From: Candidatus Woesearchaeota archaeon
GTDB taxonomy: Archaea; Nanobdellota; Nanobdellia; Woesearchaeales; JBJKQO01
NCBI GenBank assembly: GCA_046705145.1
Contig: JBJKQO010000027.1
Span: 14,852-78,851 of the forward strand
Reading direction: 5' to 3'
DNA: 64,000 nucleotides
Shown: in pieces, positions 1-64,000 of the stretch
Layout of the letters: every line of letters begins with the position of its first letter
Position numbering within the stretch: the first letter of the stretch is position 1
Program-made: the position numbers and the translations under genes
Notes under the pieces: model-generated
Database searches by the model: none
What the model saw: the letters and a program-made list of their open reading frames with translations, nothing else
What the model was told of the DNA's origin: nothing

Positions 1-43
1 AAGCCTCGCAGATTGATGCTGACCTTGTTTATGGCAAACTAGA

Positions 44-1057
44 TCAAAGCTTCTTCCCTACAGCTGCGCATATCGGCCTTAGCTCTTCGATCAGCTGCTT
101 CATGTTTTCGGGGTTGAGTGACTGCGCTCCGTCGCTTTTCGCGTGCTCAGGATCGTGGTGCATCTCTATTAGCAGGCCGTCTGCTCCGACTGCTGCTGAT
201 GCCTTTGCAAGGTCTGGGACAAGGTCCCTTCTTCCCGCAGCGTGGCTTGGGTCTACGATGACAGGAAGGTGCGTCTCTTTTTTCAGGAGCGCTACTGCTG
301 CGAGGTCAAGCGTGTTCCTGTATGCGGTCTCGAATGTCCTTATCCCCCTTTCGCATAGTATGACGTTCTTGTTGCCGTTCATCAGGACGTATTCTGCTGC
401 CATGATAAATTCCTTTATCGTAGCTGACATCCCTCTCTTGATGATCACTGGCTTATCTATCTTTCCCATCTCTTTTAGGAGGTCAAAGTTCTGCATGTTC
501 CTTGCTCCTACCCTTAATATGTCGACGTATTCTGCCGCTATCTGGACGTCTCTTACGTCCATGACTTCTGTCTCGACGAGCATGCTTGTCTTTTCCCTGA
601 CCTTTTTGAGTATCTTCAGGCCTTCTACCCCAAGTCCCTGGAATGAGTATGGGCTTGTCCTTGGCTTGAATGCTGATGCCCTCATTATCTTGATTCCCAT
701 GCTTTTTAGTATCTCTGCTGTCATCATCACCTGCTCTTCGTTTTCTATTGAGCATGGTCCTGCGACTATAGTGAACTCTCCGTTTCCGAATGTCACGTCT
801 CCTGCTTTGACTATGGTCTTTTCAGCATGGTGCTCTTTGCTTGCAAGCCTGTATGGCTTAAGCACTCTCATGACATTTTCGACGCATTCTACGGACTGCC
901 ATTTTTCGGGTTCGTCTTCGCTGACGTTGCCCCATACGTGGATGACAGAGCGTTCCACGCCTTCGAAGTTCACGGGCTTAAGCCCTTTTTCTTTCAGCTT
1001 GTCTTCTATCTTTCTTATGTCTTCCTTGCTTGTGTTTGGTTTAAGCACAATTATCAT
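44..1057 (-). CDS. 3-deoxy-7-phosphoheptulonate (DAHP) synthase, type I-beta, with an N-terminal ferredoxin-like regulatory extension
   Basis: 337 aa. KDO8P/DAHP-synthase TIM-barrel motifs (GPCSIE, KPRTSPYSFQG, DPSH), similar to Thermotoga/Pyrococcus-type AroG. Confidence 0.8.
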   Translation of the reverse strand: MIIVLKPNTSKEDIRKIEDKLKEKGLKPVNFEGVERSVIHVWGNVSEDEPEKWQSVECVENVMRVLKPYRLASKEHHAEKTIVKAGDVTFGNGEFTIVAGPCSIENEEQVMMTAEILKSMGIKIMRASAFKPRTSPYSFQGLGVEGLKILKKVREKTSMLVETEVMDVRDVQIAAEYVDILRVGARNMQNFDLLKEMGKIDKPVIIKRGMSATIKEFIMAAEYVLMNGNKNVILCERGIRTFETAYRNTLDLAAVALLKKETHLPVIVDPSHAAGRRDLVPDLAKASAAVGADGLLIEMHHDPEHAKSDGAQSLNPENMKQLIEELRPICAAVGKKL

Positions 1058-1331
1058 TTCTTACCACCTTTGTCTGTTTTAGTTGTTTATCGCTAAATCT
1101 TAAAGAACCTTTCGCCTTGGAATAGAATTTTAAGCTTTTTTGTGAAAAAAAGGCTCAAGATTTAGTCAATCCCAAGGCTTTATGCAAAATAAAAATAGAA
1201 GTATCTAAAATAAGCAGATCCAGAATCTTTCACGTTTTTCCCAGACGATGCTTTCATCATAGTAGATGGGAGTACAGCGGGATTTATAAAGTTTTTGATT
1301 TGATAGTCCATTGATCCCAAAAGAAGAAATG

Positions 1332-1703
1332 TCATTTTTCTATAAACATCACATTATCCTTGTTCTTGAATTCTTTGTCGCCTGTAACAAACCTTAATCC
1401 GTTTTTTGAAGCAAATATGTATCCGAAACAATCAAAAAATGATAGTTTTTGCTTCTTGTTTTCATGTTTAAAATCCATAGCATCTATCAAGATAGTAACA
1501 TCTGCCTTTTTTACAAATGGTTTCATCTTGTTATACCAGTACCTGGCCCATTCCCTGCCTGCCTCTTTTAAGAGTACCCAGTATAACTCAGATAGGGTCG
1601 TGTCAGGTATAGAAAACTCTGAATTGATCACTTGTGAATATTTTGGGTTTTTGTTGATTATTTCGATCAGCGCATAAGTATCAAGACAAAGCATTGTTAT
1701 CAC
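1332..1703 (-). CDS. vapC: PIN-domain ribonuclease toxin (VapC-like)
   Basis: 123 aa. N-terminal LDTYALIE acidic PIN motif. Sits 4 nt overlapped with, and downstream of, an AbrB-like gene. Confidence 0.65.
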   Translation of the reverse strand: MITMLCLDTYALIEIINKNPKYSQVINSEFSIPDTTLSELYWVLLKEAGREWARYWYNKMKPFVKKADVTILIDAMDFKHENKKQKLSFFDCFGYIFASKNGLRFVTGDKEFKNKDNVMFIEK

Positions 1704-1927
1704 TCGTATTTGCTTTGTAGCTCTTTTCTGAGCTCCTCGAATCTTTCTCGGGTTATTTTTCCTTTAGGCATCTGCCAGTCCCATAACTCTCGTAGGACAT
1801 TCTTGCTTTTCCTGTTGATCTCAATATTTATCTCTTCATTTTCTCCTAGTCTCATCTCATTCACCAGATCCTTTGGGATGATGATGCCTATTGAACTTCC
1901 CCATCTTCTTGTTTTACAGATAACCAT
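1700..1927 (-). CDS. vapB: AbrB/SpoVT (swapped-hairpin) family antitoxin (VapB-like)
   Basis: 75 aa. RRWGSSIGIIIPKDLV swapped-hairpin motif. Stop overlaps the start of the PIN gene. Confidence 0.6.
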   Translation of the reverse strand: MVICKTRRWGSSIGIIIPKDLVNEMRLGENEEINIEINRKSKNVLRELWDWQMPKGKITRERFEELRKELQSKYE

Positions 1928-2051
1928 TTATATAACCTATTATCTAATTAATTATATAATATGTATAACTAATATATAAATGTTACTAAGAAAAATAAAC
2001 CTCCCATTAATATGTCTTGCTAAGAAAAAATCGAAAAAGATCCGGCATATA

Positions 2052-3704
2052 CTATTTGGTTATTATACCCAAAAGCTCACTGACATTTATCTCAAATGCT
2101 GCTACAGGAAATGCAAGTTCCCATCTGGAAAGTACGTCCGGTGATATCTCGCCTATATATGCTATCTTTTTTCCTTTGACCTTTATCCTTGCTGACCTGC
2201 CAGGTATCATCGAGGGATGGTCCTCTTCGATCACATCGTACTCAAGCCCGAGCGAGCTCATAAGGTAGTCGAAAGCCTGCCTTATCTTTGTGTAGTCTGC
2301 TGATTCCTCGCATAGTGCTGCAGCCAGCCTTTCGTTCTCAAGTATGTTTGTCTCCTGGCTTTCATCTTTCTTGAAGACTGTCCCGAACCCGAATATGTTC
2401 TGAGGATAGTCGTTGTGGCGGTTGTTTCCGAGGACTTCAAGCATGTTTGGGATGACCCATGCTCTTAGCACATCATATTCTTTTGAGAGCGAGTTCTTGA
2501 GCCCTACGATGTCTGCCTTATAGTTCATCTTGTCAAGCTGGTTCTCCCTGCTTGTGAGGTTGTATGTGCAGCATTCTATCATGCCCATACCTATGAGTAT
2601 GCTTGCAATCTTTGACTTGAGTATCTCTATGCTGTCTTCCTGACCTATTGTCGCAACAGCTGGTATTATCTCTTCAAAGTTCTCATATCCGTATGCTATC
2701 GCGATGTCTTCTGCGAAGTCAATCTGGTGGATTATGTCTGCCCTGTATGCCGGGACAAGGACGTTTCCTTCCTTGTATCCATAGCCCATCCTTTCAAGAA
2801 GCTCTTTTGCCTGCGTCTTGTTGAGGTTAAGCCCCAGTATCTTGTTTATGTAGTCAAGGTCAAGCTTTATCTCTTCAGGATCAAGGTTTGGTGTTGTTTG
2901 CTTTCCATCTGGGTACTCAAGTGTCATCGAGTATATCTTTCCGCCCATGTCTGCAAAAGCTGTGACTATTATGTTCAGGCATTTCTTAAGGACCTCAAAA
3001 TCATATCCTGAGCATTCTATGAAGACGTCAGTCGTGCTTTCTGTTATCTTTCCTGTCATGTGTGAGTTTATTATAGGCGGGACTGAAAGCACGTTGTCAT
3101 CCGCGTCTATAAATACTGCAAGCTTGTCAAGGCCTTCGACCAGGTGGGCGTATTCCTTTCCTGTCGGGTGGCGCGCAAGTATCTGTGCGGCGTTTATCTC
3201 CTCGTGCCATTCAAGCGGCCGAAAGACTATGTCTTCTGGCTTTTTTGCAAGAAACCTTATCGGAGGCTTGATCTTCTCGAAAGGGTATATGCCTATCGCT
3301 GCCTTCTTCCTGTTCCTTCCGTACGTCACGTGGAGCTTTTCCTGTATCTGGATGGCTTCTTTTATCTTCTCATCATCAAATTTCATTCCCTTGACTATGG
3401 CGCATGCAGTGTATGGCCTTACTGTCTTAAGGGACTTGTCGATTATGACTTTTTCTTTTGAGTCCTCTACCTTGTAGTGCCTGAGTCCTGTCTTCTCGCC
3501 GATAAATGATGAGAATGCTCTGGCAAATCCCTGGAGGGAAAGCATGTCAGGCCTGTTCGGGAATATCTCTACGTTTATCTCATTTCCTTCTATCGAGTCA
3601 AGGTCTGTTCCCATCATCGATATCCTGTCTTTTAGCTTTTCTAGCGGAAGCTTTTTTCCGACATATGATTCAAATTCCTCTTTGCTTACTTTTATCGTTG
3701 GCAT
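2052..3704 (-). CDS. pheT: phenylalanine--tRNA ligase beta subunit (archaeal type)
   Basis: 550 aa, the usual archaeal PheT length, with B3/B4 and class-II core-like regions. Lies directly downstream of pheS. Confidence 0.9.
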   Translation of the reverse strand: MPTIKVSKEEFESYVGKKLPLEKLKDRISMMGTDLDSIEGNEINVEIFPNRPDMLSLQGFARAFSSFIGEKTGLRHYKVEDSKEKVIIDKSLKTVRPYTACAIVKGMKFDDEKIKEAIQIQEKLHVTYGRNRKKAAIGIYPFEKIKPPIRFLAKKPEDIVFRPLEWHEEINAAQILARHPTGKEYAHLVEGLDKLAVFIDADDNVLSVPPIINSHMTGKITESTTDVFIECSGYDFEVLKKCLNIIVTAFADMGGKIYSMTLEYPDGKQTTPNLDPEEIKLDLDYINKILGLNLNKTQAKELLERMGYGYKEGNVLVPAYRADIIHQIDFAEDIAIAYGYENFEEIIPAVATIGQEDSIEILKSKIASILIGMGMIECCTYNLTSRENQLDKMNYKADIVGLKNSLSKEYDVLRAWVIPNMLEVLGNNRHNDYPQNIFGFGTVFKKDESQETNILENERLAAALCEESADYTKIRQAFDYLMSSLGLEYDVIEEDHPSMIPGRSARIKVKGKKIAYIGEISPDVLSRWELAFPVAAFEINVSELLGIITK

Positions 3705-3761
3705 TTTTGATCATCATTGGTTATATTTCAAATGAGGGTCTATGTTTAGCCCTCTTATCTT

Positions 3762-3887
3762 ATAGAAAATTTCTGTCGAAATTTTCTATTCCAAAAATTG
3801 GCTAACAAGATTAGCAAGCCGTAAAACTCCGACCTTTAGGTCGGAGTTAGGCGAGCAAATATTGGTAATTAGCCAATTTTTGTTATC
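3762..3887 (-). repeat. Family-1 nested-palindrome element, copy A (inverted relative to copies B and C)
   Basis: Reverse complement is about 96% identical over ~107 nt to copy C at 56194-56346. Outer 13-bp inverted repeat AAAAATTGGCTAA/TTAGCCAATTTTT, inner hairpin CTCCGACC-TAAA-GGTCGGAG, tail ATAGAAAATTTC..GAAATTTTCTAT. Lies in the pheS-pheT intercistronic gap. Confidence 0.7.
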
Positions 3888-5428
3888 CCTTCCATCCATG
3901 TCTTTACTGTCCTTAGTGTTTTCAGGTCGTTGTTGTATATCTGCCTGATATCGTTGAACTTGTAATAGGACATCATTATCCTTTCCATGCCCTGCCCCCA
4001 TGCAAGCACAGGAACTGCTTTTCCAAGCAGCGGCTCGACGACTTCCGGACGAAATATCCCTGATCCTCCAAGCTCTACCCATGTGTTGCTGACAGGGTGA
4101 AGGACGTCAACTTCCATGGAAGGCTCTGTATATGGGAAATGTGCTGGTCTCATCCTGACATCCTTGTAGCCCATCTTCAGGTAGAACTCCTTCAGGTATC
4201 CTTTCAGGTGCTTCAGGTTTGCGTCAGGATCTACAACTATCCCTTCGACCTGCACGAACTCGAAAAGGTGTTTCCATGACAAGGTCTCGTTCCTGTATAC
4301 CTTGTTGACTGAGAAGAACTTTGCAGGAAGGTCAGATTCCTTTAGCTTTGATATCGCCTGGGCTGACAGCACTGTCGTGTGGGTCCTGAGGAGGTTTTCT
4401 TTTGCGACGTTCTCATCCCACTTGTAGCGCCAGCCTTTGCTTCCTGTGTTTCCGCCTGCCTCGTGTGTTGCCTTCACCTTGTTTTTCAGGGGCATCGGAA
4501 GTTTTCCGCAGCTTGGATCGTCTATGTAGAACGTGTCCTGCATGTCCCTTGCAGGGTGGTCCTGGGGCACGAACAGGCTGTCAAGGTCCCAGAAGGCTGT
4601 CTGGACCATTGTGCCTGTCATCTCTGTGAATCCCATCTCAAGCCATATCTTCTTTATGTATTCTATGGACTGGTTGACAAAGTGCCTTCTTCCGCCGTAT
4701 ATCTTAGGCACGTTGATCTTTACATCATATCTTCTGAAGCTCTTGCCTTTCCATGAGCCGCTCTTGAGCATCTCAGGAGTGAGCTTTTCAAGGACGTTTT
4801 CTGATGATACTTTCTTTTTTGAAAGCCTCTTTCCAAGGTCTGTCGGGACAAGCGTCCTTTCCTTTGTGAGGGCTATCTTGATCATCTCTTTTCTTTTTTT
4901 CAGATTGTCAAGAGCGAGCTTTTCAAGGTCTTTGATGTCAGATATGCTTGCTGCTGACTTCTCAAGCCTCTTTAGCAGGTCCTCTTCAGGTGTGTTCTTT
5001 TGAAGCAGCTTTTTGCCCTGATCGGTTATCGCGACCATCCCTTTTTCAAGGCTTATCGCCATCTTCCCTTTCAGCATGCCAAGAGAAGCGTTAAACTCCG
5101 TGTTTTCAAGCTTTGTCTTCTGGAGAAGGTCTTTTATCGTGAAATCTCCTTTCTCAAGCGCCTTTAGCATCTTTCTTTCAGGAAGGCCTTCTTTTGCGTA
5201 TTCCTTTCCGTTCTTGTCCAGGGAAACCTTTTCTGCCTCCTCAGACTCTATCTTCAGAAGCCCTTTGTTCTCAAGCCACTGCGCACCGCGCATAGCTTCA
5301 ATAGGCTTTAGCCCTGACTTCTTGCATGCCTCATCAAAGGAGATGTCTGAAGCAAGAAGAGGAAGCAGCTTTCGCTCATAATTGCTGAGCGATTCCAGTA
5401 GCCTTTGCTCATCTGTCGTTTGCGCCAT
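3869..5428 (-). CDS. pheS: phenylalanine--tRNA ligase alpha subunit (archaeal type)
   Basis: 519 aa. Class-II aaRS catalytic-core motifs (FRPE, HPARDMQDTFY, GxGxER). The last four codons (TKIG) and the stop are encoded by the terminal inverted repeat of the family-1 element. Confidence 0.9.
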   Translation of the reverse strand: MAQTTDEQRLLESLSNYERKLLPLLASDISFDEACKKSGLKPIEAMRGAQWLENKGLLKIESEEAEKVSLDKNGKEYAKEGLPERKMLKALEKGDFTIKDLLQKTKLENTEFNASLGMLKGKMAISLEKGMVAITDQGKKLLQKNTPEEDLLKRLEKSAASISDIKDLEKLALDNLKKRKEMIKIALTKERTLVPTDLGKRLSKKKVSSENVLEKLTPEMLKSGSWKGKSFRRYDVKINVPKIYGGRRHFVNQSIEYIKKIWLEMGFTEMTGTMVQTAFWDLDSLFVPQDHPARDMQDTFYIDDPSCGKLPMPLKNKVKATHEAGGNTGSKGWRYKWDENVAKENLLRTHTTVLSAQAISKLKESDLPAKFFSVNKVYRNETLSWKHLFEFVQVEGIVVDPDANLKHLKGYLKEFYLKMGYKDVRMRPAHFPYTEPSMEVDVLHPVSNTWVELGGSGIFRPEVVEPLLGKAVPVLAWGQGMERIMMSYYKFNDIRQIYNNDLKTLRTVKTWMEGITKIG

Positions 5429-5534
5429 CTAGACCATCTGAAAAATATCTCATTATATATAGTTATTGGTTGGGTGGGTTACAAATTAATGTTTGGGTCT
5501 TTTCTGTTTAGAGTGGTTTAGCGAGCTATTTGTA

Positions 5535-6188
5535 TCACTTAGCAAGAACCTCCCCTGAATAAGGTATCGCTAATTCCTTAAGTCTCATATCTAAAGATGT
5601 ATACAAGCGTGGATCTGGTTCTGCTTCAACCAAAAGCCCTATAGGTTCTTTACCGCTTCTACCATTTATCAAAGGTATCCTTTGGGATGCAACAACCCCC
5701 CTTATAGGATAAGCACCTGAAGAACCCCCTCCATCCCCTCTGAGATAAAAACCATCCTGCAACCTATCTACTAGTTTAGCTAATCCCTTTACTCTTAATC
5801 TACTAAAGAGAGGATCCGTGACTATCCCTTCCATCAACCCATACATTTTTCCTTGAACGGGGCCGTTTTTAAGAGATTTAAGGTCGGATAATGCATCAAT
5901 AAACAGCGCATATGCAAAAGGAAATTCAGGATCGAAATTAGTTTGCAGGACAAATCCTGCTTTAGTTAAGTCTTCATGAACTACAACTAACTCCACAGGG
6001 GTTCTTCCTGAAGTAATAACATCAGCTGCGTTTAATCTTAAATATTTTCCTTTTGGAGTTTTTCCCGTCCTTCCTTGCCCACCATAAGTCACAACAAGAC
6101 CCTGTATTCGTTCCATCAAAAGCGATCTTAATTTTTCTACATCTTTTGATAAATTGTCAGATTTGCTATCTCCCATCCTTTCTCTCAC
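5535..6188 (-). CDS. hypothetical protein (no recognisable domain; no cysteines; atypical codon usage)
   Basis: 217-aa ORF with clean boundaries. Pro and Gly codons CCC/CCT/GGA are used far more than in neighbouring genes. Unique intergenic DNA on both sides. Confidence 0.45.
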   Translation of the reverse strand: MRERMGDSKSDNLSKDVEKLRSLLMERIQGLVVTYGGQGRTGKTPKGKYLRLNAADVITSGRTPVELVVVHEDLTKAGFVLQTNFDPEFPFAYALFIDALSDLKSLKNGPVQGKMYGLMEGIVTDPLFSRLRVKGLAKLVDRLQDGFYLRGDGGGSSGAYPIRGVVASQRIPLINGRSGKEPIGLLVEAEPDPRLYTSLDMRLKELAIPYSGEVLAK

Positions 6189-6433
6189 CTTTGTCGTTGT
6201 TTGTTTTGTCTTCTTGGTATGGCTCCTTCTACCTGGTCCGTGTCCTTGAGTTTGGGAGGTCAGAATTCATCTTTGTCTTGATCGATGTCTTCAGTGACCC
6301 CGGAGAAACTCAAGGATTCACTGATAAAAAAAGTAGAAGTAACCAAAAAATCTAAAGCTGTCACTGCCTTTTATTGCTGTCATGTTGTTCTTTGGCAATG
6401 ATCTCATGAGAAATTGGGAATCAGGGGGTATAT

Positions 6434-8413
6434 TTAAACTTTTTGATTGTCAAAACCAAGCAGTTTAGCTGCAAGCTGGATAAAATCAAGCTTGAAGAAA
6501 TTTATATCCCCAAAAGGGATTATTATATGTACTGGCCGGCCAAGCATATTTTCAGATATGCACCTCTTGCAATGATTAAAATTGTTTTGGGCCTCTGCAT
6601 AATCCTTACAGGCAGAGATCACAATCCTATCAGTCTTTGTAGATATTGAAAAAAACACATTAGGATTTGTGGCCTTGTGAGGGTGGCCTTCATCCTCACC
6701 TGAGGGAATAGTCTGCCTGTACCTGCTAAAGACTAGCAGGTCCATCCCTATCTTCCAAAAGTCAGGAAAATTGACAACCTTTAAAACACCATTATCAATA
6801 AGCCTCTTTCTCAGCTTGCATATTGTCGGAACTGAAACAACCATCCTTTTTGCCAGTTCTGCGACAGTCGCATCAGGATATTTCATAAGTCCATATACCA
6901 ACTTTTTTTCCATCTGGCTTAAAACTATAGCCTTATGCTCTGGCTCAGCCGGCTTTTGATATTTAACATCCAACTCAAATCTTTTAGCAAGGATCCCTGC
7001 AAAGTTGAAAAAATTGCAAAAAATACTATTGTCAGAAGGAAAGTGAATCACATCATGATCCTCAAACCTGATTTTTTGCTTATGCATGATTTCTTCATAG
7101 ATATCATGGCTCTTTTTGAAATCAGACAGATTCTTTGATATCACAAAAGAAAAAAAATCCTGGCTTGATGAAACAAAATAAACTTTTTCAGGAGAGGACT
7201 TGACCTTTTCAAACATTTTTTCATGAAAACTTAACGGTATCTCCCCTTTTCCAGCCGTATCGATATATCCTAGCTTGCCATAGGTAAAACTAAAAAGGTC
7301 GCAGCCTATGATGTCAAATCTTGGCACGTATCTTGTCTTGTAGTATCCTTCGCTCTTGAGCTTGTTCTTTATGGAATTGACCGTTGTCTTCCTAAGGCCT
7401 ATCTTTTCAGCCAGCTCCTTTACGCTAAGATGGGGATACCTGACAAGCCCATAAAATGCAAGCTTCTCTTTTTTTGTAAGGTTAATCCTCTTTTCATCTA
7501 TCCTTTTTAGCTTAAGGTCAAGCTTTTTTGCGTATTCCTGAAGCTGAAGATTAAGCTTTTTTATCTCCTGCGTCTTTCTTTCAACCTCAACCTCTATCAG
7601 TTTTCTTGAGTCGTTGAGCGCCTGATCATCCCTCTTTTTCTCAGTCACATCCCTTATTATAGCGACAAAAGAAAGGGGTTTTCCTGATATGTCTTTCACA
7701 AGTCCTACTGAAAGTTCACATGGGATCTCTTTTCCGTCCCTTCTGAGCAGGTTTAACTCGATCTTTTGGCTCTTGCCTGTGTCTGATATATGTTTCATGC
7801 TTTCTCTGACTTTCTTGTGGTTTTTTAATGAAACGAACCTAAAGCAGCTCATGCCCACAAGATTTGTCCCTTCTTCAAAACCATGCAGCTCAACAAGCTC
7901 CTTATTGTGAGAAGTAATCTTTCCATCGGTCGCCACAACAGCTATCGCGTCAGGTGAGAACTCAAATATGTTCCTTATCTTTTCATTTTTGCTGTGAAGG
8001 GCTTCATTGACCTTCTTTAGTTCGCTTATGTCAGTTATGACTGCAAAGCTTCCTTGAAAGTTTTCGCCATTGCCAAATATTGGGCTTGGTGACATCAGGG
8101 TGTATAGGTTTTCGCCGTTCTTTTTTTTCCATGTCAGCTCATAAGGTGAAGCTATGCTTTTTTTCCTTAGTTCCATCTGGTCAAGGTAAATCTTCTTATT
8201 TTCCTTTTCAAGAAAATCGGTCGCTTTCCTCCCTATGATCTCGTCCCTGGAGTAGCCAAACAGCTCTATGACCCTGTCATTGACATAAGTAAGGATCCTG
8301 TTCCGGTCTACTATCCCAAAACCTTCTCTCATCGTATGGATGAGGTCGCTAAATGGAATATCATCTATCCCTAACATGTCTTTTTCGGTTTTAGTTTTTT
8401 TTTCTTTTTTCAT
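6434..8413 (-). CDS. PAS-PAS sensor fused to a coiled coil and two winged-HTH DNA-binding modules (transcriptional regulator)
   Basis: 659 aa. Two PAS S-box-like regions (residues ~20-130 and ~150-260), a Lys/Glu-rich coiled coil, then two repeats of an HTH motif (KEKLAFYGLVRYPHLSVKELAEKIGLRKTTV and MEKKLVYGLMKYPDATVAELAKRMVVSVPTI). Confidence 0.6.
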   Translation of the reverse strand: MKKEKKTKTEKDMLGIDDIPFSDLIHTMREGFGIVDRNRILTYVNDRVIELFGYSRDEIIGRKATDFLEKENKKIYLDQMELRKKSIASPYELTWKKKNGENLYTLMSPSPIFGNGENFQGSFAVITDISELKKVNEALHSKNEKIRNIFEFSPDAIAVVATDGKITSHNKELVELHGFEEGTNLVGMSCFRFVSLKNHKKVRESMKHISDTGKSQKIELNLLRRDGKEIPCELSVGLVKDISGKPLSFVAIIRDVTEKKRDDQALNDSRKLIEVEVERKTQEIKKLNLQLQEYAKKLDLKLKRIDEKRINLTKKEKLAFYGLVRYPHLSVKELAEKIGLRKTTVNSIKNKLKSEGYYKTRYVPRFDIIGCDLFSFTYGKLGYIDTAGKGEIPLSFHEKMFEKVKSSPEKVYFVSSSQDFFSFVISKNLSDFKKSHDIYEEIMHKQKIRFEDHDVIHFPSDNSIFCNFFNFAGILAKRFELDVKYQKPAEPEHKAIVLSQMEKKLVYGLMKYPDATVAELAKRMVVSVPTICKLRKRLIDNGVLKVVNFPDFWKIGMDLLVFSRYRQTIPSGEDEGHPHKATNPNVFFSISTKTDRIVISACKDYAEAQNNFNHCKRCISENMLGRPVHIIIPFGDINFFKLDFIQLAAKLLGFDNQKV

Positions 8414-8565
8414 CTCCTACCTTTAAGTGATACTAAAAAAGTAATGGTTTGTTTTTATGAATAAACAAAAAAAGACCATATTTTATCTATTAGGAAGTTC
8501 AGGCTTAAATAATTTTCTAAAAAAGTTTAGTAAAATCCAAAAATATCAAAAAAAATGAATAATAG

Positions 8566-8582
8566 AAAACTATTTAAATATG
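8566..8582 (+). promoter_or_regulatory. candidate archaeal TATA-box/BRE upstream of the MCP gene
   Basis: AT-rich CTATTTAAATATG about 70 nt upstream of the ATG at 8652. A GGTGG ribosome-binding site lies 7 nt upstream of that ATG. Confidence 0.3.
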
Positions 8583-8651
8583 GGTTCCCGTAAATAATAC
8601 GGTAGGTCAATTGTAATTTATTTTGATTTGAAAAAAAAGAGGTGGGCACAG

Positions 8652-10811
8652 ATGAAACTAATGCAAAAACTTTTGTTAGGATTCGGGATAGTAGTTGTCC
8701 TGGTCCTGATCCTTGGCGCTGTAGGGATAATCGGCCTTGGGAAGGTCGTCGGAAGCGGGGAGCAGACAATTGGAGATATACAAAAATCACAATTTCTTGA
8801 CCAGAAGCTAAACGACCATCTTCTGTGGATGGACAAGCTTACTAACCAGCTTCTGAATGATGTTGAGTTCAACGCGCAGACAGACTGGCACAAGTGCGGC
8901 TTCGGAACCTGGTATTATGGCATAAAAGAAAGCGAAGAATACGCAAAACTTTCTCCTGAAGAAAAGAAAGTATTTGACGAGATGGAACAGTACCACATAG
9001 AGCTGCACGAGTCAGGACAGGAGATAAAAGAGCTATATAGCCCTACAGACCTGACACTTGACGGGTTCCTTGCAGAAAAAGAAGGGGATCATCTGAAATG
9101 GATGATGTCCCTTATGGACACCTGGGAAGATAATAATAAAGTATTTACATCTACCACAGATCCAAGAAAATGCGGGTTTGGACAGTGGTATTACAGCTTC
9201 ATAGGCTCAGAGGACTACAATAAGTTTCCTCCAGAGATAAGGAAGGCTTTTGATGATATGGAATCCATCCACTCAGACCTGCATCACTCTGCAGAGGGCA
9301 TACTTGCTCTTGCAGGACCTGATGGAAAGATCCATGATCCGGAATCAGTAGAAAAGGCAAAGCAGATCTTCATTACAGTAACAGAACCTCGTGCAGATGA
9401 GATGCTCAAAAAGTTCGCTATAGTTAGAGCATACATAAAGGAGCAGACAGAGAAGAAGCAAAAGTCTATGGAAGTTTTCCAGACAAAAAGCGAGCCTGCT
9501 GTAGAGCACATGATGACCCTTTTTGGAGAGTATAAGACTATAGTAGATGAGGAGGCAAAGAAAAGCCAGGATAACACTAAAAGCCAGCAAGCAGGAACCC
9601 GTGCGCTTCTTGTAATATTTGTCGTCATATGCGGAGCGCTTGCCATGGTCATAGGAGTGTTTTTTGCACTCATGATAACAAGGCCCGTCAACAAGACAGT
9701 CGCCATACTAAAAGACATCGCTGAAGGCGAAGGAGATCTCACAAGGAGGATGAACGTAAAATCAAAGGATGAGATCGGGGAGATGGGGAAATGGTTTGAC
9801 AAGTTCATGGGAAACATGAACGCGATGATAGTAAGGATATCAAAAAATGCGGCATCATCTGCTGCGACTGCTGAAGAGCTAAGCGCTTCATCAGAGCAGG
9901 TGAATGCCTCAACAGAGCAGGTCTCAAGCACCGTCCAGGAGATAGCCAAAGGAAGCCAGCAGCTGAGCAAGTCTGCTGGAGACACTAAAAACGATGTTGA
10001 GCAGCTTGTAAGCTCTATAAAAACAGTTACTAACTCAGCTATGGAATCAGCAAAGAAGGCTATCGAAGCGAAAGATGCTGCGACAAAAGGAGGAGAATCC
10101 GCAAAGCTTGCTGGAGAGAAGATGCAGTCCATAAGCGAGAGCGTAAGCTCATCTGCTGCAGTTGTCCAGGATCTTGGATCAAAAAGCGAGCAGATAAACA
10201 AGGTTGTCGAAGTCATCAATTCTATATCTGAACAGACGAACCTGCTAGCGCTAAACGCAGCGATAGAAGCAGCAAGAGCAGGAGAAGCTGGACGCGGATT
10301 TGCTGTTGTTGCAGACGAGGTAAGGAAGCTTGCTGAAGAATCACAAAAAGCGACAAAACAGATAGAAGCCATGATATCAGAAATAGTCTCAAGCACTAAA
10401 AACGCTGTTGATTCCATGAGCAAAGGCAAGACAGCAGTTGATGAAGGCAACAAGGTTGTCGGAGAAGCGCTGAATGCGCTTCAGGTGATAAGCCAGAATG
10501 TTGCTGAAGTGGCTTCCCAGGTCGAGATGATAAGCGGTGCAACGCAGCAGCAGCTTGTAAGTTCAGAAAAGGTGCAGAAATCGATAGAAGGAGTATCTGC
10601 AGTAGCAGAGGAGTCTGCTGCCGGAAGCGAGGAGGTAAGCGCCTCAGTAGAACAGACGACAGCGTCGATGCAGCAGGTAGCGACATCTGCCCAGAACCTT
10701 GCAAAGAGTGCGGATGACCTGAAAAGGCTTGTCGGCAAGTTCAAGGTCGATGAAAGCGGGATGCAGGATGAACCTCCCGCTGCGCCTGCCTCCCCTGAAA
10801 AGAAGAAATGA
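8652..10811 (+). CDS. methyl-accepting chemotaxis protein with two tandem CZB (chemoreceptor zinc-binding) domains between two TM helices
   Basis: The CZB signature appears twice: H-x3-W ... W-H/R-K-C-G-F-G-x-W-Y-Y ... H-x3-H. Two TM helices, a HAMP region, and a C-terminal Ala/Ser/Glu/Gln-rich heptad MCP signalling domain (LLALNAAIEAARAGEAGRGFAVVADEVRKLAE). Start chosen at the RBS-supported ATG at 8652 rather than 8628. Confidence 0.85.
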   Translation: MKLMQKLLLGFGIVVVLVLILGAVGIIGLGKVVGSGEQTIGDIQKSQFLDQKLNDHLLWMDKLTNQLLNDVEFNAQTDWHKCGFGTWYYGIKESEEYAKLSPEEKKVFDEMEQYHIELHESGQEIKELYSPTDLTLDGFLAEKEGDHLKWMMSLMDTWEDNNKVFTSTTDPRKCGFGQWYYSFIGSEDYNKFPPEIRKAFDDMESIHSDLHHSAEGILALAGPDGKIHDPESVEKAKQIFITVTEPRADEMLKKFAIVRAYIKEQTEKKQKSMEVFQTKSEPAVEHMMTLFGEYKTIVDEEAKKSQDNTKSQQAGTRALLVIFVVICGALAMVIGVFFALMITRPVNKTVAILKDIAEGEGDLTRRMNVKSKDEIGEMGKWFDKFMGNMNAMIVRISKNAASSAATAEELSASSEQVNASTEQVSSTVQEIAKGSQQLSKSAGDTKNDVEQLVSSIKTVTNSAMESAKKAIEAKDAATKGGESAKLAGEKMQSISESVSSSAAVVQDLGSKSEQINKVVEVINSISEQTNLLALNAAIEAARAGEAGRGFAVVADEVRKLAEESQKATKQIEAMISEIVSSTKNAVDSMSKGKTAVDEGNKVVGEALNALQVISQNVAEVASQVEMISGATQQQLVSSEKVQKSIEGVSAVAEESAAGSEEVSASVEQTTASMQQVATSAQNLAKSADDLKRLVGKFKVDESGMQDEPPAAPASPEKKK

Positions 10812-10828
10812 TCATGCATTGGTCTTTT

Positions 10829-10890
10829 GTCAGGACTTGTTTATGAGAAAACCCACCTCTACAAGTCCTGACATTTTTTTTATTTTTTTT
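10829..10890 (+). terminator. hairpin plus oligo-T terminator downstream of the MCP gene
   Basis: 12-bp inverted repeat GTCAGGACTTGT/ACAAGTCCTGAC immediately followed by T8AT8. Confidence 0.5.
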
Positions 10891-10898
10891 GATTTCTG

Positions 10899-11123
10899 TT
10901 TATTGCGAGTTTTTCTAATAATTTTTGGTCAGCATCAATTTGCGAGGCTTTTCAGAGAAAAAGACTCAGAGTTTGGGGGGGTCGCTTGCAAACTTGTTTG
11001 CAAGTCCGCCAAGATATTCTTGGCGATACACCATCCGGGGCTCAAACGGATGAAGCAGGTATCAAGAGCACAGCCGAGCCGATGCTGACCAAAAAAAGAA
11101 TTATTCGAAAAACTCGCTTATTG
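10899..11123 (+). mobile_element. Family-2 MITE-like element, copy 1 (long form)
   Basis: ~37-bp terminal inverted repeats: TTATTGCGAGTTTTTCTAATAATTTTTGGTCAGCATC at the 5' end, and the reverse complement of GATGCTGACCAAAAAAAGAATTATTCGAAAAACTCGCTTATTG at the 3' end. Internal CCATCCGGGGCT block and palindrome TTGCAAACTTGTTTGCAA shared with other copies. The ORF 10729-11088 inside it is judged spurious. Confidence 0.6.
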
Positions 11124-11219
11124 TATATAATATACCAAGAAGATAGTATTTCCTGATGACCAATCAAAATCATAAAAGACATAAAGAATAATAGAATTAA
11201 AAAAACAAAGAAAAAAGCC

Positions 11220-12023
11220 TTACTTGACAGGCTTCATGTTCTTCCATCCTAGCTCAAACATCTCTTCAAGAGCTGATGCGAAAAATGGCGTGTTTACCCA
11301 TATCCCGACATCGTATGTAGGATGGACCTCGTGGTCTCCAAGGACCATGAAGATAAGCTCTTTTCCGTCAACTACTGTGAATCTTGCCTTGCTGTTTGTG
11401 TGCCTGACTTCAGCGATCTTTGAGATCTCTTTTGCTGCGTCTTTTGATTCTTTTGTTATAGGAGCTGCAATCCTTACCTTGACTCCTCTTTTTGCAACCT
11501 GCTCAAGAGTTGGCTTAAGCCCTTCAACCTTTCTCATAAGTCCCTGGGCTGTGGTGTGGATTGTGACTGATTTCTCAGCGTTTCTTATCGTAAGCTCAAG
11601 ATGGTTGTAAAGGTTGTGCCTTCCCCTTAAGGATCCTGAAAGCTCTGTTGGCTCGACAAGCTCAACTCCCTGTGTGTGGAGCGTGTTAAGCTCGTTTAGG
11701 ACGTCTGTCCTCTTAAGCTCTTCAAGCCTTTTTACTTTCTCTTCTGCGTCGATCCTCATGTTTTTCTTGACTCTCTCAACAACTTCCTGTGGTGGAACTG
11801 CGATGTACTTGATAGGCTTTCCAAGCTTCATCACGACAAATCCTTTCTTTTCAAGGCTTTCCAAAACGTCATAAGAACGAGATCTTGGTACGTTTGCGAT
11901 GTCAGAAAGCTCACCTGCAGTTGAAACACCACGAGAAAGAAGCGCTGCCCACACTTTTACCTCGTAGAGGTTAAGCGCGAAATAACGCCTTAGTTTGCTT
12001 AAAAATTCTTCTTTAACGATCAT
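11220..12023 (-). CDS. TrmB-family transcriptional regulator (sugar-responsive type)
   Basis: 267 aa. N-terminal wHTH (YEVKVWAALLSRGVSTAGELSDIANVPRSRSYDVLESLEKKGFV) plus a C-terminal TrmB effector-like domain. Confidence 0.75.
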   Translation of the reverse strand: MIVKEEFLSKLRRYFALNLYEVKVWAALLSRGVSTAGELSDIANVPRSRSYDVLESLEKKGFVVMKLGKPIKYIAVPPQEVVERVKKNMRIDAEEKVKRLEELKRTDVLNELNTLHTQGVELVEPTELSGSLRGRHNLYNHLELTIRNAEKSVTIHTTAQGLMRKVEGLKPTLEQVAKRGVKVRIAAPITKESKDAAKEISKIAEVRHTNSKARFTVVDGKELIFMVLGDHEVHPTYDVGIWVNTPFFASALEEMFELGWKNMKPVK

Positions 12024-12277
12024 TGTTTACACCCCCCTTTTTTTGCTAACTACGCAATAAGTACATCATTTTGTGATACTACTATTAATATGTTACGGTT
12101 TTTTACCGCGCCCCAGTACTTTCATTGCGTGTTAACAAACAGGGTTATATACTGGACAGTTTTAAATTTTTATAATTATTCTAAAATAGTAAAAAAATTT
12201 TTATGTATTTAAACTTTTGGCTTATTAAGGCTATATGTTACAAAGTATTTAAAAAGAAATAGAATTTCCTATAGGGT

Positions 12278-13000
12278 ATGCAGATAAAAAATCTCCGACT
12301 GATAGGGACAAATCACATAGCAAAACAGTCCCTGGAAGATGTCAAAAAAACGATAGAATCAGATATGCCTGACATAATCGCAGTTGAGCTTGATAAGAAA
12401 AGGCTTCCTGCTGTGCTTGACAGGACAAAAAGAAAAAGGTCGCTTTCAGCGATAAGGACAATCGGTTTTAAGGGTTTTATATTCAGCATCATCGGAGAAT
12501 GGGCAGAAAGAAAACTAGGAGAAAAGACAGGGGTTCTTCCCGGAGAGGAGATGGCAACAGCCATAAGGGCTGCCCAGGAGAAAAGGATAGGGCTTGCGCT
12601 TATAGATCAGGACATCGAGGTCACCCTAAGAAACTTCTCCCGGACGATCTCCTGGAAAGAGAAGTTTCGGTTCCTTGGAGACATATTCAAGGGTTTCTTC
12701 TATGCCCTGACAGGAAAGCAGCCTAAGTTCAGCTTTGACATCAATAAGGTGCCTGAATCAGAGCTTATCGAGAAGATGATAGAAGAGGTGAAGGGAAGGT
12801 ATCCTAACATCTACAAGGCGCTGATATCAGACAGGGATGCATACATGGCAGGAAAGCTTGAGGCGATAATGCGAAACCACCCTGACAAGAAGATAATAGC
12901 ATTTATGGGTGCAGGGCACATGAAAGGCATAAAGCGCATCCTTGACGACAGGTTCAAGGATGATAATGCGTATTCTTTCGGATATAGTGTTGAGATGTGA
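12278..13000 (+). CDS. TraB/PrgY/GumN-family protein
   Basis: 240 aa. N-terminal LIGTNHIAKQS (GTxH) motif and a C-terminal FMGAGHMKG motif typical of the TraB family. Confidence 0.65.
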   Translation: MQIKNLRLIGTNHIAKQSLEDVKKTIESDMPDIIAVELDKKRLPAVLDRTKRKRSLSAIRTIGFKGFIFSIIGEWAERKLGEKTGVLPGEEMATAIRAAQEKRIGLALIDQDIEVTLRNFSRTISWKEKFRFLGDIFKGFFYALTGKQPKFSFDINKVPESELIEKMIEEVKGRYPNIYKALISDRDAYMAGKLEAIMRNHPDKKIIAFMGAGHMKGIKRILDDRFKDDNAYSFGYSVEM

Positions 13001-13014
13001 GTTTAGTTCATTAA

Positions 13015-13215
13015 GCTCAGTAGAAAGTCTCGCTTCGCTCGGAGGCATCGGCTCGCTTGTGCTTCTTTAGCAAGAATGTGCTGCGTCCCCGGATGGGGTG
13101 TCGCCAAACGAGTTTGGCGGACTCATGAACAAATTCATGAGCAACCCCCCGCGACGCACTTGATTTATTAGCAACAGAAGCTCGCAAAACTGATGCCCTC
13201 ACACTTTCTACTGAG
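13015..13215 (-). mobile_element. Family-2 MITE-like element, copy 2 (divergent, inverted)
   Basis: Reverse complement carries CATCAGTTTTGCGAGCTTC, the GGGGGGTTGCTCATGAATTTGTTCATGAGTCCGCCAAACTCGTTTGGCGACACCCCATCCGGGG block and GCACAAGCGAGCCGATGCCTCC, each matching copy 1. Outer 13-bp inverted repeat CTCAGTAGAAAGT. Starts 15 nt after the TraB stop. Confidence 0.45.
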
Positions 13216-13266
13216 CCTTTATCAAACTAAAACTTTTTATAATAGGACATACAAGATAGGCTATAA

Positions 13267-14004
13267 ATGTTTTCAAGAAGCTACATTGACATGATAAAGA
13301 GGTACTATCCCTTCACGATGAAGGAGTTTGGAGGGCTTATAGTAACTATAGCTGTCCTTACATTAGTGGCTGGCCTTGATGACAAGAGCGAGACATTTGT
13401 CCTTGCACACTGGCTGGGAAACCTGCTTAGGGTCTTCATGATCGTCGTGATATCAGTCATGGTGCACCACACCGGGCAGAGGCTATGGGGTTTTAAGGAA
13501 GGCTTCACGGTCGAGCAGTATGTCTGGTGGTACGGTATCATACTCGCTCTTGCAGTGGCTTTTGTGACCAGGGGTAAGATATGGCCTCTTGCAGTCACAG
13601 GAACTATGATACATCACCACAGGATCCACAGGCTTGGTGAGTTCAGGTACGGGCCTAATATCCACAAGTTCTCGATAGTGGCGTTTGCAGGACCAATATC
13701 GTGCATACTTCTTGTGACGTTCCTTAAGGTGGTCGAAAGGATGATCACAGGAGCCTACTCCACTTCTGGATTCATACACGCGCTTTTCATGTTCAACCTG
13801 GGGTATGCTGCATGGAACCTCCTGCCTATACCCCCTCTTGATGGAAGCAGGATATTCTTTGACTCAAGGAATATTTACGTGCTTATCGCAGTGTCATTTT
13901 GGGCGTATTTCATAATGGCGCTAAACGGCATCTATTCATACATAATCGCACTCCTTATAGGGATCGTGATGTGGGCAATATACATATTCGGCAAGAAAGG
14001 GTGA
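13267..14004 (+). CDS. integral membrane protein, hypothetical (His-rich loops; no HExxH)
   Basis: 245 aa with six or more predicted TM helices. Confidence 0.45.
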   Translation: MFSRSYIDMIKRYYPFTMKEFGGLIVTIAVLTLVAGLDDKSETFVLAHWLGNLLRVFMIVVISVMVHHTGQRLWGFKEGFTVEQYVWWYGIILALAVAFVTRGKIWPLAVTGTMIHHHRIHRLGEFRYGPNIHKFSIVAFAGPISCILLVTFLKVVERMITGAYSTSGFIHALFMFNLGYAAWNLLPIPPLDGSRIFFDSRNIYVLIAVSFWAYFIMALNGIYSYIIALLIGIVMWAIYIFGKKG

Positions 14005-14009
14005 TATGG

Positions 14010-14339
14010 ATGGTACTTAACTTTTATAGGGTGTGGCCGCAGCTTACTGCTCTTGGGCTTCTTGTGATAGGTTTCATATTCTCGATATCTGTCTGGAACT
14101 CTGCAGCCCTGACATATATACTGATCATAATATTTGGGCTTGGTTTCGGAAGGATGTGGTGGAAATACAAAAACGACTTCAGGTTCACATGGTTTCTCCT
14201 TATGGTAGGGTTCATAATAGGTTATCTTATCGGCGCTTTTGGAGGCAGCAGGATAATAACGTTCATACTCTACATACTTAGCATAGCAGCAGGGTACTAC
14301 ATACATGAGAAAAACATCTTGCACAGTAAAGAATTTTAA
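14010..14339 (+). CDS. small integral membrane protein, hypothetical
   Basis: 109 aa with 3 TM helices. Start taken at the internal ATG (MVLNFY) because the upstream part of the tracked ORF overlaps the preceding gene in another frame. Confidence 0.4.
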   Translation: MVLNFYRVWPQLTALGLLVIGFIFSISVWNSAALTYILIIIFGLGFGRMWWKYKNDFRFTWFLLMVGFIIGYLIGAFGGSRIITFILYILSIAAGYYIHEKNILHSKEF

Positions 14340-14346
14340 GGAAGGC

Positions 14347-14901
14347 ATGTGGAAGATAAGCGCCAACAGCAATATCTACATCCTTGATCTCGAGCAAGCG
14401 ATAGCGATAGATTCAGGGGACAGGGACTATCATGATGAGATAAAAGATGTTCTCCCTTCGATAATTGACCCTTCCAGGATCAGGATAGTGATAATGACTC
14501 ATCTTCACTATGACCATATCGGCTGCTTTGACCTTTTTCCTGATGCAGAGTTCTATGCTTCAGAATCTGCAATAAGGGATATGAAGGAAAGCAGGATAAT
14601 GACTATACTTAACGCGAAGATAGGCGGGATGTTTGACGTCGACCTTAAGCCGGTCGAAAGCATAAAGGAAAAGCTTAAGGCGATGGGGCTTAAGATCCTC
14701 GCCACTCCTGGCCACTCGCGCGGAAGCATCTGCCTGTGGCATGAGAAAGAAAAGGTCCTGTTTTCAGGAGACACGCTTTTTGACAAAGGCATCACAGGCA
14801 GGGTTGACCTTCCGACATCTGTTCCAGAGGAGATGGCAGGATCCCTTGAAAAGCTAAGAAAGCTCGGATACAAGGTTCTTTGTCCGGGGCATGATTATTA
14901 A
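14347..14901 (+). CDS. MBL-fold metallo-hydrolase
   Basis: HLHYDHIG (HxHxDH) and PGHSRGS motifs. Start at the GGAAGG-supported ATG 14347; an alternative start is 14305. Confidence 0.75.
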   Translation: MWKISANSNIYILDLEQAIAIDSGDRDYHDEIKDVLPSIIDPSRIRIVIMTHLHYDHIGCFDLFPDAEFYASESAIRDMKESRIMTILNAKIGGMFDVDLKPVESIKEKLKAMGLKILATPGHSRGSICLWHEKEKVLFSGDTLFDKGITGRVDLPTSVPEEMAGSLEKLRKLGYKVLCPGHDY

Positions 14902-14939
14902 GAAAAATATAAAAAAGATATCAAAAACCTTAAGACAAT

Positions 14940-15524
14940 ATGACACTACCACTAACAAGAGAGCAGGCACTGGAGCTTCTCAGGTCCATGCCTCAGACTG
15001 AGAGCGACATGAACCATTACCTTGAGACAGAAGCGATAATGAGAGCCCTTGCAAGGCATTTTGGCGAGGATGAAGATTTCTGGTCTATGATAGGGCTTCT
15101 GCATGATGTGGACTGGGCCCTTACAAGGGATGACTGGAGGGAGCACACTATCAAAGCAGAGGATATCTTAAAGGAGAAAGGTTTTGGTGAGGACTTCATC
15201 CGGATCGTGCAATCCCATGGTTACGGCCATGATGATATCCCTGCATTTAAGGATATGAGAAGGACAAGAAAGATCGAGCATGCGCTAGTCGCTTCTGAGA
15301 CGCTTACAGGCATAATATTTGCCTATGCTCTTTTGAGGGGAAAAAGGATTTCTGACATGGAACTAAAAGGCCTTAAGAAAAGGTTCAAGGAAAAGAGCTT
15401 TGCTGCAAACTGCAACAGGGAACTGGTAAGAGAGATAGAGAAGACTGGACTTGAGCTTGATCCCTTCCTGAAGATGGCGATAGATGCTGTCAGGGAAATA
15501 AAGGATGAATTAGGGCTGGAGTGA
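14940..15524 (+). CDS. HD-domain phosphohydrolase
   Basis: 194 aa with an H..HD motif (LLHDVDW) and a downstream His/Asp. Confidence 0.7.
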   Translation: MTLPLTREQALELLRSMPQTESDMNHYLETEAIMRALARHFGEDEDFWSMIGLLHDVDWALTRDDWREHTIKAEDILKEKGFGEDFIRIVQSHGYGHDDIPAFKDMRRTRKIEHALVASETLTGIIFAYALLRGKRISDMELKGLKKRFKEKSFAANCNRELVREIEKTGLELDPFLKMAIDAVREIKDELGLE

Positions 15525-15575
15525 AATTTCCGTAAAGGAAAAATTAATATATTATCAAAGCTGATTTTAAAATAT

Positions 15576-16481
15576 ATGAAAAGATATAATCTCCTGATAA
15601 TCGTTGACGCAGAGGGATGCACAGGAATAAAAGAATGGAAAGATGTCGTCATAAACTATTATACCGATAGCCCTACTGAAAAAGTAAGGGAAGCGATGGC
15701 TAAAGATGTCAATGCAGTTATAGAAGGAATTTCAAAATTTGATAGGGCTGGCAAAGTTGTCATTTTGGATTCGCATGCTCGTGGAAAAAATATAAGAAAA
15801 GAAGATATTAATTTTTTCGGGATGGATGTCACCCTGAAATCATGGAGTATTAAGAATTTCAAAAAATACTCTGGGATCAGTGATTTTGGTATCCTGGTGG
15901 GGGCTCATGGAAAATTCGGAAGCTCAGATGGAAAGCCGCCTATGTATAAATCAGAATTTGAAGATGGGAAAAAAACCGGGCTTTCACATTTCAATATGTT
16001 CGGGGTAAAAAATGCATTCCTTAACAGCAGGTCAATTGGAGAATCTATAAGTTTTATCATGCTTTTAAAAGAGATGAAAGTCCCGCTTGTATACTGCTGT
16101 GGATCAAAAGCAGCGATTGATGAATTGAATCGTTTTGCTTACGAGATCAAGACTTCAATAACCAAAAATGGGCGCAGAACATACAACAAAGATAAAGTAA
16201 GGAAAAATATTACAAAATCTACTATTTCTGCATTAAAAGATGCTGCAAAAGGAAAAGGGTTTATCGGGCTGGATGATAAGAGATTAAAATATGTCTCATT
16301 CTCCTTGGAATTCAAGAACCCAGGAGATAAAAATGCAGACAAAAAAGTGAAAAAACAATTAAAAAAATTTAATACCCTGCATAAGATCAATTACGTCAGG
16401 CTAGAAGGCAGAAAAGTGTTCTTTTTTGGCAAAGGAAAAACACCCTATTTTAACGATTACAAATTGATTAATGAAGCATAA
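15576..16481 (+). CDS. peptidase M55 (D-aminopeptidase DppA-like) family protein
   Basis: Motifs in DppA order: LLIIVDAEGCTGI, VVILDSHARG, ILVGAHGKFGS, LVYCCGSKAAIDEL. Lys-rich and embedded in an AT-rich island. Confidence 0.5.
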   Translation: MKRYNLLIIVDAEGCTGIKEWKDVVINYYTDSPTEKVREAMAKDVNAVIEGISKFDRAGKVVILDSHARGKNIRKEDINFFGMDVTLKSWSIKNFKKYSGISDFGILVGAHGKFGSSDGKPPMYKSEFEDGKKTGLSHFNMFGVKNAFLNSRSIGESISFIMLLKEMKVPLVYCCGSKAAIDELNRFAYEIKTSITKNGRRTYNKDKVRKNITKSTISALKDAAKGKGFIGLDDKRLKYVSFSLEFKNPGDKNADKKVKKQLKKFNTLHKINYVRLEGRKVFFFGKGKTPYFNDYKLINEA

Positions 16482-16655
16482 GAAAACCTAACCTCTTCTC
16501 ATTTGATCCGGCAATCTGAAAAAAAAATCATGACCAGAACGCATGCCCATCAAAAAGCTCATAAACCAAACAATCCTACAGAATGATTAAATTCCAATGT
16601 AAGAAGAACCTTCTTTCAAAAGCTTTATATACGTAGATTTATTGCACTTCGTATT

Positions 16656-17801
16656 ATGGAAACCAAGAAAGACTGCAGGCATTTCGTGGGATACATGCCG
16701 TGTAAGCACCACAAGGAAGACGGGTCTGTGTGCGAGGACTGCAAGCACTACAAGAAGAACGGGAAGAAGATACTTCTGATAAACTTCGTCGGGCTCGGTG
16801 ACGTGCTTAGGACTACTGCCATGATAAGGCCTCTTAAGAAGAAGTATCCTGACTGCCACATAACATTTCTTACAGGAAAGCAGGGCTATGACATAATAAA
16901 GAACATCCCTGAGATAGAAAAACCTCTTCTTATGAGCCTTGAGACCGCGCTCAGGCTGATGGTAGAGAAGTTTGACATCATGATCAACTATGACAAGCAG
17001 GATGACGCGCTTGCGATAGCAGCTCTTGTGAAGGCAAAGCACAAGCACGGCATTTACATGGATGAGTCAGGCCACCTGGCAGCATTTGACAAGAAGGATG
17101 AGATACTCGTAGACATAGGTCTTTCAGATGAGATAAAGGGATCGAACAAGAAGACGATGCAGCAGATAATGTTTGAGGTGGCAGAGCTTGAATACAACGG
17201 CGACATGCCTCTTTACAACATCTCTGAAGAGTCAAGGCAGTATGCAAAGGAGATGTTCAAGAAGAACGGCATAAGCCCAAAAGACATAGTGATAGGCCTT
17301 AACACTGGCGTAGGCGGCAGGATATTTCCGAACAGGAAGTGGCCTGCAGAATATTTTATCAGGCTTTCTGAGATGATCGAGAAGGATCTTAAGGCCAAGG
17401 TCGCGATACTTGGAGGCCCTGAAGAAAAAGAGCTCAACAAGAGGATAATCCGGGGCACAAAGGCAAAAGTGATCGATGCAGGCACTGAGAACACGATAGA
17501 GCAGTACTCTGCGCTTGTCGAGAGATGTGATGTCATCGTGACTGTCGACACGCTTGCGCTGCATCTTGCAGCAGCCCTAAGCATCCCTGTTGTCGCTCTT
17601 TTCGGACCTACAAACAAGCACGAGCTTGAGATCTACGGCAAGGGCAAGAAGCTTGCGATAGATGAGCTCAAATGCATATTCTGCTACAAGCACAGGTGCC
17701 GCGTCTGCGAAAGCGACGTAGCTAAGTGCATGGAGATGATCACCCCTGAGATGGTCCTTGATGCGATAAGGGAAACCCTCAAGGAACATGGTAGAAAATG
17801 A
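16656..17801 (+). CDS. glycosyltransferase family 9 (heptosyltransferase-like) with an N-terminal Cys-rich extension
   Basis: ILLINFVGLGDVLRTTAMIRPLKKKYPDCHITFLTG GT9 signature, preceded by CRHFVGYMPCKHHKEDGSVCEDCKHY. Confidence 0.75.
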   Translation: METKKDCRHFVGYMPCKHHKEDGSVCEDCKHYKKNGKKILLINFVGLGDVLRTTAMIRPLKKKYPDCHITFLTGKQGYDIIKNIPEIEKPLLMSLETALRLMVEKFDIMINYDKQDDALAIAALVKAKHKHGIYMDESGHLAAFDKKDEILVDIGLSDEIKGSNKKTMQQIMFEVAELEYNGDMPLYNISEESRQYAKEMFKKNGISPKDIVIGLNTGVGGRIFPNRKWPAEYFIRLSEMIEKDLKAKVAILGGPEEKELNKRIIRGTKAKVIDAGTENTIEQYSALVERCDVIVTVDTLALHLAAALSIPVVALFGPTNKHELEIYGKGKKLAIDELKCIFCYKHRCRVCESDVAKCMEMITPEMVLDAIRETLKEHGRK

Positions 17802-18832
17802 AAGTATGCTTATTATCACCTTATCCTCCTTATCCGAAAGGGATGACCCATTCAAAGTACCTTTTTGAAGAGCTGGAAAAGGTAGTCAAGACAGAAGTGT
17901 ATCCCTGGAACCATGACGGGTTATTCAGGAGGACGTTAAGCCCTTTTATCGAGTTCTTCCGCCTGAGAAGGGCGCTTAAGGAATATGACGTGATACACGT
18001 ACAGTACGCGCTTGCAAACTATATGGTGTTCTTCCTTCCTGTGCTTTGGGTCCTTAGGATAGGAACAAGAGCAAAGGTCATAATGACCACCCATGAGGAT
18101 TTTCGCAACCTTCCTGCAAGCTGGATCGTGATGGGATTCCATGACATATTCTACAATGCTGTCGATGAGCTGATCACGCACACTGAAGAGCATAAGGAGA
18201 TGCTGAGCGGGAGGCTGAAGAAGAAGACTGTCGTTATCGAGCATGGCATAATAGAGAGGGAAGTAAGGCGGGCTGAGAAGAAGGACACCGTGCTTCTTGC
18301 AGGGTTCATAAACCGGTGGAAAGGTCATGATGTTGCGGTAAAAGCGATCGCAGAAGTCAAGGAGAAGATACCTGATGTCAGGCTGATAATTGTCGGAAAG
18401 CCCCATGACAAAAAGTTTGCAGATGAGATCGACAGGCTGATAACTGATCTTGGCATCGAAAAAAACGTAGAAAGGCATTACGATTACGTTCCTGAAGAGA
18501 GATTCTTCGCGTTCTATCAGGAATCTACAATAGGCATCCTTCCTTATACAAGGATAACTATGTCAGGCATATTGTGCCATTTCATGAGCTGGCACCTTCC
18601 GGTGATAATGAGTGATATCGAGGCGTTTAGGGAGTTTTCTGAAGGCAACGGCTTGTTCGCAAAGATGGGGGATTCTCATGAGCTTGCAGAAAAGATCATA
18701 TATGCCCTTGAGAGCAAAGAGTGGAGGGATAGGGTAAGCAGGAGTTATGCTGAGTTCGCAAAGAGGTACAGCTGGAAGATGATAGCAGAAAGGACAGTCA
18801 GGGAGTATGAGAAGCTGGCTGAAAAAAGATGA
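17798..18832 (+). CDS. glycosyltransferase family 4
   Basis: 344 aa. GT-B C-terminal motifs (NRWKGHD ... LIIVGKP ... E). Confidence 0.7.
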   Translation: MKVCLLSPYPPYPKGMTHSKYLFEELEKVVKTEVYPWNHDGLFRRTLSPFIEFFRLRRALKEYDVIHVQYALANYMVFFLPVLWVLRIGTRAKVIMTTHEDFRNLPASWIVMGFHDIFYNAVDELITHTEEHKEMLSGRLKKKTVVIEHGIIEREVRRAEKKDTVLLAGFINRWKGHDVAVKAIAEVKEKIPDVRLIIVGKPHDKKFADEIDRLITDLGIEKNVERHYDYVPEERFFAFYQESTIGILPYTRITMSGILCHFMSWHLPVIMSDIEAFREFSEGNGLFAKMGDSHELAEKIIYALESKEWRDRVSRSYAEFAKRYSWKMIAERTVREYEKLAEKR

Positions 18833-19995
18833 AGCCGCTAAAGATCGCGATGATAGTTGACCACTTCAATCCGCAGGTCCATGGCAGCCATGAGTATCAT
18901 CTCACAAAAGAGCTGATTGCTATGGGCCACAAGGTGACGATAATCACTTCTGACAGGAACACGAGATGGGGTGCAGTCACAAGAAAAGATATGAAAAAAA
19001 GGTTTCCCACGGGAAAAAGCAGCTATGAGGGGATGCCTCTTGTCAGGCTCAAAGCTGCAGTTGAGATAGTGAACGTGCCTGTGATCCCAGGGCTTTACAG
19101 CTTTCTCATGAAAAACGATTTTGACATAATACACTCCCATGAGTATTTTGTATATACCAGCTATTCTGCAGCAAGGGCTGCAAGGTCAAAAGGAGTGCAT
19201 TTCATATTCACAAATTCAGGGTACAAGCGCTCAGACAGGTTCTTCTGGAAGCATGTCTATAGGCTTGCTGAAAACATCATCGGAAAAAAAGTTGTCAGCC
19301 AGGCTGACAAGATAATCTCCCTGACAAAGCAGGGAAAAGATTTCCTTGTGGAGTTTGGTGCGAAAGAAGAGAGGATCGAGATCACTCCTACTGGCGTGAA
19401 CACGGAAAAGTTCAGGCCTGGTATAGAAAGCGTTCTCAAGACAAAGCATAACATCTCAGGAAATGTCATCCTTTGCTGCGCAAGGCTTATCGAAAACAAA
19501 GGACAGCACGTGCTGATAGAGGCGTTCAGGAAAATAAAGGTTGAGGTAAGCGATGCGAAGCTCGTGTTTGTAGGAAAAGGAGAAGATGAGAAAAAGCTTA
19601 AAGAGCTTGCAAATGATATCAAGGATGTTTTCTTCCTCGGAGCTTTTGGCTATGAGGACATGCCTTCTGTCTACAATGGAGCAGACGTGTTCTGCCTGCC
19701 GACAGTCTATGAGGAGCCTTTTGGAAACGTGATAGTTGAGAGCGCGGCGTGCGGCGTGCCTGCAGTAGGCTCGTCTGTTGGTGGGATAAAAGAGACGATA
19801 AAAGAAGGGTTTTCAGGGTTTCATGTCAAGCCTGACATCCCTAAAGTCCTCGCAGAAAAGCTTATCCTTCTTCTTAAGGATGAGGCACTAAGGAAGACTA
19901 TGGGGAAACAGGCAAGAGAGCGCGCAGAAAAGGAATACTCCTGGAAGATCATAGCTGAGAAGACATCAAGGATATATGAGGAAATGCTAAGATGA
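18829..19995 (+). CDS. glycosyltransferase family 4
   Basis: 388 aa. ENKGQHVLIEAF, LVFVGKGEDE, EPFGNVIVESAACGVPAV GT4 signature. Confidence 0.8.
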   Translation: MKPLKIAMIVDHFNPQVHGSHEYHLTKELIAMGHKVTIITSDRNTRWGAVTRKDMKKRFPTGKSSYEGMPLVRLKAAVEIVNVPVIPGLYSFLMKNDFDIIHSHEYFVYTSYSAARAARSKGVHFIFTNSGYKRSDRFFWKHVYRLAENIIGKKVVSQADKIISLTKQGKDFLVEFGAKEERIEITPTGVNTEKFRPGIESVLKTKHNISGNVILCCARLIENKGQHVLIEAFRKIKVEVSDAKLVFVGKGEDEKKLKELANDIKDVFFLGAFGYEDMPSVYNGADVFCLPTVYEEPFGNVIVESAACGVPAVGSSVGGIKETIKEGFSGFHVKPDIPKVLAEKLILLLKDEALRKTMGKQARERAEKEYSWKIIAEKTSRIYEEMLR

Positions 19996-21005
19996 GAAAG
20001 CCAAGGGTATCGATAGTGATCCTGACATGGAACCAGGTGAGATACACTCTTGACTGCCTGAAAAGCGTCTACGGCCAGGACTACAAAGATTTTGAGATCA
20101 TAGTTGTCGATAACGCATCAACAGATGATACTGTAAAGAGGCTACGTGGCAGGTTCATAAAGGCGAGGATAATACAGAACAAGAAGAACAGGGGCTTCGC
20201 GGAGGGCAACAACATTGGTGTAAGGGCTGCAAAAGGGGAACTTGTCGTACTTTTGAACAATGATACGATAGTTGACAAGAGGTGGTTGAGCGAGCTCGTG
20301 GCTTTTATGGACAAGGAAAAGACGACTGCGATAGCGATGTCTAAGATATATGACAAGTACTGCAAAAAGGAGTTCTCATTCGATTATGAGACCATAAACC
20401 CACTAGGCTATCCCATCCGGTTCAGGTTTGACAAGAAGAAAGAAAACTGGCCTTTCTGGGCGAAGGGGTGCTCGCTTATATTCAGGAAGGATGTTGTAGG
20501 TGAACCTTTTGACAAGGACTATTTTCTTTATGCCGAGGACACTTATCTTTCATGGAAGACAAGGATCCGCGGGTTCAAGCTGAAGCTTTGTGAGCCCTCG
20601 ATAGTATATCACGTCGGGGAAGCATCATCAAAAAACATAAGGTCGATGAAGAACTATTACATGGAAAAGAACCGTTTTACTAATTTTCTGCTTTTTTATA
20701 ATGCAAAAAACATATTTTTCCTTATGCCATGGATGCTGTTCTCAGCCATATTCCATAACATCTATGACATAAAAAATGCAGGATATAGGTTTAAGGGATA
20801 TTTCTGGAACATAAGTAACTTCAGCACAATAATGAAAAAAAGGAAAAAGATCCAAAAGAGCAGGGAAGTTGGAGACAGGGCAATCACAAGATACATGAGC
20901 CTGAAGTTTTTCGACGAGACATCGATAAAAGGGGTGCTTTGGAAACCGTTCATATACGTTTTGAACCTGATTTTCTGGACTTATTGCAGGCTCGTGTTCT
21001 TGTGA
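19992..21005 (+). CDS. glycosyltransferase family 2
   Basis: VSIVILTWNQ ... IIVVDNASTDDT ... GCSLIFRK: GT-A DxD-type motifs. Confidence 0.8.
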   Translation: MRKPRVSIVILTWNQVRYTLDCLKSVYGQDYKDFEIIVVDNASTDDTVKRLRGRFIKARIIQNKKNRGFAEGNNIGVRAAKGELVVLLNNDTIVDKRWLSELVAFMDKEKTTAIAMSKIYDKYCKKEFSFDYETINPLGYPIRFRFDKKKENWPFWAKGCSLIFRKDVVGEPFDKDYFLYAEDTYLSWKTRIRGFKLKLCEPSIVYHVGEASSKNIRSMKNYYMEKNRFTNFLLFYNAKNIFFLMPWMLFSAIFHNIYDIKNAGYRFKGYFWNISNFSTIMKKRKKIQKSREVGDRAITRYMSLKFFDETSIKGVLWKPFIYVLNLIFWTYCRLVFL

Positions 21006-21097
21006 AAAAAAAGATTCACCACGATATTTCTTATTAGGGGCCAATAGATAACAAAAATGCACTAGAAAGATATATAAACGATCATATTTTTAGCCAG

Positions 21098-22078
21098 ATG
21101 ATGGATTGCCCTATCTGCAAGTCAAAAAATGCTAAAAAGAGATATGAAAAGTTCCCTGGTTATATAGAAGGGACAGCATATGACATATTTGAATGCAAAG
21201 AATGCGACACCCAGTTCATCTCTCCTGAAAAGATAGACAAAAAAGTCTATGATCTGATCTACTCGCAGAAAAATACTCCAGGGTATGAAAGGTACTTCAG
21301 GTATGCAAGAGATGTGAAAAAACAAAGGTCCCCCTTAAAGTTTCTTTCCCAAAAAGAATCTACTTATTTCCCGGTCTATTCATTCTTAAAAAATAAAAAA
21401 CCTGGGCTTAAGATACTTGAGGTAGGATGCAGCTATGGGTACCTTACTTACAGCCTCAACAGGATGGGCCACAGGGCAAAAGGGATAGATATCTCAAAAG
21501 AGGCCATAGGATTTGCAAGATCCCAATTCGGGGAATACTTTGAGGTGTCAGACCTGAAGGATTACAAGGATGAAAAAAAGTTTGACCTGATAATAGCGAC
21601 TGAACTGATAGAGCATCTTCCTGATCCTGTCGGATTCGTGCAAAAATGCAAGGGCCTGCTGGAAAAAGAAGGCAGGATCATCATCACCACGCCTAACAAG
21701 GATTACAACGGGGATGCTGTATGGAAGACTGATCTGCCTCCTGTACATACTGTTTGGCTGAGCAGGAAAAGTTTTGAGAAGATGGCAAAGATGCACGGGC
21801 TAAGGTACGATTTTACAGACATGTCAGGTTATGTTTCAAACAGTGAGAACCAGCTTGTAAACCTCCTGTTTTCCAGGAAGAAAAGTATTCCGGGGCATGT
21901 TCTGGACAGGAAAGGGGGCATAAAGCAGGAGTGGATGGTCAGGTCTGAACCCTTGTCAAGGAAGCTTGTCAAAAAAATCATATTTTGGGCTCCTGTAAGA
22001 TATTCTTCACATCTTTTGTGCAGGGTGATAAACCCTCAAAGCCAGACCTTAGGAGTTGTCCTAAAAAAGAGCTGGTAA
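21098..22078 (+). CDS. class I SAM-dependent methyltransferase with an N-terminal zinc ribbon
   Basis: CPICKS..CKECD zinc ribbon. LEVGCSYGYLT SAM motif I; DLIIATELIEHL motif. Confidence 0.75.
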   Translation: MMDCPICKSKNAKKRYEKFPGYIEGTAYDIFECKECDTQFISPEKIDKKVYDLIYSQKNTPGYERYFRYARDVKKQRSPLKFLSQKESTYFPVYSFLKNKKPGLKILEVGCSYGYLTYSLNRMGHRAKGIDISKEAIGFARSQFGEYFEVSDLKDYKDEKKFDLIIATELIEHLPDPVGFVQKCKGLLEKEGRIIITTPNKDYNGDAVWKTDLPPVHTVWLSRKSFEKMAKMHGLRYDFTDMSGYVSNSENQLVNLLFSRKKSIPGHVLDRKGGIKQEWMVRSEPLSRKLVKKIIFWAPVRYSSHLLCRVINPQSQTLGVVLKKSW

Positions 22079-22100
22079 CCTACGATATCCTCTTCTTATT

Positions 22101-23591
22101 TCAGAATATTTTTGCAAATATCTCCCTAATCTCTCTTATTGATGTTATCTTAAGTGCAAAAAGCAAAAGGGAATATACTCCTCCTCCGAAAGCCAGGCAT
22201 ATCAGCGTTTTTGGGATCAAAGGAAGGCTTATTGCCTGCATCACAAGATATGTTGTGGCAGCAGTCAAAAGCGAGACAAGAGATATCTTTATCCAGTTTG
22301 TCCACGGCTGGTTGAACCCTACGAGCTTGTTGAGCTTGACTGTAGACACGACAAACACTACAAAAAATATGAGTGATGTTCCGAATGCTGCACCGTTCAT
22401 CCCGAAAAAAGGGATAAGGATTATGTTAAGCAATATGTTTGCAAGCCCTGCAGTAAGCGTTATCTTCATGTTTATCTTAGGATGGCCTGTACCTGCGATG
22501 ACCTGAAAGTTTATGAGGGATATCGCATAAAAAAGCCCCCCTACTGAAAGTATGGAAAGTGTCAGTGCAGCAGGCGCATATTCTGGTGTGTAAAGCAGGG
22601 TCATTATGGATGTTGAGAAGACGACGAAGAAAATGGTGATCGGAGCTGTCAGTATGAACACGTTCTTGTGTATGGAAAACATCAGCCTCGCAAGGACTTT
22701 TTTCTCTTTTTTTGCCCACAGCTCTGAAGACAGAGGAAGTATCATCATCGCTGCGGCGGATGCGACAAACCACACTAGGTTTGATGCTGGCTGGGCTGCC
22801 TGATACAAGCCAACATCATTGAAGCTTGTCATTATCGTGAGGATTATGGTGTCGCTGTAAGATATTATGAATGTGTATGTTAAGGCCAGCATGTTGAATA
22901 TCCCAAAAGAAAACATCTCCCTTATCATCTTCTTGTCAACTGCTGTCTTGAACTTGAAAAATCCCTTGAATATCACCTTTGACAATACTGGCAGGTAAAA
23001 CATCGGCAGTATCACGTATGTCAGGATGTACGCCCAAAGCGGAGCAAAAAGCCCAAGGCCCATCTTGAGGAAGATCAGTGAAAAGATAAGCACAAAGGAC
23101 ATCCTGACAAAGGCTTCGCTTGAAAACCATCCCATCCTTTGGGAGCCTTGTATCGCATATGTTATTATCTCCTGCGCGAACGAGACGAAAAAGAACAGCG
23201 CAAGCAGCTTGACAAATCCTGAAAGCGCGATATCCTTGAAATATAGTGATGCTATCATGTCAGAAAACAGGATCATTATCCCAAAAACGACGAGGGATAT
23301 CGCAAGATGGACGTATGCGACAGAATATACTACTCCCTTGACTCTTCCTCGCTGTTTTTTTGCGATAAATTCCGGTATGAACTTGACAAGGGCATGCCTT
23401 AGGCCAAGATCCCTCACTATAGTTATCAGAAAGGAAAAAAGTGCTATCGCAGAATAGAATATGCCGTATTCCGAAAGCGTGAGCTTTCTTGCTAGCACCA
23501 TCCTGAGGATGTATGTCACGACCATCGAAAAGAACAGCATCCCAAATACCATCGCAGTGTTCTTTACCGCCTTCCTGCTGTAATCCGCCAT
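22101..23591 (-). CDS. polysaccharide biosynthesis protein / oligosaccharide flippase (Wzx-like, MOP superfamily)
   Basis: 496 aa, about 14 TM helices, typical Wzx/RfbX topology and length. Confidence 0.75.
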   Translation of the reverse strand: MADYSRKAVKNTAMVFGMLFFSMVVTYILRMVLARKLTLSEYGIFYSAIALFSFLITIVRDLGLRHALVKFIPEFIAKKQRGRVKGVVYSVAYVHLAISLVVFGIMILFSDMIASLYFKDIALSGFVKLLALFFFVSFAQEIITYAIQGSQRMGWFSSEAFVRMSFVLIFSLIFLKMGLGLFAPLWAYILTYVILPMFYLPVLSKVIFKGFFKFKTAVDKKMIREMFSFGIFNMLALTYTFIISYSDTIILTIMTSFNDVGLYQAAQPASNLVWFVASAAAMMILPLSSELWAKKEKKVLARLMFSIHKNVFILTAPITIFFVVFSTSIMTLLYTPEYAPAALTLSILSVGGLFYAISLINFQVIAGTGHPKINMKITLTAGLANILLNIILIPFFGMNGAAFGTSLIFFVVFVVSTVKLNKLVGFNQPWTNWIKISLVSLLTAATTYLVMQAISLPLIPKTLICLAFGGGVYSLLLFALKITSIREIREIFAKIF

Positions 23592-23668
23592 GATACGAAA
23601 GAAAAAAGAAAAAGGGTATTTAAACCAATCGGATTATTGTTTGATAAGGCTTAAAAATAGTTAATTGA

Positions 23669-25336
23669 TCATGTTTTTGCGATATTGTGGTAAAGCTCCA
23701 TCCCTGTTTCAGGATTGCTGTAGACAAGCTCCATCCTGTCAGAATGCCTTATCTCGTCAGCGAAATCTTCAGGCACGTGAAGAGAGGCCTGCACGAACTG
23801 CTGGTTTATGAGAACGTAATCTGCATGGTATGCGTTTGAGTATTCTTTGAGTCCGCTGTGAGAGTTTATGGCCGGCCTGCCAAGAACGTAATAGAATTCC
23901 TGCGCATTGTTCGTAAACACTGAACTGCCTTCAGGTATCATGGTTCTCATGCTGGAAAAATCCTGGTCATATTTGTGCCACTGCTGTGCTGCGCCGTAAT
24001 GGATAGCTGCTGTGCTTGCAGCGTAGCCAATCATGAGCAGGGCAAGTGCCGCAAATATAAGGTTCCTGTATCTTATCTTTTCTACCATCTCTATCCCTAA
24101 CGCCCAGAATATGCCTAAGGTCATGACTGCGGGCATGAAGTAACGCGGCACTATCTCTCCATACATGATTGTCGGAAGAATTAGGCCAACCACTAAGAAA
24201 AGTAAAAAAAACGAAAGTACGGTCTGGAAGCGCTGTTCTTTCAGTCTCATCCTGGATAACCCGAAAAAGAAAGGTACCATGTAAAGAAAGCATCCTATTA
24301 TCCAGATCGCGATCATAAGGTTTATGAAAGGGATGTTTAAGAACTTGAATGTTTCTATCCTTCCTGCAGGAAGCCCGAAAAACTGAAGCAGTCCGTTATA
24401 GGTCTCAAGCCTGAAAAAGTTGTCCAGTCCTGGGTGGGAATCGTACATGAGTGGCGTGAATTTTGCTGAATCCTTGAATATCGCTCCTGCATAAGGCCAT
24501 ATAGGATCTCCGAAATGGACGTATTGGAACAAGAAGTATGGCGCTCCGACAAGAAGCGTAATGGCAAGAAAGACAGCTGACCTTCTGGCGATAGTCAGTG
24601 CTTCATCCTTTTTTGGGAATGCAAATATGCCTTTTTTGGATGACTGGATCGCTATTATCGCAATTATAAGCGGTATCACCAATATCCCTGTCTCTTTTGC
24701 CAGTATGTTAAACCCTCCTGCCACCCCTGCAAGGATGTATCTTCCTTCAAGTGCGAAATAGGCTGCAAGCAGGAAAAGCATGACAAAGAATGTGTCAGAG
24801 TAAGGCTTTGCGTCAAAGTAAAGGTTTATCGGAAAGAAAGAACAAAACAGGGTGGTGTAAAAGGCTGTCTTCTCTGAGAACAGCTTTCTTGTTATGAGAA
24901 AAGTAAGTATAAGGCTTATGGTTCCTGAGACCGGCGAGACAAGCTTCATCATGAAGACTGCAAAGCCTTCTCCGAATAGTATGGATATCTTGTATACGAA
25001 AGCGACGGCTATGTTGAAAAGGAAAGGCTTTCCAAATACGTATCTTCCGACAGTGTCATAGACAGGTATCCTGTATGTCTCAGCGATAAACTTGGCAACT
25101 CCCAGGTGCCATGCCCCGTCAGATGAGGGGTAGACGATTACCGAGAATATCACCCTAAGAAGAAATGCGGCTATTATCATGTAGAGAGCAAGTTTTGCAT
25201 AGTCTCTTTTCCCCTTTTGGTTGGCCATGCATGATAAGATTACTTTTTTGTATTTATAGCTATCGTTTGGATTGGTTATCATATGGGTCACTGTTGAAAA
25301 ATTAGGTAGCATCAATTTGTGAGCTTCTTCAACCAA
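23669..25336 (-). CDS. GT-C fold membrane glycosyltransferase (ArnT/PMT-like)
   Basis: Multi-TM protein with an acidic first-loop motif (SSDGAWH). Probable true start is the internal ATG at 25228 (MANQKGK). Confidence 0.5.
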   Translation of the reverse strand: MVEEAHKLMLPNFSTVTHMITNPNDSYKYKKVILSCMANQKGKRDYAKLALYMIIAAFLLRVIFSVIVYPSSDGAWHLGVAKFIAETYRIPVYDTVGRYVFGKPFLFNIAVAFVYKISILFGEGFAVFMMKLVSPVSGTISLILTFLITRKLFSEKTAFYTTLFCSFFPINLYFDAKPYSDTFFVMLFLLAAYFALEGRYILAGVAGGFNILAKETGILVIPLIIAIIAIQSSKKGIFAFPKKDEALTIARRSAVFLAITLLVGAPYFLFQYVHFGDPIWPYAGAIFKDSAKFTPLMYDSHPGLDNFFRLETYNGLLQFFGLPAGRIETFKFLNIPFINLMIAIWIIGCFLYMVPFFFGLSRMRLKEQRFQTVLSFFLLFLVVGLILPTIMYGEIVPRYFMPAVMTLGIFWALGIEMVEKIRYRNLIFAALALLMIGYAASTAAIHYGAAQQWHKYDQDFSSMRTMIPEGSSVFTNNAQEFYYVLGRPAINSHSGLKEYSNAYHADYVLINQQFVQASLHVPEDFADEIRHSDRMELVYSNPETGMELYHNIAKT

Positions 25337-25496
25337 TATATTAAGGCCGACGAGGGGGGTCCCTTAAAAAAGCTGAGGCTTTTTTTAGTCCGCCAATCAT
25401 AATTGGCGACACTTACGGGGAAGTCGGCCATGAAAGACTAAGAAGCACAAGCGAACCTGATGCTACCCAAGGCGACAGCCGAGTTTTTCAACAGTG
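25289..25496 (+). mobile_element. Family-2 MITE-like element, copy 3
   Basis: Perfect 13-bp outer inverted repeat CACTGTTGAAAAA. Inner ends TTAGGTAGCATCAATTTGTGAGCTTC and GCACAAGCGAACCTGATGCTACC. Internal GGGGGGTCCC and GTCCGCCAATCATAATTGGCGAC palindrome. Confidence 0.6.
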
Positions 25497-25534
25497 TCCC
25501 CCCATATAAGAAACCTTTTTATACAAAGTAGGTT

Positions 25535-26539
25535 TTGCTCTGCTTAATGAGAAAAAAAGCTATTGTTACTGGAGGTGCGGGGTTTATCGGCTCGCATATG
25601 GTTGAGCTGCTCCTAAAAGAAGGGTTTGAAGTGATAGTGATAGATGACATGTCCAACGGGCAGTGGGATAACGTAAAGCTGTTTGACAGGAACCCTAAGT
25701 ACAAGTTTGTGGAGCAGGACATATCAGAGGATTTTGATGACTCGATATTTAAGGATACGATGTACGTTTTTCATATGGCCGGGCTTGCAGACATAGTGCC
25801 TTCCATCGAAAGGCCGCTTGATTATCATAAGGCTAATGTCACAGGGACCATCAAGGTACTTGAGGCATCAAGAAAGCACGGGGTGAAAAAGCTCGTATAC
25901 AGCGCTTCTTCATCCTGTTACGGCATCCCTGACAATTATCCTACAAAAGAGACTGATGAGATAAGGCCTCAGTACCCTTATGCTTTCACGAAGTACGTGG
26001 CGGAAGAATACGTGCTGTTCTGGGGGAAGCTTTACGATCTTCCTGTCGTTTCCCTGAGGTACTTCAATGGTTATGGGACGAGGGCGAGGACAAACAACAC
26101 TTACGGCGCGGTCTTTAAGGTGTTTCTTAAGCAGAAGCTTGAAGGCCATCCTCTGACTATAGTCGGTGATGGTACCCAGACTAGGGATTTTGTCTATGTG
26201 ACAGATATCGTAAGGGCAAACTTCATGGCAGCAGAGTCTGGTGTCAAAGGAGAAGTGTTTAACATAGGCACAGGGAACCCTCAGTCAGTAAACTATCTTG
26301 CAAGACTGATCGGCGGGCCGACAGTGAACATCCCTAAGCGACCTGGAGAGCCTGACTCGACCCATGCAGACATAACAAAAGCAAAAAAGATGCTTGGTTG
26401 GGAGCCTAAGGTAAAGTTTGAGGAAGGCGTGAAAATAATGCTTGACCATATCGATTACTGGAAAGATGCCCCTTTGTTCACAGTCAAAGACATAGAAAGA
26501 GAGACCAAGGCCTGGTTTGAGTATCTTGACAGGAAATAG
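25535..26539 (+). CDS. NAD-dependent epimerase/dehydratase (UDP-sugar 4-epimerase / UDP-glucuronate decarboxylase-like)
   Basis: IVTGGAGFIGSH Rossmann motif, and YxxxK in YAFTKYVAE. Confidence 0.85.
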   Translation: MLCLMRKKAIVTGGAGFIGSHMVELLLKEGFEVIVIDDMSNGQWDNVKLFDRNPKYKFVEQDISEDFDDSIFKDTMYVFHMAGLADIVPSIERPLDYHKANVTGTIKVLEASRKHGVKKLVYSASSSCYGIPDNYPTKETDEIRPQYPYAFTKYVAEEYVLFWGKLYDLPVVSLRYFNGYGTRARTNNTYGAVFKVFLKQKLEGHPLTIVGDGTQTRDFVYVTDIVRANFMAAESGVKGEVFNIGTGNPQSVNYLARLIGGPTVNIPKRPGEPDSTHADITKAKKMLGWEPKVKFEEGVKIMLDHIDYWKDAPLFTVKDIERETKAWFEYLDRK

Positions 26540-26638
26540 CTAAATCGGCGTTTTTTGCTTGATTTGATTCATAATATATATAAATAAACAGAGAATCTGT
26601 ATTTGATGCATATAAAAAGTGTTTTAAGGGGATGATAG

Positions 26639-27706
26639 ATGAAAGCTGAAGACATACTTGAGACAAATGACAGTATATTAAGGTATCTCAAGAAGATTAA
26701 GGAAAAATACAGCCTGGACCAGATAAGACAGGTTTTTGAAAACCTAAAAAAGATTGATGTTGTCGTGATAGGTGACACGATAATAGACGAGTACAGGTTC
26801 ACGATCCCAAAAGGCAGGGCTGCAAAGGACCCTATAATGTCTCTTGATTTTAAGAGGAGCGAAAAATACGCCGGAGGCATACTTGCCGTGACCAACCACA
26901 TCGCCGGATTTGTCAATTCTGTGCATCTCATAACTGTGCTTGGAGAACAGATGAGAGAAGAAGGGCTTATCAGGAAATCTCTTAAGAGCAATGTAAAACC
27001 TATATTTTTCACAAAAAAGGATTCTCCTACAGTCAATAAGACAAGGTATGTCGATGACGTAAGGAAAGGCAAGCTTTTCAAGGTAGAATACATGAATGAT
27101 CTTCCGCTTGAAAAAGATATGGAAGATAAGATTATCGCACACATGAAAGATGTCCTTCCAAGATATGATATGGTTGTCGTGGGAGATTTTGGCCACGGGT
27201 TCATAAGCAACAGGATGGCAAGGGAGATCGAGGAAAATTCAAGGTTTCTTGCTGCAAACGTCCAGACTAACAGCGCAAACATAGGTTACAACTACATAAC
27301 AAGGTACAAGAAGGTCGATTACCTGACGACAAATGAGAGCGAGGTCAGGCTTGCGATGTCAGACAAGTTCGGAAGCTTAAAAGAAGTCATAAAGAAGATC
27401 CAGGAAAGGACAAGCTTCAAGAACTTTATCCTGACGATGGGCGGTGAAGGCGCGCTTTATGTGAAAGACAAGAAGGTGTTTGAGGGTCCTGGACTGACAA
27501 GGAAGACAAAAGATGTTGTGGGCGCAGGAGATGCCCTGTTTGCGGTGTCTTCTCTTCTTGAGAAGGAAGGGCTTGAAGGAGATCTTATAGTCTTTTTGTC
27601 AAACTGCGTGGGGGCTATAGCAGTAAACATCATGGGCAACAAGGAAAGCGTAAGAAAGGATGATCTTATGGAATTTATAGAAGGTGTTTATGATGCCGTG
27701 GAATAA
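26639..27706 (+). CDS. PfkB-family sugar kinase (D-glycero-beta-D-manno-heptose-7-phosphate kinase, HldE domain-I-like)
   Basis: VVVIGDTIIDEY N-terminal motif and DVVGAGDALFAV anion-hole motif. Adjacent to the gmhA-like gene. Confidence 0.7.
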   Translation: MKAEDILETNDSILRYLKKIKEKYSLDQIRQVFENLKKIDVVVIGDTIIDEYRFTIPKGRAAKDPIMSLDFKRSEKYAGGILAVTNHIAGFVNSVHLITVLGEQMREEGLIRKSLKSNVKPIFFTKKDSPTVNKTRYVDDVRKGKLFKVEYMNDLPLEKDMEDKIIAHMKDVLPRYDMVVVGDFGHGFISNRMAREIEENSRFLAANVQTNSANIGYNYITRYKKVDYLTTNESEVRLAMSDKFGSLKEVIKKIQERTSFKNFILTMGGEGALYVKDKKVFEGPGLTRKTKDVVGAGDALFAVSSLLEKEGLEGDLIVFLSNCVGAIAVNIMGNKESVRKDDLMEFIEGVYDAVE

Positions 27707-28247
27707 TTATAAGGAAAAGATCGTTCAGGCTCTTGACATATTTGAGTTTGACGACAAGATGCTTGACGTGCTTAAGAACTCCGTGAAGAACAACCAGCGC
27801 ATATTCATCGCTGGAAACGGAGGGAGCGCAGCTATTGCCATGCATTATGTCTGCGATTTCTCAAAGGGCGCTAATCAGGATTGGCAGAAGAACTTTGAGA
27901 GGTATAAGGCGATATGCCTTTCAAGCAACCTGGGCTACATGACTGCCATATCAAATGACGAGCATTATGAGGACGTGTTCCGCCAGCAGCTTGTGAACCT
28001 TGCTGCGCCAAATGATATCCTTATCCTGATATCCTCTTCTGGAAACAGCCCTAACATAATAAAGGCGATAGAGTATGCAAGAGAGATAGGTATGATCGTC
28101 ATAGGCATAAGCGGATTTGATGGTGGGAAGCTGAAGAAGATGTCAGATTACAGCGCACATGTCAATTTCCCTTCATATGAGGTATGTGAGGATATCCATT
28201 CTATATTCGGGCATTTTCTTGCTTGCTATCTCAGGGAGACTGTTTGA
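27684..28247 (+). CDS. gmhA: SIS-domain phosphoheptose isomerase
   Basis: 187 aa. IFIAGNGGSAAIAMHYVCDF SIS signature with GmhA-like length. Confidence 0.8.
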   Translation: MFMMPWNNYKEKIVQALDIFEFDDKMLDVLKNSVKNNQRIFIAGNGGSAAIAMHYVCDFSKGANQDWQKNFERYKAICLSSNLGYMTAISNDEHYEDVFRQQLVNLAAPNDILILISSSGNSPNIIKAIEYAREIGMIVIGISGFDGGKLKKMSDYSAHVNFPSYEVCEDIHSIFGHFLACYLRETV

Positions 28248-28305
28248 TAATATACCGAATATCATATATGTAGATATAGAAAATTTAGAAAACTGAGATT
28301 AAGTT

Positions 28306-28782
28306 CTATCCCCTATCCTTCTTCAGGCTGATGAAAGCCGGGCCTTTTTTCTTGTATGATTCGAGTATTGCCTCTTTTGCTTCCTTTCCGTCTTTTGGGA
28401 AGTATGACTTGATGTTCTTGAACATCTTCATCATGTAGGGTGCGTCTATCTCTGCGTGTGTCGGTCCCTGTGTGGGGTAGTCTGCGTATCCGACAAGCTT
28501 TACGTTCACGTTCTGCTGGTCGATGTCAAGCTTTACCTGCTCAAATGGCCTTTCTATGAGGAAAGGTGTTATCGTGTATACGTAAGGCTTGAGGCCTTCA
28601 AGAGCCATTCCAGCAGCTGCTCCTATCATAGCCTGCTCGCATATGCCGAAGTTGAAGAATCGGTCAGGGAACTTTTCAGCAAACTCGTCAACTACCTTGT
28701 ATCCGAAATCTCCGATCAAGAGGACTATCTTGTCATCCTTTTCTGCAAGTTCTGTTATTGTTTTTCCGAACGTGTGCCGCAT
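28306..28782 (-). CDS. transketolase C-terminal-section protein, pyrimidine-binding domain only (truncated relative to typical subunits)
   Basis: 158 aa. FNFGICEQAMIGAAAGMALEG and GPTH motifs. The usual ~120-aa TK_C domain is missing. Confidence 0.65.
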   Translation of the reverse strand: MRHTFGKTITELAEKDDKIVLLIGDFGYKVVDEFAEKFPDRFFNFGICEQAMIGAAAGMALEGLKPYVYTITPFLIERPFEQVKLDIDQQNVNVKLVGYADYPTQGPTHAEIDAPYMMKMFKNIKSYFPKDGKEAKEAILESYKKKGPAFISLKKDRG

Positions 28783-29531
28783 CCTAGTTCCTCGTATGCT
28801 TTTTTTAGAAGGTCTCCTTCAGGAAGCCTTGCGTGCCAGCATGGCTCGTCTATCATGAAGCTGCATCCTCTTCCTTTGACTGTGTGGGCGATGACTACTC
28901 TTGCCATCCCTTTTTTTATCGTCTGGCGGGAAAATGAGAGTGTGAGCTGTTCAAAGTCGTGGCCGTCTATCTCCATGACGTTCGCTCCAAAAGCCCGAAA
29001 CTTTGCTGCAAGGTTGTCCTCGTCCATGATCGTTTTCACTGAGTCAAGCGCCTGGTACTTGTTGTGGTCAACTATGACTGTGAGGTTGTCAAGCTTTAGC
29101 TTTCTTGCAAGGTTCATCGCTTCCCACACGCTTCCTTCCTGGCATTCGCCGTCTCCCATCACGACGAAGAAGTGACCTTCTTTTTGCTTGATCTTTCTTG
29201 CAAGAGCCATGCCTGCTGCTATAGGGAGACCGTGCCCCAGGCTCCCTGTTGTCGCCCATACTCCGTGCTCTTCTTCTATGTCTGGGTGGCCTGATATCGT
29301 CGGGTTAAATCCCTTGTCTCTCAGGCAGGCATAAAGCGTTATGCATGCGTGTCCTTTGCTCAGGAGGATCTTGTCTTCTTCTTTTGCGGCATCATCATAA
29401 AGCGCTACCATTATCTCAACCACTGAGAATGCTGGCGCTATGTGGCCGTCCTTGTGCTCTATCGCTATGTCAAGAGCGTCTTTTCTTATCTTCTTCGCCT
29501 TTGACTTAAGCAACTCAACCTTTTCTTTCAT
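28755..29531 (-). CDS. transketolase N-terminal section (TPP-binding subunit)
   Basis: 258 aa. GHxxxxLG, GSLGHGL and GDGE TPP-binding motifs. Overlaps the downstream Pyr-domain gene by 28 nt. Confidence 0.8.
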   Translation of the reverse strand: MKEKVELLKSKAKKIRKDALDIAIEHKDGHIAPAFSVVEIMVALYDDAAKEEDKILLSKGHACITLYACLRDKGFNPTISGHPDIEEEHGVWATTGSLGHGLPIAAGMALARKIKQKEGHFFVVMGDGECQEGSVWEAMNLARKLKLDNLTVIVDHNKYQALDSVKTIMDEDNLAAKFRAFGANVMEIDGHDFEQLTLSFSRQTIKKGMARVVIAHTVKGRGCSFMIDEPCWHARLPEGDLLKKAYEELGCGTRSEKQ

Positions 29532-29565
29532 CTTGATCTCCCGACAACCTTGTGATGACCAAATA

Positions 29566-30636
29566 CTAATCCTTAACCATCCTGACTATGCATCTTCCAG
29601 GGCATTCTCTTTGTCCTGACATGATCGAGTCTATCCCTTCGTTTATGTCTTCAAGATCGACCACTTTTGTGATCGTGTCTTTCACGTTTATCAGCCCTTT
29701 CTGGAAAAGCTCCCAGTAGGTTGGGATGTCACGGTCAGGGTCTGACCCTCCTCCTGTAGATCCGCGAAGGAAGCGTTCCCTGTGTATGCTTAAGGTGTCG
29801 ACAGTTATTGTCGATCCTTTTGGCGGGACTGCAAGGAAAAGGACTTCTCCTGGAATCGAGCTTGCGTTTACTGCTTTTTCCGTGAACTGGGGATTTGATG
29901 CTATTATCAGGACATGTTTTGCTCCCTTGCCTTCCGTGATATCAATTATCTCTTTCACAAAATCGCATTTGGCAGGATTTAATGTGTGTGTTGCACCAAG
30001 CTTTTTTGCGAGCGCAAGAGCGCTCTCGTTTATGTCTACTGCGATTATCGGAAAGCATCTTATCATCGCTGCTGCCTGGACTGAAAAAAGGCCTACTCCT
30101 CCTGTACCGCATATCGCTATCGAGTCGCCAGGTCTTGCTTTTGCGTCGTTTAGGACCGCGCTCACTCCTGTCGTTAGGGCGCAGCCAAAAAGAGGGGCTG
30201 CAAAAAGGTCGCTTCCTTTCGGTATCTTTGTGACCCTGTTTTCAGGGACGACCCCGTATTCGTTAAATGTTGTTATCCATCCTGCATTTACCCTTTCTCC
30301 TTTCCTGTGGTAGAAGGGAGTTCCTGCATCTATGCCTGATCCTTTTTTCCAGTGCATGATAACATGGTCGCCAGGGACTACTTTTTTCACTCCTGGGCCT
30401 ACATCCTCTACTATGCCTGCTCCTTCATGCCCCAGCATGTGAGGAAGGTATGGGTCTTTTCCCATTACGCCTTTTATCTCTTCGATCTGCTTTCCGCATA
30501 TCCCTGTGTAGTGTATCTTTACAAGGACCTGTCCTGGTTCAAGCGGTCCGTCAAATGTGACTGTGTCCATGACAAGCGGTGAGTTGTTCTTCTCAAGTAT
30601 CGCTGCCCTGAAGCTTATTGGGTATCTTATGCTCAT
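29566..30636 (-). CDS. zinc-dependent medium-chain alcohol/polyol dehydrogenase
   Basis: GHEGAGIV and GTGGVGL motifs. Start at the GAGG-supported ATG 30636; the tracked ORF extends to 30687. Confidence 0.8.
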   Translation of the reverse strand: MSIRYPISFRAAILEKNNSPLVMDTVTFDGPLEPGQVLVKIHYTGICGKQIEEIKGVMGKDPYLPHMLGHEGAGIVEDVGPGVKKVVPGDHVIMHWKKGSGIDAGTPFYHRKGERVNAGWITTFNEYGVVPENRVTKIPKGSDLFAAPLFGCALTTGVSAVLNDAKARPGDSIAICGTGGVGLFSVQAAAMIRCFPIIAVDINESALALAKKLGATHTLNPAKCDFVKEIIDITEGKGAKHVLIIASNPQFTEKAVNASSIPGEVLFLAVPPKGSTITVDTLSIHRERFLRGSTGGGSDPDRDIPTYWELFQKGLINVKDTITKVVDLEDINEGIDSIMSGQRECPGRCIVRMVKD

Positions 30637-30643
30637 CTTTTCC

Positions 30644-31423
30644 TCACATCGTTCCGCCATCGACAGGTATAAGTGTTGTCGGTGCAAATGTTACCTGTTT
30701 TGATGCCATGAAAACTACAAACGGAGCTATCTCCTCTGCTGTTCCAAGCCTTCCGATCGCGTGGTGGTGCCTGAGAAAGTCAGATCTTTTCCTTAAGAAT
30801 GCGTCAAGGTCTTTTTGGTTCATCGGATTGTCCTCATCCCAGTGCCCTCCTGGCGCGTATATCGCTCCTGGAAGCACTGCGCTTACGACTATCCCATCAG
30901 GAGCAAGCGCCCTTCCAAGAACCTTTGTGTAGGCGTTGCAGTATGCTTTTGCTGCTCCGTATGGTGCAGATCCTCTAAGCTCTATCCCTGATATCGATGA
31001 TATGTTGATTATCCTTCCCCATTTTTTCTTCTGCATCGGAGGGACCACTATCCTGTTTATATCTATTGATACTCCGACGTTGAATTTCACTACTTTTAGC
31101 CATTCGTCCATAGGTGAAAGTATGTCCTTGACTCCCAGTGTTCCGCCGATGTTATGGACTACTATGTCATAATCGCCGTTCCTTTTTATGAGAGCCTTGA
31201 CCGCTTTTTCAGGCGCACCGTCTTCCATAAGGTCTATCGCATAATGATCATGACCTTTTTCTTTTCCGCCCATCTCAAGGACTGTCTGTTTTAGCTCTTC
31301 TTCTCTTCTTGCGATGACAGAAACCTTGCATCCTTCCTTTGCAAACTCAAGCGCGATGGCCTTCCCTATGCCCTGGCTTGCTCCTGTTATAAGAACGTTC
31401 TTTCCTTTAATCCCTAGATCCAT
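30644..31423 (-). CDS. SDR-family short-chain dehydrogenase/reductase
   Basis: VLITGASQGIGKA and YGAAK motifs. Confidence 0.85.
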   Translation of the reverse strand: MDLGIKGKNVLITGASQGIGKAIALEFAKEGCKVSVIARREEELKQTVLEMGGKEKGHDHYAIDLMEDGAPEKAVKALIKRNGDYDIVVHNIGGTLGVKDILSPMDEWLKVVKFNVGVSIDINRIVVPPMQKKKWGRIINISSISGIELRGSAPYGAAKAYCNAYTKVLGRALAPDGIVVSAVLPGAIYAPGGHWDEDNPMNQKDLDAFLRKRSDFLRHHHAIGRLGTAEEIAPFVVFMASKQVTFAPTTLIPVDGGTM

Positions 31424-31542
31424 TTTATCTCCCCCACTATGAGCAAATCAAAATTGATGTTTATAAAGGTTTCTGTTGATAATAAGATAGCTATAAAAAG
31501 GATAAAAAAATCCTGTTAGAATACAAAATATGGGGGGGTACC

Positions 31543-32424
31543 ATGCAAGAAAATAATACTATAGTAGGGATGAGACAAATGATTCTTTCAGAAGAGAATA
31601 GAATGAGATTAGATATACATTCTTCAGTTCTAAAAAGGGTAAATGATGAAGTTGAGCTTGTCACAAGTTGTTACGTTATCCCTTCAAAGAAAGGTGTAAC
31701 TGAGCTCCACTTGCCCAAAGTAATTCGTAATCTTATGAGCGACCGCCTACTAACCCTCACCAAGATGGTTTATTCTAGTGATTTTGATCCAACAAATGAA
31801 AAACAAGCACAGAAACTTGTTAGTGACCTTCGTAACATGGGGCCCCATCTCGGATTTTCAGATATGGGCTTGACAGATGTTGTGGATGCAGCTTTCTGTG
31901 CTGATCCTTTGTTCCCATCTACCCTGGACGGAAACGCTTTTTTTGTGTGGGAGCCTGAAAGTGAGATGATGGAACGTATCCTGACTATGCCCCCCACCCA
32001 GGATATAGGTTTCGTTAACAGACAAGTTGAACTAAAAGGTATGATTTCTAAAGGAAGAACACCTGAAGAAGGAAGGGAATTCTATTCTCTTGTGATGTAT
32101 ATCCACCCGCAATATGCACCATATCCAGGAAGGGGCGCTTCTTTGGTGGTGAGATTATCTACAAAAAATATTGCCCAATTTGATATTAATCCTAAAGGAA
32201 AAGTAACAGCACAAGTATCTGATGGTGATATAGTAGACAATCTTAGAAACACGCTAGATTACTTAGAAAGAATGGGGGTAACCCCTCAGCACATATTGTA
32301 TGCCCTTCAAAGAAGTAACTTGGGAGACGCGCAAAGGAATGCAGTTGCTGCTTTAGTCCCTGAGTTACAGAAATACCCTCACACGGCAGGAGACGAATTA
32401 TTTGTTGTGAAGCCAACAAGATAA
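31543..32424 (+). CDS. hypothetical protein (no recognised domain; atypical codon usage)
   Basis: 293-aa clean ORF. Uses TTA/CTA/AGA/CGT codons that are rare in neighbouring genes. Lies on the opposite strand inside the glycan island. Confidence 0.45.
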   Translation: MQENNTIVGMRQMILSEENRMRLDIHSSVLKRVNDEVELVTSCYVIPSKKGVTELHLPKVIRNLMSDRLLTLTKMVYSSDFDPTNEKQAQKLVSDLRNMGPHLGFSDMGLTDVVDAAFCADPLFPSTLDGNAFFVWEPESEMMERILTMPPTQDIGFVNRQVELKGMISKGRTPEEGREFYSLVMYIHPQYAPYPGRGASLVVRLSTKNIAQFDINPKGKVTAQVSDGDIVDNLRNTLDYLERMGVTPQHILYALQRSNLGDAQRNAVAALVPELQKYPHTAGDELFVVKPTR

Positions 32425-32427
32425 GCT

Positions 32428-33504
32428 TTAAAGCTGCTTGTCAAACTCCCTGACAAGATCTTCATAGCCCTTGCCTGTCACGTCGACAAATCCTGCTCTG
32501 AGGTTTTCTGCAAGGCCTTTGTCTTCATGCCTGTCTCCTATGACTATTATCCTGCTGTAATCAGAGAATTCTTTTTTCATGTCTTTTAGGCAGTCATGGA
32601 CCATCTCAGGAGATGGCTTCCTTTTGGTCTTTTCCTTTATGAAATCCTTATGGAATGTCATCTCTCCTTCCTTTTGTTTGGCATAAGCTGTGTCAACATT
32701 GGGGCAGTACTGCCAGCTTGATATCTTTATGCCTTTTTTTGCTAGAAGATCATGTATGTATGAGTGTATCTCTTCCACTCTTTTTGTGGTGTACATCTGC
32801 CTTGCGACTCCTGCCTGGTTTGTCACGACAACAAGATCAGCATCATGTCTTGTTTTGATGTATATGAGAAGGTCAACAACGTCTTTTCTTAGGGTAACTT
32901 TTTCTTTCCAGCTGTCATCCTTGCCAAAAAATCCATCATCCTCTATGAGTGTCCCGTCGCGGTCCACGCAGACAAGTATCTTGCTTTTGTCAAGCTTCTC
33001 CCTTATGTAGCTGATTATGTCTGTTGTCGAAAGCTTTGGGTCGTTCGTGTATCTCATCTCGCCCCCGACAGATCTTATGGCCTCTCTTTCCTCTGTTATC
33101 CCTGGCGTGGTCTTGTGGATGAAATCAGGGCCTTTTATGTAATATGATGGCTTAAGCCCATTTATGACCTCGACGCCTTTCTTAAAATCTGTTATGACCG
33201 CATAGTCTACGGTCTCAAGCGCTGCTATCATGTAAGCTCTTAGCCTGTCAGTGAATACCGGCCTTCCGTCTCCTTTCCTTTGCGAGACAAACCTGTCAGA
33301 AGTGATCGATACGAAAAGGACGTCGCAAAGCTTCTTTGCTGATTCAAAGTGCTTGACATGGCCTGGGTGGAGAAGATCGAACCCTCCGTGGCACAGTCCT
33401 GCTTTTTTTCCTTTTTTCTTCAGTTCAGATATCTTTTTTGCTGCCTCTTCAAAAGAGAGTATCTTGACTGAATTGTATTCTTCCAGATTACCTGCTTCGA
33501 ACAT
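32428..33504 (-). CDS. bifunctional sugar-phosphate nucleotidyltransferase (HldE domain-II-like) fused to a HAD-IIIA heptose-1,7-bisphosphate phosphatase (GmhB-like)
   Basis: N-terminal GLCHGGFDLLHPGHVKHF cytidylyltransferase-fold motif. C-terminal LVCVDRDGTL HAD motif I and GDRHEDKG motif. Confidence 0.7.
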   Translation of the reverse strand: MFEAGNLEEYNSVKILSFEEAAKKISELKKKGKKAGLCHGGFDLLHPGHVKHFESAKKLCDVLFVSITSDRFVSQRKGDGRPVFTDRLRAYMIAALETVDYAVITDFKKGVEVINGLKPSYYIKGPDFIHKTTPGITEEREAIRSVGGEMRYTNDPKLSTTDIISYIREKLDKSKILVCVDRDGTLIEDDGFFGKDDSWKEKVTLRKDVVDLLIYIKTRHDADLVVVTNQAGVARQMYTTKRVEEIHSYIHDLLAKKGIKISSWQYCPNVDTAYAKQKEGEMTFHKDFIKEKTKRKPSPEMVHDCLKDMKKEFSDYSRIIVIGDRHEDKGLAENLRAGFVDVTGKGYEDLVREFDKQL

Positions 33505-34255
33505 TTTTTCTCCTTCTTCTCATGAAAGGCTGCTCAAAGAAAAGCCTTATGACAGTCCATGCTACGCCTGCCGCGTTCTTCCAACGGAACATCGCGCTGG
33601 TCCCGTGGTCTCTTAGCTGGTACATGGGGTATTGCTTGTATGAGTATCCCATCTTCAGGAGCTGTATCATGACTTCTGCCTGCATGGCAAAGCTGTCTGT
33701 CGTCATCTTCACTTTCCTTATTGCATCTGTCCTTGTTATCGTAAGCCCGCAGTAATACCTTATCCTTTTCAGGAAGAGCAGATTAAGGCTCCATGTGAAT
33801 ATTATGGATATTATGTCCCTGTAAAAGGGTCTTGGTATCTTGAACTTGTAGTAGCTTGTCACGATGTCTGCCTCTCCTGTGTGCCAGAAAAGGTTTGTCA
33901 TAGACCTTATGACTATGGGGTTCTCTTCCATGTCCCCTGGTATCCAACAGTAATATTCTTTTGATGCAAGCTTAACTCCTGCCCTGTAATTGTAGCCTAA
34001 CCCTCTGTTTCTTTGGTTGTGGACGACCCTTACTTTTCGGTTCTCTTTTGCGAGCTTGTCTGCTATCTCGCCTGTCTTGTCTGTGCTGCAGTCGTTGAAT
34101 ATGAGTATCTCATAATCCTCAAATATCTCGCTAAGTATCCTGTTGACAGGCCGGACTGAGTTCTCAAGATGCTTTTCCTCGTTGTATGCAGGCATCATTA
34201 TGGTTATAGATGCTTTTAGCTTCTTTCTCTTTGTCTTCTGTTCTCTGTTTTTCAT
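33488..34255 (-). CDS. glycosyltransferase family 2 (dolichyl-phosphate sugar synthase-like)
   Basis: ITIMMPAYNEE ... ILIFNDCSTDKT GT-A motifs. Confidence 0.8.
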   Translation of the reverse strand: MKNREQKTKRKKLKASITIMMPAYNEEKHLENSVRPVNRILSEIFEDYEILIFNDCSTDKTGEIADKLAKENRKVRVVHNQRNRGLGYNYRAGVKLASKEYYCWIPGDMEENPIVIRSMTNLFWHTGEADIVTSYYKFKIPRPFYRDIISIIFTWSLNLLFLKRIRYYCGLTITRTDAIRKVKMTTDSFAMQAEVMIQLLKMGYSYKQYPMYQLRDHGTSAMFRWKNAAGVAWTVIRLFFEQPFMRRRRKNVRSR

Positions 34256-34266
34256 CGTGCCTCACT

Positions 34267-35334
34267 TCATATGAAATTGACGTGCTCAGGAGGGTTTTTC
34301 AGGCTGTGAAGGTACCTGTTTATAGGGTCAAGCCTGCAGTTCTCGCGGCATTCTTTTGTGCCTTTGCAGTCAAGCTTCCTTATGACCTCTTCCCTTTTTT
34401 TGCCGAGCCATATCTCAGAAAAGGAGTTGTCATAAAGGTTGCCGTAGTAGAATTCCTTGTTATCGTAGAATAGGTTGCATGGGATTATGTTTCCTTCTGC
34501 GTCTATGAGGGCGAAGAAAGGAAGCCCGTAGCATTTCTCGTATGGTGCTTCTGATTTTAGCTTTTCCATGGTGTCAAGCCTGAATACTGCCTTGAAATCT
34601 TTAGTGCTTGTCGCCTCGACCTTTGGTTTCAGTGACTTGAGGTTGTCATAGTCAAGCTTGAACCTTTTTGAGCTTAATGGGTGCTGTGAGTAGGGCTTTA
34701 CGACAAGGTAGTCTGCTCCTGCTTCCCTGACCTTTTCGGCAAGCATGACAACTTCTGATGAGTTGTCGTTTATCAGGAGGACCTGCGTGCCTATCTTGAC
34801 CTTCAGGTTGTTCTTTCTTTTTATCTCTGCGGCATCCTTTATGTTTTGCATGAGCTTTCCAAGATCTGCCTCTTTTGTGCCGTGTATCTTTGCGTATGTC
34901 TCGGGTGTTGCTGCGTCCACGCTGAATTTCACCCAGGACATATGTGGAAGCGTCTTTTCTGCAATGCTCTTGGTGAAAAGGACTCCGTTTGTTGTAAGAG
35001 CTACGTCCATGCCGTGCTTTTTTGCGTGCTCTACAAACAATGAGAAATCCTTATGAAGAGTCGGCTCGCCTTCTCCTCCGAACATGATAGACCTGATTCC
35101 GTGAGATGCCATGTCTGTAAGAGCGTCAAGCATCACTTTTGTGTCTATGAACTTGCCCTTGTAGCCTGTGAAGTCAAGGGCGCAGAATATGCAGCGGTGG
35201 TTGCATGCAGAAGTTATCCCAAGCTCTAGGTAAATAGGAAATATCTTGTCTCCTTTAAGCCAAAGGTCTACCCTGCCTGGGTGGTAGTTCAGCTTGTGCG
35301 TGTCAAGTTTAAGCTCATCTTCCAATGTTATCAC
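34267..35334 (-). CDS. radical SAM protein with a C-terminal SPASM domain
   Basis: CNHRCIFC (CxxxCxxC) cluster, and a C-terminal Cys-rich CYGLP..C..C..C region. Confidence 0.8.
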   Translation of the reverse strand: MITLEDELKLDTHKLNYHPGRVDLWLKGDKIFPIYLELGITSACNHRCIFCALDFTGYKGKFIDTKVMLDALTDMASHGIRSIMFGGEGEPTLHKDFSLFVEHAKKHGMDVALTTNGVLFTKSIAEKTLPHMSWVKFSVDAATPETYAKIHGTKEADLGKLMQNIKDAAEIKRKNNLKVKIGTQVLLINDNSSEVVMLAEKVREAGADYLVVKPYSQHPLSSKRFKLDYDNLKSLKPKVEATSTKDFKAVFRLDTMEKLKSEAPYEKCYGLPFFALIDAEGNIIPCNLFYDNKEFYYGNLYDNSFSEIWLGKKREEVIRKLDCKGTKECRENCRLDPINRYLHSLKNPPEHVNFI

Positions 35335-35537
35335 ATCTTAATTTTATTGAAAATTTCGCATTTGCGGAATTTTCTTTCGGGATGATGGTTCCCCCTCAAT
35401 TTAGTGCGAAATTTTCAATCCCGCAAAGTCGGTAACAATAGGGCGAGCATATTAATAATTAACGACTTTGCGTTATGCTTTGATTAAGGACTTAACTTTC
35501 TTTTATATAGTTTTCCCATAGCTTCCAGCTTCTGTGA

Positions 35538-37502
35538 CTAGTTCACCTTGAACAGCATGACAGCTCCATTTTGCATTACAGGCTCAAACAGCTTTGAGTC
35601 AGCCATACGCCCTACAAATATGTTGGTCTCATTGACCCCAAGTTCCTGGGTGTCTCTAGTGCTGATTATCATGTACTCATAGCCTTTCGCCTTAAGTGAT
35701 GAAGCAAGCTGTTCAGGCGGTAGTGAGTATGCTGTTTTCTGGAGGCTTTTGACATCATCGCACCATTGGCATATGTACTTGTCAAATCCAAGTACATATG
35801 CTCCGCTTGATAGTGAGAACACTCCTGTGTTTGCCGGAAGGGAATAAAGCTGCGTAAATCCTGCAAGCTCATCATATGATGTCCAGCCAACTCCTGGAGG
35901 CCACTGGGCCCTGTTATACACGAATTTAGGGTAAGTAGAAGTCAGGATGACAAGTGCTATTATCGCTACGACTGTCACTGCTTTTGGTATGCCTACATTT
36001 TTGAGCGAGTCAGCAAGTGCCACAAGGCCGTAGCCTGCAAGGATAGATACTGGTATCGCAAGAAGCATCCAGAACCTGAATGCGAAAAGGCCTACAGGAA
36101 GATGGAAGGTTGCGGAGTTGACGCCGAGAAAAGTGAAAGCAAGCCACAAGAGGGTTATTGCAAGCCACTTGTTCTTTGAGTCAAGAAGCTGCCTGTATTT
36201 TACTGCTGCTATCACCAGGCCGACTATCGCAAGTATGCATATAGCTATGCCTATCCCTATAGGGTTGTTTATCATGTTGTTTGTCCTTGCTACAAAGAAA
36301 TCGCTGAAACTGTATGCCCTTGTTGCAGAGCCGCCTGTCGGGCTGAAAAAAGTCCCTATCCCATCAAGGAAAGATGTTCCTGAAGAGCCTGCGAGCTGCA
36401 CTTCTGATACTCCGGAAAGCCCGTTTCTTCTTATCAGCACAGGAACCCACCATAAAAGGGATATTGCTGCACCTACAGCTCCTGCCACAAGTGAATCCCA
36501 GTGGACCTTCTTGTGAGCAAGTGTCCTTATGAGCCAGTATGCTCCGAGGAAAAACGCGAACTTGATCGATTGTGATGGATGTGTGAGCATTATTGATGCT
36601 ATCGCTATCCCTGCAACATATTTCCACTTCCTGCCCCCATCCATCATCTCAAGAGAGTAAAGTGCTATGAAGAAAAGAGCAGGTATGAGGGCGTGAGCCC
36701 ATATGAAATGGCTAAGGAAACATGGTATCGAAGCGAGGATAAAAGTGGATGCGAGGGCTATCCTTTTGCTCTCGGAAAATCTCATGACAAAAAGATAGAA
36801 GAAAAGAAGGCAAAGCGATATGAGAAGGGCGTTAAAGAACTTCATGGTCCAGTTTATCGAGGGAGATGTCTGGTGCAAGACCCCCATCATCATCTCGTAT
36901 CCTGGCGGGTAGGGGTCAAGGAAGTTTGTGACATATCCTCCTTTTGGTGCGAAAAGGTCCTTTTCTACCGCTATGTATTTCACGCCTATCGCATGAGTCC
37001 AGGGATCATCATCCTCAAAGTAAGGGTAGCTGAACGCTCCGCTTGCATACATGAAAAAGGTTGCTGCAAATATGAGAATGGCCAGCGCAGAATAGATGTT
37101 GCTCTTTGTAAGCTTTATCTTGTCAAGTGTCGGTAAGCTTATCTTGCCTGAGTTCCTTATGAGCCATATCGATGGATATATCAAGCTTGCTGCAAGAAAT
37201 ATCCTCCAGTCGATAGGCAGCCTAAGGAAATTTATCGCTGCTCCCAGCACTATGAACGCGCTGATGCCGAGGCCGACACGCATGACTATCCTCTCAAATG
37301 CGTTTTTTGATTCATTCAGGAAAGAAGTGATCGTAAAGCCCAGTCCATAGGTGTATATGAAAAAGAGAATAATAGTTATCCAGCTCGCCAATGCATGCAC
37401 CCCCTTTGATATCTTATAAGCTGGATAATCTGTCAATATTATATAAATCTTATTGATTTGGGAAGCTTCTGTTGAAGGACTTTGAAAAGCTGTGCTTTTC
37501 AA
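35538..37502 (-). CDS. large polytopic membrane protein, putative GT-C-like glycosyltransferase/polymerase
   Basis: About 14 TM helices, an acidic loop YFEDDDPWTH, no WWDYG AglB motif. The first ~10 codons lie inside family-2 element copy 4, so the true start is uncertain. Confidence 0.4.
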   Translation of the reverse strand: MKSTAFQSPSTEASQINKIYIILTDYPAYKISKGVHALASWITIILFFIYTYGLGFTITSFLNESKNAFERIVMRVGLGISAFIVLGAAINFLRLPIDWRIFLAASLIYPSIWLIRNSGKISLPTLDKIKLTKSNIYSALAILIFAATFFMYASGAFSYPYFEDDDPWTHAIGVKYIAVEKDLFAPKGGYVTNFLDPYPPGYEMMMGVLHQTSPSINWTMKFFNALLISLCLLFFYLFVMRFSESKRIALASTFILASIPCFLSHFIWAHALIPALFFIALYSLEMMDGGRKWKYVAGIAIASIMLTHPSQSIKFAFFLGAYWLIRTLAHKKVHWDSLVAGAVGAAISLLWWVPVLIRRNGLSGVSEVQLAGSSGTSFLDGIGTFFSPTGGSATRAYSFSDFFVARTNNMINNPIGIGIAICILAIVGLVIAAVKYRQLLDSKNKWLAITLLWLAFTFLGVNSATFHLPVGLFAFRFWMLLAIPVSILAGYGLVALADSLKNVGIPKAVTVVAIIALVILTSTYPKFVYNRAQWPPGVGWTSYDELAGFTQLYSLPANTGVFSLSSGAYVLGFDKYICQWCDDVKSLQKTAYSLPPEQLASSLKAKGYEYMIISTRDTQELGVNETNIFVGRMADSKLFEPVMQNGAVMLFKVN

Positions 37503-37590
37503 AGGGACAACCCCTTAGCTCTGAGTTCGTTTAACAGAAGGAGCATCGTAAATTGATGCTACCTTCACTTTCAACAGCAGCTATTAAGCG
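37473..37590 (-). mobile_element. Family-2 MITE-like element, copy 4 (short, inverted)
   Basis: Reverse complement begins CTGTTGAAAGTGAAGGTAGCATCAATTTACGATGCTCC and ends CTTCAACAGAAGCTTCC. Internal palindrome TTGAAAAGCACAGCTTTTCAA. Confidence 0.4.
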
Positions 37591-37645
37591 CTAAACACAT
37601 AAAAATACAGCAAATTTTATTAATGACCGATAACAAATATGGTTT

Positions 37646-38794
37646 ATGACACCAAAAAGGGGCCAGATAACTGTCTTTATCATGATGGGGATCATCATCG
37701 TCGCAGCTACCGGACTGTTCTTCTTCATGAAATCCAACAGCCAAAAAGTCACAGATGACACGTTAGAGCAGACCTATAACGACGACCTCGACCTTGCAAT
37801 GCTAAAGGAACATGTTGAAATGTGTATTAAGGGAACAGCTGTCGAAGGGATCTCTTCTTTAAGCAGAAACGGAGGTTACTACAAGCTGCCACCTGTTCCA
37901 GAAGGGCTGGATGGATGGTCCGCATATTATTACCTTAAAGGCAATGTCAATGTTCCTGATGTGGCCACCATAGAAAAGCAGATGCAGCTTTATATCGATG
38001 ATTTTCTGCCTTTCTGCCTCCAAGAGATAAACATAAGCGGATACGAGATAATCTCTTCAGATCCAAGATCAGAAGTTATCATCGGAAAAGACGATATGAT
38101 AATCAAATTAAAATCTCCTGCATCCATACAATCAGGAGACAAAAAAAAGACTATTCGCAACTTTCAGGTCTCAGTCAGCAACAAGCCTATCATCCCTGCG
38201 CTTGCGGCAGCAAAAGCGATAACTGAAAATACAGTAGAAAACCTGCCTTATGTATGCATAAGCTGCGTCTCAGAGATAGCGTTTGGCCAGGGTTTCAATG
38301 CCAGCATAACCTCAAGCAATAACACGCTCTATTTCGAGATAGGTAATTATTCAACTGCCAGCGAGACCATATTTGACTACCTTGCTAACCTATCTTCAGG
38401 ACAAGATTATGTAGATGAAAATGTGGGGGAGGTTGAAGATGGCAGCAGCGGGCTTGCCATAGAAAAAGAAGCTTATCTTTTCTCGTTCGCAATAGATGTA
38501 AGGGGGCATAATTCGCCTCAGGAAGACCTTTATAACAAGGAGATAAAGATAATGGATATCCCTGATCTTGTAGCTTATGTGGGCGAGACAAAAACGTATC
38601 AGATAAACGCAACAGGAAATGACCTTTCTTACGAATCCTTCACGTATGGTGTGGATATTGACAAGAATGGTCTTCTGAGCTATACCCCTTTAGAAGAGGA
38701 TCTTGGCAATCATACTGCATTCATAGCTGTAAGCGATGATGATGGAAATTATGACCAAAAAGAGTTCATGCTTGTGGTGAGAAATAAAGAATGA
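37646..38794 (+). CDS. secreted/membrane-anchored protein with a C-terminal cadherin-like (putative Ig) domain; candidate glycoprotein
   Basis: N-terminal TM/signal. At least 6 N-x-S/T sequons (NISG, NASIT, NNTL, NYST, NLSS, NATG, NHTA). C-terminal ~90 aa resembles dystroglycan-type cadherin-like folds. Confidence 0.45.
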   Translation: MTPKRGQITVFIMMGIIIVAATGLFFFMKSNSQKVTDDTLEQTYNDDLDLAMLKEHVEMCIKGTAVEGISSLSRNGGYYKLPPVPEGLDGWSAYYYLKGNVNVPDVATIEKQMQLYIDDFLPFCLQEINISGYEIISSDPRSEVIIGKDDMIIKLKSPASIQSGDKKKTIRNFQVSVSNKPIIPALAAAKAITENTVENLPYVCISCVSEIAFGQGFNASITSSNNTLYFEIGNYSTASETIFDYLANLSSGQDYVDENVGEVEDGSSGLAIEKEAYLFSFAIDVRGHNSPQEDLYNKEIKIMDIPDLVAYVGETKTYQINATGNDLSYESFTYGVDIDKNGLLSYTPLEEDLGNHTAFIAVSDDDGNYDQKEFMLVVRNKE

Positions 38795-40764
38795 ATAACA
38801 AGCCAATCATGATAGCGGCATTATGCGTATTCTTCATAATGATATCTGCATCGATAGCATTTTGCTGTGGAGAAGAAGGCGGAGACCCATGCCCTGCACC
38901 GGCAGGAAATGATGGAGAAGGGGCTGATGGAGGGACGCAGCCTGCTGCTCAGACAAACCAGGACCAAAGCACTGAAGAAGGGCTCTTAAACAGGTTAGAG
39001 AAAGGGGAGGTTGATACGACTGCTGATAACGTAGTTAAACACTTCAAGGTATTTAGAGATAAATTCGGAAAAAAGTATGATATTGACTTTGCAAATATTG
39101 ATAAGGATTATGCAGCAGCTAAAGGGCTTATTAAGGTGCAGGGAACAACGATAATAACTAAAAAAGGCTCATTTGATGTAGGGCAATATAAGAACAAGGG
39201 CGTTGTTATTGCAGTAGGAAAAGATGGGTCTGTCATGATGGTAAGAGGGGTCGTGTTAACTGACAAGAACAATAAAGTTATAGGTATGGACAATGTCAAG
39301 CTCGGAAAAAACATAAGGATAGAAAGCCAGTTCGGCCCTCAATCTATAGATGGCGGTACAGTGACAAGCGACGGAAAGATAATAGTCAAGGCTGGAGACA
39401 GGGCTTTTGTTACTGGCCATGGAGTCATCGCAGACAAAGGCAAGGATATTATTATCAGGCTTGAACCTCCGACAGGAAATATAGAAAAGCCATCTGTATT
39501 CTTTTATACAACAAGAGGGGGGGAAGCGCATGTTGACATATATGGCCAGGCTGTTGTCAAGACTCCTGACAAGAGGGTGATCAGGACAACAAGCGATGAT
39601 TCTGAGTTTGGGATAACTTATAAAAGCCATCTTACTGGAGAATACAAGTCCTCCTATAAAATCAAAGGAGATGCTGAGATAAACGGAGGTATCATCAAAT
39701 TTAAGGATGGCAAGATGCTTGTTGATAACCAGATATTTAACGGAGGCAAAGGCACCTCAGAAAAGCTGTGGCAGTACCACAATTTTGATTTTGAATATCA
39801 GGGCAAAGATGAAGCAGGAAATGACAAGATATATACTGGCAGGATAACAGGAACATCAACAGAAAAGCTAAGCTATGAGTACAGCGGACACCTCACCCTA
39901 TTCACGAAAGATCTTTCAGAAGATGATATGAAACTCATACAGAATTATCCTTACAGGCCTTACAGGTGCGGCAACACAGACTGCACAGGAGCGAAAAGGT
40001 CTATCTGGCCTGGAATGACATCGATCCAGCAAAGGTTCATGTATGATCATGTAAGAAACGATCTAGGGCCTCAAGTGAGGGCTATGATAATAGAACAGAT
40101 GAAAACGCTTAAGACTTCAAGAATTTGGGATGATGATGTTAATTTGATTGAGGAAGCGTATTGGCGTGCTGTTTTTCTCGAGTCCAAAGGAGACCCCAGG
40201 GCTTATGGATATTCTAACAGCCCTGACAGAGGCATGTCGCAGCTAAATAAGGCTGCTGTAAGCGGCAAGGCATATGCTGCATTGGACGGCCCTATAGATC
40301 CTTTTGACCTAAACCAAAATATGAAAAGGGGGATCCAGATGATGATGATAAAGATGGACATCGCATTGAAAAGTTGCTCAGGATGCAGTGATGACCTTAT
40401 AATAAGGAAGACCCTAGCTTTCTACAATGGAAGAAGAAACGCTTACAACCCTTACTCAAACACGGCGATGTCCTTGCCACCAATAAAATACTCACCCCAA
40501 TCAACAAGTGATCCTAACACCCTCCCTATAGGGACTATCATACCAGGATACACACCTTCAACAGGGACTATAACTAGAACCTCTCCCATCACTATCAACA
40601 AAGACATTCCTGAAGAAGTAGAGATCGAGTACACCAATGAGGAAGGGGAGAAAGTGACAGAGACAGTTAAATGCAAGCAGTATGCTGATATCTATACAGG
40701 AGGATGCAAGGATTGTGGAGAGGAAGACTTTTTCTGCAGGGCATGCTTATGCAAAAAAGATTAG
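38791..40764 (+). CDS. secreted protein with a lysozyme-like / lytic-transglycosylase-like segment and a Cys-rich C-terminus
   Basis: Signal peptide. AVFLESKGDPRAYGYSNSPDRGMSQLN resembles the SLT E-S ... GLMQ catalytic motif. C-terminal CKQYADIYTGGCKDCGEEDFFCRACLC. Confidence 0.4.
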   Translation: MNNKPIMIAALCVFFIMISASIAFCCGEEGGDPCPAPAGNDGEGADGGTQPAAQTNQDQSTEEGLLNRLEKGEVDTTADNVVKHFKVFRDKFGKKYDIDFANIDKDYAAAKGLIKVQGTTIITKKGSFDVGQYKNKGVVIAVGKDGSVMMVRGVVLTDKNNKVIGMDNVKLGKNIRIESQFGPQSIDGGTVTSDGKIIVKAGDRAFVTGHGVIADKGKDIIIRLEPPTGNIEKPSVFFYTTRGGEAHVDIYGQAVVKTPDKRVIRTTSDDSEFGITYKSHLTGEYKSSYKIKGDAEINGGIIKFKDGKMLVDNQIFNGGKGTSEKLWQYHNFDFEYQGKDEAGNDKIYTGRITGTSTEKLSYEYSGHLTLFTKDLSEDDMKLIQNYPYRPYRCGNTDCTGAKRSIWPGMTSIQQRFMYDHVRNDLGPQVRAMIIEQMKTLKTSRIWDDDVNLIEEAYWRAVFLESKGDPRAYGYSNSPDRGMSQLNKAAVSGKAYAALDGPIDPFDLNQNMKRGIQMMMIKMDIALKSCSGCSDDLIIRKTLAFYNGRRNAYNPYSNTAMSLPPIKYSPQSTSDPNTLPIGTIIPGYTPSTGTITRTSPITINKDIPEEVEIEYTNEEGEKVTETVKCKQYADIYTGGCKDCGEEDFFCRACLCKKD

Positions 40765-40824
40765 TGCCTGAATAATCTCCTTTTTCCACAATCCTTAAAT
40801 AATTCTTTGTAATCTGTGGGGGTT

Positions 40825-40932
40825 ATGAAAACCAAAGAGAAGCTTGTGGTGCTGTGGATGCTGGGCGTGCTTGCGGCTTATCTTGTCTTTGAGGCTATAA
40901 ACATGCTTTCTTATGCCGGGGTGATCGGATGA
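40825..40932 (+). CDS. putative 35-aa single-TM leader/micro-protein
   Basis: MKTKEKLVVLWMLGVLAAYLVFEAINMLSYAGVIG. Its stop overlaps the next gene's start in an ATGA arrangement. Confidence 0.2.
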   Translation: MKTKEKLVVLWMLGVLAAYLVFEAINMLSYAGVIG

Positions 40933-42761
40933 TCGCTTTCCTTTGGCTTGCTCTTTATGCTCTGGCGTTCTTCGGGTCTGGAAGGGTCATCCTTTCAAGG
41001 ATCAGGTTCAGGAGCATGCCTGAGGAGTTCGTGTTCTCTTCTGCTGTCGGGATCGTGCTGTTCTCGGTTTTTGCGATGATAATGTGCGCTTTAAAGCTGG
41101 TCTATAAGGCATATTTCATATTCTTTGCTGTAGTGATGCTTCTTGCGGGAGCAGGCAGGATACGGTCTTTCCTAAGGGCTGCTGCAGATGTGTCTCGCAG
41201 GAACAAGAGAAAGCTGCTGCGTCCAGGCGTTTCAAACATACTCTTGTGCTTTATCCTTGTGCTTGCTGCGGCAAACCTGATGCTTGCAGACACTCCCCCT
41301 ATAGAATGGGATTCCATCAGGTATCATCTTGCCGACCCAAAGGTATACGTGCAAAATCACGGGTTTGTCAATCTTCCAAGCGAATGGCACTCAAACATGC
41401 CTTTCTTCACAGAGATGATATACCTTACCGGGCTTCTCATGCAGGGAGCAGAGCTTGCAAAGCTTTTCGCTTGCCTCATGGGGCTGCTTCTTGTGCTTAT
41501 GATATACTCGTTTGCATCTCAAAGGTTCTCAAGAGAAGTGTCGATGGCACTTGCCGCGATATTCATATCCATCCCCATAATCAGCCAGTTCATGTCCACT
41601 GCAAAAAATGACATCCCTCTTGCATTTTTCGCTTTTTTGGCAGTGGCCTCCTATATATTCTGGGCGGAAAGCTCAGATAAAAGGTGGCTGTTGGTCTCTT
41701 CTGTAATGGCAGGTGCTGCTGCTGCGATAAAGACGACAGGGATAGCTGTCTCTCTGATAATATGCCTCCTGATATTTTGGAATTTTATACTGAAGAAAGA
41801 ATATGTTTCTGCATTCCTGAGACCCTCAATATACTTTGTCGTTTCCTTCGTCTTCCTGGCTCCATGGCTCATAAAGAGTCTTATCTACACAGGAAATCCT
41901 GTCTGGCCCCTTGCTTATTCTGTCTTTGGCGGACAGTACTGGAACCCAGGCCTTGCAGAGATACTTAAGTATCTTGGGGAATATGGATACGGCACTTCGC
42001 TTCTTGACTTTGTGCTTCTTCCCTTTAGGATAACTTTTTATCCAAATGCATTTGCGACAATCATGGGCATAAGCCCTGTGTTCCTTATGTTCATACCTCT
42101 TGTGTTCATGTATAAGAGGGATAAGTTTATCAATATCCTTCTCTGGTCTTCTTTTCTTTTGCTTGTCTTCTGGTTCGTTACATCACAGCAGCTTAGGTTC
42201 ATAATACCTGTCCTTCCTTTGGCCTTGATAGCGATAGGAAAGCCGATCACAGAACTTGATAAGGCTAGGATGACAAGAACTGTTGCCGCTGCAGCGATAA
42301 TGATGATCCTCATGGTAAACTCTGCTCTTTTTTGCGCTGTCAACATGAAAAAGGCTCCTATGGCAGTTGGGCTGGAAGATAAAGATAAATACATATCAAG
42401 TTATGTCGCAGAATACGATGCGGCAATGTTTGCAAACCTTAACCTGCAAGGGAGCAGGATACTTCTTGCCGGTTATTCACGCCATTATTATTTTGACGTG
42501 GATTATGTCATAGGAGATCCCAGAACGCAGGGGTATATCGATTATGACTTATTGGAAGACGATCCTGAAAAGCTTTTTCTGCTGCTAAAAAAGGATAGTA
42601 TCACCCACATCCTGATAAACAAGAAGCAGAACTACCGTGATGACAAGTTTACGCTTTCAGATTACGGAGCTGGATTTGATGGCCTTATAGGGAGATTCAC
42701 AGAAAAGCATGGAAAACTGGTCTATGACGAATCTGACGTGAAGATATATGAGATAGTATGA
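40929..42761 (+). CDS. GT-C fold membrane glycosyltransferase (ArnT/PMT-like)
   Basis: 610 aa with about 12 TM helices, and a DSIRYH acidic loop after TM1. Confidence 0.5.
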   Translation: MIAFLWLALYALAFFGSGRVILSRIRFRSMPEEFVFSSAVGIVLFSVFAMIMCALKLVYKAYFIFFAVVMLLAGAGRIRSFLRAAADVSRRNKRKLLRPGVSNILLCFILVLAAANLMLADTPPIEWDSIRYHLADPKVYVQNHGFVNLPSEWHSNMPFFTEMIYLTGLLMQGAELAKLFACLMGLLLVLMIYSFASQRFSREVSMALAAIFISIPIISQFMSTAKNDIPLAFFAFLAVASYIFWAESSDKRWLLVSSVMAGAAAAIKTTGIAVSLIICLLIFWNFILKKEYVSAFLRPSIYFVVSFVFLAPWLIKSLIYTGNPVWPLAYSVFGGQYWNPGLAEILKYLGEYGYGTSLLDFVLLPFRITFYPNAFATIMGISPVFLMFIPLVFMYKRDKFINILLWSSFLLLVFWFVTSQQLRFIIPVLPLALIAIGKPITELDKARMTRTVAAAAIMMILMVNSALFCAVNMKKAPMAVGLEDKDKYISSYVAEYDAAMFANLNLQGSRILLAGYSRHYYFDVDYVIGDPRTQGYIDYDLLEDDPEKLFLLLKKDSITHILINKKQNYRDDKFTLSDYGAGFDGLIGRFTEKHGKLVYDESDVKIYEIV

Positions 42762-42816
42762 ATGTTTCTCTTTAAGTTCCATAATATTTAAAAGCCATTA
42801 GGTATTCCAGTAACAT

Positions 42817-44271
42817 ATGAATATATTGGTGATCAACCCCCCCAGCCCCGAAAAATCATACATGAACCGGGACCTTATGGGGGGTATGGGAGTGAAGGTA
42901 GGGTTTGGCAAGAGCCTTAAGACTAAGCTGATAAGCAAGCTAAAGAGTAACCTAGTCAGGATACCTGTGATGCAGCTCGTGTACGTTGCGACAATACTTC
43001 AAAAGAATCATAATGTCAGGGTGATTGACGCTGCAAACCAGAACATGTCTGTTTCTGATATTCTTCCAGTCGTGAAGGGATTCAGGCCGGATTACGTGTT
43101 TATGGCAGTATCTTCCTCAGGCGTGATATTTGAGAGGGATGTTGTTGCAAAAAAGATAAAGAAAGCAGCGCCAAAAAGCGTGATCGTGACTATAGGTGAC
43201 ACAATCCCTTTCAAGCCTTCTCTTCTCAGGGACCCTTTTGATGTCGCGATAATGGGGGAGGCTGAAAGGCCTTCAGAAAAGATTGCGGATGGGGAGAAGC
43301 TGTCAAGGATCAAAGGGATAATCTACAGGAAAGGGAAGATGGTCATAAAGAACAAAAAAGAGGATCTTATGGGCCCAAAAGATCTGGATAACCTTCCGTT
43401 CCCGGAATGGTCTCTTTTTGATTACAGAAGCTATTCATATTTTCCAATGATAATGAAAAAGCCAGTTGTTACCGTGCTTTCTTCAAGAGGATGTCCTTTC
43501 GGATGCATATACTGCTCTTACAGCAAGAACATGGGGCTTAGGTGGAGAGCAAGGTCTGCAGACAATGTTGTTGATGAGATAGCAAGAAACGTGAAAAAAT
43601 ACGGCATTAAGGGGGTAATATTTCGGGACCCTCTTTTTTCAGCTGACATGAAAAGAGTTGAGAGGATATGCGAAGAGATATTAAAGAGAAAGATAAAAGT
43701 TTCATGGTCTTGTGAGACCCGGCCTGAACTGCTTACAAAAAGCCTGCTGCAAAAGATGAGAAAAGCAGGATGCAGCGGGATCAACCTGGGTATTGAAAGC
43801 ATATCGCCTGATGTTCTCAAGCAGGTCGGGAGAAAAGAAGTGGACCCAAAAAGCATACTTAATATCGTAACTTTTGCGGAAAAGCTCGACATAAGGACCT
43901 CCTGTTTTTTCATGATGGGCCTGCCTGGATCTACAAGGAAGTCCATATCAGATGATATAAGGTTTAGCCGGCAGCTTAACGCAAGTCACGTCGAGTATAA
44001 GATAACGACCCCATTTCCGGGAACAGAGCTATACGACAGGGCAAAGAAGAACGGATGGATCAAGTCTGCAAGATATGAGGATCTGGGGGGCTATTCCGCT
44101 ACGATGCAGGTTTCAGATGATATCTCTCCAGGGTACCTGGAAAATGTTTGCAACCAGGCGTTTAAAGGATATTACTCAAGACCAAAGTACATTATCAGGG
44201 AGCTCACGAGAAAGGATATTTTCGCCAAGATCTCATTTATTGCAAGGGGGTTGCTTAAGTCAATAAGGTAA
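42817..44271 (+). CDS. B12-binding-domain radical SAM protein
   Basis: N-terminal cobalamin-binding Rossmann-like region. CPFGCIYC (CxxxCxxC) radical-SAM cluster. Confidence 0.8.
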   Translation: MNILVINPPSPEKSYMNRDLMGGMGVKVGFGKSLKTKLISKLKSNLVRIPVMQLVYVATILQKNHNVRVIDAANQNMSVSDILPVVKGFRPDYVFMAVSSSGVIFERDVVAKKIKKAAPKSVIVTIGDTIPFKPSLLRDPFDVAIMGEAERPSEKIADGEKLSRIKGIIYRKGKMVIKNKKEDLMGPKDLDNLPFPEWSLFDYRSYSYFPMIMKKPVVTVLSSRGCPFGCIYCSYSKNMGLRWRARSADNVVDEIARNVKKYGIKGVIFRDPLFSADMKRVERICEEILKRKIKVSWSCETRPELLTKSLLQKMRKAGCSGINLGIESISPDVLKQVGRKEVDPKSILNIVTFAEKLDIRTSCFFMMGLPGSTRKSISDDIRFSRQLNASHVEYKITTPFPGTELYDRAKKNGWIKSARYEDLGGYSATMQVSDDISPGYLENVCNQAFKGYYSRPKYIIRELTRKDIFAKISFIARGLLKSIR

Positions 44272-44279
44272 GCTGCAAG

Positions 44280-45212
44280 ATGATACTCATAACAGGGATA
44301 ACTGGATTCATAGGAAAAAACCTTGCCGAAAGGCTTGTATCAGAAAATATAAGGTTTAGTTGCCTCGTCAGGCCTTCAAGCGATAAAAGTTTCATAGGCT
44401 ACCTGAAAAAAAATGGTGTTAAGCTCTATTATGGCGCGCTTGAAGACAAAAAAAGGCTGGATGAGGCGATCAAAGGCAAGGAATCAGTGATCCATCTGGC
44501 CGCAGCAACCTCCGCTAGGATGGATGATATGTTAAGGATCAACCTGCAGGGCACAAAAAACGTAGTTGAAAGCTGCAAGAAGGGGGGTTGCAATAGGATA
44601 ATATTCATAAGCTCTTATCTTGCAGAAAAAAGGTTTGCGGACCACAGCGCCTATGCAAAGAGCAAGCTTCTGTCAGAAGAGTACATAAAAAAAAGCGGGC
44701 TTAGTTATGTCATACTTAAACCGTCATTGGTGTACGGCAAAAAAGACAGTAAGAATGTTCAAAAGCTTGCAGAGATGCTAAAAAGTCTTCCTGTCATGCC
44801 TGTGATAGGGGATGGAAGGTACAAGATTCAACCCGTGCATGTCAGTGATGTTGTTGATGTGATTGTAAGCTGCATCAAGGATAAGGGCATAAATAATAAG
44901 ACTTACTATGTGGCTGGAGATGAGATAATCACGTTTAATGCGCTTATAAGAAGGATAGCAGATGAGCTTAAGGTAAAGAGGGTGATCGTGCACCTGCCTA
45001 AATGTGTTGTTAAGGTATGCGCGAGGTTGGCCTCTTCAGTAGGATTACGGACACCCCTAGATGATGATGGGATAAGCATAATAGACAAAGACAAATTTTG
45101 CGATACGAGCCTGACAAAAAAAGATCTGTCTTTCAGTCCTATAAGTTTAGGCAAAGGATTAAAAACAATGGATCTTCGAAGCCTAAAGAAGAAGAGGGTA
45201 TTGAAAAGATGA
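44280..45212 (+). CDS. NAD(P)-binding epimerase/dehydratase-family (NmrA-like) protein
   Basis: ILITGITGFIGKNL Rossmann motif; YAKSK (YxxxK). Confidence 0.7.
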   Translation: MILITGITGFIGKNLAERLVSENIRFSCLVRPSSDKSFIGYLKKNGVKLYYGALEDKKRLDEAIKGKESVIHLAAATSARMDDMLRINLQGTKNVVESCKKGGCNRIIFISSYLAEKRFADHSAYAKSKLLSEEYIKKSGLSYVILKPSLVYGKKDSKNVQKLAEMLKSLPVMPVIGDGRYKIQPVHVSDVVDVIVSCIKDKGINNKTYYVAGDEIITFNALIRRIADELKVKRVIVHLPKCVVKVCARLASSVGLRTPLDDDGISIIDKDKFCDTSLTKKDLSFSPISLGKGLKTMDLRSLKKKRVLKR

Positions 45213-45907
45213 AAATTTCAGTGATCATTCCGGTCTACAACGAAATAGGTACTATCGAAAAGATACTTGAGAAAGTTGAAAAGGTTGATCTTGGCAGCAT
45301 AAGAAAAGAGATAATAATCGTCGATGATTTCTCAAGGGACGGTACAAGAGATATCCTCAGGAATATCAAGAAGCACAAGGTGTTGTTCCACAAGAAAAAT
45401 TTTGGGAAAGGGACAGCCATAAGGACAGGGCTAAAGAACGCAACAGGGGATATTATTGTGATACAGGATTCTGATCTTGAGTATAATCCTGAAGATTATA
45501 AAAAGATGATCCGACCCATTCTTGAAGGTAAAAGCAAGGTTGTTTATGGATCAAGGTTTATTGACACAAGGATGTGGATAAGCCACAACAAGATCCCTAT
45601 CCCCACCCACTATTTCGGGAACATGTTTCTTTCTTTCCTTACGCGTATAATCTACCTGCGAAGGATAACTGACATGGAAACCTGCTATAAGATGTTCACA
45701 AGGGAGGTCATAGAAAGCATAAGGCTTCGGGCAAGAAGGTTTGATTTTGAGCCTGAGATAACAGCAAAGATAATCAGGAGAGGCTATAAGATAATAGAGG
45801 TCCCGATTGAGTATCACTCGCGTTCTTTTAAGGAGGGCAAGAAGATAAACTGGGTGGACGGCATAAAGGCGTTCTGGTACCTTTTGAGGTACAGGTTCTT
45901 TGACTAG
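45209..45907 (+). CDS. glycosyltransferase family 2 (dolichyl-phosphate hexose synthase-like)
   Basis: KISVIIPVYNE ... IIIVDDFSRDGT ... VIQDSDLEY GT-A motifs. Start at ATG 45209, overlapping the upstream stop by 4 nt. Confidence 0.8.
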   Translation: MKISVIIPVYNEIGTIEKILEKVEKVDLGSIRKEIIIVDDFSRDGTRDILRNIKKHKVLFHKKNFGKGTAIRTGLKNATGDIIVIQDSDLEYNPEDYKKMIRPILEGKSKVVYGSRFIDTRMWISHNKIPIPTHYFGNMFLSFLTRIIYLRRITDMETCYKMFTREVIESIRLRARRFDFEPEITAKIIRRGYKIIEVPIEYHSRSFKEGKKINWVDGIKAFWYLLRYRFFD

Positions 45908-45922
45908 AAAAAGATGTTTTTC

Positions 45923-46831
45923 TCATCCCTCAAAGACAAGGGCTGCTGCGCCTATTGCACCTGCATCATTTGATACCTTGAACCTGACTATCTTAAGGTC
46001 TTTGGTAAGGATGGGAACAGCATATTTTTTCACTTCTTTCCTTAGTTTAGCATAGACCGGTTCAGGAAGCTGGCTAACTCCTCCACCTACTACTATGATA
46101 TCCGGGTTTATCGTATTTACAAGGATCGAAATCCCAAGTCCTAGATAGTGGATCGCATCACCTATCACTTCTTTGGCTATCTTTTCCTTTGATAGATATA
46201 TGTCTTTTGGGTTTGCGTTTTTTATCTTTCCGCCTTTTTTGATGTACATCCTGCTGATGTTCACTCCTGAAGAGAGCATCTCAAGGCATGCCCTTTGGCC
46301 GCACCCGCATTTGGGTCCTGTCTTTATACCTGGCTCAAGCACTATGTGGCCGAATTCCCCTGCTCCTCCAAATGCCCCTGAGAACACTTTCTTGTTCATG
46401 ACTATTCCTCCTCCAACTCCTGAGCCCCATATTATGCCTAACACTACGTTATGACCTTTTCCTGCGCCGTGCACTGCTTCTGCCAGCGCAAAGCAGTTGG
46501 CGTCATTTTCTAAGTATACATTCAAACCTGTATTTTTCATTATAGCCTGCTTTAGGTTTGTTCCGACAAGTGACCTAAGTGCAGCTCCTGCGAAGACGAC
46601 CTTTCCTGAAGAATCGACAAATCCTGGCATCGAGATGCCTACTCCTTTTATCTTCTTGTCTGTCTTGTTCTTGATAGCAAGTATAGCTCTGGTGATGTTT
46701 GATATCACCTTTGTTCTTCCTTTTGCTGCTTCAGTAAGCAGAAGCACCTCATCTGTTATCCTATACTTCTCGTCTATAAGAACTCCTTTTATCTTAGTGC
46801 CGCCCATGTCTATCGCTATTGCGTGTGCCAT
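45923..46831 (-). CDS. ROK-family sugar kinase (glucokinase-like)
   Basis: AIDMGGTKIKGVLID N-terminal motif. CGCGQRAC zinc motif. ExGH region. Confidence 0.8.
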   Translation of the reverse strand: MAHAIAIDMGGTKIKGVLIDEKYRITDEVLLLTEAAKGRTKVISNITRAILAIKNKTDKKIKGVGISMPGFVDSSGKVVFAGAALRSLVGTNLKQAIMKNTGLNVYLENDANCFALAEAVHGAGKGHNVVLGIIWGSGVGGGIVMNKKVFSGAFGGAGEFGHIVLEPGIKTGPKCGCGQRACLEMLSSGVNISRMYIKKGGKIKNANPKDIYLSKEKIAKEVIGDAIHYLGLGISILVNTINPDIIVVGGGVSQLPEPVYAKLRKEVKKYAVPILTKDLKIVRFKVSNDAGAIGAAALVFEG

Positions 46832-46893
46832 ACAGCCTTCTTCAGGATGAGAATATATAAATTTTTGGTTTTGATAGGATTCTCCCCTTATGA

Positions 46894-47688
46894 TTATTTA
46901 GGGGCTAATGTTTGAGGTTGTAAAACCATCTTTTCGCCTAGGGCCTTATAGATGTCTGCTCTTTTTGCATAACGAGAAAGTATAGGATGCCTCATCGCAT
47001 AGAGGATATCTGGTGCCCTACCATAATATTTCGCAATTGTTATGCCCCCAAAAATCGCGCTTGCAGCTCCTCCTGCTACTGAAAGGTTATCAGCCAAGAT
47101 AGCATTTGAAGTCATTGAAGGGGTTATCAGATTGCTTAAGTGATATCCTCCAAAAAACATGCCGATTAATCCTGCCACTACCGCAAGAGGCTTTGTTAAG
47201 TTGTGAAGTTTTGGCCTGGGGATCCTGCTAAAATAGCCCCTCAGTCTTGGGTAAGATCGTTCAAGCCTTTTCCTCTCTTCTTCTGAAACCCTGATGAGCC
47301 CATAATCTGATATTTTTTGACTGAAAGATTCTACTGAATCATACTGCTCAATCTCAAGTCCTTTGCCATTTCCATAAAGCCTTGCCTTCAAAGAGGAAGG
47401 TATAGAACCATTCACTTCGATTTTTTCTAGTAGTTTTGAAATGTCTTGATGTGGATTCTTAAGTTCCAGTTCAAGATCATTTACCAGAGCATCAAGTGCG
47501 CTGTCCATGCATTTGGCGTTGTCTTTTCCCCTTCTCGCACGGCAAGTGATCTGGCTAGTATCAACAGAATAAGACACTGTACGGATATTGTGGATATCAC
47601 TAACGCTTTTCGTGATACCGTGCTTTCTTAGCCTGTTTCTTAGCCTGTAGTCTGCAAACGGCTGGGCTATAAATCTTGGGAGTGCCAT
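46894..47688 (-). CDS. hypothetical protein with C-terminal Gly-rich TM helices
   Basis: 264 aa, no recognised domain. Lies downstream of the NurA-like gene on the same strand. Confidence 0.35.
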   Translation of the reverse strand: MALPRFIAQPFADYRLRNRLRKHGITKSVSDIHNIRTVSYSVDTSQITCRARRGKDNAKCMDSALDALVNDLELELKNPHQDISKLLEKIEVNGSIPSSLKARLYGNGKGLEIEQYDSVESFSQKISDYGLIRVSEEERKRLERSYPRLRGYFSRIPRPKLHNLTKPLAVVAGLIGMFFGGYHLSNLITPSMTSNAILADNLSVAGGAASAIFGGITIAKYYGRAPDILYAMRHPILSRYAKRADIYKALGEKMVLQPQTLAPK

Positions 47689-47765
47689 GGTATAATCAGG
47701 ACTTAAAGATGGTATTTAAAGCTATGCTATAGGGTATCCTGTAAAAATAGGGTGTTCTCCTTGAT

Positions 47766-48797
47766 CTATCTTATGCTGTCAAGAACTCCATGAGCGTCAA
47801 GAGCATGGGATAGCTCTTCAAGCTCTTTCCATCTGCTTCCTGCCCTTGCCATGAACTTTGACCTGAGGTAGTCTTTTTCGGTGTTTTCAACCCTTGCAAG
47901 CCTGTCTGCTTCTATGAGGCCGTAAGGATATCCGAAGAAGACAGGGTCAGTTGAGTTTGCCGCTATCTTTCCTGCGGCTTCTTTTGCCTCTTTTACTGGC
48001 GTTTCATGGAACTCGAGCATGAATACGTACTTTGATGATGGGTGCAGCTTTGCAAAAAATATGTCTGCTTTTCTTTTTTCATCCTCGAATTCTGCCACAG
48101 GCGAGTATATCCAGGCTCCTTTCGGAGCGATCTTTGCAAGTGCGGATGAAAAAGGGAATCCCTTGTCTGTCATGAGCCTTGATGTCTTTGACAGCCCGCA
48201 GACCATTACTTTTCCTGCTGCTGCCTGCTCGTAGAGGTTTTCCATCTTTTCTTTCTCACCTGTGTAATTGCACTGCAAAGAGCCGTCAAGGACCACGATA
48301 TCTCCTTCATCTAGCTCTGATGCTGTCTCTGCTCCAAGCGCTATCTCAAGAAACCTTCTTGCTATCCCCGCTGCCTTTGATATCTCTGCCCTGTTGTTGC
48401 CTTCTGTCATCGTCTTGTCATAAGGATCAAAGGTTATCGGTTCTATCTTCTCTTTTTCTGAGAAGAACTCTGCCTTGAATGTTATGCCTTTCTCATCTCC
48501 CTGTGCGCTCACAAGGCATATGATCTCCTTTCTTTTTGAGATCTCCCTTCTTGTGCCTCTGTAGACCGAAACTGCCACCCTTAATGCCTGAAGCGATATG
48601 TTTGGGGCTGAGAATATCTCTGCGTTTCCGCCGTCAACAAAAGCTATGCGGGAACTGCTGTCAGGGATGCTTAGCCCTGTGAAATTGTCTTCGCTTATCT
48701 CAACAGGATTATACCTTTTGTCAGAAAACTCTGCTCTGCTTCCTGTGTCAAGCTTGTCTATGCTTTTTAGTATCCTGTCAAATATCTTCGGGTCCAT
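47766..48797 (-). CDS. NurA-like nuclease-domain protein (orphan; no adjacent herA)
   Basis: 343 aa. RIAFVDGGN near residue 55 and IVVLDGSL motifs resemble NurA RNase-H-like catalytic Asp motifs. Length matches NurA. Confidence 0.4.
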   Translation of the reverse strand: MDPKIFDRILKSIDKLDTGSRAEFSDKRYNPVEISEDNFTGLSIPDSSSRIAFVDGGNAEIFSAPNISLQALRVAVSVYRGTRREISKRKEIICLVSAQGDEKGITFKAEFFSEKEKIEPITFDPYDKTMTEGNNRAEISKAAGIARRFLEIALGAETASELDEGDIVVLDGSLQCNYTGEKEKMENLYEQAAAGKVMVCGLSKTSRLMTDKGFPFSSALAKIAPKGAWIYSPVAEFEDEKRKADIFFAKLHPSSKYVFMLEFHETPVKEAKEAAGKIAANSTDPVFFGYPYGLIEADRLARVENTEKDYLRSKFMARAGSRWKELEELSHALDAHGVLDSIR

Positions 48798-49718
48798 CTA
48801 CCAGCCCTTCTTAGCATTTGTGTTTTCCGGGTCATATTTCCCGATCATGAGGACTAGAACGACTCCAAACGATGCGAGAAGAAGCGCTCCGATGACTGCA
48901 AGCGGAGTCCAGACAAATCCCAGCTCGGGGTGCAGCTTGCCTACAAGAAATACCTGTTCTCCTGGAACTCTCAAGGCTCCGAGCATGAGGCCTATGAGAA
49001 ACAGCATGGTGCTTGAGTGGTGTTTCCTTAAGAGGTATGACATGACCCTTGAGAATACTAGAAGGCCAAGTACTGCTCCGAAAGCAAATGCCAGGACTGT
49101 CATGTATCTTGATGCTATCTCTCTTAAGGAATCAAGCATGAACCTGTACTGTCCGAGCATGAGCAGTATGAATGATCCTGATATCCCTGGAAGGAGCATC
49201 GCGCATATCGCGATGAAGCCGCTAAAGAATATTATAGGAAGTGTGTGGCTCTGAAGCGAGTTGTTCAGGTCTACTATGAGGAAGCTCAGCATGAATCCGA
49301 CGCATCCGAAGAACACTGCTGATGGTGAGAACTTGCCGACTTTCTTGTAGACAAGTTTTATTGATGCCAGGATAAGCCCGAAGAAAAATGAGAATATGAA
49401 TGCAGGATGATTGTCCATAAGGTAGGGTATGATCCTTGATCCGAGAGCAAAAGCTATCATTATGCCAAGCCCAAGAGGGATGAAAAAAGGAAAATCGATA
49501 CGAAATATCTCATTTGATGCTTTTTTTATGTTCCCTTTTAGAAGCGGATTTACAAAGTTTGTTATGTTTTTTATCCCTTCGATAAGCCTTTCATATATCC
49601 CTGTGATAAATGCTATAGTCCCGCCTGACACTCCCGGGACGACGTCTGATGCTCCCATGAGTATCCCTTTGAAGAATATGACTGACTGTTCTTTTAGCCT
49701 TGTCTTTAGCCCTGTCAT
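48798..49718 (-). CDS. DUF368-family membrane protein (polyprenyl-phosphate translocase PopT-like)
   Basis: GILMGASDVVPGVSGGTIAFITG signature near the N-terminus; 8 TM helices. Confidence 0.7.
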   Translation of the reverse strand: MTGLKTRLKEQSVIFFKGILMGASDVVPGVSGGTIAFITGIYERLIEGIKNITNFVNPLLKGNIKKASNEIFRIDFPFFIPLGLGIMIAFALGSRIIPYLMDNHPAFIFSFFFGLILASIKLVYKKVGKFSPSAVFFGCVGFMLSFLIVDLNNSLQSHTLPIIFFSGFIAICAMLLPGISGSFILLMLGQYRFMLDSLREIASRYMTVLAFAFGAVLGLLVFSRVMSYLLRKHHSSTMLFLIGLMLGALRVPGEQVFLVGKLHPELGFVWTPLAVIGALLLASFGVVLVLMIGKYDPENTNAKKGW

Positions 49719-50953
49719 CTGAGCCTTGCCCCCTTTATCTTTTCCTTCACGTAGCTGCTCCTAAGCGCGTCAGAAAGAAGGTCTTTTGCGCTTGTGTATT
49801 TCCTCTTGATGTCTACCACAAGAAATTTTCCTTCTGCTCTCGCTTCAGGATACTTCTCCTTGAACCTTTGTGCGTGCTTGTCATTTCTTAGTGGCGGGCC
49901 AAGCCACTTCTTGTGCTGGGAAAGGGTGTCCTTGTCAAGTATGTACCAGAAGAATGCCTTTTCTTTCTTGTCCCATTCCCATCCTGAATCCAGGACCAAA
50001 AAGTCGTTTAGTATCGCCTGCTTCCTCAGGTAGTCATACGCCTTAAGAAGCTTGCTTCCTTCCACGTCCTGCTTGCCTTCTCCGGGTATGGCATCTATTA
50101 TGAATATGTGTTTTCCTTTGGCTTTTTCCTTTAGGTCTTTTATGCTTGTCTTCTTCTTTATGAAGAATGATTCTTTTGGTTCTCTTAAGAACTGCTCAGC
50201 CTTAAGGACAAGCTTGTTGAATTTCTCCACTCCAAGGGCTGCTGCTGCGTTCCTTCCTTTTTGGACCGGGTCTATGACTATTATCGGGCTTTGGAGCTTT
50301 GACTCGTTTAGCTCCCTCATCACGTTTGAATGATGCTTTTCTATGTCAAATACCTGGCCCATCTTCCACCTGGGAACTGAGCTTATGAACCTGTTAAAGC
50401 CGCCATGCGAGATCACAAGTATCTCTAACACATAACCTGAAAATCCCCTGAGGTATGATTCTGCTCCGTATACGTCCTGCGCCTTGCAGAAAGCCTTGGC
50501 AAGCCTTATGTCATCGTGGTATTTGCGGTGCTTCCTGACCCAGGATGCGTGAAGCGGGCTCATGTCAGTTATGTTTTCTGCCTGGCTGGAGTTTTTTATC
50601 TCAAGGACTGGTATTATCTCAAAGAGAACCCCTCTGAATGTCTTCTGGAAGTAGTCCCTACTTCCGTGGACCTTCTCAAATGTCTTAAAGCTTGTGCTTA
50701 GCTTCTTGAAAAGGGCCAAGCTTATGTCCTTTCCCTTGAACTTGTCATAGTCAAACCTTATGAATATGTCAACATCGACGTTTCCCCTAAGCCATGTCCC
50801 TTTGGCATAGCTTCCTCCAACGACTATCTCAGCATCAGGCTTCACTGCCTTGTCAAGCCTTGAGAGAAAAGCGTCAACTATGTCATTTAGCTCTGCCTGC
50901 TCCTTTGCAGAAGGCTTGACTGTCTTTAGCGCTTTTGCAAGCACTGTATTCAT
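49715..50953 (-). CDS. cca: CCA-adding enzyme (archaeal class I tRNA nucleotidyltransferase)
   Basis: GGSYAKGTWLRGNVDVDIFI nucleotidyltransferase motif; length about 410 aa. Start at ATG 50953 (MNTVLAK); the tracked ORF extends to 51034. Confidence 0.8.
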   Translation of the reverse strand: MNTVLAKALKTVKPSAKEQAELNDIVDAFLSRLDKAVKPDAEIVVGGSYAKGTWLRGNVDVDIFIRFDYDKFKGKDISLALFKKLSTSFKTFEKVHGSRDYFQKTFRGVLFEIIPVLEIKNSSQAENITDMSPLHASWVRKHRKYHDDIRLAKAFCKAQDVYGAESYLRGFSGYVLEILVISHGGFNRFISSVPRWKMGQVFDIEKHHSNVMRELNESKLQSPIIVIDPVQKGRNAAAALGVEKFNKLVLKAEQFLREPKESFFIKKKTSIKDLKEKAKGKHIFIIDAIPGEGKQDVEGSKLLKAYDYLRKQAILNDFLVLDSGWEWDKKEKAFFWYILDKDTLSQHKKWLGPPLRNDKHAQRFKEKYPEARAEGKFLVVDIKRKYTSAKDLLSDALRSSYVKEKIKGARLR

Positions 50954-51059
50954 GCTGTTCGTGTCACCCATATCCTCAGATGAAAGAAAACTGACAGTTA
51001 AAAATGTTTGGGTTTTTGGTGGGCTTATCCACAAGATAGAATATCTTCTTCACTCATAT

Positions 51060-51214
51060 ATTAAAGTTAACTCAACTGCGTTTCGTAACGTTGCGATACT
51101 ATTCATATCGCAACGTCTCCTCAAACTTGGTTTTCGGGACTCTACAATACTCGCTTTACTCGTATCGTAGAGCATTCTCAAAGCTTCGCTTTTCCTAGCC
51201 TCGCGTTACTCATT
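51060..51214. other. cluster of three imperfect hairpins in the cca / ABC-permease intergenic region
   Basis: CGTTGCGATA-ctattcat-ATCGCAACG, then CTCTACAATACTCG..CGTATCGTAGAG, then CGCGTTAC..TAACGCAAG, with a recurring TTACTC motif. Confidence 0.3.
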
Positions 51215-52456
51215 TCATTCATAACGCAAGGCATCCACAGGCTTAAGCTTGCTTGCCTGCCATGCTGGGACTGCTCCTGCTGCCATGCCGATAAATACTG
51301 ATATGGCAAGCGCCATTAGGATCAGCTTCATGCTTAGGACTCCTCCTGATCCAAACATCCTAAACATCCCTCCTGTGCTTCCCATAAGGGATGGTAAGAC
51401 TCCTGATAGCACTATGCCAAGTATTATGCCTAAGAACCCTCCTATGAACCCGATAAGTGCTGCGTTAAGGAGGAATATCTTGAGTATGTCGTTGTTTCTT
51501 GCGCCTATCGCCTTCATTATCCCTATCTCTTTTGTCTTCTCTATCACTGAAGTGAACATAGAGTTTGCTATGCCTACTGCACCTACAAGAAGTGCAACTG
51601 CTGCTATCGCTGTAAGGAATGTTGTGAGGGAGCTTGTCATCTGCGCCCTTTGAGCCTGTCTTTCCTTGTTTGAGGATATCGAAAAATCAACTTTTTTCCC
51701 TATGACATGCCTTTTTATCGAAAGCTTTTCTGTTATTGTTGCCATGGTAGTGTCAAGCTGGTTCTCATCCTTGACCTTGATTATTATGGTGTCATATACC
51801 CCTTTTGTCTTGTCTGAAAGCAGAGTGTATGCATCGTCTATCGGCATATAGACCGAGCTTGAGTCGTCATCAAGAATGCCTACTATCCTGTAAAGCTTGT
51901 CGCCTATCGTTATCATCTGGTTTACTCCGAGCTGCACTCCAAAAAAGCTTGATGCAAACCTTCCTCCGACAACTATAACCCCTGCATCTGCAGGGCCAAG
52001 AAGCCTTCCTGAAGATGTTTTTGATGTCGTTATCTGGTACCATGAAGCAGGATCGACTCCTGTTACTGAGACTGATCCTTTTTTTGCAAGATAATATGCG
52101 TCTGCGCTGCCGCTTATCTGCGTGTCTATAACTTTTATGTCACTTATTCCCCTTAATACCTGAAGGTCTGTCTTGTCAAGCACGACCTCATCTTTTGATG
52201 CTGAACTTGTGCTCCCAAATCCTCCTTCTCCTGGCCCAAACCTTCCTGCTCTTGATGCTCCTGCCCTCAAGGTAAGAAGGTCTCCTCCAAGCTGGCCCAG
52301 TTGGTCGTTCATCTCCTGCTTAAGGCCTTCTCCGATAGCTACTATCGCAACAACAGCCCCAACACCTATGACTATACCAAGGATGGTAAGCCAGCTTCTT
52401 ATCTTGCTGTTTAGCACCATCTTGAGCGCATGCTTGAAAGATTTGGAAAGTTTCAT
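51215..52456 (-). CDS. ABC transporter permease, FtsX/MacB-like
   Basis: 413 aa. N-terminal TM, large extracytoplasmic loop, three C-terminal TM helices. Confidence 0.8.
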   Translation of the reverse strand: MKLSKSFKHALKMVLNSKIRSWLTILGIVIGVGAVVAIVAIGEGLKQEMNDQLGQLGGDLLTLRAGASRAGRFGPGEGGFGSTSSASKDEVVLDKTDLQVLRGISDIKVIDTQISGSADAYYLAKKGSVSVTGVDPASWYQITTSKTSSGRLLGPADAGVIVVGGRFASSFFGVQLGVNQMITIGDKLYRIVGILDDDSSSVYMPIDDAYTLLSDKTKGVYDTIIIKVKDENQLDTTMATITEKLSIKRHVIGKKVDFSISSNKERQAQRAQMTSSLTTFLTAIAAVALLVGAVGIANSMFTSVIEKTKEIGIMKAIGARNNDILKIFLLNAALIGFIGGFLGIILGIVLSGVLPSLMGSTGGMFRMFGSGGVLSMKLILMALAISVFIGMAAGAVPAWQASKLKPVDALRYE

Positions 52457-52502
52457 TTATTTTACCTTCTGATCGCCTTTATCACTTGGCATGATCCTCT
52501 TC

Positions 52503-53945
52503 TTATTTCTTCTGCTTTTTCTTCCTTGACTTAAACAGTTCCTTTACAGCCTTGCTGTAGGTATATCCTGGATCGTCGAGCTTGCCGCTCTTGTATCTTA
52601 TGTGCACAAATACGAGTGCAGCTACAAGCAATACCCCTATTATGTACCATTTGTAATTTGTCCATATCTGCTGGTAAACTGGTTGTGTCTGTCTTCTTCC
52701 TGCAAAACCGTTTGCTCCGCTATATGATGTTGAGTTTGACATGCCTGAAGACATCTCTATCGGCACTTCTTTTTCTATCGTGTTCCTGTTTCCTCTGGAA
52801 TCGGTGTATATTATATCTACCTTCACAGTTGAGCTTCTGCTTGCCTGAGATCCTGCTGTCTGGTTCCTTGTCCTCTGGTATCCTGATGCTCCTGCTGATT
52901 GGGTGTCTGTTGATGAAGGGTTCTGCTGGAATCCTGAAGTCCCTCCAGTCTGCTGCAATGAGAAACTTGCTATCGTGTAGTCTCCTTCATTCAAATTTCC
53001 TATTATTGCTGAGCTGCTTCCGCTGACTCTCCATCCTGACTGTTGTGGTATGCTTACAGTGACAGAGCTTGCAGATACGCTTCCGATGTTTGCGACTGAA
53101 AATGATGCCTGGCCGCTTGATGTTCCTGAGTAAGCGACGTCAAAGTCTGTAGCTCCTCCGACGTATATTCCTGCTTTCGTGTCTATCTCTTTTTCTGTTC
53201 CTGTGGTGGAGTCGCTGTATGTAAGCTTGAGGTCAAGCTTGTACAGGTCAGGGTCTGCGTTTGCGCTTGCTATAACATTGAAGTTAAGCTCTGCGCTGTC
53301 TCCGACATCTATGAACTTTATGTATTTTGAGTTGTCAGAACCTACAGGAAGGATTATGTCATCTGAGTTCTCCCATTCAAACGTGAGGTCCCTAAGAGGG
53401 CTTGATCCCACATTATTTACTGTGAATGTCATAGGAGTTATCTTTCCCGGGACCAGCTCTACCTGGTCTATATATACTATCTCTGCACTTTCCTTGTTCT
53501 CAACATCTACTGATATTGTCTGTTCAGAGACAGTCTCTGGCTTTGCCTTCTCATATGCCTTTATCTTAAATGTGTATGTTCCTGCTGTTACAGAATTAGC
53601 AACCATCAGCTTGAACTTGACTATCTTCATGTCTGAATCGTACTGGAATGCTTTTATCGCGCCGACATCGATAGTTGACTTGTCACCTTCTACTATAGAA
53701 AAGGGGTATGAGGGTACGATCTCAAGCACAAGGTCGTCTACCTGAACTCCTCCTCTGTTTTCTACGCCAAGCCTTATCTCTACCGTATTTCCGCCTGACG
53801 CAGGATCAGGGTCCTGGTTGACAAGGCTTAAAGAGAGCGCCTTGCTGTCGCTTAGCGATCCCAGTACTAATGATGAAAAAAGCACCATCACAATCAATAA
53901 GATACCTGATAATATTATCTTTCTCATTTTGTTTTCCTCCTTCAC
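52503..53945 (-). CDS. secreted CARDB/Ig-like repeat protein with a C-terminal TM anchor (accessory component of the ABC unit)
   Basis: Signal peptide; beta-rich repeats (FTVNNVGSSPLRDLTFEW); Ser/Thr/Gly-rich linker; C-terminal TM. Confidence 0.5.
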   Translation of the reverse strand: MKEENKMRKIILSGILLIVMVLFSSLVLGSLSDSKALSLSLVNQDPDPASGGNTVEIRLGVENRGGVQVDDLVLEIVPSYPFSIVEGDKSTIDVGAIKAFQYDSDMKIVKFKLMVANSVTAGTYTFKIKAYEKAKPETVSEQTISVDVENKESAEIVYIDQVELVPGKITPMTFTVNNVGSSPLRDLTFEWENSDDIILPVGSDNSKYIKFIDVGDSAELNFNVIASANADPDLYKLDLKLTYSDSTTGTEKEIDTKAGIYVGGATDFDVAYSGTSSGQASFSVANIGSVSASSVTVSIPQQSGWRVSGSSSAIIGNLNEGDYTIASFSLQQTGGTSGFQQNPSSTDTQSAGASGYQRTRNQTAGSQASRSSTVKVDIIYTDSRGNRNTIEKEVPIEMSSGMSNSTSYSGANGFAGRRQTQPVYQQIWTNYKWYIIGVLLVAALVFVHIRYKSGKLDDPGYTYSKAVKELFKSRKKKQKK

Positions 53946-54670
53946 GATTTTTTCTCGATCTTAAGTATATTTCCGTCTTTAAGTTCTATCACTGTATGAG
54001 CATATTTTGCAAGGTTAAGGTCATGGGTTACCATGATTATTGTCTTTCCTTCTTCCTGCCATAGCCGCTTTAGCATCTCAAGGATCTCTTTTCCTGTGAC
54101 TGAGTCAAGCGCTCCTGTGGGCTCGTCTGCAAGTATTATCTCAGGATCTCCGACAAGGCTTCTTGCGATCGATACCCTTTGCTGCTGGCCTCCTGAAAGC
54201 TGCGATGGCAGGTGGTGTGTCTTGTCAGAAAGCCCGACTATGTCCAGGATCTTTTTTGCCTTGGTATATGCCTGCGAGTCATCCATCTCCTGGAATTCAA
54301 GAGGTAATAGCACGTTCTCAAAGGCAGTCATGGAGGGTATCAGGTTGTACTGCTGGAATATGAACCCTATCGTCTTTCCGCGAAACGATGCCAGGTTTGA
54401 CTCGCCAAGCGCGCTTATGTCATGTGATTTCAGAAATATCTTGCCCTTTGAGGGTATGTCAAGGCATCCTATCAGGTTCATCATTGTCGACTTTCCTGAG
54501 CCTGATGCCCCTATTATCGCGACAAAATCTCCCTTTCTTATATCGACACTTACTCCTCTAAGTGCAGGAACCTCAACTTCTCCCATCTTATAGATTTTCC
54601 ATACATTATCAAGCTTCAATAGGATCTCAGCTTGTTTTTGGGAGACCTGTTGAGTTTTTTGTTTTGCCAT
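53942..54670 (-). CDS. ABC transporter ATP-binding protein (MacB/LolD-like)
   Basis: Walker A GASGSGKST, signature LSGGQQQRVSIARSL, Walker B IILADEPT. Confidence 0.9.
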   Translation of the reverse strand: MAKQKTQQVSQKQAEILLKLDNVWKIYKMGEVEVPALRGVSVDIRKGDFVAIIGASGSGKSTMMNLIGCLDIPSKGKIFLKSHDISALGESNLASFRGKTIGFIFQQYNLIPSMTAFENVLLPLEFQEMDDSQAYTKAKKILDIVGLSDKTHHLPSQLSGGQQQRVSIARSLVGDPEIILADEPTGALDSVTGKEILEMLKRLWQEEGKTIIMVTHDLNLAKYAHTVIELKDGNILKIEKKS

Positions 54671-54688
54671 CTAAATGATACCTCTTTT

Positions 54689-55150
54689 TTAGCTTGTCTG
54701 CTCCGCAGGCACAGCCTCTCCCTGAGGGGCGCCTGTCCTTTGCTGCGTGCCATCCCACTCTGGCCTGCATGATAGTATGTTGTTTTCAGACAGCCTGCAT
54801 GTTCCTTTCATATCTCCTCTGTCAGAAGAGACTGTGCAGGAATCATCTTCGCTCTTGTCCTGGCAGGCTTCCTGGAACAGTTTTTGCATCTCTTCAGACA
54901 TTATCTGCCTTGGTTCACGGGTTTGATTTGTAGAGTTATTAAACCTTTGCCTTGCTCTTCCTTCCTGGCTAGGGGTTTGGCCGTCTGGAGAGGGGCCTGT
55001 GGTGCCTGAGGCTCCCTCTCCATCAGCTCTTACGTTTTGGTTGCTCGTTGGGGTGGTGGGTATACCAGCGCTTTGGCTGCAACCTGAGATGAAAAAAGAT
55101 CCAAATACGAGTACACATAATGCCACTGCAATTGTTAGTGTGGTTCTCAT
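54689..55150 (-). CDS. putative lipoprotein, low complexity
   Basis: MRTTLTIAVALCVLVFGSFFISGC lipobox-like N-terminus. Start taken at the internal ATG 55150. Confidence 0.45.
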   Translation of the reverse strand: MRTTLTIAVALCVLVFGSFFISGCSQSAGIPTTPTSNQNVRADGEGASGTTGPSPDGQTPSQEGRARQRFNNSTNQTREPRQIMSEEMQKLFQEACQDKSEDDSCTVSSDRGDMKGTCRLSENNILSCRPEWDGTQQRTGAPQGEAVPAEQTS

Positions 55151-55269
55151 CCTTATTGACCTCCTTGATATGTTGCTTTTTTCCGTTTTAACTGTGATTA
55201 TGAGTTTTGGATGTTGTCTATTTATAAGCAAAGTGGATGACAAGTCCATCTATCGATCTGATCTAAAAA

Positions 55270-55480
55270 AATAAAAAAAATTGGCTAATTACTATTATTA
55301 GCTCGCCTATCTCCGACCTAAAGGTCGGAGTATTACGGCTCGCTAATCTTGTTAGCCAATTTTTGGAATAGCAAAGTCGAGCCTGTATCAAAAAACGAAG
55401 TTTTTTGAAATGCTCGGTAAGCTTTGCTTACCGACATATCTACAACCTAAAGGAAATAGTATTAGGCTCGACTTTTCTAT
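55270..55480 (+). repeat. Family-1 nested-palindrome element, copy B (with long variable tail)
   Basis: Core AAAAATTGGCTAATTACTATTATTAGCTCGCCTATCTCCGACCTAAAGGTCGGAGTATTACGGCTCGCTAATCTTGTTAGCCAATTTTTGG. Variable module AGTCGAGCC..CGGTAAGCTTTGCTTACCG..GGCTCGACT. Ends TTTTCTAT. Confidence 0.7.
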
Positions 55481-55506
55481 AAAAAAATAAAAAATGTTGG
55501 TGTGGT

Positions 55507-56043
55507 TTAGTCTTGTTCAGCCTGAGATGCTGGTCCTCTTCCTTCCATCCCATGATCTCTCATGCCCATCCCTGGACCGCCGAAGCCCATACCTATAGGA
55601 GTGTCAAGGCCAATCTCTTCTGAAAGAGTTTTTGCGGTGTCAAAGTCTTTTTCAGCCATTGCGTTGTGCATCTCAACAAATGTGGCGAAGTTATCCTCTG
55701 TTATGACCTCTTTTAGCTTGTCAGCCATTGGGCTTCCTTCTATCGCTGCAAGCCATGCGTCATAGTCTCCTGCACTTATCGCATCTTCCACAGCCTGTCT
55801 TTTCTCTTCCATCTGAGCCCTGTTTTGCTCTCTTTCCTGGTATCTTGATACCTCATCTGAGAACTGGGTCTCATTCATCATGTTTGCGGTGTATGCTGTC
55901 TTGTAGGCTTCGTAGTCTCCTGCACTTATCGCTGACCTTATGTTTTCGCCTTTACCGTTTCCGAATGGAAAAGCGAAAGCTCCAGCAGCGACAAGCCCTA
56001 CCAGAAGAAGGGCTAACGTCCCTATCATTGCTGTTTTCTTCAT
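55507..56043 (-). CDS. secreted protein with tandem AISAGDY(E/D)A(Y/W) repeats, hypothetical
   Basis: Signal peptide (MKKTAMIGTLALLLVGLVAAGAFA). Two ~50-aa internal repeats. Gly/Met-rich C-terminus. Bracketed by family-1 copies B and C. Confidence 0.5.
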   Translation of the reverse strand: MKKTAMIGTLALLLVGLVAAGAFAFPFGNGKGENIRSAISAGDYEAYKTAYTANMMNETQFSDEVSRYQEREQNRAQMEEKRQAVEDAISAGDYDAWLAAIEGSPMADKLKEVITEDNFATFVEMHNAMAEKDFDTAKTLSEEIGLDTPIGMGFGGPGMGMRDHGMEGRGPASQAEQD

Positions 56044-56193
56044 TTTTGGTTTACCTCCAAATGTTTATGAAAAGATGGGGCGCTTCCGTAATATTTAAAT
56101 AAGAAGAAGCACAGATGTACACTTTAGGTCCATATTGTTTATATATGATATAGGCAATCCTAAGATCATATAATATATTATTAATAACAAAAA

Positions 56194-56346
56194 TTGGCTA
56201 ATTACCAATATTAGCTCGCCTATCTCCGACCTAAAGGTCGGAGTTTTACGGCTCGCTAATCTTGTTAGCCAATTTTTGGGATAGAAAATTTCGACATAAA
56301 TGTCGGGGTTTTAAACCCCCTGAAAATTTCTAGTCGAAATTTTCTA
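56194..56346 (+). repeat. Family-1 nested-palindrome element, copy C
   Basis: Same core as copy B (differs by 2-3 nt). Variable module ATAGAAAATTTCGAC..GGGGTTTTAAACCCC..GTCGAAATTTTCTAT. Confidence 0.7.
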
Positions 56347-56385
56347 TAAAATTAAAAATAAATTTAGAATATCAAAGGTGAAAAA

Positions 56386-57063
56386 ATGCCTCCACCCCCC
56401 TTTTTTGACCCGCTAAGGTTCGGGACAGAGCTTGCGTACACGATAGTAGTCGTGTTCTCATGCTTCTTGATATATTTCAAGACTAAAGAGACCTATTCTT
56501 TGACTAAGCATCTTGGTATCAAGTACTTCAGGAACGCGTTTTTGTTCTTCGGGCTTTCTTATGCTTTGAGGCTTGTGTTTAGCATTGCACGGTTTTCGGG
56601 TATGGTCTTTAACTGGCATTTTTTTAGCCCTGGCCCTTCTCCGATCCTGCTGCTTACCATGAGCTACCTGAGCACGATAGGGATATTCTATCTCCTGTTC
56701 AGTTCTGTCGGCAAAAGGCTGAGAGAAAGGATGGACAACAAGTATCTTATCGCGTTTAGTCATGTCATTGCATTTGTCCTTGCAGCAGGAACTTTTGTCA
56801 CAAGGTCTCATGAGATCCTTCTTTACATACAGTCGCTTTTGCTTTTGGTCGTGCTGGTGTTCAGCTTTGTTACGCATAAGAAGCAGAAGAAGATATCTCC
56901 TATCAAGGTGCTTTACATACTTATCTCTGTGTTTTGGTTGATAAACCTTTGGGCGATAGCTCCTGGATGGATGTTTCCGTTTGAGGTCAAGATATTGTTC
57001 CAGATGATATCGGCGGTAGTTTTTGTCGTCATGTATTTTAGGGTTTCCAAGTGGGTAAAATGA
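56386..57063 (+). CDS. integral membrane protein, hypothetical
   Basis: 225 aa with 6-7 TM helices. Overlaps the downstream wHTH gene by 13 nt. Confidence 0.45.
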   Translation: MPPPPFFDPLRFGTELAYTIVVVFSCFLIYFKTKETYSLTKHLGIKYFRNAFLFFGLSYALRLVFSIARFSGMVFNWHFFSPGPSPILLLTMSYLSTIGIFYLLFSSVGKRLRERMDNKYLIAFSHVIAFVLAAGTFVTRSHEILLYIQSLLLLVVLVFSFVTHKKQKKISPIKVLYILISVFWLINLWAIAPGWMFPFEVKILFQMISAVVFVVMYFRVSKWVK

Positions 57064-57335
57064 ACAAGAAAAGAGACAGGCTTGAGGTCATATTTGACAT
57101 ACTTAAGATAATAAGTAGTAACCATAACTCTATCAAGCCCACTCCTCTTCTTCGGCAGTCTAACCTTTCTTCCAACAGCTTCGCTGAATACTACAAGGAG
57201 CTTGAGGCAAAGGAGTTTGTCAAGGAGATAACAGACAGGAAAGGAAAGAAGTACATAACCCTGACAGACAAGGGCTTCAAGTACCTTGAGAAGTACAGGC
57301 TTATTCTAGGTTTCATAGACGAGTTTGAGCTGTGA
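57051..57335 (+). CDS. small winged-helix DNA-binding protein
   Basis: 94 aa. Helix/turn/helix plus wing pattern (LLRQSNLSSNSFAEYYKELEAKEFVKEITDRKGKKYITLTDKG). Confidence 0.45.
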   Translation: MGKMNKKRDRLEVIFDILKIISSNHNSIKPTPLLRQSNLSSNSFAEYYKELEAKEFVKEITDRKGKKYITLTDKGFKYLEKYRLILGFIDEFEL

Positions 57336-57348
57336 GTAGGAACAGAGA

Positions 57349-57498
57349 AATTCTAATAATTGGGGTCAGCATCAATTTGCGAGGCTTATCACCTCCCTCA
57401 TCAAAAGAGTTGAGGGGGACGCCCCATCCGGGGCTTCAACGATTGAAGCACAATCTGAAGCACAGCCGAGCCGATGCTGACCCAAAATTAACAATCCT
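57349..57498 (+). mobile_element. Family-2 MITE-like element, copy 5 (short form)
   Basis: The 5' 24 nt (GGTCAGCATCAATTTGCGAGGCTT) and 3' 23 nt (GCACAGCCGAGCCGATGCTGACC) are identical to copy 1. Shares the internal CCCCATCCGGGGCTTCAACGATTGAAGCA block. Terminal inverted repeats CTAATAATTGGGGTCAGCATC / GATGCTGACCCAAAATTAACAATCC. Confidence 0.6.
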
Positions 57499-57554
57499 CC
57501 AAAAAAAACAAAAGCTTAAATACAAGCGATGCGAGTTTGCGTTGACGATATATA

Positions 57555-58052
57555 ATGGATTCAAAGGTTGATGAGCTAAAACGCGCATATTCCCTGCTTG
57601 ACTCATTCGTGTCAAGGACAGGAGGGATGAGCCAGAAGGCTCTTGACCACGCACATCTTCTTGCAAGCATAGCTTCCCGCGCACATGAGAAGGACCTGAA
57701 GAGCTGGTCTGAGAAGCTTATAGAGCAGATCGAGAAGGGAAACTATGAAAATTCTATGAAGATAATCGAGGCTCTTAAGCAGAAGACTGCTGAGATGATC
57801 AAGGCTGCTGAGTTTAAGAATAAGGAAAGTGTCTCGCTTCCTGAGATGCAGCTTTTTGAGCTTGTCAGGTGCAGGAAGTGCGGTGTCATGATACCTTCTG
57901 ATTCTAAGTTCTGCGGCAAGTGCAAGGCGCCGCACCAAAAGGAGCAGGCTCATAAGAGCATGCTTGCGAAGAAGAAATGTTTCAAGTGCAGGAAAGTGAT
58001 ACCGTCAGAATTCTCGTTCTGCTGTTACTGCGGCGAAAAGCAGATAGGATGA
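57555..58052 (+). CDS. double zinc-ribbon protein, hypothetical
   Basis: C-terminal CRKCG..CGKC and CFKCR..CCYCG motifs. Confidence 0.45.
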   Translation: MDSKVDELKRAYSLLDSFVSRTGGMSQKALDHAHLLASIASRAHEKDLKSWSEKLIEQIEKGNYENSMKIIEALKQKTAEMIKAAEFKNKESVSLPEMQLFELVRCRKCGVMIPSDSKFCGKCKAPHQKEQAHKSMLAKKKCFKCRKVIPSEFSFCCYCGEKQIG

Positions 58053-58145
58053 TCTGGCACTAAAGATGTGCGCCATCCTAAGGCCCGGGCATAAGGAGGA
58101 GCCTGGGAAAACTATAAAAAGGATTAATCCTTTAGATAAAAAGAT

Positions 58146-58604
58146 ATGAAATACAAGTACTCTCTGATCTTGGGAAGCATCGCTTTCATCCTATCCGTAA
58201 TCGTGTTCTTCTGGTCAAGCTCTATTGTTGGCTATATCCTGAAAGTCTTGTTTGTAAGTGGCTACTTCTTCCTGCTCGGATTGTCAATAGATAAGAAAAA
58301 AAGGATCTGGCTGGTTGTGATTATAGGGGTTATTATTGCATTATTAATCCTGTTTTTCATATTGACGTTCGGGTTCAAGCACACTGCAGAGTGTTTCCCG
58401 TTCGTGTATAAAAACGTATTCACAGGTGAATGCGAACTAAAATGTGGCGGCTTATCTTCCAAACATCCTATCTGGTACTGGAAGCATGTGCCTGATGATC
58501 AAGATTGTTTTGATGAGGCTGTAGAAAAGGCGTGCAATAATGATCCAGAATGTATAAAAAAAGCAAAAGAAGAAAGAATGATTATGCATTTTAGAATACA
58601 ATAA
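58146..58604 (+). CDS. membrane protein with a Cys-rich extracytoplasmic C-terminal domain, hypothetical
   Basis: 3 TM helices, then 8 Cys in ~70 aa. AT-rich gene. Confidence 0.4.
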   Translation: MKYKYSLILGSIAFILSVIVFFWSSSIVGYILKVLFVSGYFFLLGLSIDKKKRIWLVVIIGVIIALLILFFILTFGFKHTAECFPFVYKNVFTGECELKCGGLSSKHPIWYWKHVPDDQDCFDEAVEKACNNDPECIKKAKEERMIMHFRIQ

Positions 58605-58624
58605 AAAACAAAAAAATTAAGGGA

Positions 58625-59677
58625 TCAAATATCCCTAAGTCCTGCTTCCTCGACCATGAAGGATGCTTCTCCGTCTGCAAGGTTTGGAGCGTCGATCAGT
58701 TTTGCTACCCTGCTTCCTTTCTTGCCTTTTCGAAGATATATCCTGAAGGTTGATGCGTGAGCTACAACGTGCCCGCCGATTGCCTGTGTCGGGTCTCCAA
58801 AGAACTGGTCTGGCTTTGCCATCACCTGATTCGTTACGTAGACGCAGATGTTGTAGTTCTGGGCGACTTTTGCAAGGTCTCTCATGTGGGAATTTAGTTT
58901 CTGCTGCCTTTCAGCAAGCGTTCCTCTTCCTATGAATTCCGCCCTGAAGTGCGCTGTCAGGGAGTCTACGATAAGAACCTTGACTTTCATGCCCTTGTTT
59001 ATCAGGTCTTCTACTTTTTGGGCGAGCAGTATCTGGTGGTCTGAGTTAAATGCTCTTGCGACCTTTATGTTTGAAAGTGCCTGCTGCTCGTTTATGCCAA
59101 GGCCTTTTGCAAGCTGGACTATCCTTTCAGGCCGAAAGGTGTTCTCGGTGTCTATGTACACTGCCACTCCGTCAGGATCGTCTTTTTGGCACTGGACTGC
59201 AAGTATGTGGCCTATCTGTGTCTTTCCTGAACCAAATTCGCCGAAGCATTCTGTTATCGATCCTGACTCAAATCCTCCTCCCATGAGGGTGTTAAAGGTT
59301 TCTGAGCCTGTTGAGATCTTTTTTATGAGCTTTCTTTTCTCAAGTATTTCCATGCCTGACTCAAAGCCCATCTCCATAGAGTTTCTTGAGTAGTTGATTA
59401 TCTTTCTTGCCTGCGCCTCGCTCATCCCTGAGGATTCTGCGATCTCTGCTGGAGATGCTACTGCAACGCTCATCACTGTTGCAAAGCCTGCTTCCCTCAG
59501 CTTTTCTGCAGTTGTTGCTCCTACTCCTGGAAGGTCTTCAAGCGAAAGCTCTTTTTTTCTTGGAGCGCATTCCTGCTTCTTTACGGGCTCTGATGCTTCC
59601 TGTTCAATCTCCTCATTATCGTCATCCATCATTGGCATGATATCCTCATCCATCACCTTTTTTGCTCTTGTAGCCAT
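58625..59677 (-). CDS. radA: DNA repair and recombination protein RadA
   Basis: N-terminal HhH (LEDLPGVGATTAEKL). Walker A GEFGSGKTQ; Walker B VKVLIVDSL. RecA/Rad51 core. Confidence 0.9.
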   Translation of the reverse strand: MATRAKKVMDEDIMPMMDDDNEEIEQEASEPVKKQECAPRKKELSLEDLPGVGATTAEKLREAGFATVMSVAVASPAEIAESSGMSEAQARKIINYSRNSMEMGFESGMEILEKRKLIKKISTGSETFNTLMGGGFESGSITECFGEFGSGKTQIGHILAVQCQKDDPDGVAVYIDTENTFRPERIVQLAKGLGINEQQALSNIKVARAFNSDHQILLAQKVEDLINKGMKVKVLIVDSLTAHFRAEFIGRGTLAERQQKLNSHMRDLAKVAQNYNICVYVTNQVMAKPDQFFGDPTQAIGGHVVAHASTFRIYLRKGKKGSRVAKLIDAPNLADGEASFMVEEAGLRDI

Positions 59678-59761
59678 ATTAATCTTCCTCCTTATTTATT
59701 TTTTTGCATAGCTTGGTCTAGTTTGTATTAAAAAAATAAAAAAATTGAGAGCGTGAAGAGC

Positions 59762-60061
59762 TCACATGATCTCTTCTATCTCTATGTCATCTGAATCATC
59801 TGATCCAGTGCCGTCTCTTAAGACAAGATACTCATATGCCTTGTTCAGCACGAGCGCTGCCTTTGGCAGGTCGTTCACCCTAAGAGAATTTGTGGACTTC
59901 CATGTTCCATCCTTGTCTTTGTAGCGCCTCTGGATGGATATTGTCCTATACTCGCTTGGCTCGCCTGTCTTGGCAAGCCCTTTATTTTTCCACACTGTAG
60001 CGTTTATCGCTCCAGTGCTAAATTTTTTTTCTGGTCTGTTGTCTTCTGACACTCTGACCAC
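59762..60061 (-). CDS. PC4/YdbC-like putative ssDNA-binding protein
   Basis: 99 aa. TVWKNKG..RTISIQRRYKDKDGTWKSTNSLRVNDLPKAALVLNKAYEYL pattern resembles the PC4/YdbC fold. Acidic C-terminus. Confidence 0.35.
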   Translation of the reverse strand: MVRVSEDNRPEKKFSTGAINATVWKNKGLAKTGEPSEYRTISIQRRYKDKDGTWKSTNSLRVNDLPKAALVLNKAYEYLVLRDGTGSDDSDDIEIEEIM

Positions 60062-60242
60062 CTCCTTGCTGTTCGCATCTTATTTCAAACTCCCTTATAT
60101 TAGGAGGAGCTGGCCTCCAGGGAGTGGGTGGGTAAGCGGCCGCTTACAATCATATATTAGGCGGGCTTTCTTTATATATGTTACGCGCAATTGTCCAGTG
60201 AGATTTCCGAAGTTGCAGGATTTTTTAGCAAAAATGCATACT

Positions 60243-61055
60243 TCAGTAAAGATTCAGTGTTTTTTGCCTGAGCTGCGCAGCATAAGATATTGGGTTAAGC
60301 GCAAGCCCGTCTTTTGCTGTTACTATCTGGACTCCTGTCTGTTTTTGGATCTCTCTTGCCTCATACATTGGGTCTGATGAGAGAAGCTTTGCGCCAAAAT
60401 GGGTGATTACCGCAAGCTTTGGCTTGACCTTTTCTATTATCTTGACAGCATCCTCAGAATTAAGGCCTTCTTTTGGCTTTTCGCTGAAAGGATGGGTGAC
60501 GTTCATGATAAGTATGTCGCAGCCAGAGTACGTCTTGACAACGTCAGCAGAGTACCTTGTGTCTCCGGTGTATACCATGTTGAATTTTGGAGTCAAAAAC
60601 TTGAAGCCGAGAGCGTCAGGGTCTGAATTTTTGGTCGGAAGCGCTTCGATCTCTATGTTTTCTATCCCTACTTTCTGGCCTGGCTTGACTGTTATGACCC
60701 TTTCGACAAAGTTTTTGTGCTTGTCTGAAAGGTAGGGCTTCTCTTCTTCTGTGCCATTAGCAAAGGAGTTGTTTGAGATAAGGACTCCTTTCCTGTCAAG
60801 CCCGTCATGTGTCATTGCAGATATCATGACATTGACATCATTACAATGAAGAAGGCTTGTGTTTGAGACAAATATCCCCATGGTCTCCCTCGGATGGACT
60901 GCGTGCTGCGCCATCTTGACAAGCGAGCCTGGTCCAGGGTCTATGTGGAACTGGTGGCTATCCACCTGGAGCACTATGCCTCCAGAAGCTCTTATCTGCC
61001 TTCCGCAGACATAGCTGTCCCCTGCTGTACCTAAGAATATTATCTGAGATTCCAT
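60243..61055 (-). CDS. MBL-fold metallo-hydrolase
   Basis: 270 aa. HxHxDH-like motif (LLHCNDVNVMISAMTHDG region) and C-terminal ITHFGA. Confidence 0.65.
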   Translation of the reverse strand: MESQIIFLGTAGDSYVCGRQIRASGGIVLQVDSHQFHIDPGPGSLVKMAQHAVHPRETMGIFVSNTSLLHCNDVNVMISAMTHDGLDRKGVLISNNSFANGTEEEKPYLSDKHKNFVERVITVKPGQKVGIENIEIEALPTKNSDPDALGFKFLTPKFNMVYTGDTRYSADVVKTYSGCDILIMNVTHPFSEKPKEGLNSEDAVKIIEKVKPKLAVITHFGAKLLSSDPMYEAREIQKQTGVQIVTAKDGLALNPISYAAQLRQKTLNLY

Positions 61056-61147
61056 CGATTCTCCCCCTCTGGATTACACATAATTTCCGATATTAATAAA
61101 GATTTCTATATGAGAGGAGAAAGATAAGGGATAAGAGGTGCTTTTGG

Positions 61148-61360
61148 TTATTTTAGAATTAGATATAAACTAAAACCCATTAAAAGAACCCCCCCTATTA
61201 TCCTTAATATTTGTTGGATAAGGATATATCTTTCTCTTTTATGTTTTGAAAGTTTTTTTGATTTCACTACAGGGTCAAAAGCTAAAACAAGAGGTTTACT
61301 AAAAAAGATTATGGCTAATCCGATTATACCCAATATCCAAGGAAAATATCCATATTCCAT
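61148..61360 (-). CDS. small two-TM membrane protein, candidate immunity protein for the upstream RHS toxin
   Basis: 70 aa from the internal ATG (MEYGYFPWILGIIGLAIIFF). Immediately downstream of the RHS C-terminal toxin domain. AT-rich. Confidence 0.3.
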   Translation of the reverse strand: MEYGYFPWILGIIGLAIIFFSKPLVLAFDPVVKSKKLSKHKRERYILIQQILRIIGGVLLMGFSLYLILK

Positions 61361-61388
61361 TATTATTACCTTAAAATTTAGTTGATAT

Positions 61389-62639
61389 TTATTTTTTACT
61401 ATCTTTTGTATTGTCTTCATTCGAATCTTCATCATTCGGTTTAGATGGGTTATATACTGTACCAGGAGTACCATATACCGGAGTACCATCTTCCGTATAT
61501 CCTACTATCTCAACATTGTTCCAAGTTCCCCCACCTGTTTTTCTTATTCTTATGTTTTGGGCATTTTCTTTTATTGAAAATTGATTAAGATTTCCTGAGT
61601 TATCGATAAAAAGGGCCTTTTTTATTTTTGTTTCTTCTTTTTCTTTCCTTTTCTCTTCTTCATAATCATATAAAATATCGAATCCAGCAGATGTGAATGA
61701 CTGTGTTCTTAAACCTTCTTTGAATAGTTTCTCTAAGAAAGGTTTTGCGTACTGCCCCAAAGGCCCTGGAATAGGATTTGCAGTTACTAAATCAAAAACA
61801 TCCAATACTAAAATGGCCTTATTTACATTATTTGGATTTTCCTTGTAATCTATAATATCAATCCCAATTGATGCTATGTCGGCGGCACTTTCAACAATCA
61901 TATAAGCTGCATATAAACTTACTAACTCATGCCCATTTTCATCCACATTCTTATAAGAGTTCCCTCTCTCAAACATATACCTGTTGAGAGATTGAGGGTC
62001 GTAAACATTTGGGATGACCGTGTCTGGTTGAGTAAATAAAGCCCATTCCGGTTTATACTTCCTAAAGTTGAAGTCTGTGTCTCCCACGACCGTGTCATGT
62101 TCTTTTGCCTCGTATCCATAACGTGAAGCCCTTCCTCCTTCCAGAACCTGTCCCATTGGGCTGTAAGAAGTGTTCTCCACAACTGTTCCGGATTCGTCGG
62201 TTACAACTGTATTAGACCCTAGGTTGTCAGATGCAATAAAATACTTGCTCCCATCTGGATTCTTCTGAGCTACCAATTGCCCTTCTTGATAGATATATGT
62301 TGTGTCAAAGGTGCCTGAGCTGTTGATGACCCTTACATAGTTTTTGTTGAGGTAGATGACTGTTTCCTTTAGCGCTCCGCCATCATAAGTCTTTTTGATC
62401 AGCACGCGTTCTTCTGTTGGATGATAGATGTATTCCTGCAAAAGGTTAGCTGGAACAGCACTACTACCATTATAGACCTTGCTTAATTGGTTCAGGCTAT
62501 TATATACCCTGAACTTACCATCTCCAGTCACAAGGTTACCGTTAGCATCATAAGTCAGGTTCAGCTCAGTAGCAAAGCACACTGGCACTAAAACTATCAA
62601 AAAGCAAGATAAGAGCACAATGCTCCGTATGACAAACAT
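61389..62639 (-). CDS. secreted RHS/YD-repeat protein with an RHS core and a variable C-terminal toxin-like domain
   Basis: Signal peptide MFVIRSIVLLSCFLIVLVPVCFA. YD repeats (YDANGNL, YIYQEGQL, TSYSPMGQ). RHS core signature RYGYEAKEHDTVVGDTDFNFRKYKPEWALFTQPD...NVYDPQSLNRYMFERGNSYKNVDENG. About 180 aa of unique C-terminus. Confidence 0.7.
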   Translation of the reverse strand: MFVIRSIVLLSCFLIVLVPVCFATELNLTYDANGNLVTGDGKFRVYNSLNQLSKVYNGSSAVPANLLQEYIYHPTEERVLIKKTYDGGALKETVIYLNKNYVRVINSSGTFDTTYIYQEGQLVAQKNPDGSKYFIASDNLGSNTVVTDESGTVVENTSYSPMGQVLEGGRASRYGYEAKEHDTVVGDTDFNFRKYKPEWALFTQPDTVIPNVYDPQSLNRYMFERGNSYKNVDENGHELVSLYAAYMIVESAADIASIGIDIIDYKENPNNVNKAILVLDVFDLVTANPIPGPLGQYAKPFLEKLFKEGLRTQSFTSAGFDILYDYEEEKRKEKEETKIKKALFIDNSGNLNQFSIKENAQNIRIRKTGGGTWNNVEIVGYTEDGTPVYGTPGTVYNPSKPNDEDSNEDNTKDSKK

Positions 62640-62746
62640 ATTCCTAATAGGACACACCCCCTTAAGAAAAAAAACAAAATAACAAGTATATAAAATGTTA
62701 GGCCCCACTTGAATCAAGTAGTAAAAATTCAAAAAAAACAATATCC

Positions 62747-63499
62747 TCAATACAGTTTCATCACTTTTCTCAGCAGGAGCGAGAATATCATCGAGAATAT
62801 TATGTAGGTTCCGAGCCATCCTGGCTGCCAGCCAAGTATGCTTAGTGCTCCAAATGGCTTGGATTTCTCATAAGATATCGTGATGCTCTTAAACGAGTTC
62901 TTGTAGCGTTCTTCCACCTTGCCGTATTTTTCTGCATCTACCTTCAGCTCTTTTTGGGCGAGATCTGAGTTATGCTTAAGATCAAGCAGGTATGTTCCGG
63001 AGTCTGCCGAAAGCGTCCAGTATACAGTGTTGTCTGATATCTCTTTTTCTGCATCAGAGATTATGGTCACGCCCTCAGGCACTGTTATCTTGACAGTCCC
63101 TACCTCGCCTGATCTCATGTTTGCGATGACGTTGAATTCCTGTCCTGGCTGGATCGGCTCGTATGCTATGTTTGCCTGCAGCCAGCCGAATATGAGTATT
63201 ATAGGGAGAAAGGTAAAAAGTGTGGATTTAAAGCTCTGCTTCATGTATTTCATGTTTGCCTGCATTATCTTCTGCTGGACCTTCATAGCCTTTTCAGGCT
63301 GGGTCCTGAGCTCTTTTGCCTTCTTCTGCAGGTCTTTCATCTCGTCTTTGAGCTGCTTCATCATAGTCTGGTCAGTGGTATACTTGTAGATTATGGTTAT
63401 TATCAATGCTATGAAGAAAGATATTATGATCACTGCTGCTGCTAGCGGAAGCCTAAAAAGCGGTCCGAGCACCGGATTAAGTATGTCATTTAGTACCAT
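62747..63499 (-). CDS. DUF106-like membrane protein (archaeal YidC/Oxa1/EMC3-type insertase fold) with an inserted extracytoplasmic domain
   Basis: TM1, then YKYTTDQ plus a Lys/Gln/Met-rich coiled coil, TM2 (FLPIILIFGWLQ), a ~100-aa insertion, then TM3. Confidence 0.5.
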   Translation of the reverse strand: MVLNDILNPVLGPLFRLPLAAAVIIISFFIALIITIIYKYTTDQTMMKQLKDEMKDLQKKAKELRTQPEKAMKVQQKIMQANMKYMKQSFKSTLFTFLPIILIFGWLQANIAYEPIQPGQEFNVIANMRSGEVGTVKITVPEGVTIISDAEKEISDNTVYWTLSADSGTYLLDLKHNSDLAQKELKVDAEKYGKVEERYKNSFKSITISYEKSKPFGALSILGWQPGWLGTYIIFSMIFSLLLRKVMKLY

Positions 63500-63552
63500 T
63501 GTTTCACCCCTATCCCTTCAGCAGAACATATTTCAGTTATAAATGTTTTGGT

Positions 63553-63640
63553 TTTTGGGACGCTGTTGAAATTTTAGGTAGCATCAATTTGCGAGCTTCT
63601 TTACATCCAAGATCAAGGCTGGCCCGGATTCTTTTTCTAC
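63553..63640 (+). mobile_element. Family-2 MITE-like element, copy 6 (5' half only)
   Basis: CTGTTGAAATTTTAGGTAGCATCAATTTGCGAGCTTC is nearly identical to the copy-3 5' end. No 3' terminal inverted repeat was found within 150 nt. Confidence 0.35.
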
Positions 63641-63996
63641 TAATGGATATTTTCCTTTTTCAGCCTTAAGAATCTGGTTAAGGTCATGACCAAAAATGAG
63701 AAATTTAAGATGATGATGATCCCTAAGTAAAGGATCATGCTTTCGCTCGTGGTATATGCGACCTTCAGCAGGAAATGCACAAATGGTGCGTTCGGATCTT
63801 CGACCAGCTCTTTTTTGAAGATAGATAAGATGAACCTTACAGGACCAAGCTGGGCTGCTATAACCATCAATAGCCCTATAACTGCTCCAAAAGATTCAGC
63901 AACCGCTCTAAAGATTATCAACCTCCTGTTCTTGACATTTTTGGGTATGTCTACAAATTCCAGTCTTGCTTGCGCGGCAATTATGTCATAAAACAT
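63640..63996 (-). CDS. membrane protein, hypothetical (N-terminus may lie beyond the window edge)
   Basis: 118 aa with two TM helices. The ORF reaches to within 4 nt of the window end. Confidence 0.3.
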   Translation of the reverse strand: MFYDIIAAQARLEFVDIPKNVKNRRLIIFRAVAESFGAVIGLLMVIAAQLGPVRFILSIFKKELVEDPNAPFVHFLLKVAYTTSESMILYLGIIIILNFSFLVMTLTRFLRLKKENIH

Positions 63997-64000
63997 AGAT

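Follow-up and report, generated by a model that had tools for sequence, protein, structure and literature searches.

A putative nucleotide-heptose pathway with a fused nucleotidyltransferase-phosphatase in a surface-glycan island of a Woesearchaeota-like archaeon

A surface-glycan island of a Woesearchaeota-like archaeon, spanning about 30 kb of the window (the whole stretch of 64,000 nucleotides analysed), probably encodes the synthesis of a nucleotide-activated heptose and its attachment at the cell surface. Judging from sequence, the four steps of a beta-type nucleotide-heptose pathway would be provided by three genes, which encode a SIS-domain isomerase, a PfkB kinase, and a fusion of a nucleotidyltransferase with a phosphatase, and the product of the island is predicted to be a modified-heptose surface glycan. 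Heptose synthesis is already known in archaea; the fused HldC-GmhB enzyme is previously undescribed and widespread. The host belongs to the DPANN archaea. The best named matches of its PheRS-alpha are all from Woesearchaeota or Nanoarchaeota, and the archaeal identity is supported by RadA, NurA, TrmB, and a CCA-adding enzyme of the archaeal type, all encoded in the same window.

An earlier note on this DNA had considered heptoses to be rare in archaea, which is outdated. According to excerpts of the published accounts, Tang et al. 2024 (via PMC11573728) showed functional archaeal homologs that produce ADP-heptose, D-glycero-D-galacto-heptose is present in the N-glycan of Thermoplasma acidophilum (PMC11407970, PMC12448462), and an ADP-heptose gene cluster has been reported in the AMD archaeon 'Iplasma' (PMC3750248). 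These cases share with the island the association of archaeal heptose with genes for the surface or N-glycosylation and a clustering of the pathway genes that is syntenic across relatives. By contrast, the lineage considered here is DPANN, and the excerpts do not mention an HldC-GmhB fusion, a glycosyltransferase of family GT9 with eight cysteines, or a module of short transketolase and radical-SAM enzymes.

Core enzymes and the fused nucleotidyltransferase-phosphatase

26639..27706, + strand: PfkB kinase, HldA/HldE-domain-I-like (putative heptose-7-phosphate 1-kinase; PfkB, rfaE_dom_I)
27684..28247, + strand: SIS-domain isomerase, GmhA-like (putative sedoheptulose-7-phosphate isomerase; SIS_2, gmhA TIGR00441)
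32428..33504, - strand: fusion of an HldC-like nucleotidyltransferase (residues ~26-170) with a GmhB-like HAD-IIIA phosphatase (residues ~175-347; rfaE_dom_II, HAD-SF-IIIA, folds)

All open reading frames named in the earlier note are present at the coordinates it gives and have significant family matches. For each of the four pathway activities, the best match among the NCBIfam models is a heptose-pathway family, and the heptose models exceed those of alternative families by 60-85 bits. The isomerase (Pfam SIS_2, E 1.4e-19) has gmhA (TIGR00441) as its top model (6e-34, 117 bits; cut-off 209), and all of its 12 best matches in the PDB are GmhA (top match 1tk9, 1.4e-25). The kinase (Pfam PfkB, E 3.4e-17) scores much higher with rfaE_dom_I (3.7e-37, 128 bits; cut-off 345) than with ribokinase (6.4e-11, 42 bits), and its top PDB match is HldA (4e84, 1.4e-12). 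The N-terminal domain of the fusion matches rfaE_dom_II (5.3e-31, 107 bits; cut-off 181) rather than TagD (32 bits). Ribokinase, KpsF, and TagD were the assignments that the earlier note had named as speaking against a heptose pathway; heptose families are the best matches instead. Searches by sequence and by fold agree on HldA, GmhA, HldC, and GmhB as the closest solved proteins. The proposed pathway stands in its four activities, although every pathway enzyme, like the GT9 enzyme, scores below the curated NCBIfam equivalog cut-off; membership therefore rests on best match and conserved synteny, and the thresholds do not secure the identity of the substrate.

The fusion comprises the Pfam domains CTP_transf_like (residues 38-164), which includes the motif GGFDLLHPGH (residues 40-49), and HAD (residues 175-347). 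The best models of the HAD domain belong to the group of HAD-IIIA, GmhB, and HisB-N; it reaches 63 bits with HAD-SF-IIIA (above the cut-off of 44.6), 66 bits with GmhB (PRK08942; cut-off 178), and 77.9 bits with the histidinol-phosphatase domain model (cut-off 84.15). The predicted structure (pLDDT 92.9) matches the folds of HldC (5xf2, TM 0.78-0.80) and GmhB (3l8e, TM 0.70). In family alignments of 60 and 119 sequences, the catalytic motifs of both domains (HxGH, STT, DxDGT, K296, and GDxxxD) show little or no variation. The fusion described in the earlier note is real and differs from HldE: here, the nucleotidyltransferase is joined to the phosphatase. The motif (F/L)xxGRSTT of the known pathway is absent and replaced by NDPKLSTT, so that the nucleotide specificity cannot be read from the fusion. 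The cysteines of the GmhB zinc loop are not visible in the sequence of the HAD domain of the fusion. The family is large (1,546 matches), and its named members are mostly DPANN. A commentary on Tang et al. 2024 lists only three architectures, namely single-domain, kinase/nucleotidyltransferase, and isomerase/kinase/nucleotidyltransferase (PMC11573728, PMC11461863).

The activities and folds (SIS, PfkB, HAD-IIIA phosphatase, and cytidylyltransferase-fold nucleotidyltransferase) are the same as in the known nucleotide-heptose pathway. By homology, the PfkB kinase would phosphorylate O1 to yield the 1,7-bisphosphate, the HAD-IIIA domain at the C terminus of the fusion would then take off the 7-phosphate, and the N-terminal HldC-like domain would add the nucleotide to form NDP-heptose. 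A single polypeptide would thereby carry two consecutive reactions.

Conserved neighborhood of the fusion

Synteny was assessed in 31 related loci (designated by L numbers), which were fetched via the fusion protein, by counting neighbors within 10 kb. The grouping of the heptose genes, which recurs in many DPANN loci, is not due to chance, because PfkB is found near the fusion in 20 of the 31 loci, the GalE-like epimerase in 17, and SIS in 16. In two cases (L001 and L024), PfkB and SIS are fused into one gene. Zn-dependent alcohol dehydrogenases are present in 13 of the loci, often adjoining PfkB; B12 radical-SAM genes occur near the fusion in 10, and a small GT2 gene lies at most 300 bp from it in 8. 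GT-C genes also recur near the fusion, with homologs of 23669..25336 in L015 and L031 and an adjoining PMT_2 gene in L004. A transketolase-like gene is located within 10 kb in only 5-6/31 loci and is absent from most loci with fusion, SIS, and PfkB, which indicates that the core pathway is independent of this enzyme.

The short transketolase-like enzyme and the nature of the sugar

28306..28782, - strand: second subunit (158 aa, Pyr domain alone) of a short transketolase-like enzyme (Transket_pyr only)
28755..29531, - strand: ThDP-binding (PP) subunit of the short transketolase-like enzyme (Transketolase_N, 101.5 bits)

The split transketolase described in the earlier note does consist of two subunits but is not of the ordinary form. 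In the PDB, its PP subunit best matches the N chain of a split-chain transketolase from Carboxydothermus hydrogenoformans (6yak, 5.3e-43; human transketolase, 1.3e-41). With this enzyme (6yak/6yaj), the short transketolase shares the two-subunit organization, the PP and Pyr domains, the ThDP-activating Glu, and the His of the GPTH motif; one phosphate-binding Arg is also kept. By contrast, the second subunit ends after the Pyr domain (158 aa versus ~310 aa), and Pfam finds no C-terminal (third) transketolase domain in it. The best 120 matches of the Pyr family all fall within 149-176 aa in length and 69-80% in identity, and none of the 120 retains the equivalents of the canonical substrate-contact residues S345, H416, and D424. 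The scores of the two subunits fall far short of the equivalog cut-offs for transketolase. Also unlike in Carboxydothermus, the genomic context is one of glycan tailoring with radical-SAM enzymes: the short transketolase is located between radical-SAM genes and adjoins GT9-like genes in L035 and L037, has the full heptose module beside it in the window as well as in L036, and in L008 forms one protein with a methyltransferase domain.

The earlier suggestion that this enzyme supplies sedoheptulose-7-phosphate locally is doubtful, given the missing C-terminal domain, the altered substrate site, the radical-SAM and methyltransferase context, and the presence of a normal-length split transketolase alongside the short form in L037; a role in tailoring is more likely. 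An ordinary transketolase that feeds the island pathway is therefore rather unlikely, although the N subunit is clearly transketolase-like, the cofactor motifs are conserved, and normal-length transketolase-like gene pairs adjoin heptose genes in L023, L025, and L027 and are found at the edge of L001. Transketolase alone can form sedoheptulose-7-phosphate from fructose-6-phosphate and ribose-5-phosphate, which would also fit a supplier.

Rather than a plain heptose, the same enzymes might activate a higher-carbon (octose-type) or C-branched sugar, whose precursor would be made or extended by two-carbon transfer through the short transketolase and remodeled by radical-SAM enzymes. The nearest analogy is the lincosamide route to an octose, in which GmhA- and GmhB-like enzymes act on an octulose phosphate. 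The tight conservation of the short transketolase with its intact cofactor residues and replaced substrate contacts, its genomic surroundings, the methyltransferase fusion, the coexistence with a normal-length form, and the failure of all pathway enzymes to reach heptose cut-offs are consistent with such a product. It nevertheless appears improbable, because few loci have a transketolase-like gene and all four core enzymes best match heptose enzymes. That the genes represent unrelated superfamily members outside any heptose pathway (a ribokinase-type kinase, a KpsF/Phi-type isomerase, a glycerol-3-phosphate cytidylyltransferase, and a histidinol-phosphatase-like HAD) would accord with the subthreshold scores and the 77.9 bits of the HAD domain but is highly improbable in view of the lead of the heptose models, the solved-structure matches, and the way in which recurrent clustering and gene fusions of two types join the four activities.

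Tailoring, transfer, and assembly of the glycan

16656..17801, + strand: candidate heptosyltransferase of family GT9, eight cysteines conserved (Glyco_transf_9, PF01075)
17798..18832, + strand: GT4 glycosyltransferase (Glycos_transf_1, Glyco_trans_1_4), 4-bp overlap with the GT9 stop codon
18829..19995, + strand: GT4 glycosyltransferase (Glycos_transf_1, 9.2e-42)
19992..21005, + strand: GT2 glycosyltransferase (Glycos_transf_2, 3.4e-29)
21098..22078, + strand: SAM-dependent methyltransferase (Methyltransf_23/31/11)
22101..23591, - strand: Wzx/MurJ-type flippase for lipid-linked oligosaccharide (Polysacc_synt, 3.3e-23)
23669..25336, - strand: GT-C membrane glycosyltransferase, PMT_2/ArnT-like (PMT_2, 8.1e-08)
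25535..26539, + strand: GalE-like SDR nucleotide-sugar epimerase (4zrm, UDP-hexose 4-epimerase, 2.8e-61)
29566..30687, - strand: Zn-dependent medium-chain alcohol dehydrogenase (Zn-ADH), recurrent accessory gene (ADH_N + ADH_zinc_N)
30644..31423, - strand: classical short-chain dehydrogenase/reductase (SDR; adh_short, 4.4e-39)
33488..34255, - strand: small GT2, GT2b (Glycos_transf_2, 1.6e-24)
34267..35334, - strand: radical SAM/SPASM enzyme (Radical_SAM + SPASM)
35538..37502, - strand: large membrane protein, weakly PMT/GT-C-like (PMT 4e-4, below threshold)
40929..42761, + strand: GT-C membrane glycosyltransferase (PMT_2/Glyco_transf_22)
42817..44271, + strand: B12-binding radical SAM enzyme (HpnJ/AprD4-like)
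44280..45212, + strand: HpnA-like SDR sugar epimerase/reductase
45098..45907, + strand: small GT2, AglJ/Dol-P-hexose-transferase-like (AglJ model)

Compared with the known pathway, the island lacks HldD; instead, a GalE-like epimerase adjoins the pathway genes. Its best PDB match is 4zrm, and HldD is not among the 60 matches listed. Orthologs with 60-77% identity adjoin PfkB-SIS in at least 10 loci, and the gene context suggests that the epimerase modifies the sugar. The Zn-ADH, the radical SAM/SPASM enzyme, and the short transketolase-like enzyme probably contribute to this modification. The radical SAM/SPASM gene is co-oriented with GT2b and the fusion; in L035, L036, and L037, its homologs (32-63% identity) are found on the flank of either the short transketolase or the fusion. 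Both radical-SAM genes invoked by the earlier note are located inside the island but outside the interval 16656-33504 that it had delimited. A 66% identical ortholog of the SDR at 30644..31423 adjoins the short transketolase in L024.

The gene for GT2b shares 17 bp with the start of the fusion gene, and GT2b may be the first enzyme to use the activated sugar; when tried as a Dol-P-sugar synthase, it was not distinguishable from generic GT2 enzymes. The small GT2 at 45098..45907 reaches 119.7 bits with AglJ (cut-off 325), 67.7 with Dol-P hexose transferase, and 57 with ArnC; the listed TTG probably lies upstream of its real start codon, since the match begins at residue 37-40. Homologs of the large membrane protein at 35538..37502 (37-40% identity) adjoin heptose genes in L015, L031, and L036, and in L016 and L028, those of the GT-C enzyme at 40929..42761 precede GT2b and the fusion. 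From their context, the GT-C (PMT_2-like) enzymes may complete the transfer outside the membrane.

The GT9 gene is the first of four glycosyltransferase genes (GT9-GT4-GT4-GT2), each overlapping the next by 4 bp; the methyltransferase gene comes 93 bp after the last of them. This run lies next to the Wzx flippase, which suggests that GT9 puts the sugar onto a lipid-linked glycan. The downstream context is thus an archaeal glycan island rather than the LPS core synthesis of the known pathway; to our knowledge, archaea have no lipid A-Kdo acceptor. GT9 scores 83.5 bits with PF01075 (gathering score 22) and 98.9 bits with heptosyltransferase II (cut-off 134.6), short of the equivalog cut-offs for LPS heptosyltransferases. 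Its predicted structure (pLDDT 93.5) has the GT-B fold common to its fold matches, which are led by the Veillonella GT9 3tov (8e-20), followed by WaaF, WaaC, and then TibC. The residues D49 and D298 are conserved and align with D13 and D261 of WaaC.

Unlike these relatives, the GT9 of the island has two additional clusters of four cysteines, which are conserved throughout its subfamily. The N-terminal cluster (C7, C16, C26, and C29) bears out the Cys-rich module of the earlier note, which did not include the C-terminal one (C340, C343, C348, and C358); both are 91-96% conserved among 129 relatives. TibC is an iron-containing protein heptosyltransferase; its similarity to GT9 is weak (TM ~0.5), so that the clusters cannot be equated with the iron finger of TibC. 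GT9 is not a conserved neighbor of the pathway (1/31 loci), and one independent locus links it to pathway genes: the closest relative of GT9, from an Aenigmarchaeota MAG (L032; 51% identity by phmmer, 49% by BLASTP), directly adjoins genes encoding a single-domain HldC-like protein and a PfkB kinase, with STT3/AglB nearby.

Probable nucleotide-heptose pathway and fused enzyme

A complete nucleotide-heptose pathway, together with a GT9 heptosyltransferase and a transketolase, had been claimed for the interval 16656-33504 in an earlier note. All open reading frames (ORFs) that it named are present at their coordinates; both radical-SAM genes fall outside of this interval.

Named genes of the island (position, strand, assignment)
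16656-17801, +, glycosyltransferase 9 (GT9; Pfam Glyco_transf_9, 83.5 bits, gathering score 22)
26639-27706, +, kinase (Pfam PfkB)
27684-28247, +, isomerase (Pfam SIS_2/SIS)
28306-28782, -, transketolase Pyr subunit (Pfam Transket_pyr only)
28755-29531, -, transketolase N subunit (Pfam Transketolase_N)
32428-33504, -, fusion protein (Pfam CTP_transf_like at residues 38-164, then a HAD-type phosphatase region)

The SIS gene, the PfkB gene, and the gene of the fusion protein, which joins a nucleotidyltransferase (NT) to a HAD phosphatase, encode isomerase, 1-kinase, 7-phosphatase, and nucleotidyltransferase together within 6.9 kb, and the same set of four activities is syntenic in many related loci. 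Profile searches agree with the proposed assignments in that a heptose model is the best or joint-best NCBIfam family match of each pathway protein.

NCBIfam scores of the pathway proteins (bits; cut-off in brackets)
Kinase: rfaE_dom_I (TIGR02198), 128.1 (345); best unrelated family, ribokinase, 42.1
Isomerase: gmhA (TIGR00441), 117.3 (209.45)
Fusion, N half: rfaE_dom_II (TIGR02199), 107.4 (181.5); best unrelated family, glycerol-3-P cytidylyltransferase, 31.9
Fusion, C half: HAD-SF-IIIA (TIGR01662), 63.0 (44.6; passed)
Fusion, C half: GmhB PRK08942, 66.3 (178)
Fusion, C half: GmhB TIGR00213, 52.4 (149.6)
Fusion, C half: histidinol-phosphatase domain, 77.9 (84.15)

None of these proteins or fusion halves reaches a curated equivalog cut-off; they are distant relatives rather than equivalogs. 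The only model passed is that of HAD subfamily IIIA, and the motif residues of the fusion that belong to it (D181, D183, T185, K296, G323, and D328) do not vary across 60 relatives. In their nearest solved homologues, as in their catalytic motifs, the pathway proteins match heptose enzymes. All 12 best PDB matches of the isomerase are GmhA (top match 1tk9, 1.4e-25), the kinase matches HldA (4e84, 1.4e-12) better than ribokinase (2e-7), and of the two halves of the fusion, one matches HldC (5x9q, 1.5e-13) and the other GmhB from E. coli (2gmw, 5.9e-7); the kinase carries the motif GAGD, and the isomerase the motifs GNGGSA and SSSGNSPN. The three genes together probably make an NDP-heptose, and the core claim of a heptose pathway in the island is well supported.

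This core claim is not categorically new because heptose in archaea is already established. The N-glycan of Thermoplasma acidophilum contains D-glycero-D-galacto-heptose (PMC11407970, PMC12448462), 'Iplasma' has been reported to carry a full cluster of ADP-heptose genes (PMC3750248), and Tang et al. 2024 demonstrated functional enzymes from archaea (PMC11573728, PMC11461863). What appears to be new are the HldC-GmhB architecture of the fusion and its prevalence in DPANN archaea, the GT9 subfamily with eight cysteines, and the combination of a short transketolase with radical-SAM enzymes.

The fusion carries the motif GGFDLLHPGH at residues 40-49. As the earlier note had recognized, it differs from HldE, which consists of an N-terminal PfkB and a C-terminal NT domain: the kinase is a separate protein of 355 aa, and the NT domain is N-terminal and joined to the phosphatase. 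The authors' commentary through which Tang et al. 2024 is considered here (PMC11573728) lists single-domain, kinase/NT, and isomerase/kinase/NT architectures; an NT-phosphatase fusion is absent from that list, and no description of an HldC-GmhB fusion was found in the searchable literature. With a mean pLDDT of 92.9 and a pTM of 0.66, the AlphaFold model of the fusion comprises two confident domains of uncertain mutual orientation. The best fold match of the N-terminal domain is HldC (5xf2, TM 0.78-0.80, 31% identity), that of the C-terminal domain is GmhB (3l8e/2gmw, TM about 0.70), and no chain spanning both domains was found in a PDB fold search with the model.

Of the 8,000 candidates that were scored in a search of 5.8 billion proteins, 1,546 matched the fusion at E <= 1e-5. 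The top 120 are 323-394 aa long, share 52-67% identity, and stem, where named, from Woesearchaeota, Nanoarchaeota, or Pacearchaeota; at the source, homologues are labelled 'HAD-IIIA family hydrolase' or 'rfaE ... nucleotidyltransferase chain/domain'. In two family alignments (60 and 119 sequences), the HxGH motif (G40, G41, D43, H46, G48, H49) and the STT motif (T160, T161) of the NT domain are invariant or nearly so, and the same is true for motif I (D181, R182, D183, G184, T185), the motif II region (N229, Q230, G232), the motif III lysine (K296), and motif IV (G323, D328) of the HAD domain, which indicates that both domains are under purifying selection. A bifunctional enzyme for the last two steps of the pathway would be expected to show such a pattern.

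Conservation extends to the gene neighbourhood. Among about 37 loci sampled overall, 31 were gathered via the fusion protein, some of them redundant or ended by contig edges, and neighbours were counted within 10 kb.

Neighbours of the fusion gene in the 31 loci
PfkB orthologue: 20
GalE-like epimerase (25535-26539, + strand, in the window): 17, of which 10 at 60-77% identity
SIS orthologue: 16
Zn-dependent alcohol dehydrogenase (Zn-ADH): 13
B12 radical SAM: 10
Small GT2 at <=300 bp from the fusion: 8

In the usual layout, the genes for SIS, PfkB, and the epimerase adjoin the fusion; the epimerase, which is not HldD-like, is the best-conserved accessory gene. PfkB and SIS form a single polypeptide, confirmed by Pfam, in two loci (L001, 557 aa; L024, 538 aa), so that activities of the pathway are linked by two different and independent kinds of fusion. 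One locus, L036, mirrors the window almost gene for gene: PfkB (56% identity) and SIS (77%) form a first block, and the fusion (55%), the glycosyltransferase GT2b (47%), and the radical-SAM/SPASM protein (63%) a second, which is followed, past an SDR and a methyltransferase, by a radical-SAM gene, the N (58%) and Pyr (77%) subunits of the transketolase, a Wzx flippase, and a PMT-like membrane protein. In two other loci (L008, 7824-9935, - strand; L014, 5791-7869, + strand), the epimerase and a further SDR domain make up one polypeptide of 692-703 aa.

Glycosyltransferase 9 and possible use of the sugar

Both the Pfam score and a GT-B fold nearest to known heptosyltransferases place the glycosyltransferase in family GT9. 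It does not pass the equivalog models of LPS heptosyltransferases I, II, and III, the best being heptosyltransferase II (98.9 bits vs 134.6). A Foldseek search with its model (pLDDT 93.5) retrieved the Veillonella GT9 3tov (8e-20), WaaF (5.4e-14), and WaaC (1.6e-13), with TibC more distant. The conserved residues D49 (95%) and D298 (96%) align with D13 and D261 of WaaC, which we take to have functional roles in that enzyme.

An exhaustive search returned 418 cluster representatives at E <= 1e-30; the named relatives of GT9 are Aenigmarchaeota and Nanoarchaeota. The extra cysteine-rich module at the N terminus, which had already been noticed, proved to be a hallmark of this subfamily and is accompanied by a second, C-terminal cluster of four cysteines, because both sets (C7, C16, C26, C29 and C340, C343, C348, C358) are 91-96% conserved in 129 full-length relatives. 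Their conservation suggests that the eight cysteines hold one or two sites for a metal or an Fe-S cluster; the low model confidence of the C-terminal loop (pLDDT 61-67 around residues 340-360) would be consistent with a metal that is not modelled. The GT9 clusters might correspond to the iron finger of TibC, an iron-containing enzyme; the structural likeness of the two proteins is weak (E 9.4e-9, TM about 0.5, 10-12% identity), and there is no sequence match between them.

The genomic context makes GT9 a candidate for the use of an NDP-heptose donor. The island itself encodes the pathway, and the nearest relative of GT9 (51% identity by phmmer, 49% by BLASTP), from an Aenigmarchaeota MAG (L032), is followed by an overlapping gene for a single-domain HldC-like protein and by a PfkB gene, with STT3/AglB, GT2, and PMT_2 genes nearby. 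GT9 is a neighbour of the fusion in only 1 of the 31 loci.

Family searches identified two GT4, three GT2, a methyltransferase, GT-C proteins (PMT_2-like; two clear and one weak), a Wzx-type flippase, and a DUF368-type polyprenyl-phosphate translocase-like protein in the rest of the glycan island. The island also contains genes for two nucleotide-sugar-type (extended) SDRs, one classical SDR, Zn-ADH, and the radical-SAM/SPASM and B12 radical-SAM enzymes. Two routes of sugar use, one cytoplasmic and one involving GT2 and GT-C, fit the data. Four genes that overlap by 4 bp, with GT9 in front (GT9-GT4-GT4-GT2), are followed after 93 bp by the methyltransferase gene and adjoined by the convergently transcribed flippase gene; this arrangement suggests a cytoplasmic route in which a lipid-linked oligosaccharide would be assembled.

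The second route is only a hypothesis, in which GT2b (33488-34255, - strand) would make a polyprenyl-phosphate sugar donor to be used by GT-C. The GT2b gene shares 17 bp with the beginning of the fusion gene and lies downstream, on one strand, of the radical-SAM/SPASM gene (34267-35334) and a gene resembling GT-C, an arrangement that resembles the donor logic of ArnC/ArnT or DPM1/PMT. Genes for GT-C are repeatedly found close to the fusion, in L004, L015, L016, L028, L031, and L036, but their neighbour counts are unreliable, as phmmer missed a PMT_2 gene beside the fusion in L004 that is present in the precomputed Pfam annotation. The best PDB match of the single GT2b sequence is DPMS (5mlz, 1.5e-10), but a profile of 10 orthologues ranks chondroitin synthase (9.1e-22) ahead of DPMS, GtrB, and ArnC (about 1e-14), and the match to the AglJ model is only 27.8 bits. 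Because the profile gave no separation from generic GT2, a role of GT2b as a DPM1/GtrB-type synthase of Dol-P-heptose is no more than a possibility.

Archaea can make NDP-heptose, and why they do so "remains elusive" (PMC11573728). The position of the pathway beside GT9, GT2, GT-C, and a flippase, in this island and its relatives, offers an answer that can be tested for a very large group of uncultured archaea, namely that the heptose would be destined for surface glycans.

Farther along the island, a GT-C gene (40929-42761) is followed by a three-gene module (42817-45907, + strand), which encodes a B12 radical-SAM protein, an HpnA-like SDR, and a GT2 resembling AglJ and Dol-P-hexose transferases. 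The best model of the radical-SAM protein is HpnJ (205.6 bits, under the cut-off), and it is also AprD4-like; the module looks like a second unit for sugar tailoring and the lipid carrier. Directly downstream of the island lies the gene of the DUF368/VCA0040-like protein (48798-49718, - strand; Pfam 'undecaprenyl phosphate translocase-like', 244 bits), for which a role in carrier-lipid recycling in an archaeon is possible. Immediately 5' of the GT9 operon is a Peptidase_M55 gene (D-aminopeptidase-like; 15576-16481, + strand), an odd partner for a glycan cluster that is not conserved among the related loci compared.

Short transketolase and radical-SAM genes

The transketolase is not a three-domain enzyme of the EC 2.2.1.1 type but consists of a PP subunit (258 aa) and a Pyr subunit (158 aa) without Transketolase_C. 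The PP, or N, subunit is a clear relative of transketolases (split-chain 6yak, 5.3e-43; human transketolase, 1.3e-41), and its GDG...N region and histidine residues align with the human enzyme. The Pyr-only end is not an artefact of assembly, because the best 120 homologues of this subunit are all 149-176 aa long (69-80% identity).

Residues of the short family at positions of human transketolase (120 sequences)
E366: E in 120
Q428: H (of GPTH) in 120
R318: R in 119
S345: G, K, R, or A
H416: A in 115, S in 5
D424: Q in 100, L in 17, H in 3

E366 serves in cofactor activation, and R318, S345, H416, and D424 are the canonical phosphosugar contacts. On this alignment, the short family has retained the residues that bind and activate the cofactor but not the canonical set of phosphosugar contacts, of which R318 is kept and S345, H416, and D424 are replaced. 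Similar replacements at H416 and D424 occur in transketolase-like subunits of normal length beside heptose genes (L023, L025, and L027).

In three loci picked through the short subunit alone (L035-L037), the short transketolase lies between radical-SAM genes, some of which are homologous to the radical-SAM/SPASM gene of the window, with GT9-like genes, SDRs, and methyltransferases nearby; in L035 and L037, shorter GT9-like genes are located one or two genes upstream. L037 encodes both a short pair (245 + 159 aa; 15361-16480) and, 7 kb apart, a split transketolase of normal length (309 + 318 aa, with Transketolase_C; 7262-8480); the cluster that holds them includes at least six radical-SAM genes. 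According to Pfam, the Pyr subunit of L008 continues in one polypeptide with a SAM methyltransferase domain (388 aa; 4782-5948, - strand). The short form, the altered contact residues, and the radical-SAM and methyltransferase context point away from the local supply of sedoheptulose-7-phosphate that had been proposed for this enzyme; a dedicated tailoring or precursor-forming enzyme of altered specificity seems more likely than a housekeeping supplier. The literature search on transketolase-like enzymes in sugar-tailoring or capsule clusters returned nothing useful.

The module of short transketolase and radical-SAM enzymes may encode a novel sugar-tailoring chemistry. A joint reading, which we consider unlikely, would be that DPANN archaea widely use HldC-GmhB as a fourth NT architecture and that a subset, including the archaeon of the window, remodels NDP-heptose into a new sugar, either higher-carbon or C-branched, by means of a ThDP enzyme without a C-terminal domain and radical-SAM/SPASM, to be installed on the surface by a metal-binding, eight-cysteine GT9 and GT-C. 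If true, such remodelling would represent new sugar chemistry and could bear on surface presentation by episymbiotic cells. Three families abundant in metagenomes carry only generic names, namely the fusion ('HAD-IIIA family hydrolase'), the eight-cysteine GT9, and the Pyr-only subunit of roughly 160 aa (currently 'hypothetical' or 'transketolase'), and their correct naming would improve the annotation of DPANN genomes.

Host and other genes of the window

The window encodes both subunits of an archaeal-type PheRS (alpha and beta), TrmB regulators, NurA, RadA, and an archaeal CCA-adding enzyme. The best named relatives of PheRS-alpha are exclusively Woesearchaeota and Nanoarchaeota (about 60% identity; top match overall 71%), which indicates a Woesearchaeota-like DPANN host. 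The six proteins of the window that were found in the protein collection are singleton clusters at 90% identity, and all six stem from a single NCBI contig of 96,461 bp. GC content is even (0.41-0.46 across the island, 0.39-0.46 in the flanks) and thus gives no compositional sign of recent horizontal transfer.

Several contigs with homologues of the fusion (L026, CAWEAK010000008.1; L007, L008, L010, L014, L021, L024, L027, and L031) are recorded as Spirochaetota, Methanosarcinales, Thermoplasmatales, or Methanobacteriota. Such labels on contigs with close homologues of the DPANN type reflect either horizontal spread or mis-binning and mislabelling in co-assembled MAGs.

Four ORFs have no match in Pfam: 37646-38794 (+ strand, 382 aa), 38791-40764 (+ strand, 657 aa), 31543-32424 (+ strand, 293 aa), and 61389-62819 (- strand, 476 aa). 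The first two, which overlap by 4 bp inside the glycan island, and the third also lack matches in NCBIfam and homologues in the related loci compared; ORF 31543-32424 was not counted as a member of the system because it has neither a family match nor a homologue in any related locus. Searches of the window for tRNAs and Rfam families gave no matches.

DPANN archaea are usually described as having reduced genomes, and chemoreceptors are unexpected among them. The window encodes a methyl-accepting chemotaxis protein (8628-10811, + strand) with MCPsignal, HAMP, and zinc-binding CZB domains, and also a large PAS-PAS-TrmB/MarR sensor-regulator (6434-8413, - strand).

Follow-up and report, generated by a model that had tools for sequence, protein, structure and literature searches.

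A compact RHS-core protein with a low-GC tail and a small two-TM neighbor in an archaeal genome: a candidate end piece of a Tc-type polymorphic toxin

The whole stretch of DNA analyzed here, 64 kb in length, is referred to as the window. Its origin in an archaeal genome, assumed from the beginning, is supported by genes for RadA, archaeal-type PheRS alpha and beta subunits and an archaeal CCA-adding enzyme. Other genes in the window include DAHP synthase, an MCP, a PAS sensor and transketolase, a content that differs from the reduced genomes expected from the DPANN labels of most relatives described below. The locus of interest lies on the minus strand, as do all of its features given here, and consists of a gene for a 416-aa RHS protein (61389–62639) and a 70-aa ORF (61148–61360). 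A gene for an EMC3/YidC-like insertase is located upstream of the RHS gene, and an MBL-fold gene comes after the small ORF. An Rfam scan of the window returned no match.

The reading frame of the RHS gene is open over 476 codons (61389–62819), with the stop codon at 61389–61391. Translation from 62639 yields the 416-aa protein with the N-terminus MFVIRSIVLLSCFLIVLVPVCFA|TELNL, in agreement with the N-termini of homologues. The protein is composed of a signal peptide, ~135 residues of YD repeats, an RHS core and a 179-aa tail. The predicted signal peptide (residues 1–23, MFVIRSIVLLSCFLIVLVPVCFA|TE; 62571–62639) begins with a short n-region that contains a single Arg. Its hydrophobic core is 15 residues long, and positions −3 and −1 are Cys and Ala. 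Kyte–Doolittle 12-mer means reach 2.2–3.4 in this region, which is modeled by AlphaFold as a helix (residues 2–25). Ala23 is at least 90% conserved among 120 relatives, and the family consensus around the predicted cleavage site is LPxxFA|xEL. All sequence-level statements of the earlier note, including the compact 416-aa form with a signal peptide, were confirmed. A TATA-box-like element, TTTATATA (62687–62694), can be read in the sequence 47 nt ahead of this start codon and is a candidate archaeal promoter for both the RHS gene and the small ORF, with the start codon at 62639 as reference.

Residues 24–158 (62166–62570) form the YD/RHS-repeat β-sheet, predicted with high confidence as antiparallel strands (pLDDT >90 for the AlphaFold model of residues 1–200). 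Foldseek matched this model to the shells of teneurin, T6SS Rhs, TcB–TcC and SGS1 proteins with E-values of 1e-10 to 1e-7. The matches cover ~200 aligned residues, with TM-scores of 0.37–0.40 on the query and 0.06–0.25 on the targets. The aligned residues make up 6–25% of known YD shells, short of a closed cocoon able to hold a toxin. The YD part of the 416-aa protein is thus a shell fragment that amounts to roughly one fifth to one quarter of a complete cocoon. The Pfam models RHS_repeat (16.4, cut-off 22) and TEN_YD-shell (19.3, cut-off 50) both remained under cut-off for the 416-aa protein, so the assignment of the repeat region rests on homologues, on structure prediction and on the match to the core model.

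The RHS repeat-associated core spans residues 159–237 (61929–62165) and ends in D233-E-N-G-H237. The NCBIfam model TIGR03696 (Rhs_assc_core) matches these residues over its entire length (model positions 1–76 of 76; E 4e-10), and its score of 40 bits exceeds the curated cut-off of 32.5 bits. Together with the Foldseek E-value of about 1e-10, this confirms that the core recognized in the earlier note is real and not a chance likeness; the motifs quoted there, RYGYEAKEHD, FRKYKPEWALFTQPD and NVYDPQSLNRYMFERGNSYKNVDENG, are all found in the translation.

Rhs autoproteases carry a DPxG-x18/19-DPxG[L] motif and cleave after the fifth residue of its second half, four past the second Asp (PMC10684867). 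The core of the window protein aligns to those of SGS1, teneurin, TccC3 and YenC2 with both Asp positions conserved. Asp206 (codon 62022–62024) and Asp233 (codon 61941–61943) are located where the autoprotease has its catalytic pair. In the profile alignment with SGS1, teneurin and TccC3, QPD falls on the first Asp, and DxxGH lines up with DPxG[LQ]. Asp206 is invariant among the 120 relatives, in which Asp233, Gly236 and His237 are at least 90% conserved. The motif itself reads D-T-V-I...x22...D-E-N-G-H, with the aspartates 27 residues apart instead of the canonical 22–23 and with a degenerate first half, D-T-V-I in place of DPxG. The predicted site at which Asp206 and Asp233 would cleave the chain is H237|E238.

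The tail comprises the 179 residues after the core (238–416; 61392–61928). These ~180 C-terminal residues had been described as lacking recognizable similarity, and this description holds, since Pfam gives none and homologues are almost absent. An exhaustive HMMER search among 1.84 billion representatives returned 8 matches, 3 of them from the same RHS family. Metagenome scans yielded no relative with the tail alone and only the contig of P0127 with alignment A4. Pfam and fold searches of the window tail, the check proposed in the earlier note, detected no known toxin family or fold.

The tail is nevertheless not without structure: it is put together from two small modules, which turn up among relatives in varying combinations. 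Module A (residues 238–305; 61725–61928) is an amphipathic helical hairpin with the invariant residues Y246, E250, D254, N273, D280, P291 and G295. The first helix of the window tail contains several acidic residues and has a Kyte–Doolittle mean of only 1.39. A charged linker (residues 306–337, EEEKRKEKEETKIKK; 61629–61724), helical in the model but with low conservation and low pLDDT, leads into module B (residues 338–400; 61440–61628), a small five-stranded β-module containing GGG...VEIVGYTEDGTPVYGTPG with a pLDDT of 81–90 in a tail-only model. Module B is common to P0013 (E 5e-11), P0030, P0102, P0018, P0128 and one orphan cassette of locus L022. Pfam gave no match for either module, and for module B neither a family nor a fold was detected. 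Some repeat proteins show weak similarity to module B; Pfam identified PEGA in P0125, YHYH/SPOR in P0126 and nothing useful in P0129, and these were set aside. The translation ends in an acidic/basic low-complexity segment with pLDDT <50 (residues 401–416; 61392–61439).

The 70-aa ORF begins 28 nt downstream of the RHS gene. As had been noted from the letters, it lies in an AT-rich patch; the ORF itself has 28.6% GC and encodes two hydrophobic segments: TM1 at about residues 6–29 and TM2 at about residues 45–69, separated by a basic loop with seven Lys/Arg residues. A Shine–Dalgarno-like AGGT (61368–61371) is positioned 7 nt upstream of its ATG, inside the 28-nt gap. Another gene caller places the start upstream at 61420, giving 90 aa. 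Shuffling of the 333-nt gap produced an ORF of at least 70 codons in only 53 of 5,000 trials, and a chance ORF is unlikely. In position and architecture the ORF matches the downstream ORFs of relatives, including five relatives with module-A tails. Its membership in a detectable immunity family was dropped because a homologue search recovered only the ORF itself, tblastn against 80 related loci and BLASTP against the partial L087 ORF found none, and an HMM built from four two-TM ORFs behind module-A tails did not recognize it. Its position, two-TM architecture and composition mark the product as a candidate for the cognate partner, perhaps an immunity protein.

Tail and small ORF together make up a low-GC cassette (61148–61928) with 31% GC and a GC3 of 0.20–0.22, the lowest-GC 750-nt stretch of the 64 kb. 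The window has 43.4% GC, and the N-terminal region of the RHS gene has 42.8% GC and a GC3 of 0.45. The maximum-likelihood change point in GC3 falls after residue 238 (LLR 12.8). N-terminal minus tail GC is +0.099 in the window gene, compared with −0.007 ± 0.042 in 92 relatives, which puts the gap 2.5 SD over the relatives. Polymorphic toxins diversify by recombination of tail and partner cassettes at the end of the core, and the composition supports the import of tail and small ORF as one low-GC cassette that entered at this point. In both GC and GC3, the N-terminal region resembles the window as a whole and its neighboring genes, suggesting long residence.

Homology searches found 444 homologues, with 169 loci in species-representative genomes. 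They form a family of steady ~400-aa size that occurs mostly in MAGs labeled as DPANN archaea. The window protein is a singleton cluster at 90% identity, and no synteny was detected between the window and its closest relatives, P0003 and P0004. Conservation drops directly behind D-x-x-G-H237, from a column identity of 0.6–0.8 up to residue 237 to 0.1–0.2 beyond it; with residue 240 as the divide, the ranges are 0.64–0.81 and 0.05–0.19. The 116 tails compared fall into 62 unrelated BLAST groups, 49 of which are singletons; the C-terminal hypervariability that a comparison of relatives was expected to reveal is therefore present past the core motif. Nearly all RHS copies (97 of 102) are followed within 200 nt by an ORF on the same strand, and 71 of these 97 ORFs have at least two TM segments. 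Tails and downstream ORFs co-vary: among 39 locus pairs whose downstream ORFs resemble each other, 32 have similar tails as well (odds ratio 456, p 2e-53).

Tandem arrays occur in the loci of relatives, and known toxin tails appear among them, namely Tox-REase-7 in P0079, colicin D in P0101 and Ntox35 in L080. Orphan cassettes, for which a search had been suggested, are carried in 5′-truncated form by the related loci L022, L030, L043 and L059, but the 64-kb window holds none and only one core-like sequence. At the level of the family, the sharp tail boundary, the co-variation of tails and ORFs, the orphan cassettes and the few known toxins bear out a polymorphic-toxin-like module. A strongly hydrophobic helix directly behind DxxGH is found in 63 of 116 tails, followed by charged low-complexity tails. 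Pairing of such a hydrophobic tail start with a TM partner showed no association in the family (odds ratio 0.81, p 0.81), and a membrane-acting role of the tails is therefore weakly grounded.

Of the 73 informative loci, 59 have, near the compact gene, a gene of ~1,900 aa with SpvB, FG-GAP, TcdB-midN and RHS content confirmed by Pfam, hereafter TcB-like. In 36 loci this gene directly adjoins the first compact gene, and in 23 it is found at another place in the locus. The remaining 14 loci, each with no less than 2.5 kb of visible upstream sequence, lack it. A 4-nt overlap of the two genes is seen in L082, L083 and L086, and in L080 they are fused into one ORF of 1,713 aa that ends in Ntox35. 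P0007 and P0009, which share module A with the window protein, are TcB-linked. Within a single MAG, locus L019 is TcB-linked and locus L039 is solitary; the compact gene of L090 is likewise solitary. The linkage, and the one fusion, of compact RHS genes with TcB-like genes in relatives are new here. The window has no TcB-like gene, as no ORF exceeds 727 aa and tblastn gave no match.

The TcB-like neighbor in most relatives probably explains the shortness of the compact gene. Given this linkage, the compact protein appears to be the TcC-like, swappable end piece of a toxin divided between two genes; the copy in the window is solitary. Of the compact secreted Rhs protein put forward in the earlier note, the size and the signal peptide stand, while a self-sufficient 'mini-Rhs' fits poorly with relatives that are mostly TcB-coupled or, once, fused. 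Both the TcB-like and the compact proteins carry a predicted signal peptide. Assembly of a cocoon would therefore need to take place outside the cell, unlike that of bacterial TcB–TcC.

The best PDB matches by sequence and structure are mosquito SGS1 (E 6e-13) and teneurins (teneurin-2, E 2e-9), eukaryotic YD-shell proteins of bacterial origin. In the alignment, SGS1 has hydrophobic helices directly after its DPDGQ motif. These animal surface proteins differ from the window protein in being giant (>1,700 aa) complete shells that lack tail cassettes and immunity genes.

The TcC proteins of Tc toxins, such as TccC3 and YenC2, share with the window protein the order of RHS repeats, TIGR03696 core and hypervariable C-terminus. 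Profile comparison matches TccC3 and YenC2, the fold matches TcB–TcC cocoons, and the tcB–tcC gene order is paralleled in relatives by a compact gene directly behind the SpvB/FG-GAP/TcdB-midN/RHS gene. Insecticidal Tc loci are not known to have an immunity gene, whereas the window gene is followed by a gene for a small membrane protein, as in interbacterial toxin–immunity pairs. A TcA-like gene was absent from L086, the single locus examined in full. In bacteria, 97% of TcC proteins have 851–1,050 aa, and an RhsA region of >400 aa binds TcB (PMC7861908). The window protein is smaller, with 416 aa and only ~135 repeat residues ahead of the core. It also differs in its predicted Sec signal peptide, its archaeal host and the lack of an adjoining tcB homologue in the 64 kb. 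'Orphan' TcC copies away from tcB are known from Photorhabdus and Yersinia (PMC7861908).

Polymorphic toxins of the TcdB/TcaC type combine a signal peptide, SpvB, an integrin-like propeller, RHS repeats and a toxin (PMC3482391), exactly the architecture of the fused relative L080. In the family described here two genes share these parts, and the window protein has a signal peptide without SpvB or a propeller, as well as tail modules that are absent from described toxin families. The TcdB/TcaC class has been listed for Euryarchaeota, and RHS toxins with cassettes and immunity genes have been reported in Methanosarcina acetivorans (PMC3482391).

Tse5 of Pseudomonas aeruginosa is a T6SS Rhs effector with a membrane-acting tail and the immunity protein Tsi5 (PMC10684867). 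It resembles the window protein in its Rhs core with aspartates at both catalytic positions and cleavage, predicted for the window protein, four residues behind the second Asp, in a ~16-kDa tail without an enzyme fold, and in its cognate immunity gene, for which the window has a candidate. The full 40-hairpin cocoon, PAAR-like N-terminus and T6SS delivery of Tse5 are without counterpart in the window protein, whose shell portion is roughly one quarter and which carries a predicted Sec signal outside any T6SS context. By analogy with Tse5, the window tail may be helical and membrane-active or pore-forming.

In the reading that best accommodates these observations, to which we assign a probability of roughly 0.6, an RHS/Tc-type polymorphic toxin has the 416-aa protein as its swappable, toxin-bearing end, with the 70-aa membrane protein as cognate protector. 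The 416-aa protein would be exported by Sec through its signal peptide, and its ~10 YD repeats together with the RHS core would complete a YD shell as its final turns and its plug. The bulk of the shell may come from the separately encoded and separately secreted TcB-like protein seen in related genomes, making the compact protein a miniature TcC. Asp206 and Asp233 would then cut behind His237 and release the tail. With its acidic amphipathic hairpin and β-module and no enzyme signature, the tail might act at the membrane or envelope of a target, and the two-TM protein would be made from the same transcript and shield the producer at that site. The present tail and partner gene would have been brought in as a single cassette by recombination at the core end. 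Several points stand against this reading: the lack of a TcB-like gene in the window, the degenerate first half of the autoprotease motif, the 27-residue spacing of its aspartates, the need to assemble the cocoon outside the cell, a tail that matches no known toxin domain or fold, a 70-aa ORF with no homologue detected, the missing association of hydrophobic tail starts with TM partners, and a gene content unlike that of reduced genomes.

The protein may instead act by itself, exported by Sec, with the short YD sheet and core serving only to cleave and present the tail and with no TcB-like partner involved. Its own signal peptide, the constant ~400-aa size of the family and the missing TcB-like gene in the 64 kb would fit, as would the solitary L090 and the 14 or more related loci in which no such gene appears within a visible upstream stretch of at least 2.5 kb. 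However, ~200 YD residues with target TM-scores of 0.06–0.25 cannot enclose a 179-aa tail. Linkage in 59 of 73 loci, often with a 4-nt overlap at the start, the fused version in L080, and the presence of solitary L039 in a MAG that also holds TcB-linked L019 all point to a partner, and we consider a self-sufficient toxin improbable, though it deserves serious attention. Far less credence is given to a non-toxin role in surface recognition or adhesion, in which the YD sheet would face outward, the post-core helices would anchor the protein, the charged tail would be cytoplasmic and the small TM protein would be a partner. Such a role would account for the strongly hydrophobic helix after DxxGH in 63 of 116 tails and the charged low-complexity tails behind it, for downstream partners that are mostly membrane proteins, and for teneurins and SGS1, both surface proteins, as the closest solved relatives by sequence. 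Yet it would display the conserved part and hide the variable part, the opposite of what is expected of a recognition protein, and the first tail helix of the window protein has several acidic residues and a Kyte–Doolittle mean of no more than 1.39. Tails that are nucleases or RNases in some relatives, orphan cassettes and tail–partner co-variation typical of toxin–immunity systems, and the conserved aspartates for release also speak against it.

Least probable in our estimate is that an RHS end piece, gained by horizontal transfer and separated from its partner, persists as a decaying or silent, nonfunctional remnant with a chance ORF behind it. The solitary position, the foreign low-GC composition, the small ORF without homologues and the singleton cluster would suit such a relic. 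The frame of 416 codons is nevertheless intact and retains the signal peptide, the two aspartates and every residue that is invariant in the family, the TATA-like and Shine–Dalgarno-like elements are in place, and a 70-codon ORF arises in only about 1% of shuffles. The N-terminal composition near that of the neighbors, suggesting long residence, also speaks against it.

A wider scenario built on the favored split-toxin reading is distinctly speculative, and we hold it to be rather unlikely in its entirety. It would involve an undescribed two-gene, Sec-exported, Tc-like system, found mainly in DPANN-labeled MAGs, that forms an extracellular two-piece cocoon whose C-piece is swapped among many cassettes. 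The window copy would reside in an archaeon of free-living type, perhaps a DPANN host, with tail and partner derived from a low-GC DPANN-like donor, and module A, marked by an invariant stripe of Y, E and D, would represent a new family of membrane-active toxins neutralized by tiny two-TM proteins.

Full-text literature searches on DPANN or Woesearchaeota with RHS, SpvB or polymorphic toxins returned nothing relevant; Makarova et al. 2019, reportedly the main survey of archaeal polymorphic toxins, was outside their scope. As far as we know, antagonism between archaea is almost unexplored by experiment. The statement in the earlier note that toxin–immunity pairs are barely characterized in archaea holds for experiments only, as computational predictions exist (PMC3482391). 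If the split-toxin reading is correct, the family would be among the most widespread archaeal toxin-delivery systems. Its members number in the hundreds, with many to a genome, and belong mostly to the tiny symbiotic DPANN archaea. The 416-aa protein would then provide a compact, tractable model for cargo release by RHS cores, and its relatives a rich source of small toxins and immunity modules not yet known, as well as a possible handle on DPANN–host or DPANN–DPANN conflict. If the partner or toxicity reading is wrong, the gene would be one more uncharacterized RHS-core protein. The clean compositional break at the core boundary provides a textbook-quality archaeal example of cassette replacement.

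The minus-strand reading frame at 61389-62819 of the window has 476 open codons. Translation from the ATG at 62639 yields 416 aa, with an N-terminus in register with those of all homologues. This N-terminus is a typical Sec signal, MFVIRSIVLLSCFLIVLVPVCFA/TE, with a hydrophobic core, Cys/Ala at -3/-1 and an A23 that is ≥90% conserved in the family. The NCBIfam RHS repeat-associated core TIGR03696 covers residues 159-237 over its whole length and scores 40 bits against a cut-off of 32.5; Pfam RHS_repeat and TEN_YD-shell gave sub-threshold matches only. In an AlphaFold model built from 120 homologues, residues 1-200 form a YD-type beta-sheet (pLDDT >90), similar to teneurin, T6SS-Rhs and TcB-TcC shells with a Foldseek E of about 1e-10 over an alignment of only ~200 residues, a small fraction of those shells. 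The signal peptide and RHS core proposed in the earlier note are thus borne out, and Pfam finds nothing in the last 179 residues (61392-61928), the tail, which the note had described as lacking recognisable similarity. Just upstream lies a gene for an EMC3/TMCO1-like (YidC/Oxa1-superfamily) membrane insertase homologue (62747-63499, minus strand; Pfam PF01956, E 1e-17) with a C-terminal extension of ~140 residues, and the longest RHS reading frame runs into its 3' end.

A protein search returned 444 homologues, nearly all of 350-470 aa. Identity to the query is 55-69% within the first ~240 residues, beyond which the sequences are unrelated. Across an alignment of 120 sequences, column identity averages 0.57-0.81 as far as residue 240 and 0.05-0.19 thereafter, and BLAST sorts the 116 tails into 62 groups, of which 49 are singletons. 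The C-terminal hypervariability predicted earlier is therefore present across relatives. The closest relatives show no synteny with the window. A 600-700-aa subset (proteins P0005, P0068, P0083, P0089, P0100, P0107, P0111, P0112 and P0115) carries a Laminin_G_3/concanavalin-like lectin domain inside the RHS core, between RYGYEGKE and DFxFRKY (residues 234-381 in P0068).

The genes behind these tails follow toxin-immunity logic. In the retained loci of relatives (L-numbers), 97 of 102 RHS copies are followed by a same-strand ORF of ≥40 aa starting ≤200 nt past the RHS stop, with a median length of 131 aa and ≥2 hydrophobic segments in 71/97. Downstream ORFs are similar in 39 of 4,371 locus pairs, and in 32 of these 39 the tails are similar too (odds ratio 456, p 2e-53); some pairs come from near-identical MAGs, and many are independent. 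Tandem arrays of two to four RHS/small-ORF pairs are common, and 5'-truncated later copies retain only the core end and tail (L022 5843-6733 and 7191-7856; also L030, L043 and L059), as is classical for orphan cassettes. Known toxins account for a few tails: Tox-REase-7 (P0079), colicin D (P0101) and Ntox35 (L080). The checks for orphan cassettes and variable partners, on which the toxin idea could have failed, came out in its favour, in relatives. We consider the window gene an RHS-core polymorphic-toxin-type module, with a probability of about 0.85.

In the window, a 70-aa ORF (61148-61360, minus strand) begins 28 nt past the RHS stop, with AGGT 7 nt ahead of its ATG, and combines two hydrophobic segments with a basic loop, as expected for the two-TM ORF named in the earlier note; when the 333-nt gap is shuffled, an ORF of this length arises 1.1% of the time. 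The AT-rich patch assigned to it is also real: tail and small ORF make up the lowest-GC 750-nt segment in the window (61148-61928). GC is 43.4% in the whole window, 42.8% (GC3 0.45) in signal peptide, repeats and core, 33.1% (GC3 0.22) in the tail and 28.6% (GC3 0.20) in the small ORF, and neighbouring genes have a GC3 of 0.49-0.56. The maximum-likelihood GC3 change point in the RHS gene falls after residue 238, one residue off the conservation boundary. Such a drop is no general property of these tails, since the N-terminal-minus-tail GC difference is +0.099 in the window and averages -0.007 ± 0.042 in 92 relatives. On the simplest reading, recombination at the core end brought in tail and small ORF jointly, from a donor of lower GC. 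This joint entry would tie them as one unit, with the small ORF as a probable co-acquired small membrane partner of the RHS module.

The family profile aligns with the cores of SGS1, teneurins, TccC3 and YenC2, placing the family QPD at the first catalytic Asp and DxxGH at DPxG[L/Q]. In the 120-sequence alignment, D206 never varies, and D233, G236 and H237 hardly do. The motif is degenerate in the window protein, with D-T-V-I against DPxG and an Asp-Asp spacing of 27 against 22-23 residues. In Tse5, with aspartates D1141 and D1164, the cut follows L1168, four residues beyond D1164 (PMC10684867). By this analogy, we infer that the window protein would be cut at H237/E238; the predicted site coincides exactly with the conservation change and the GC change.

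The tail is a mosaic of two recurring modules and a charged linker, and the modules combine differently from relative to relative. Module A (residues 238-305) is an amphipathic helical hairpin that recurs in P0007, P0009, P0030, P0095, P0127 and an L009 copy, a set in which Y246, E250, D254, N273, D280, P291 and G295 are invariant. Module B (residues 338-400) is a five-stranded beta unit (pLDDT 81-90 in a tail-only model) common to P0013, P0102, P0018, P0030, P0128 and an L022 orphan. An exhaustive search of 1.84 billion representatives gave only 8 matches to the tail at E up to 1e-3. Module-A relatives with a visible downstream region have a 75-81-aa two-TM ORF at the same place (5/5; in L087, the ORF start only); the small ORF has no statistically supported similarity to these ORFs or to anything else searched. 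The helical, enzyme-less tail, the mostly membrane-located partners and the Tse5 precedent hint at a membrane or envelope target, but the single statistical test of this idea across the family was negative, and we therefore regard action of the tail on membranes as possible but rather unlikely. The 748-aa protein P0126, which ends in a SPOR domain, has ~12 repeats of V-I-G-Y-x3-G-x-P-[IV]-[FY]-G-x-P-G that resemble the module B motif VGYTEDGTPVYGTPG.

The small size of the protein can probably be understood from gene neighbours in relatives. In module-A relatives, the compact gene overlaps by 4 nt the end of a ~1,900-aa gene (1,893 or 1,912 aa) encoding a signal peptide, SpvB, FG-GAP repeats, TcdB_toxin_midN and RHS repeats, without an RHS core; judged from its domains, this architecture matches that of a Tc-toxin B subunit. 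A homologue of this TcB-like protein abuts the first compact gene in 36/84 loci and occurs at another place in the retrieved sequence in 23/84; it is absent in 14/84 with ≥2.5 kb upstream visible, and in 11/84 the flank is too short to judge. Intermediate fusions of 794-950 aa occur among relatives, and in L080 a single 1,713-aa ORF joins FG-GAP, TcdB-midN, RHS, a compact-RHS-like region and Ntox35, the 'TcdB/TcaC-type' polymorphic toxin architecture already listed for Euryarchaeota by Zhang et al. 2012 (PMC3482391). From these neighbours and fusions, the compact protein is therefore read as a TcC-like piece in miniature, predicted to carry the last shell turns, the plug with the autoprotease, and the cargo. 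In L086, where the TcB-like gene (4323-10004) is directly upstream of compact genes, ~490 beta-rich residues without a Pfam match follow the RHS repeats, and no TcA-sized gene was seen; such a TcB-like gene, likewise directly upstream, occurs in L003, L005, L007, L011, L012, L014, L019 and others, in MAGs labelled DPANN.

The window copy is solitary: within the 64 kb, no ORF exceeds 727 aa and tblastn with the TcB-like protein gives no match. It resembles the 'orphan' tccC genes known in bacteria (PMC7861908) and L039, whose MAG also has the TcB-linked locus L019. We lean slightly towards a compact protein that works with a TcB-like partner and has the small ORF as its immunity protein. RHS/Tc-type polymorphic toxins are a known kind, predicted in archaea before. 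What sets this variant apart is that the system is split, with a C piece of 400 aa that bears a signal peptide; in the window this C piece is solitary and carries an apparently freshly imported cassette with a putative toxin tail. The key survey of archaeal polymorphic toxins, by Makarova et al. 2019, may already cover the GW2011_AR15 genes (L014). It lies outside the texts of our full-text literature searches, in which the compact family and the DPANN TcB-like genes were undescribed.

Scanning species-representative genomes yielded 169 loci that encode the family. The 80 retained carry labels such as Woesearchaeota (22), Nanoarchaeota/Nanoarchaeia (19), Pacearchaeota and Aenigmatarchaeota. 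Another 26 are titled 'uncultured Methanosarcinales', all from a single TPA series; these labels look unreliable and are taken with caution because their ~36% GC resembles that of DPANN-labelled loci. One example, L003 (OZ246410.1), is a 'chromosome 1' of 773,982 bp (0.77 Mb). A few retained loci belong to CPR bacteria. Bacterial-labelled contigs are L004 and L008 (Gracilibacteria), L071 (Buchananbacteria) and L073 (Patescibacteria), and L026 and L076 have the TPA labels Nitrospinota and Gammaproteobacteria. Bacterial-labelled copies could have been transferred between the two ultra-small groups, or they could be mis-binned or mislabelled.

That the window itself is archaeal, as first supposed, is confirmed by RadA, archaeal PheRS alpha/beta and an archaeal CCA-adding enzyme. 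It also encodes TrmB-type regulators and a ROK kinase. A free-living-type archaeon, more than a reduced DPANN genome or symbiont, is suggested by DAHP synthase (44-1057), a transketolase subunit (28755-29531) and a PAS-domain sensor protein (6434-8413, minus strand) whose gene adjoins that of a 727-aa methyl-accepting chemotaxis protein on the opposite strand (8628-10811, plus). Two large clusters (15576-27706 and 32428-45212) encode glycosyltransferases, sugar epimerases/dehydratases, a Wzx-like flippase, radical-SAM enzymes and methyltransferases, and resemble an island for surface-glycan biosynthesis. Between the RadA and MBL-fold genes, a 99-aa ORF (59762-60061, minus strand) that includes TISIQRRYKDKDGTWKSTNSLRVNDLPKAALVL and an acidic tail has no Pfam match; its sequence may resemble PC4/YdbC-like single-stranded-DNA-binding proteins. 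A 165-aa protein (57555-58052, plus strand) has two C-terminal CxxC...CxxC zinc-ribbon-like motifs, and its gene adjoins that of a 152-aa membrane protein (58146-58604) whose C-terminal region is Cys-rich.
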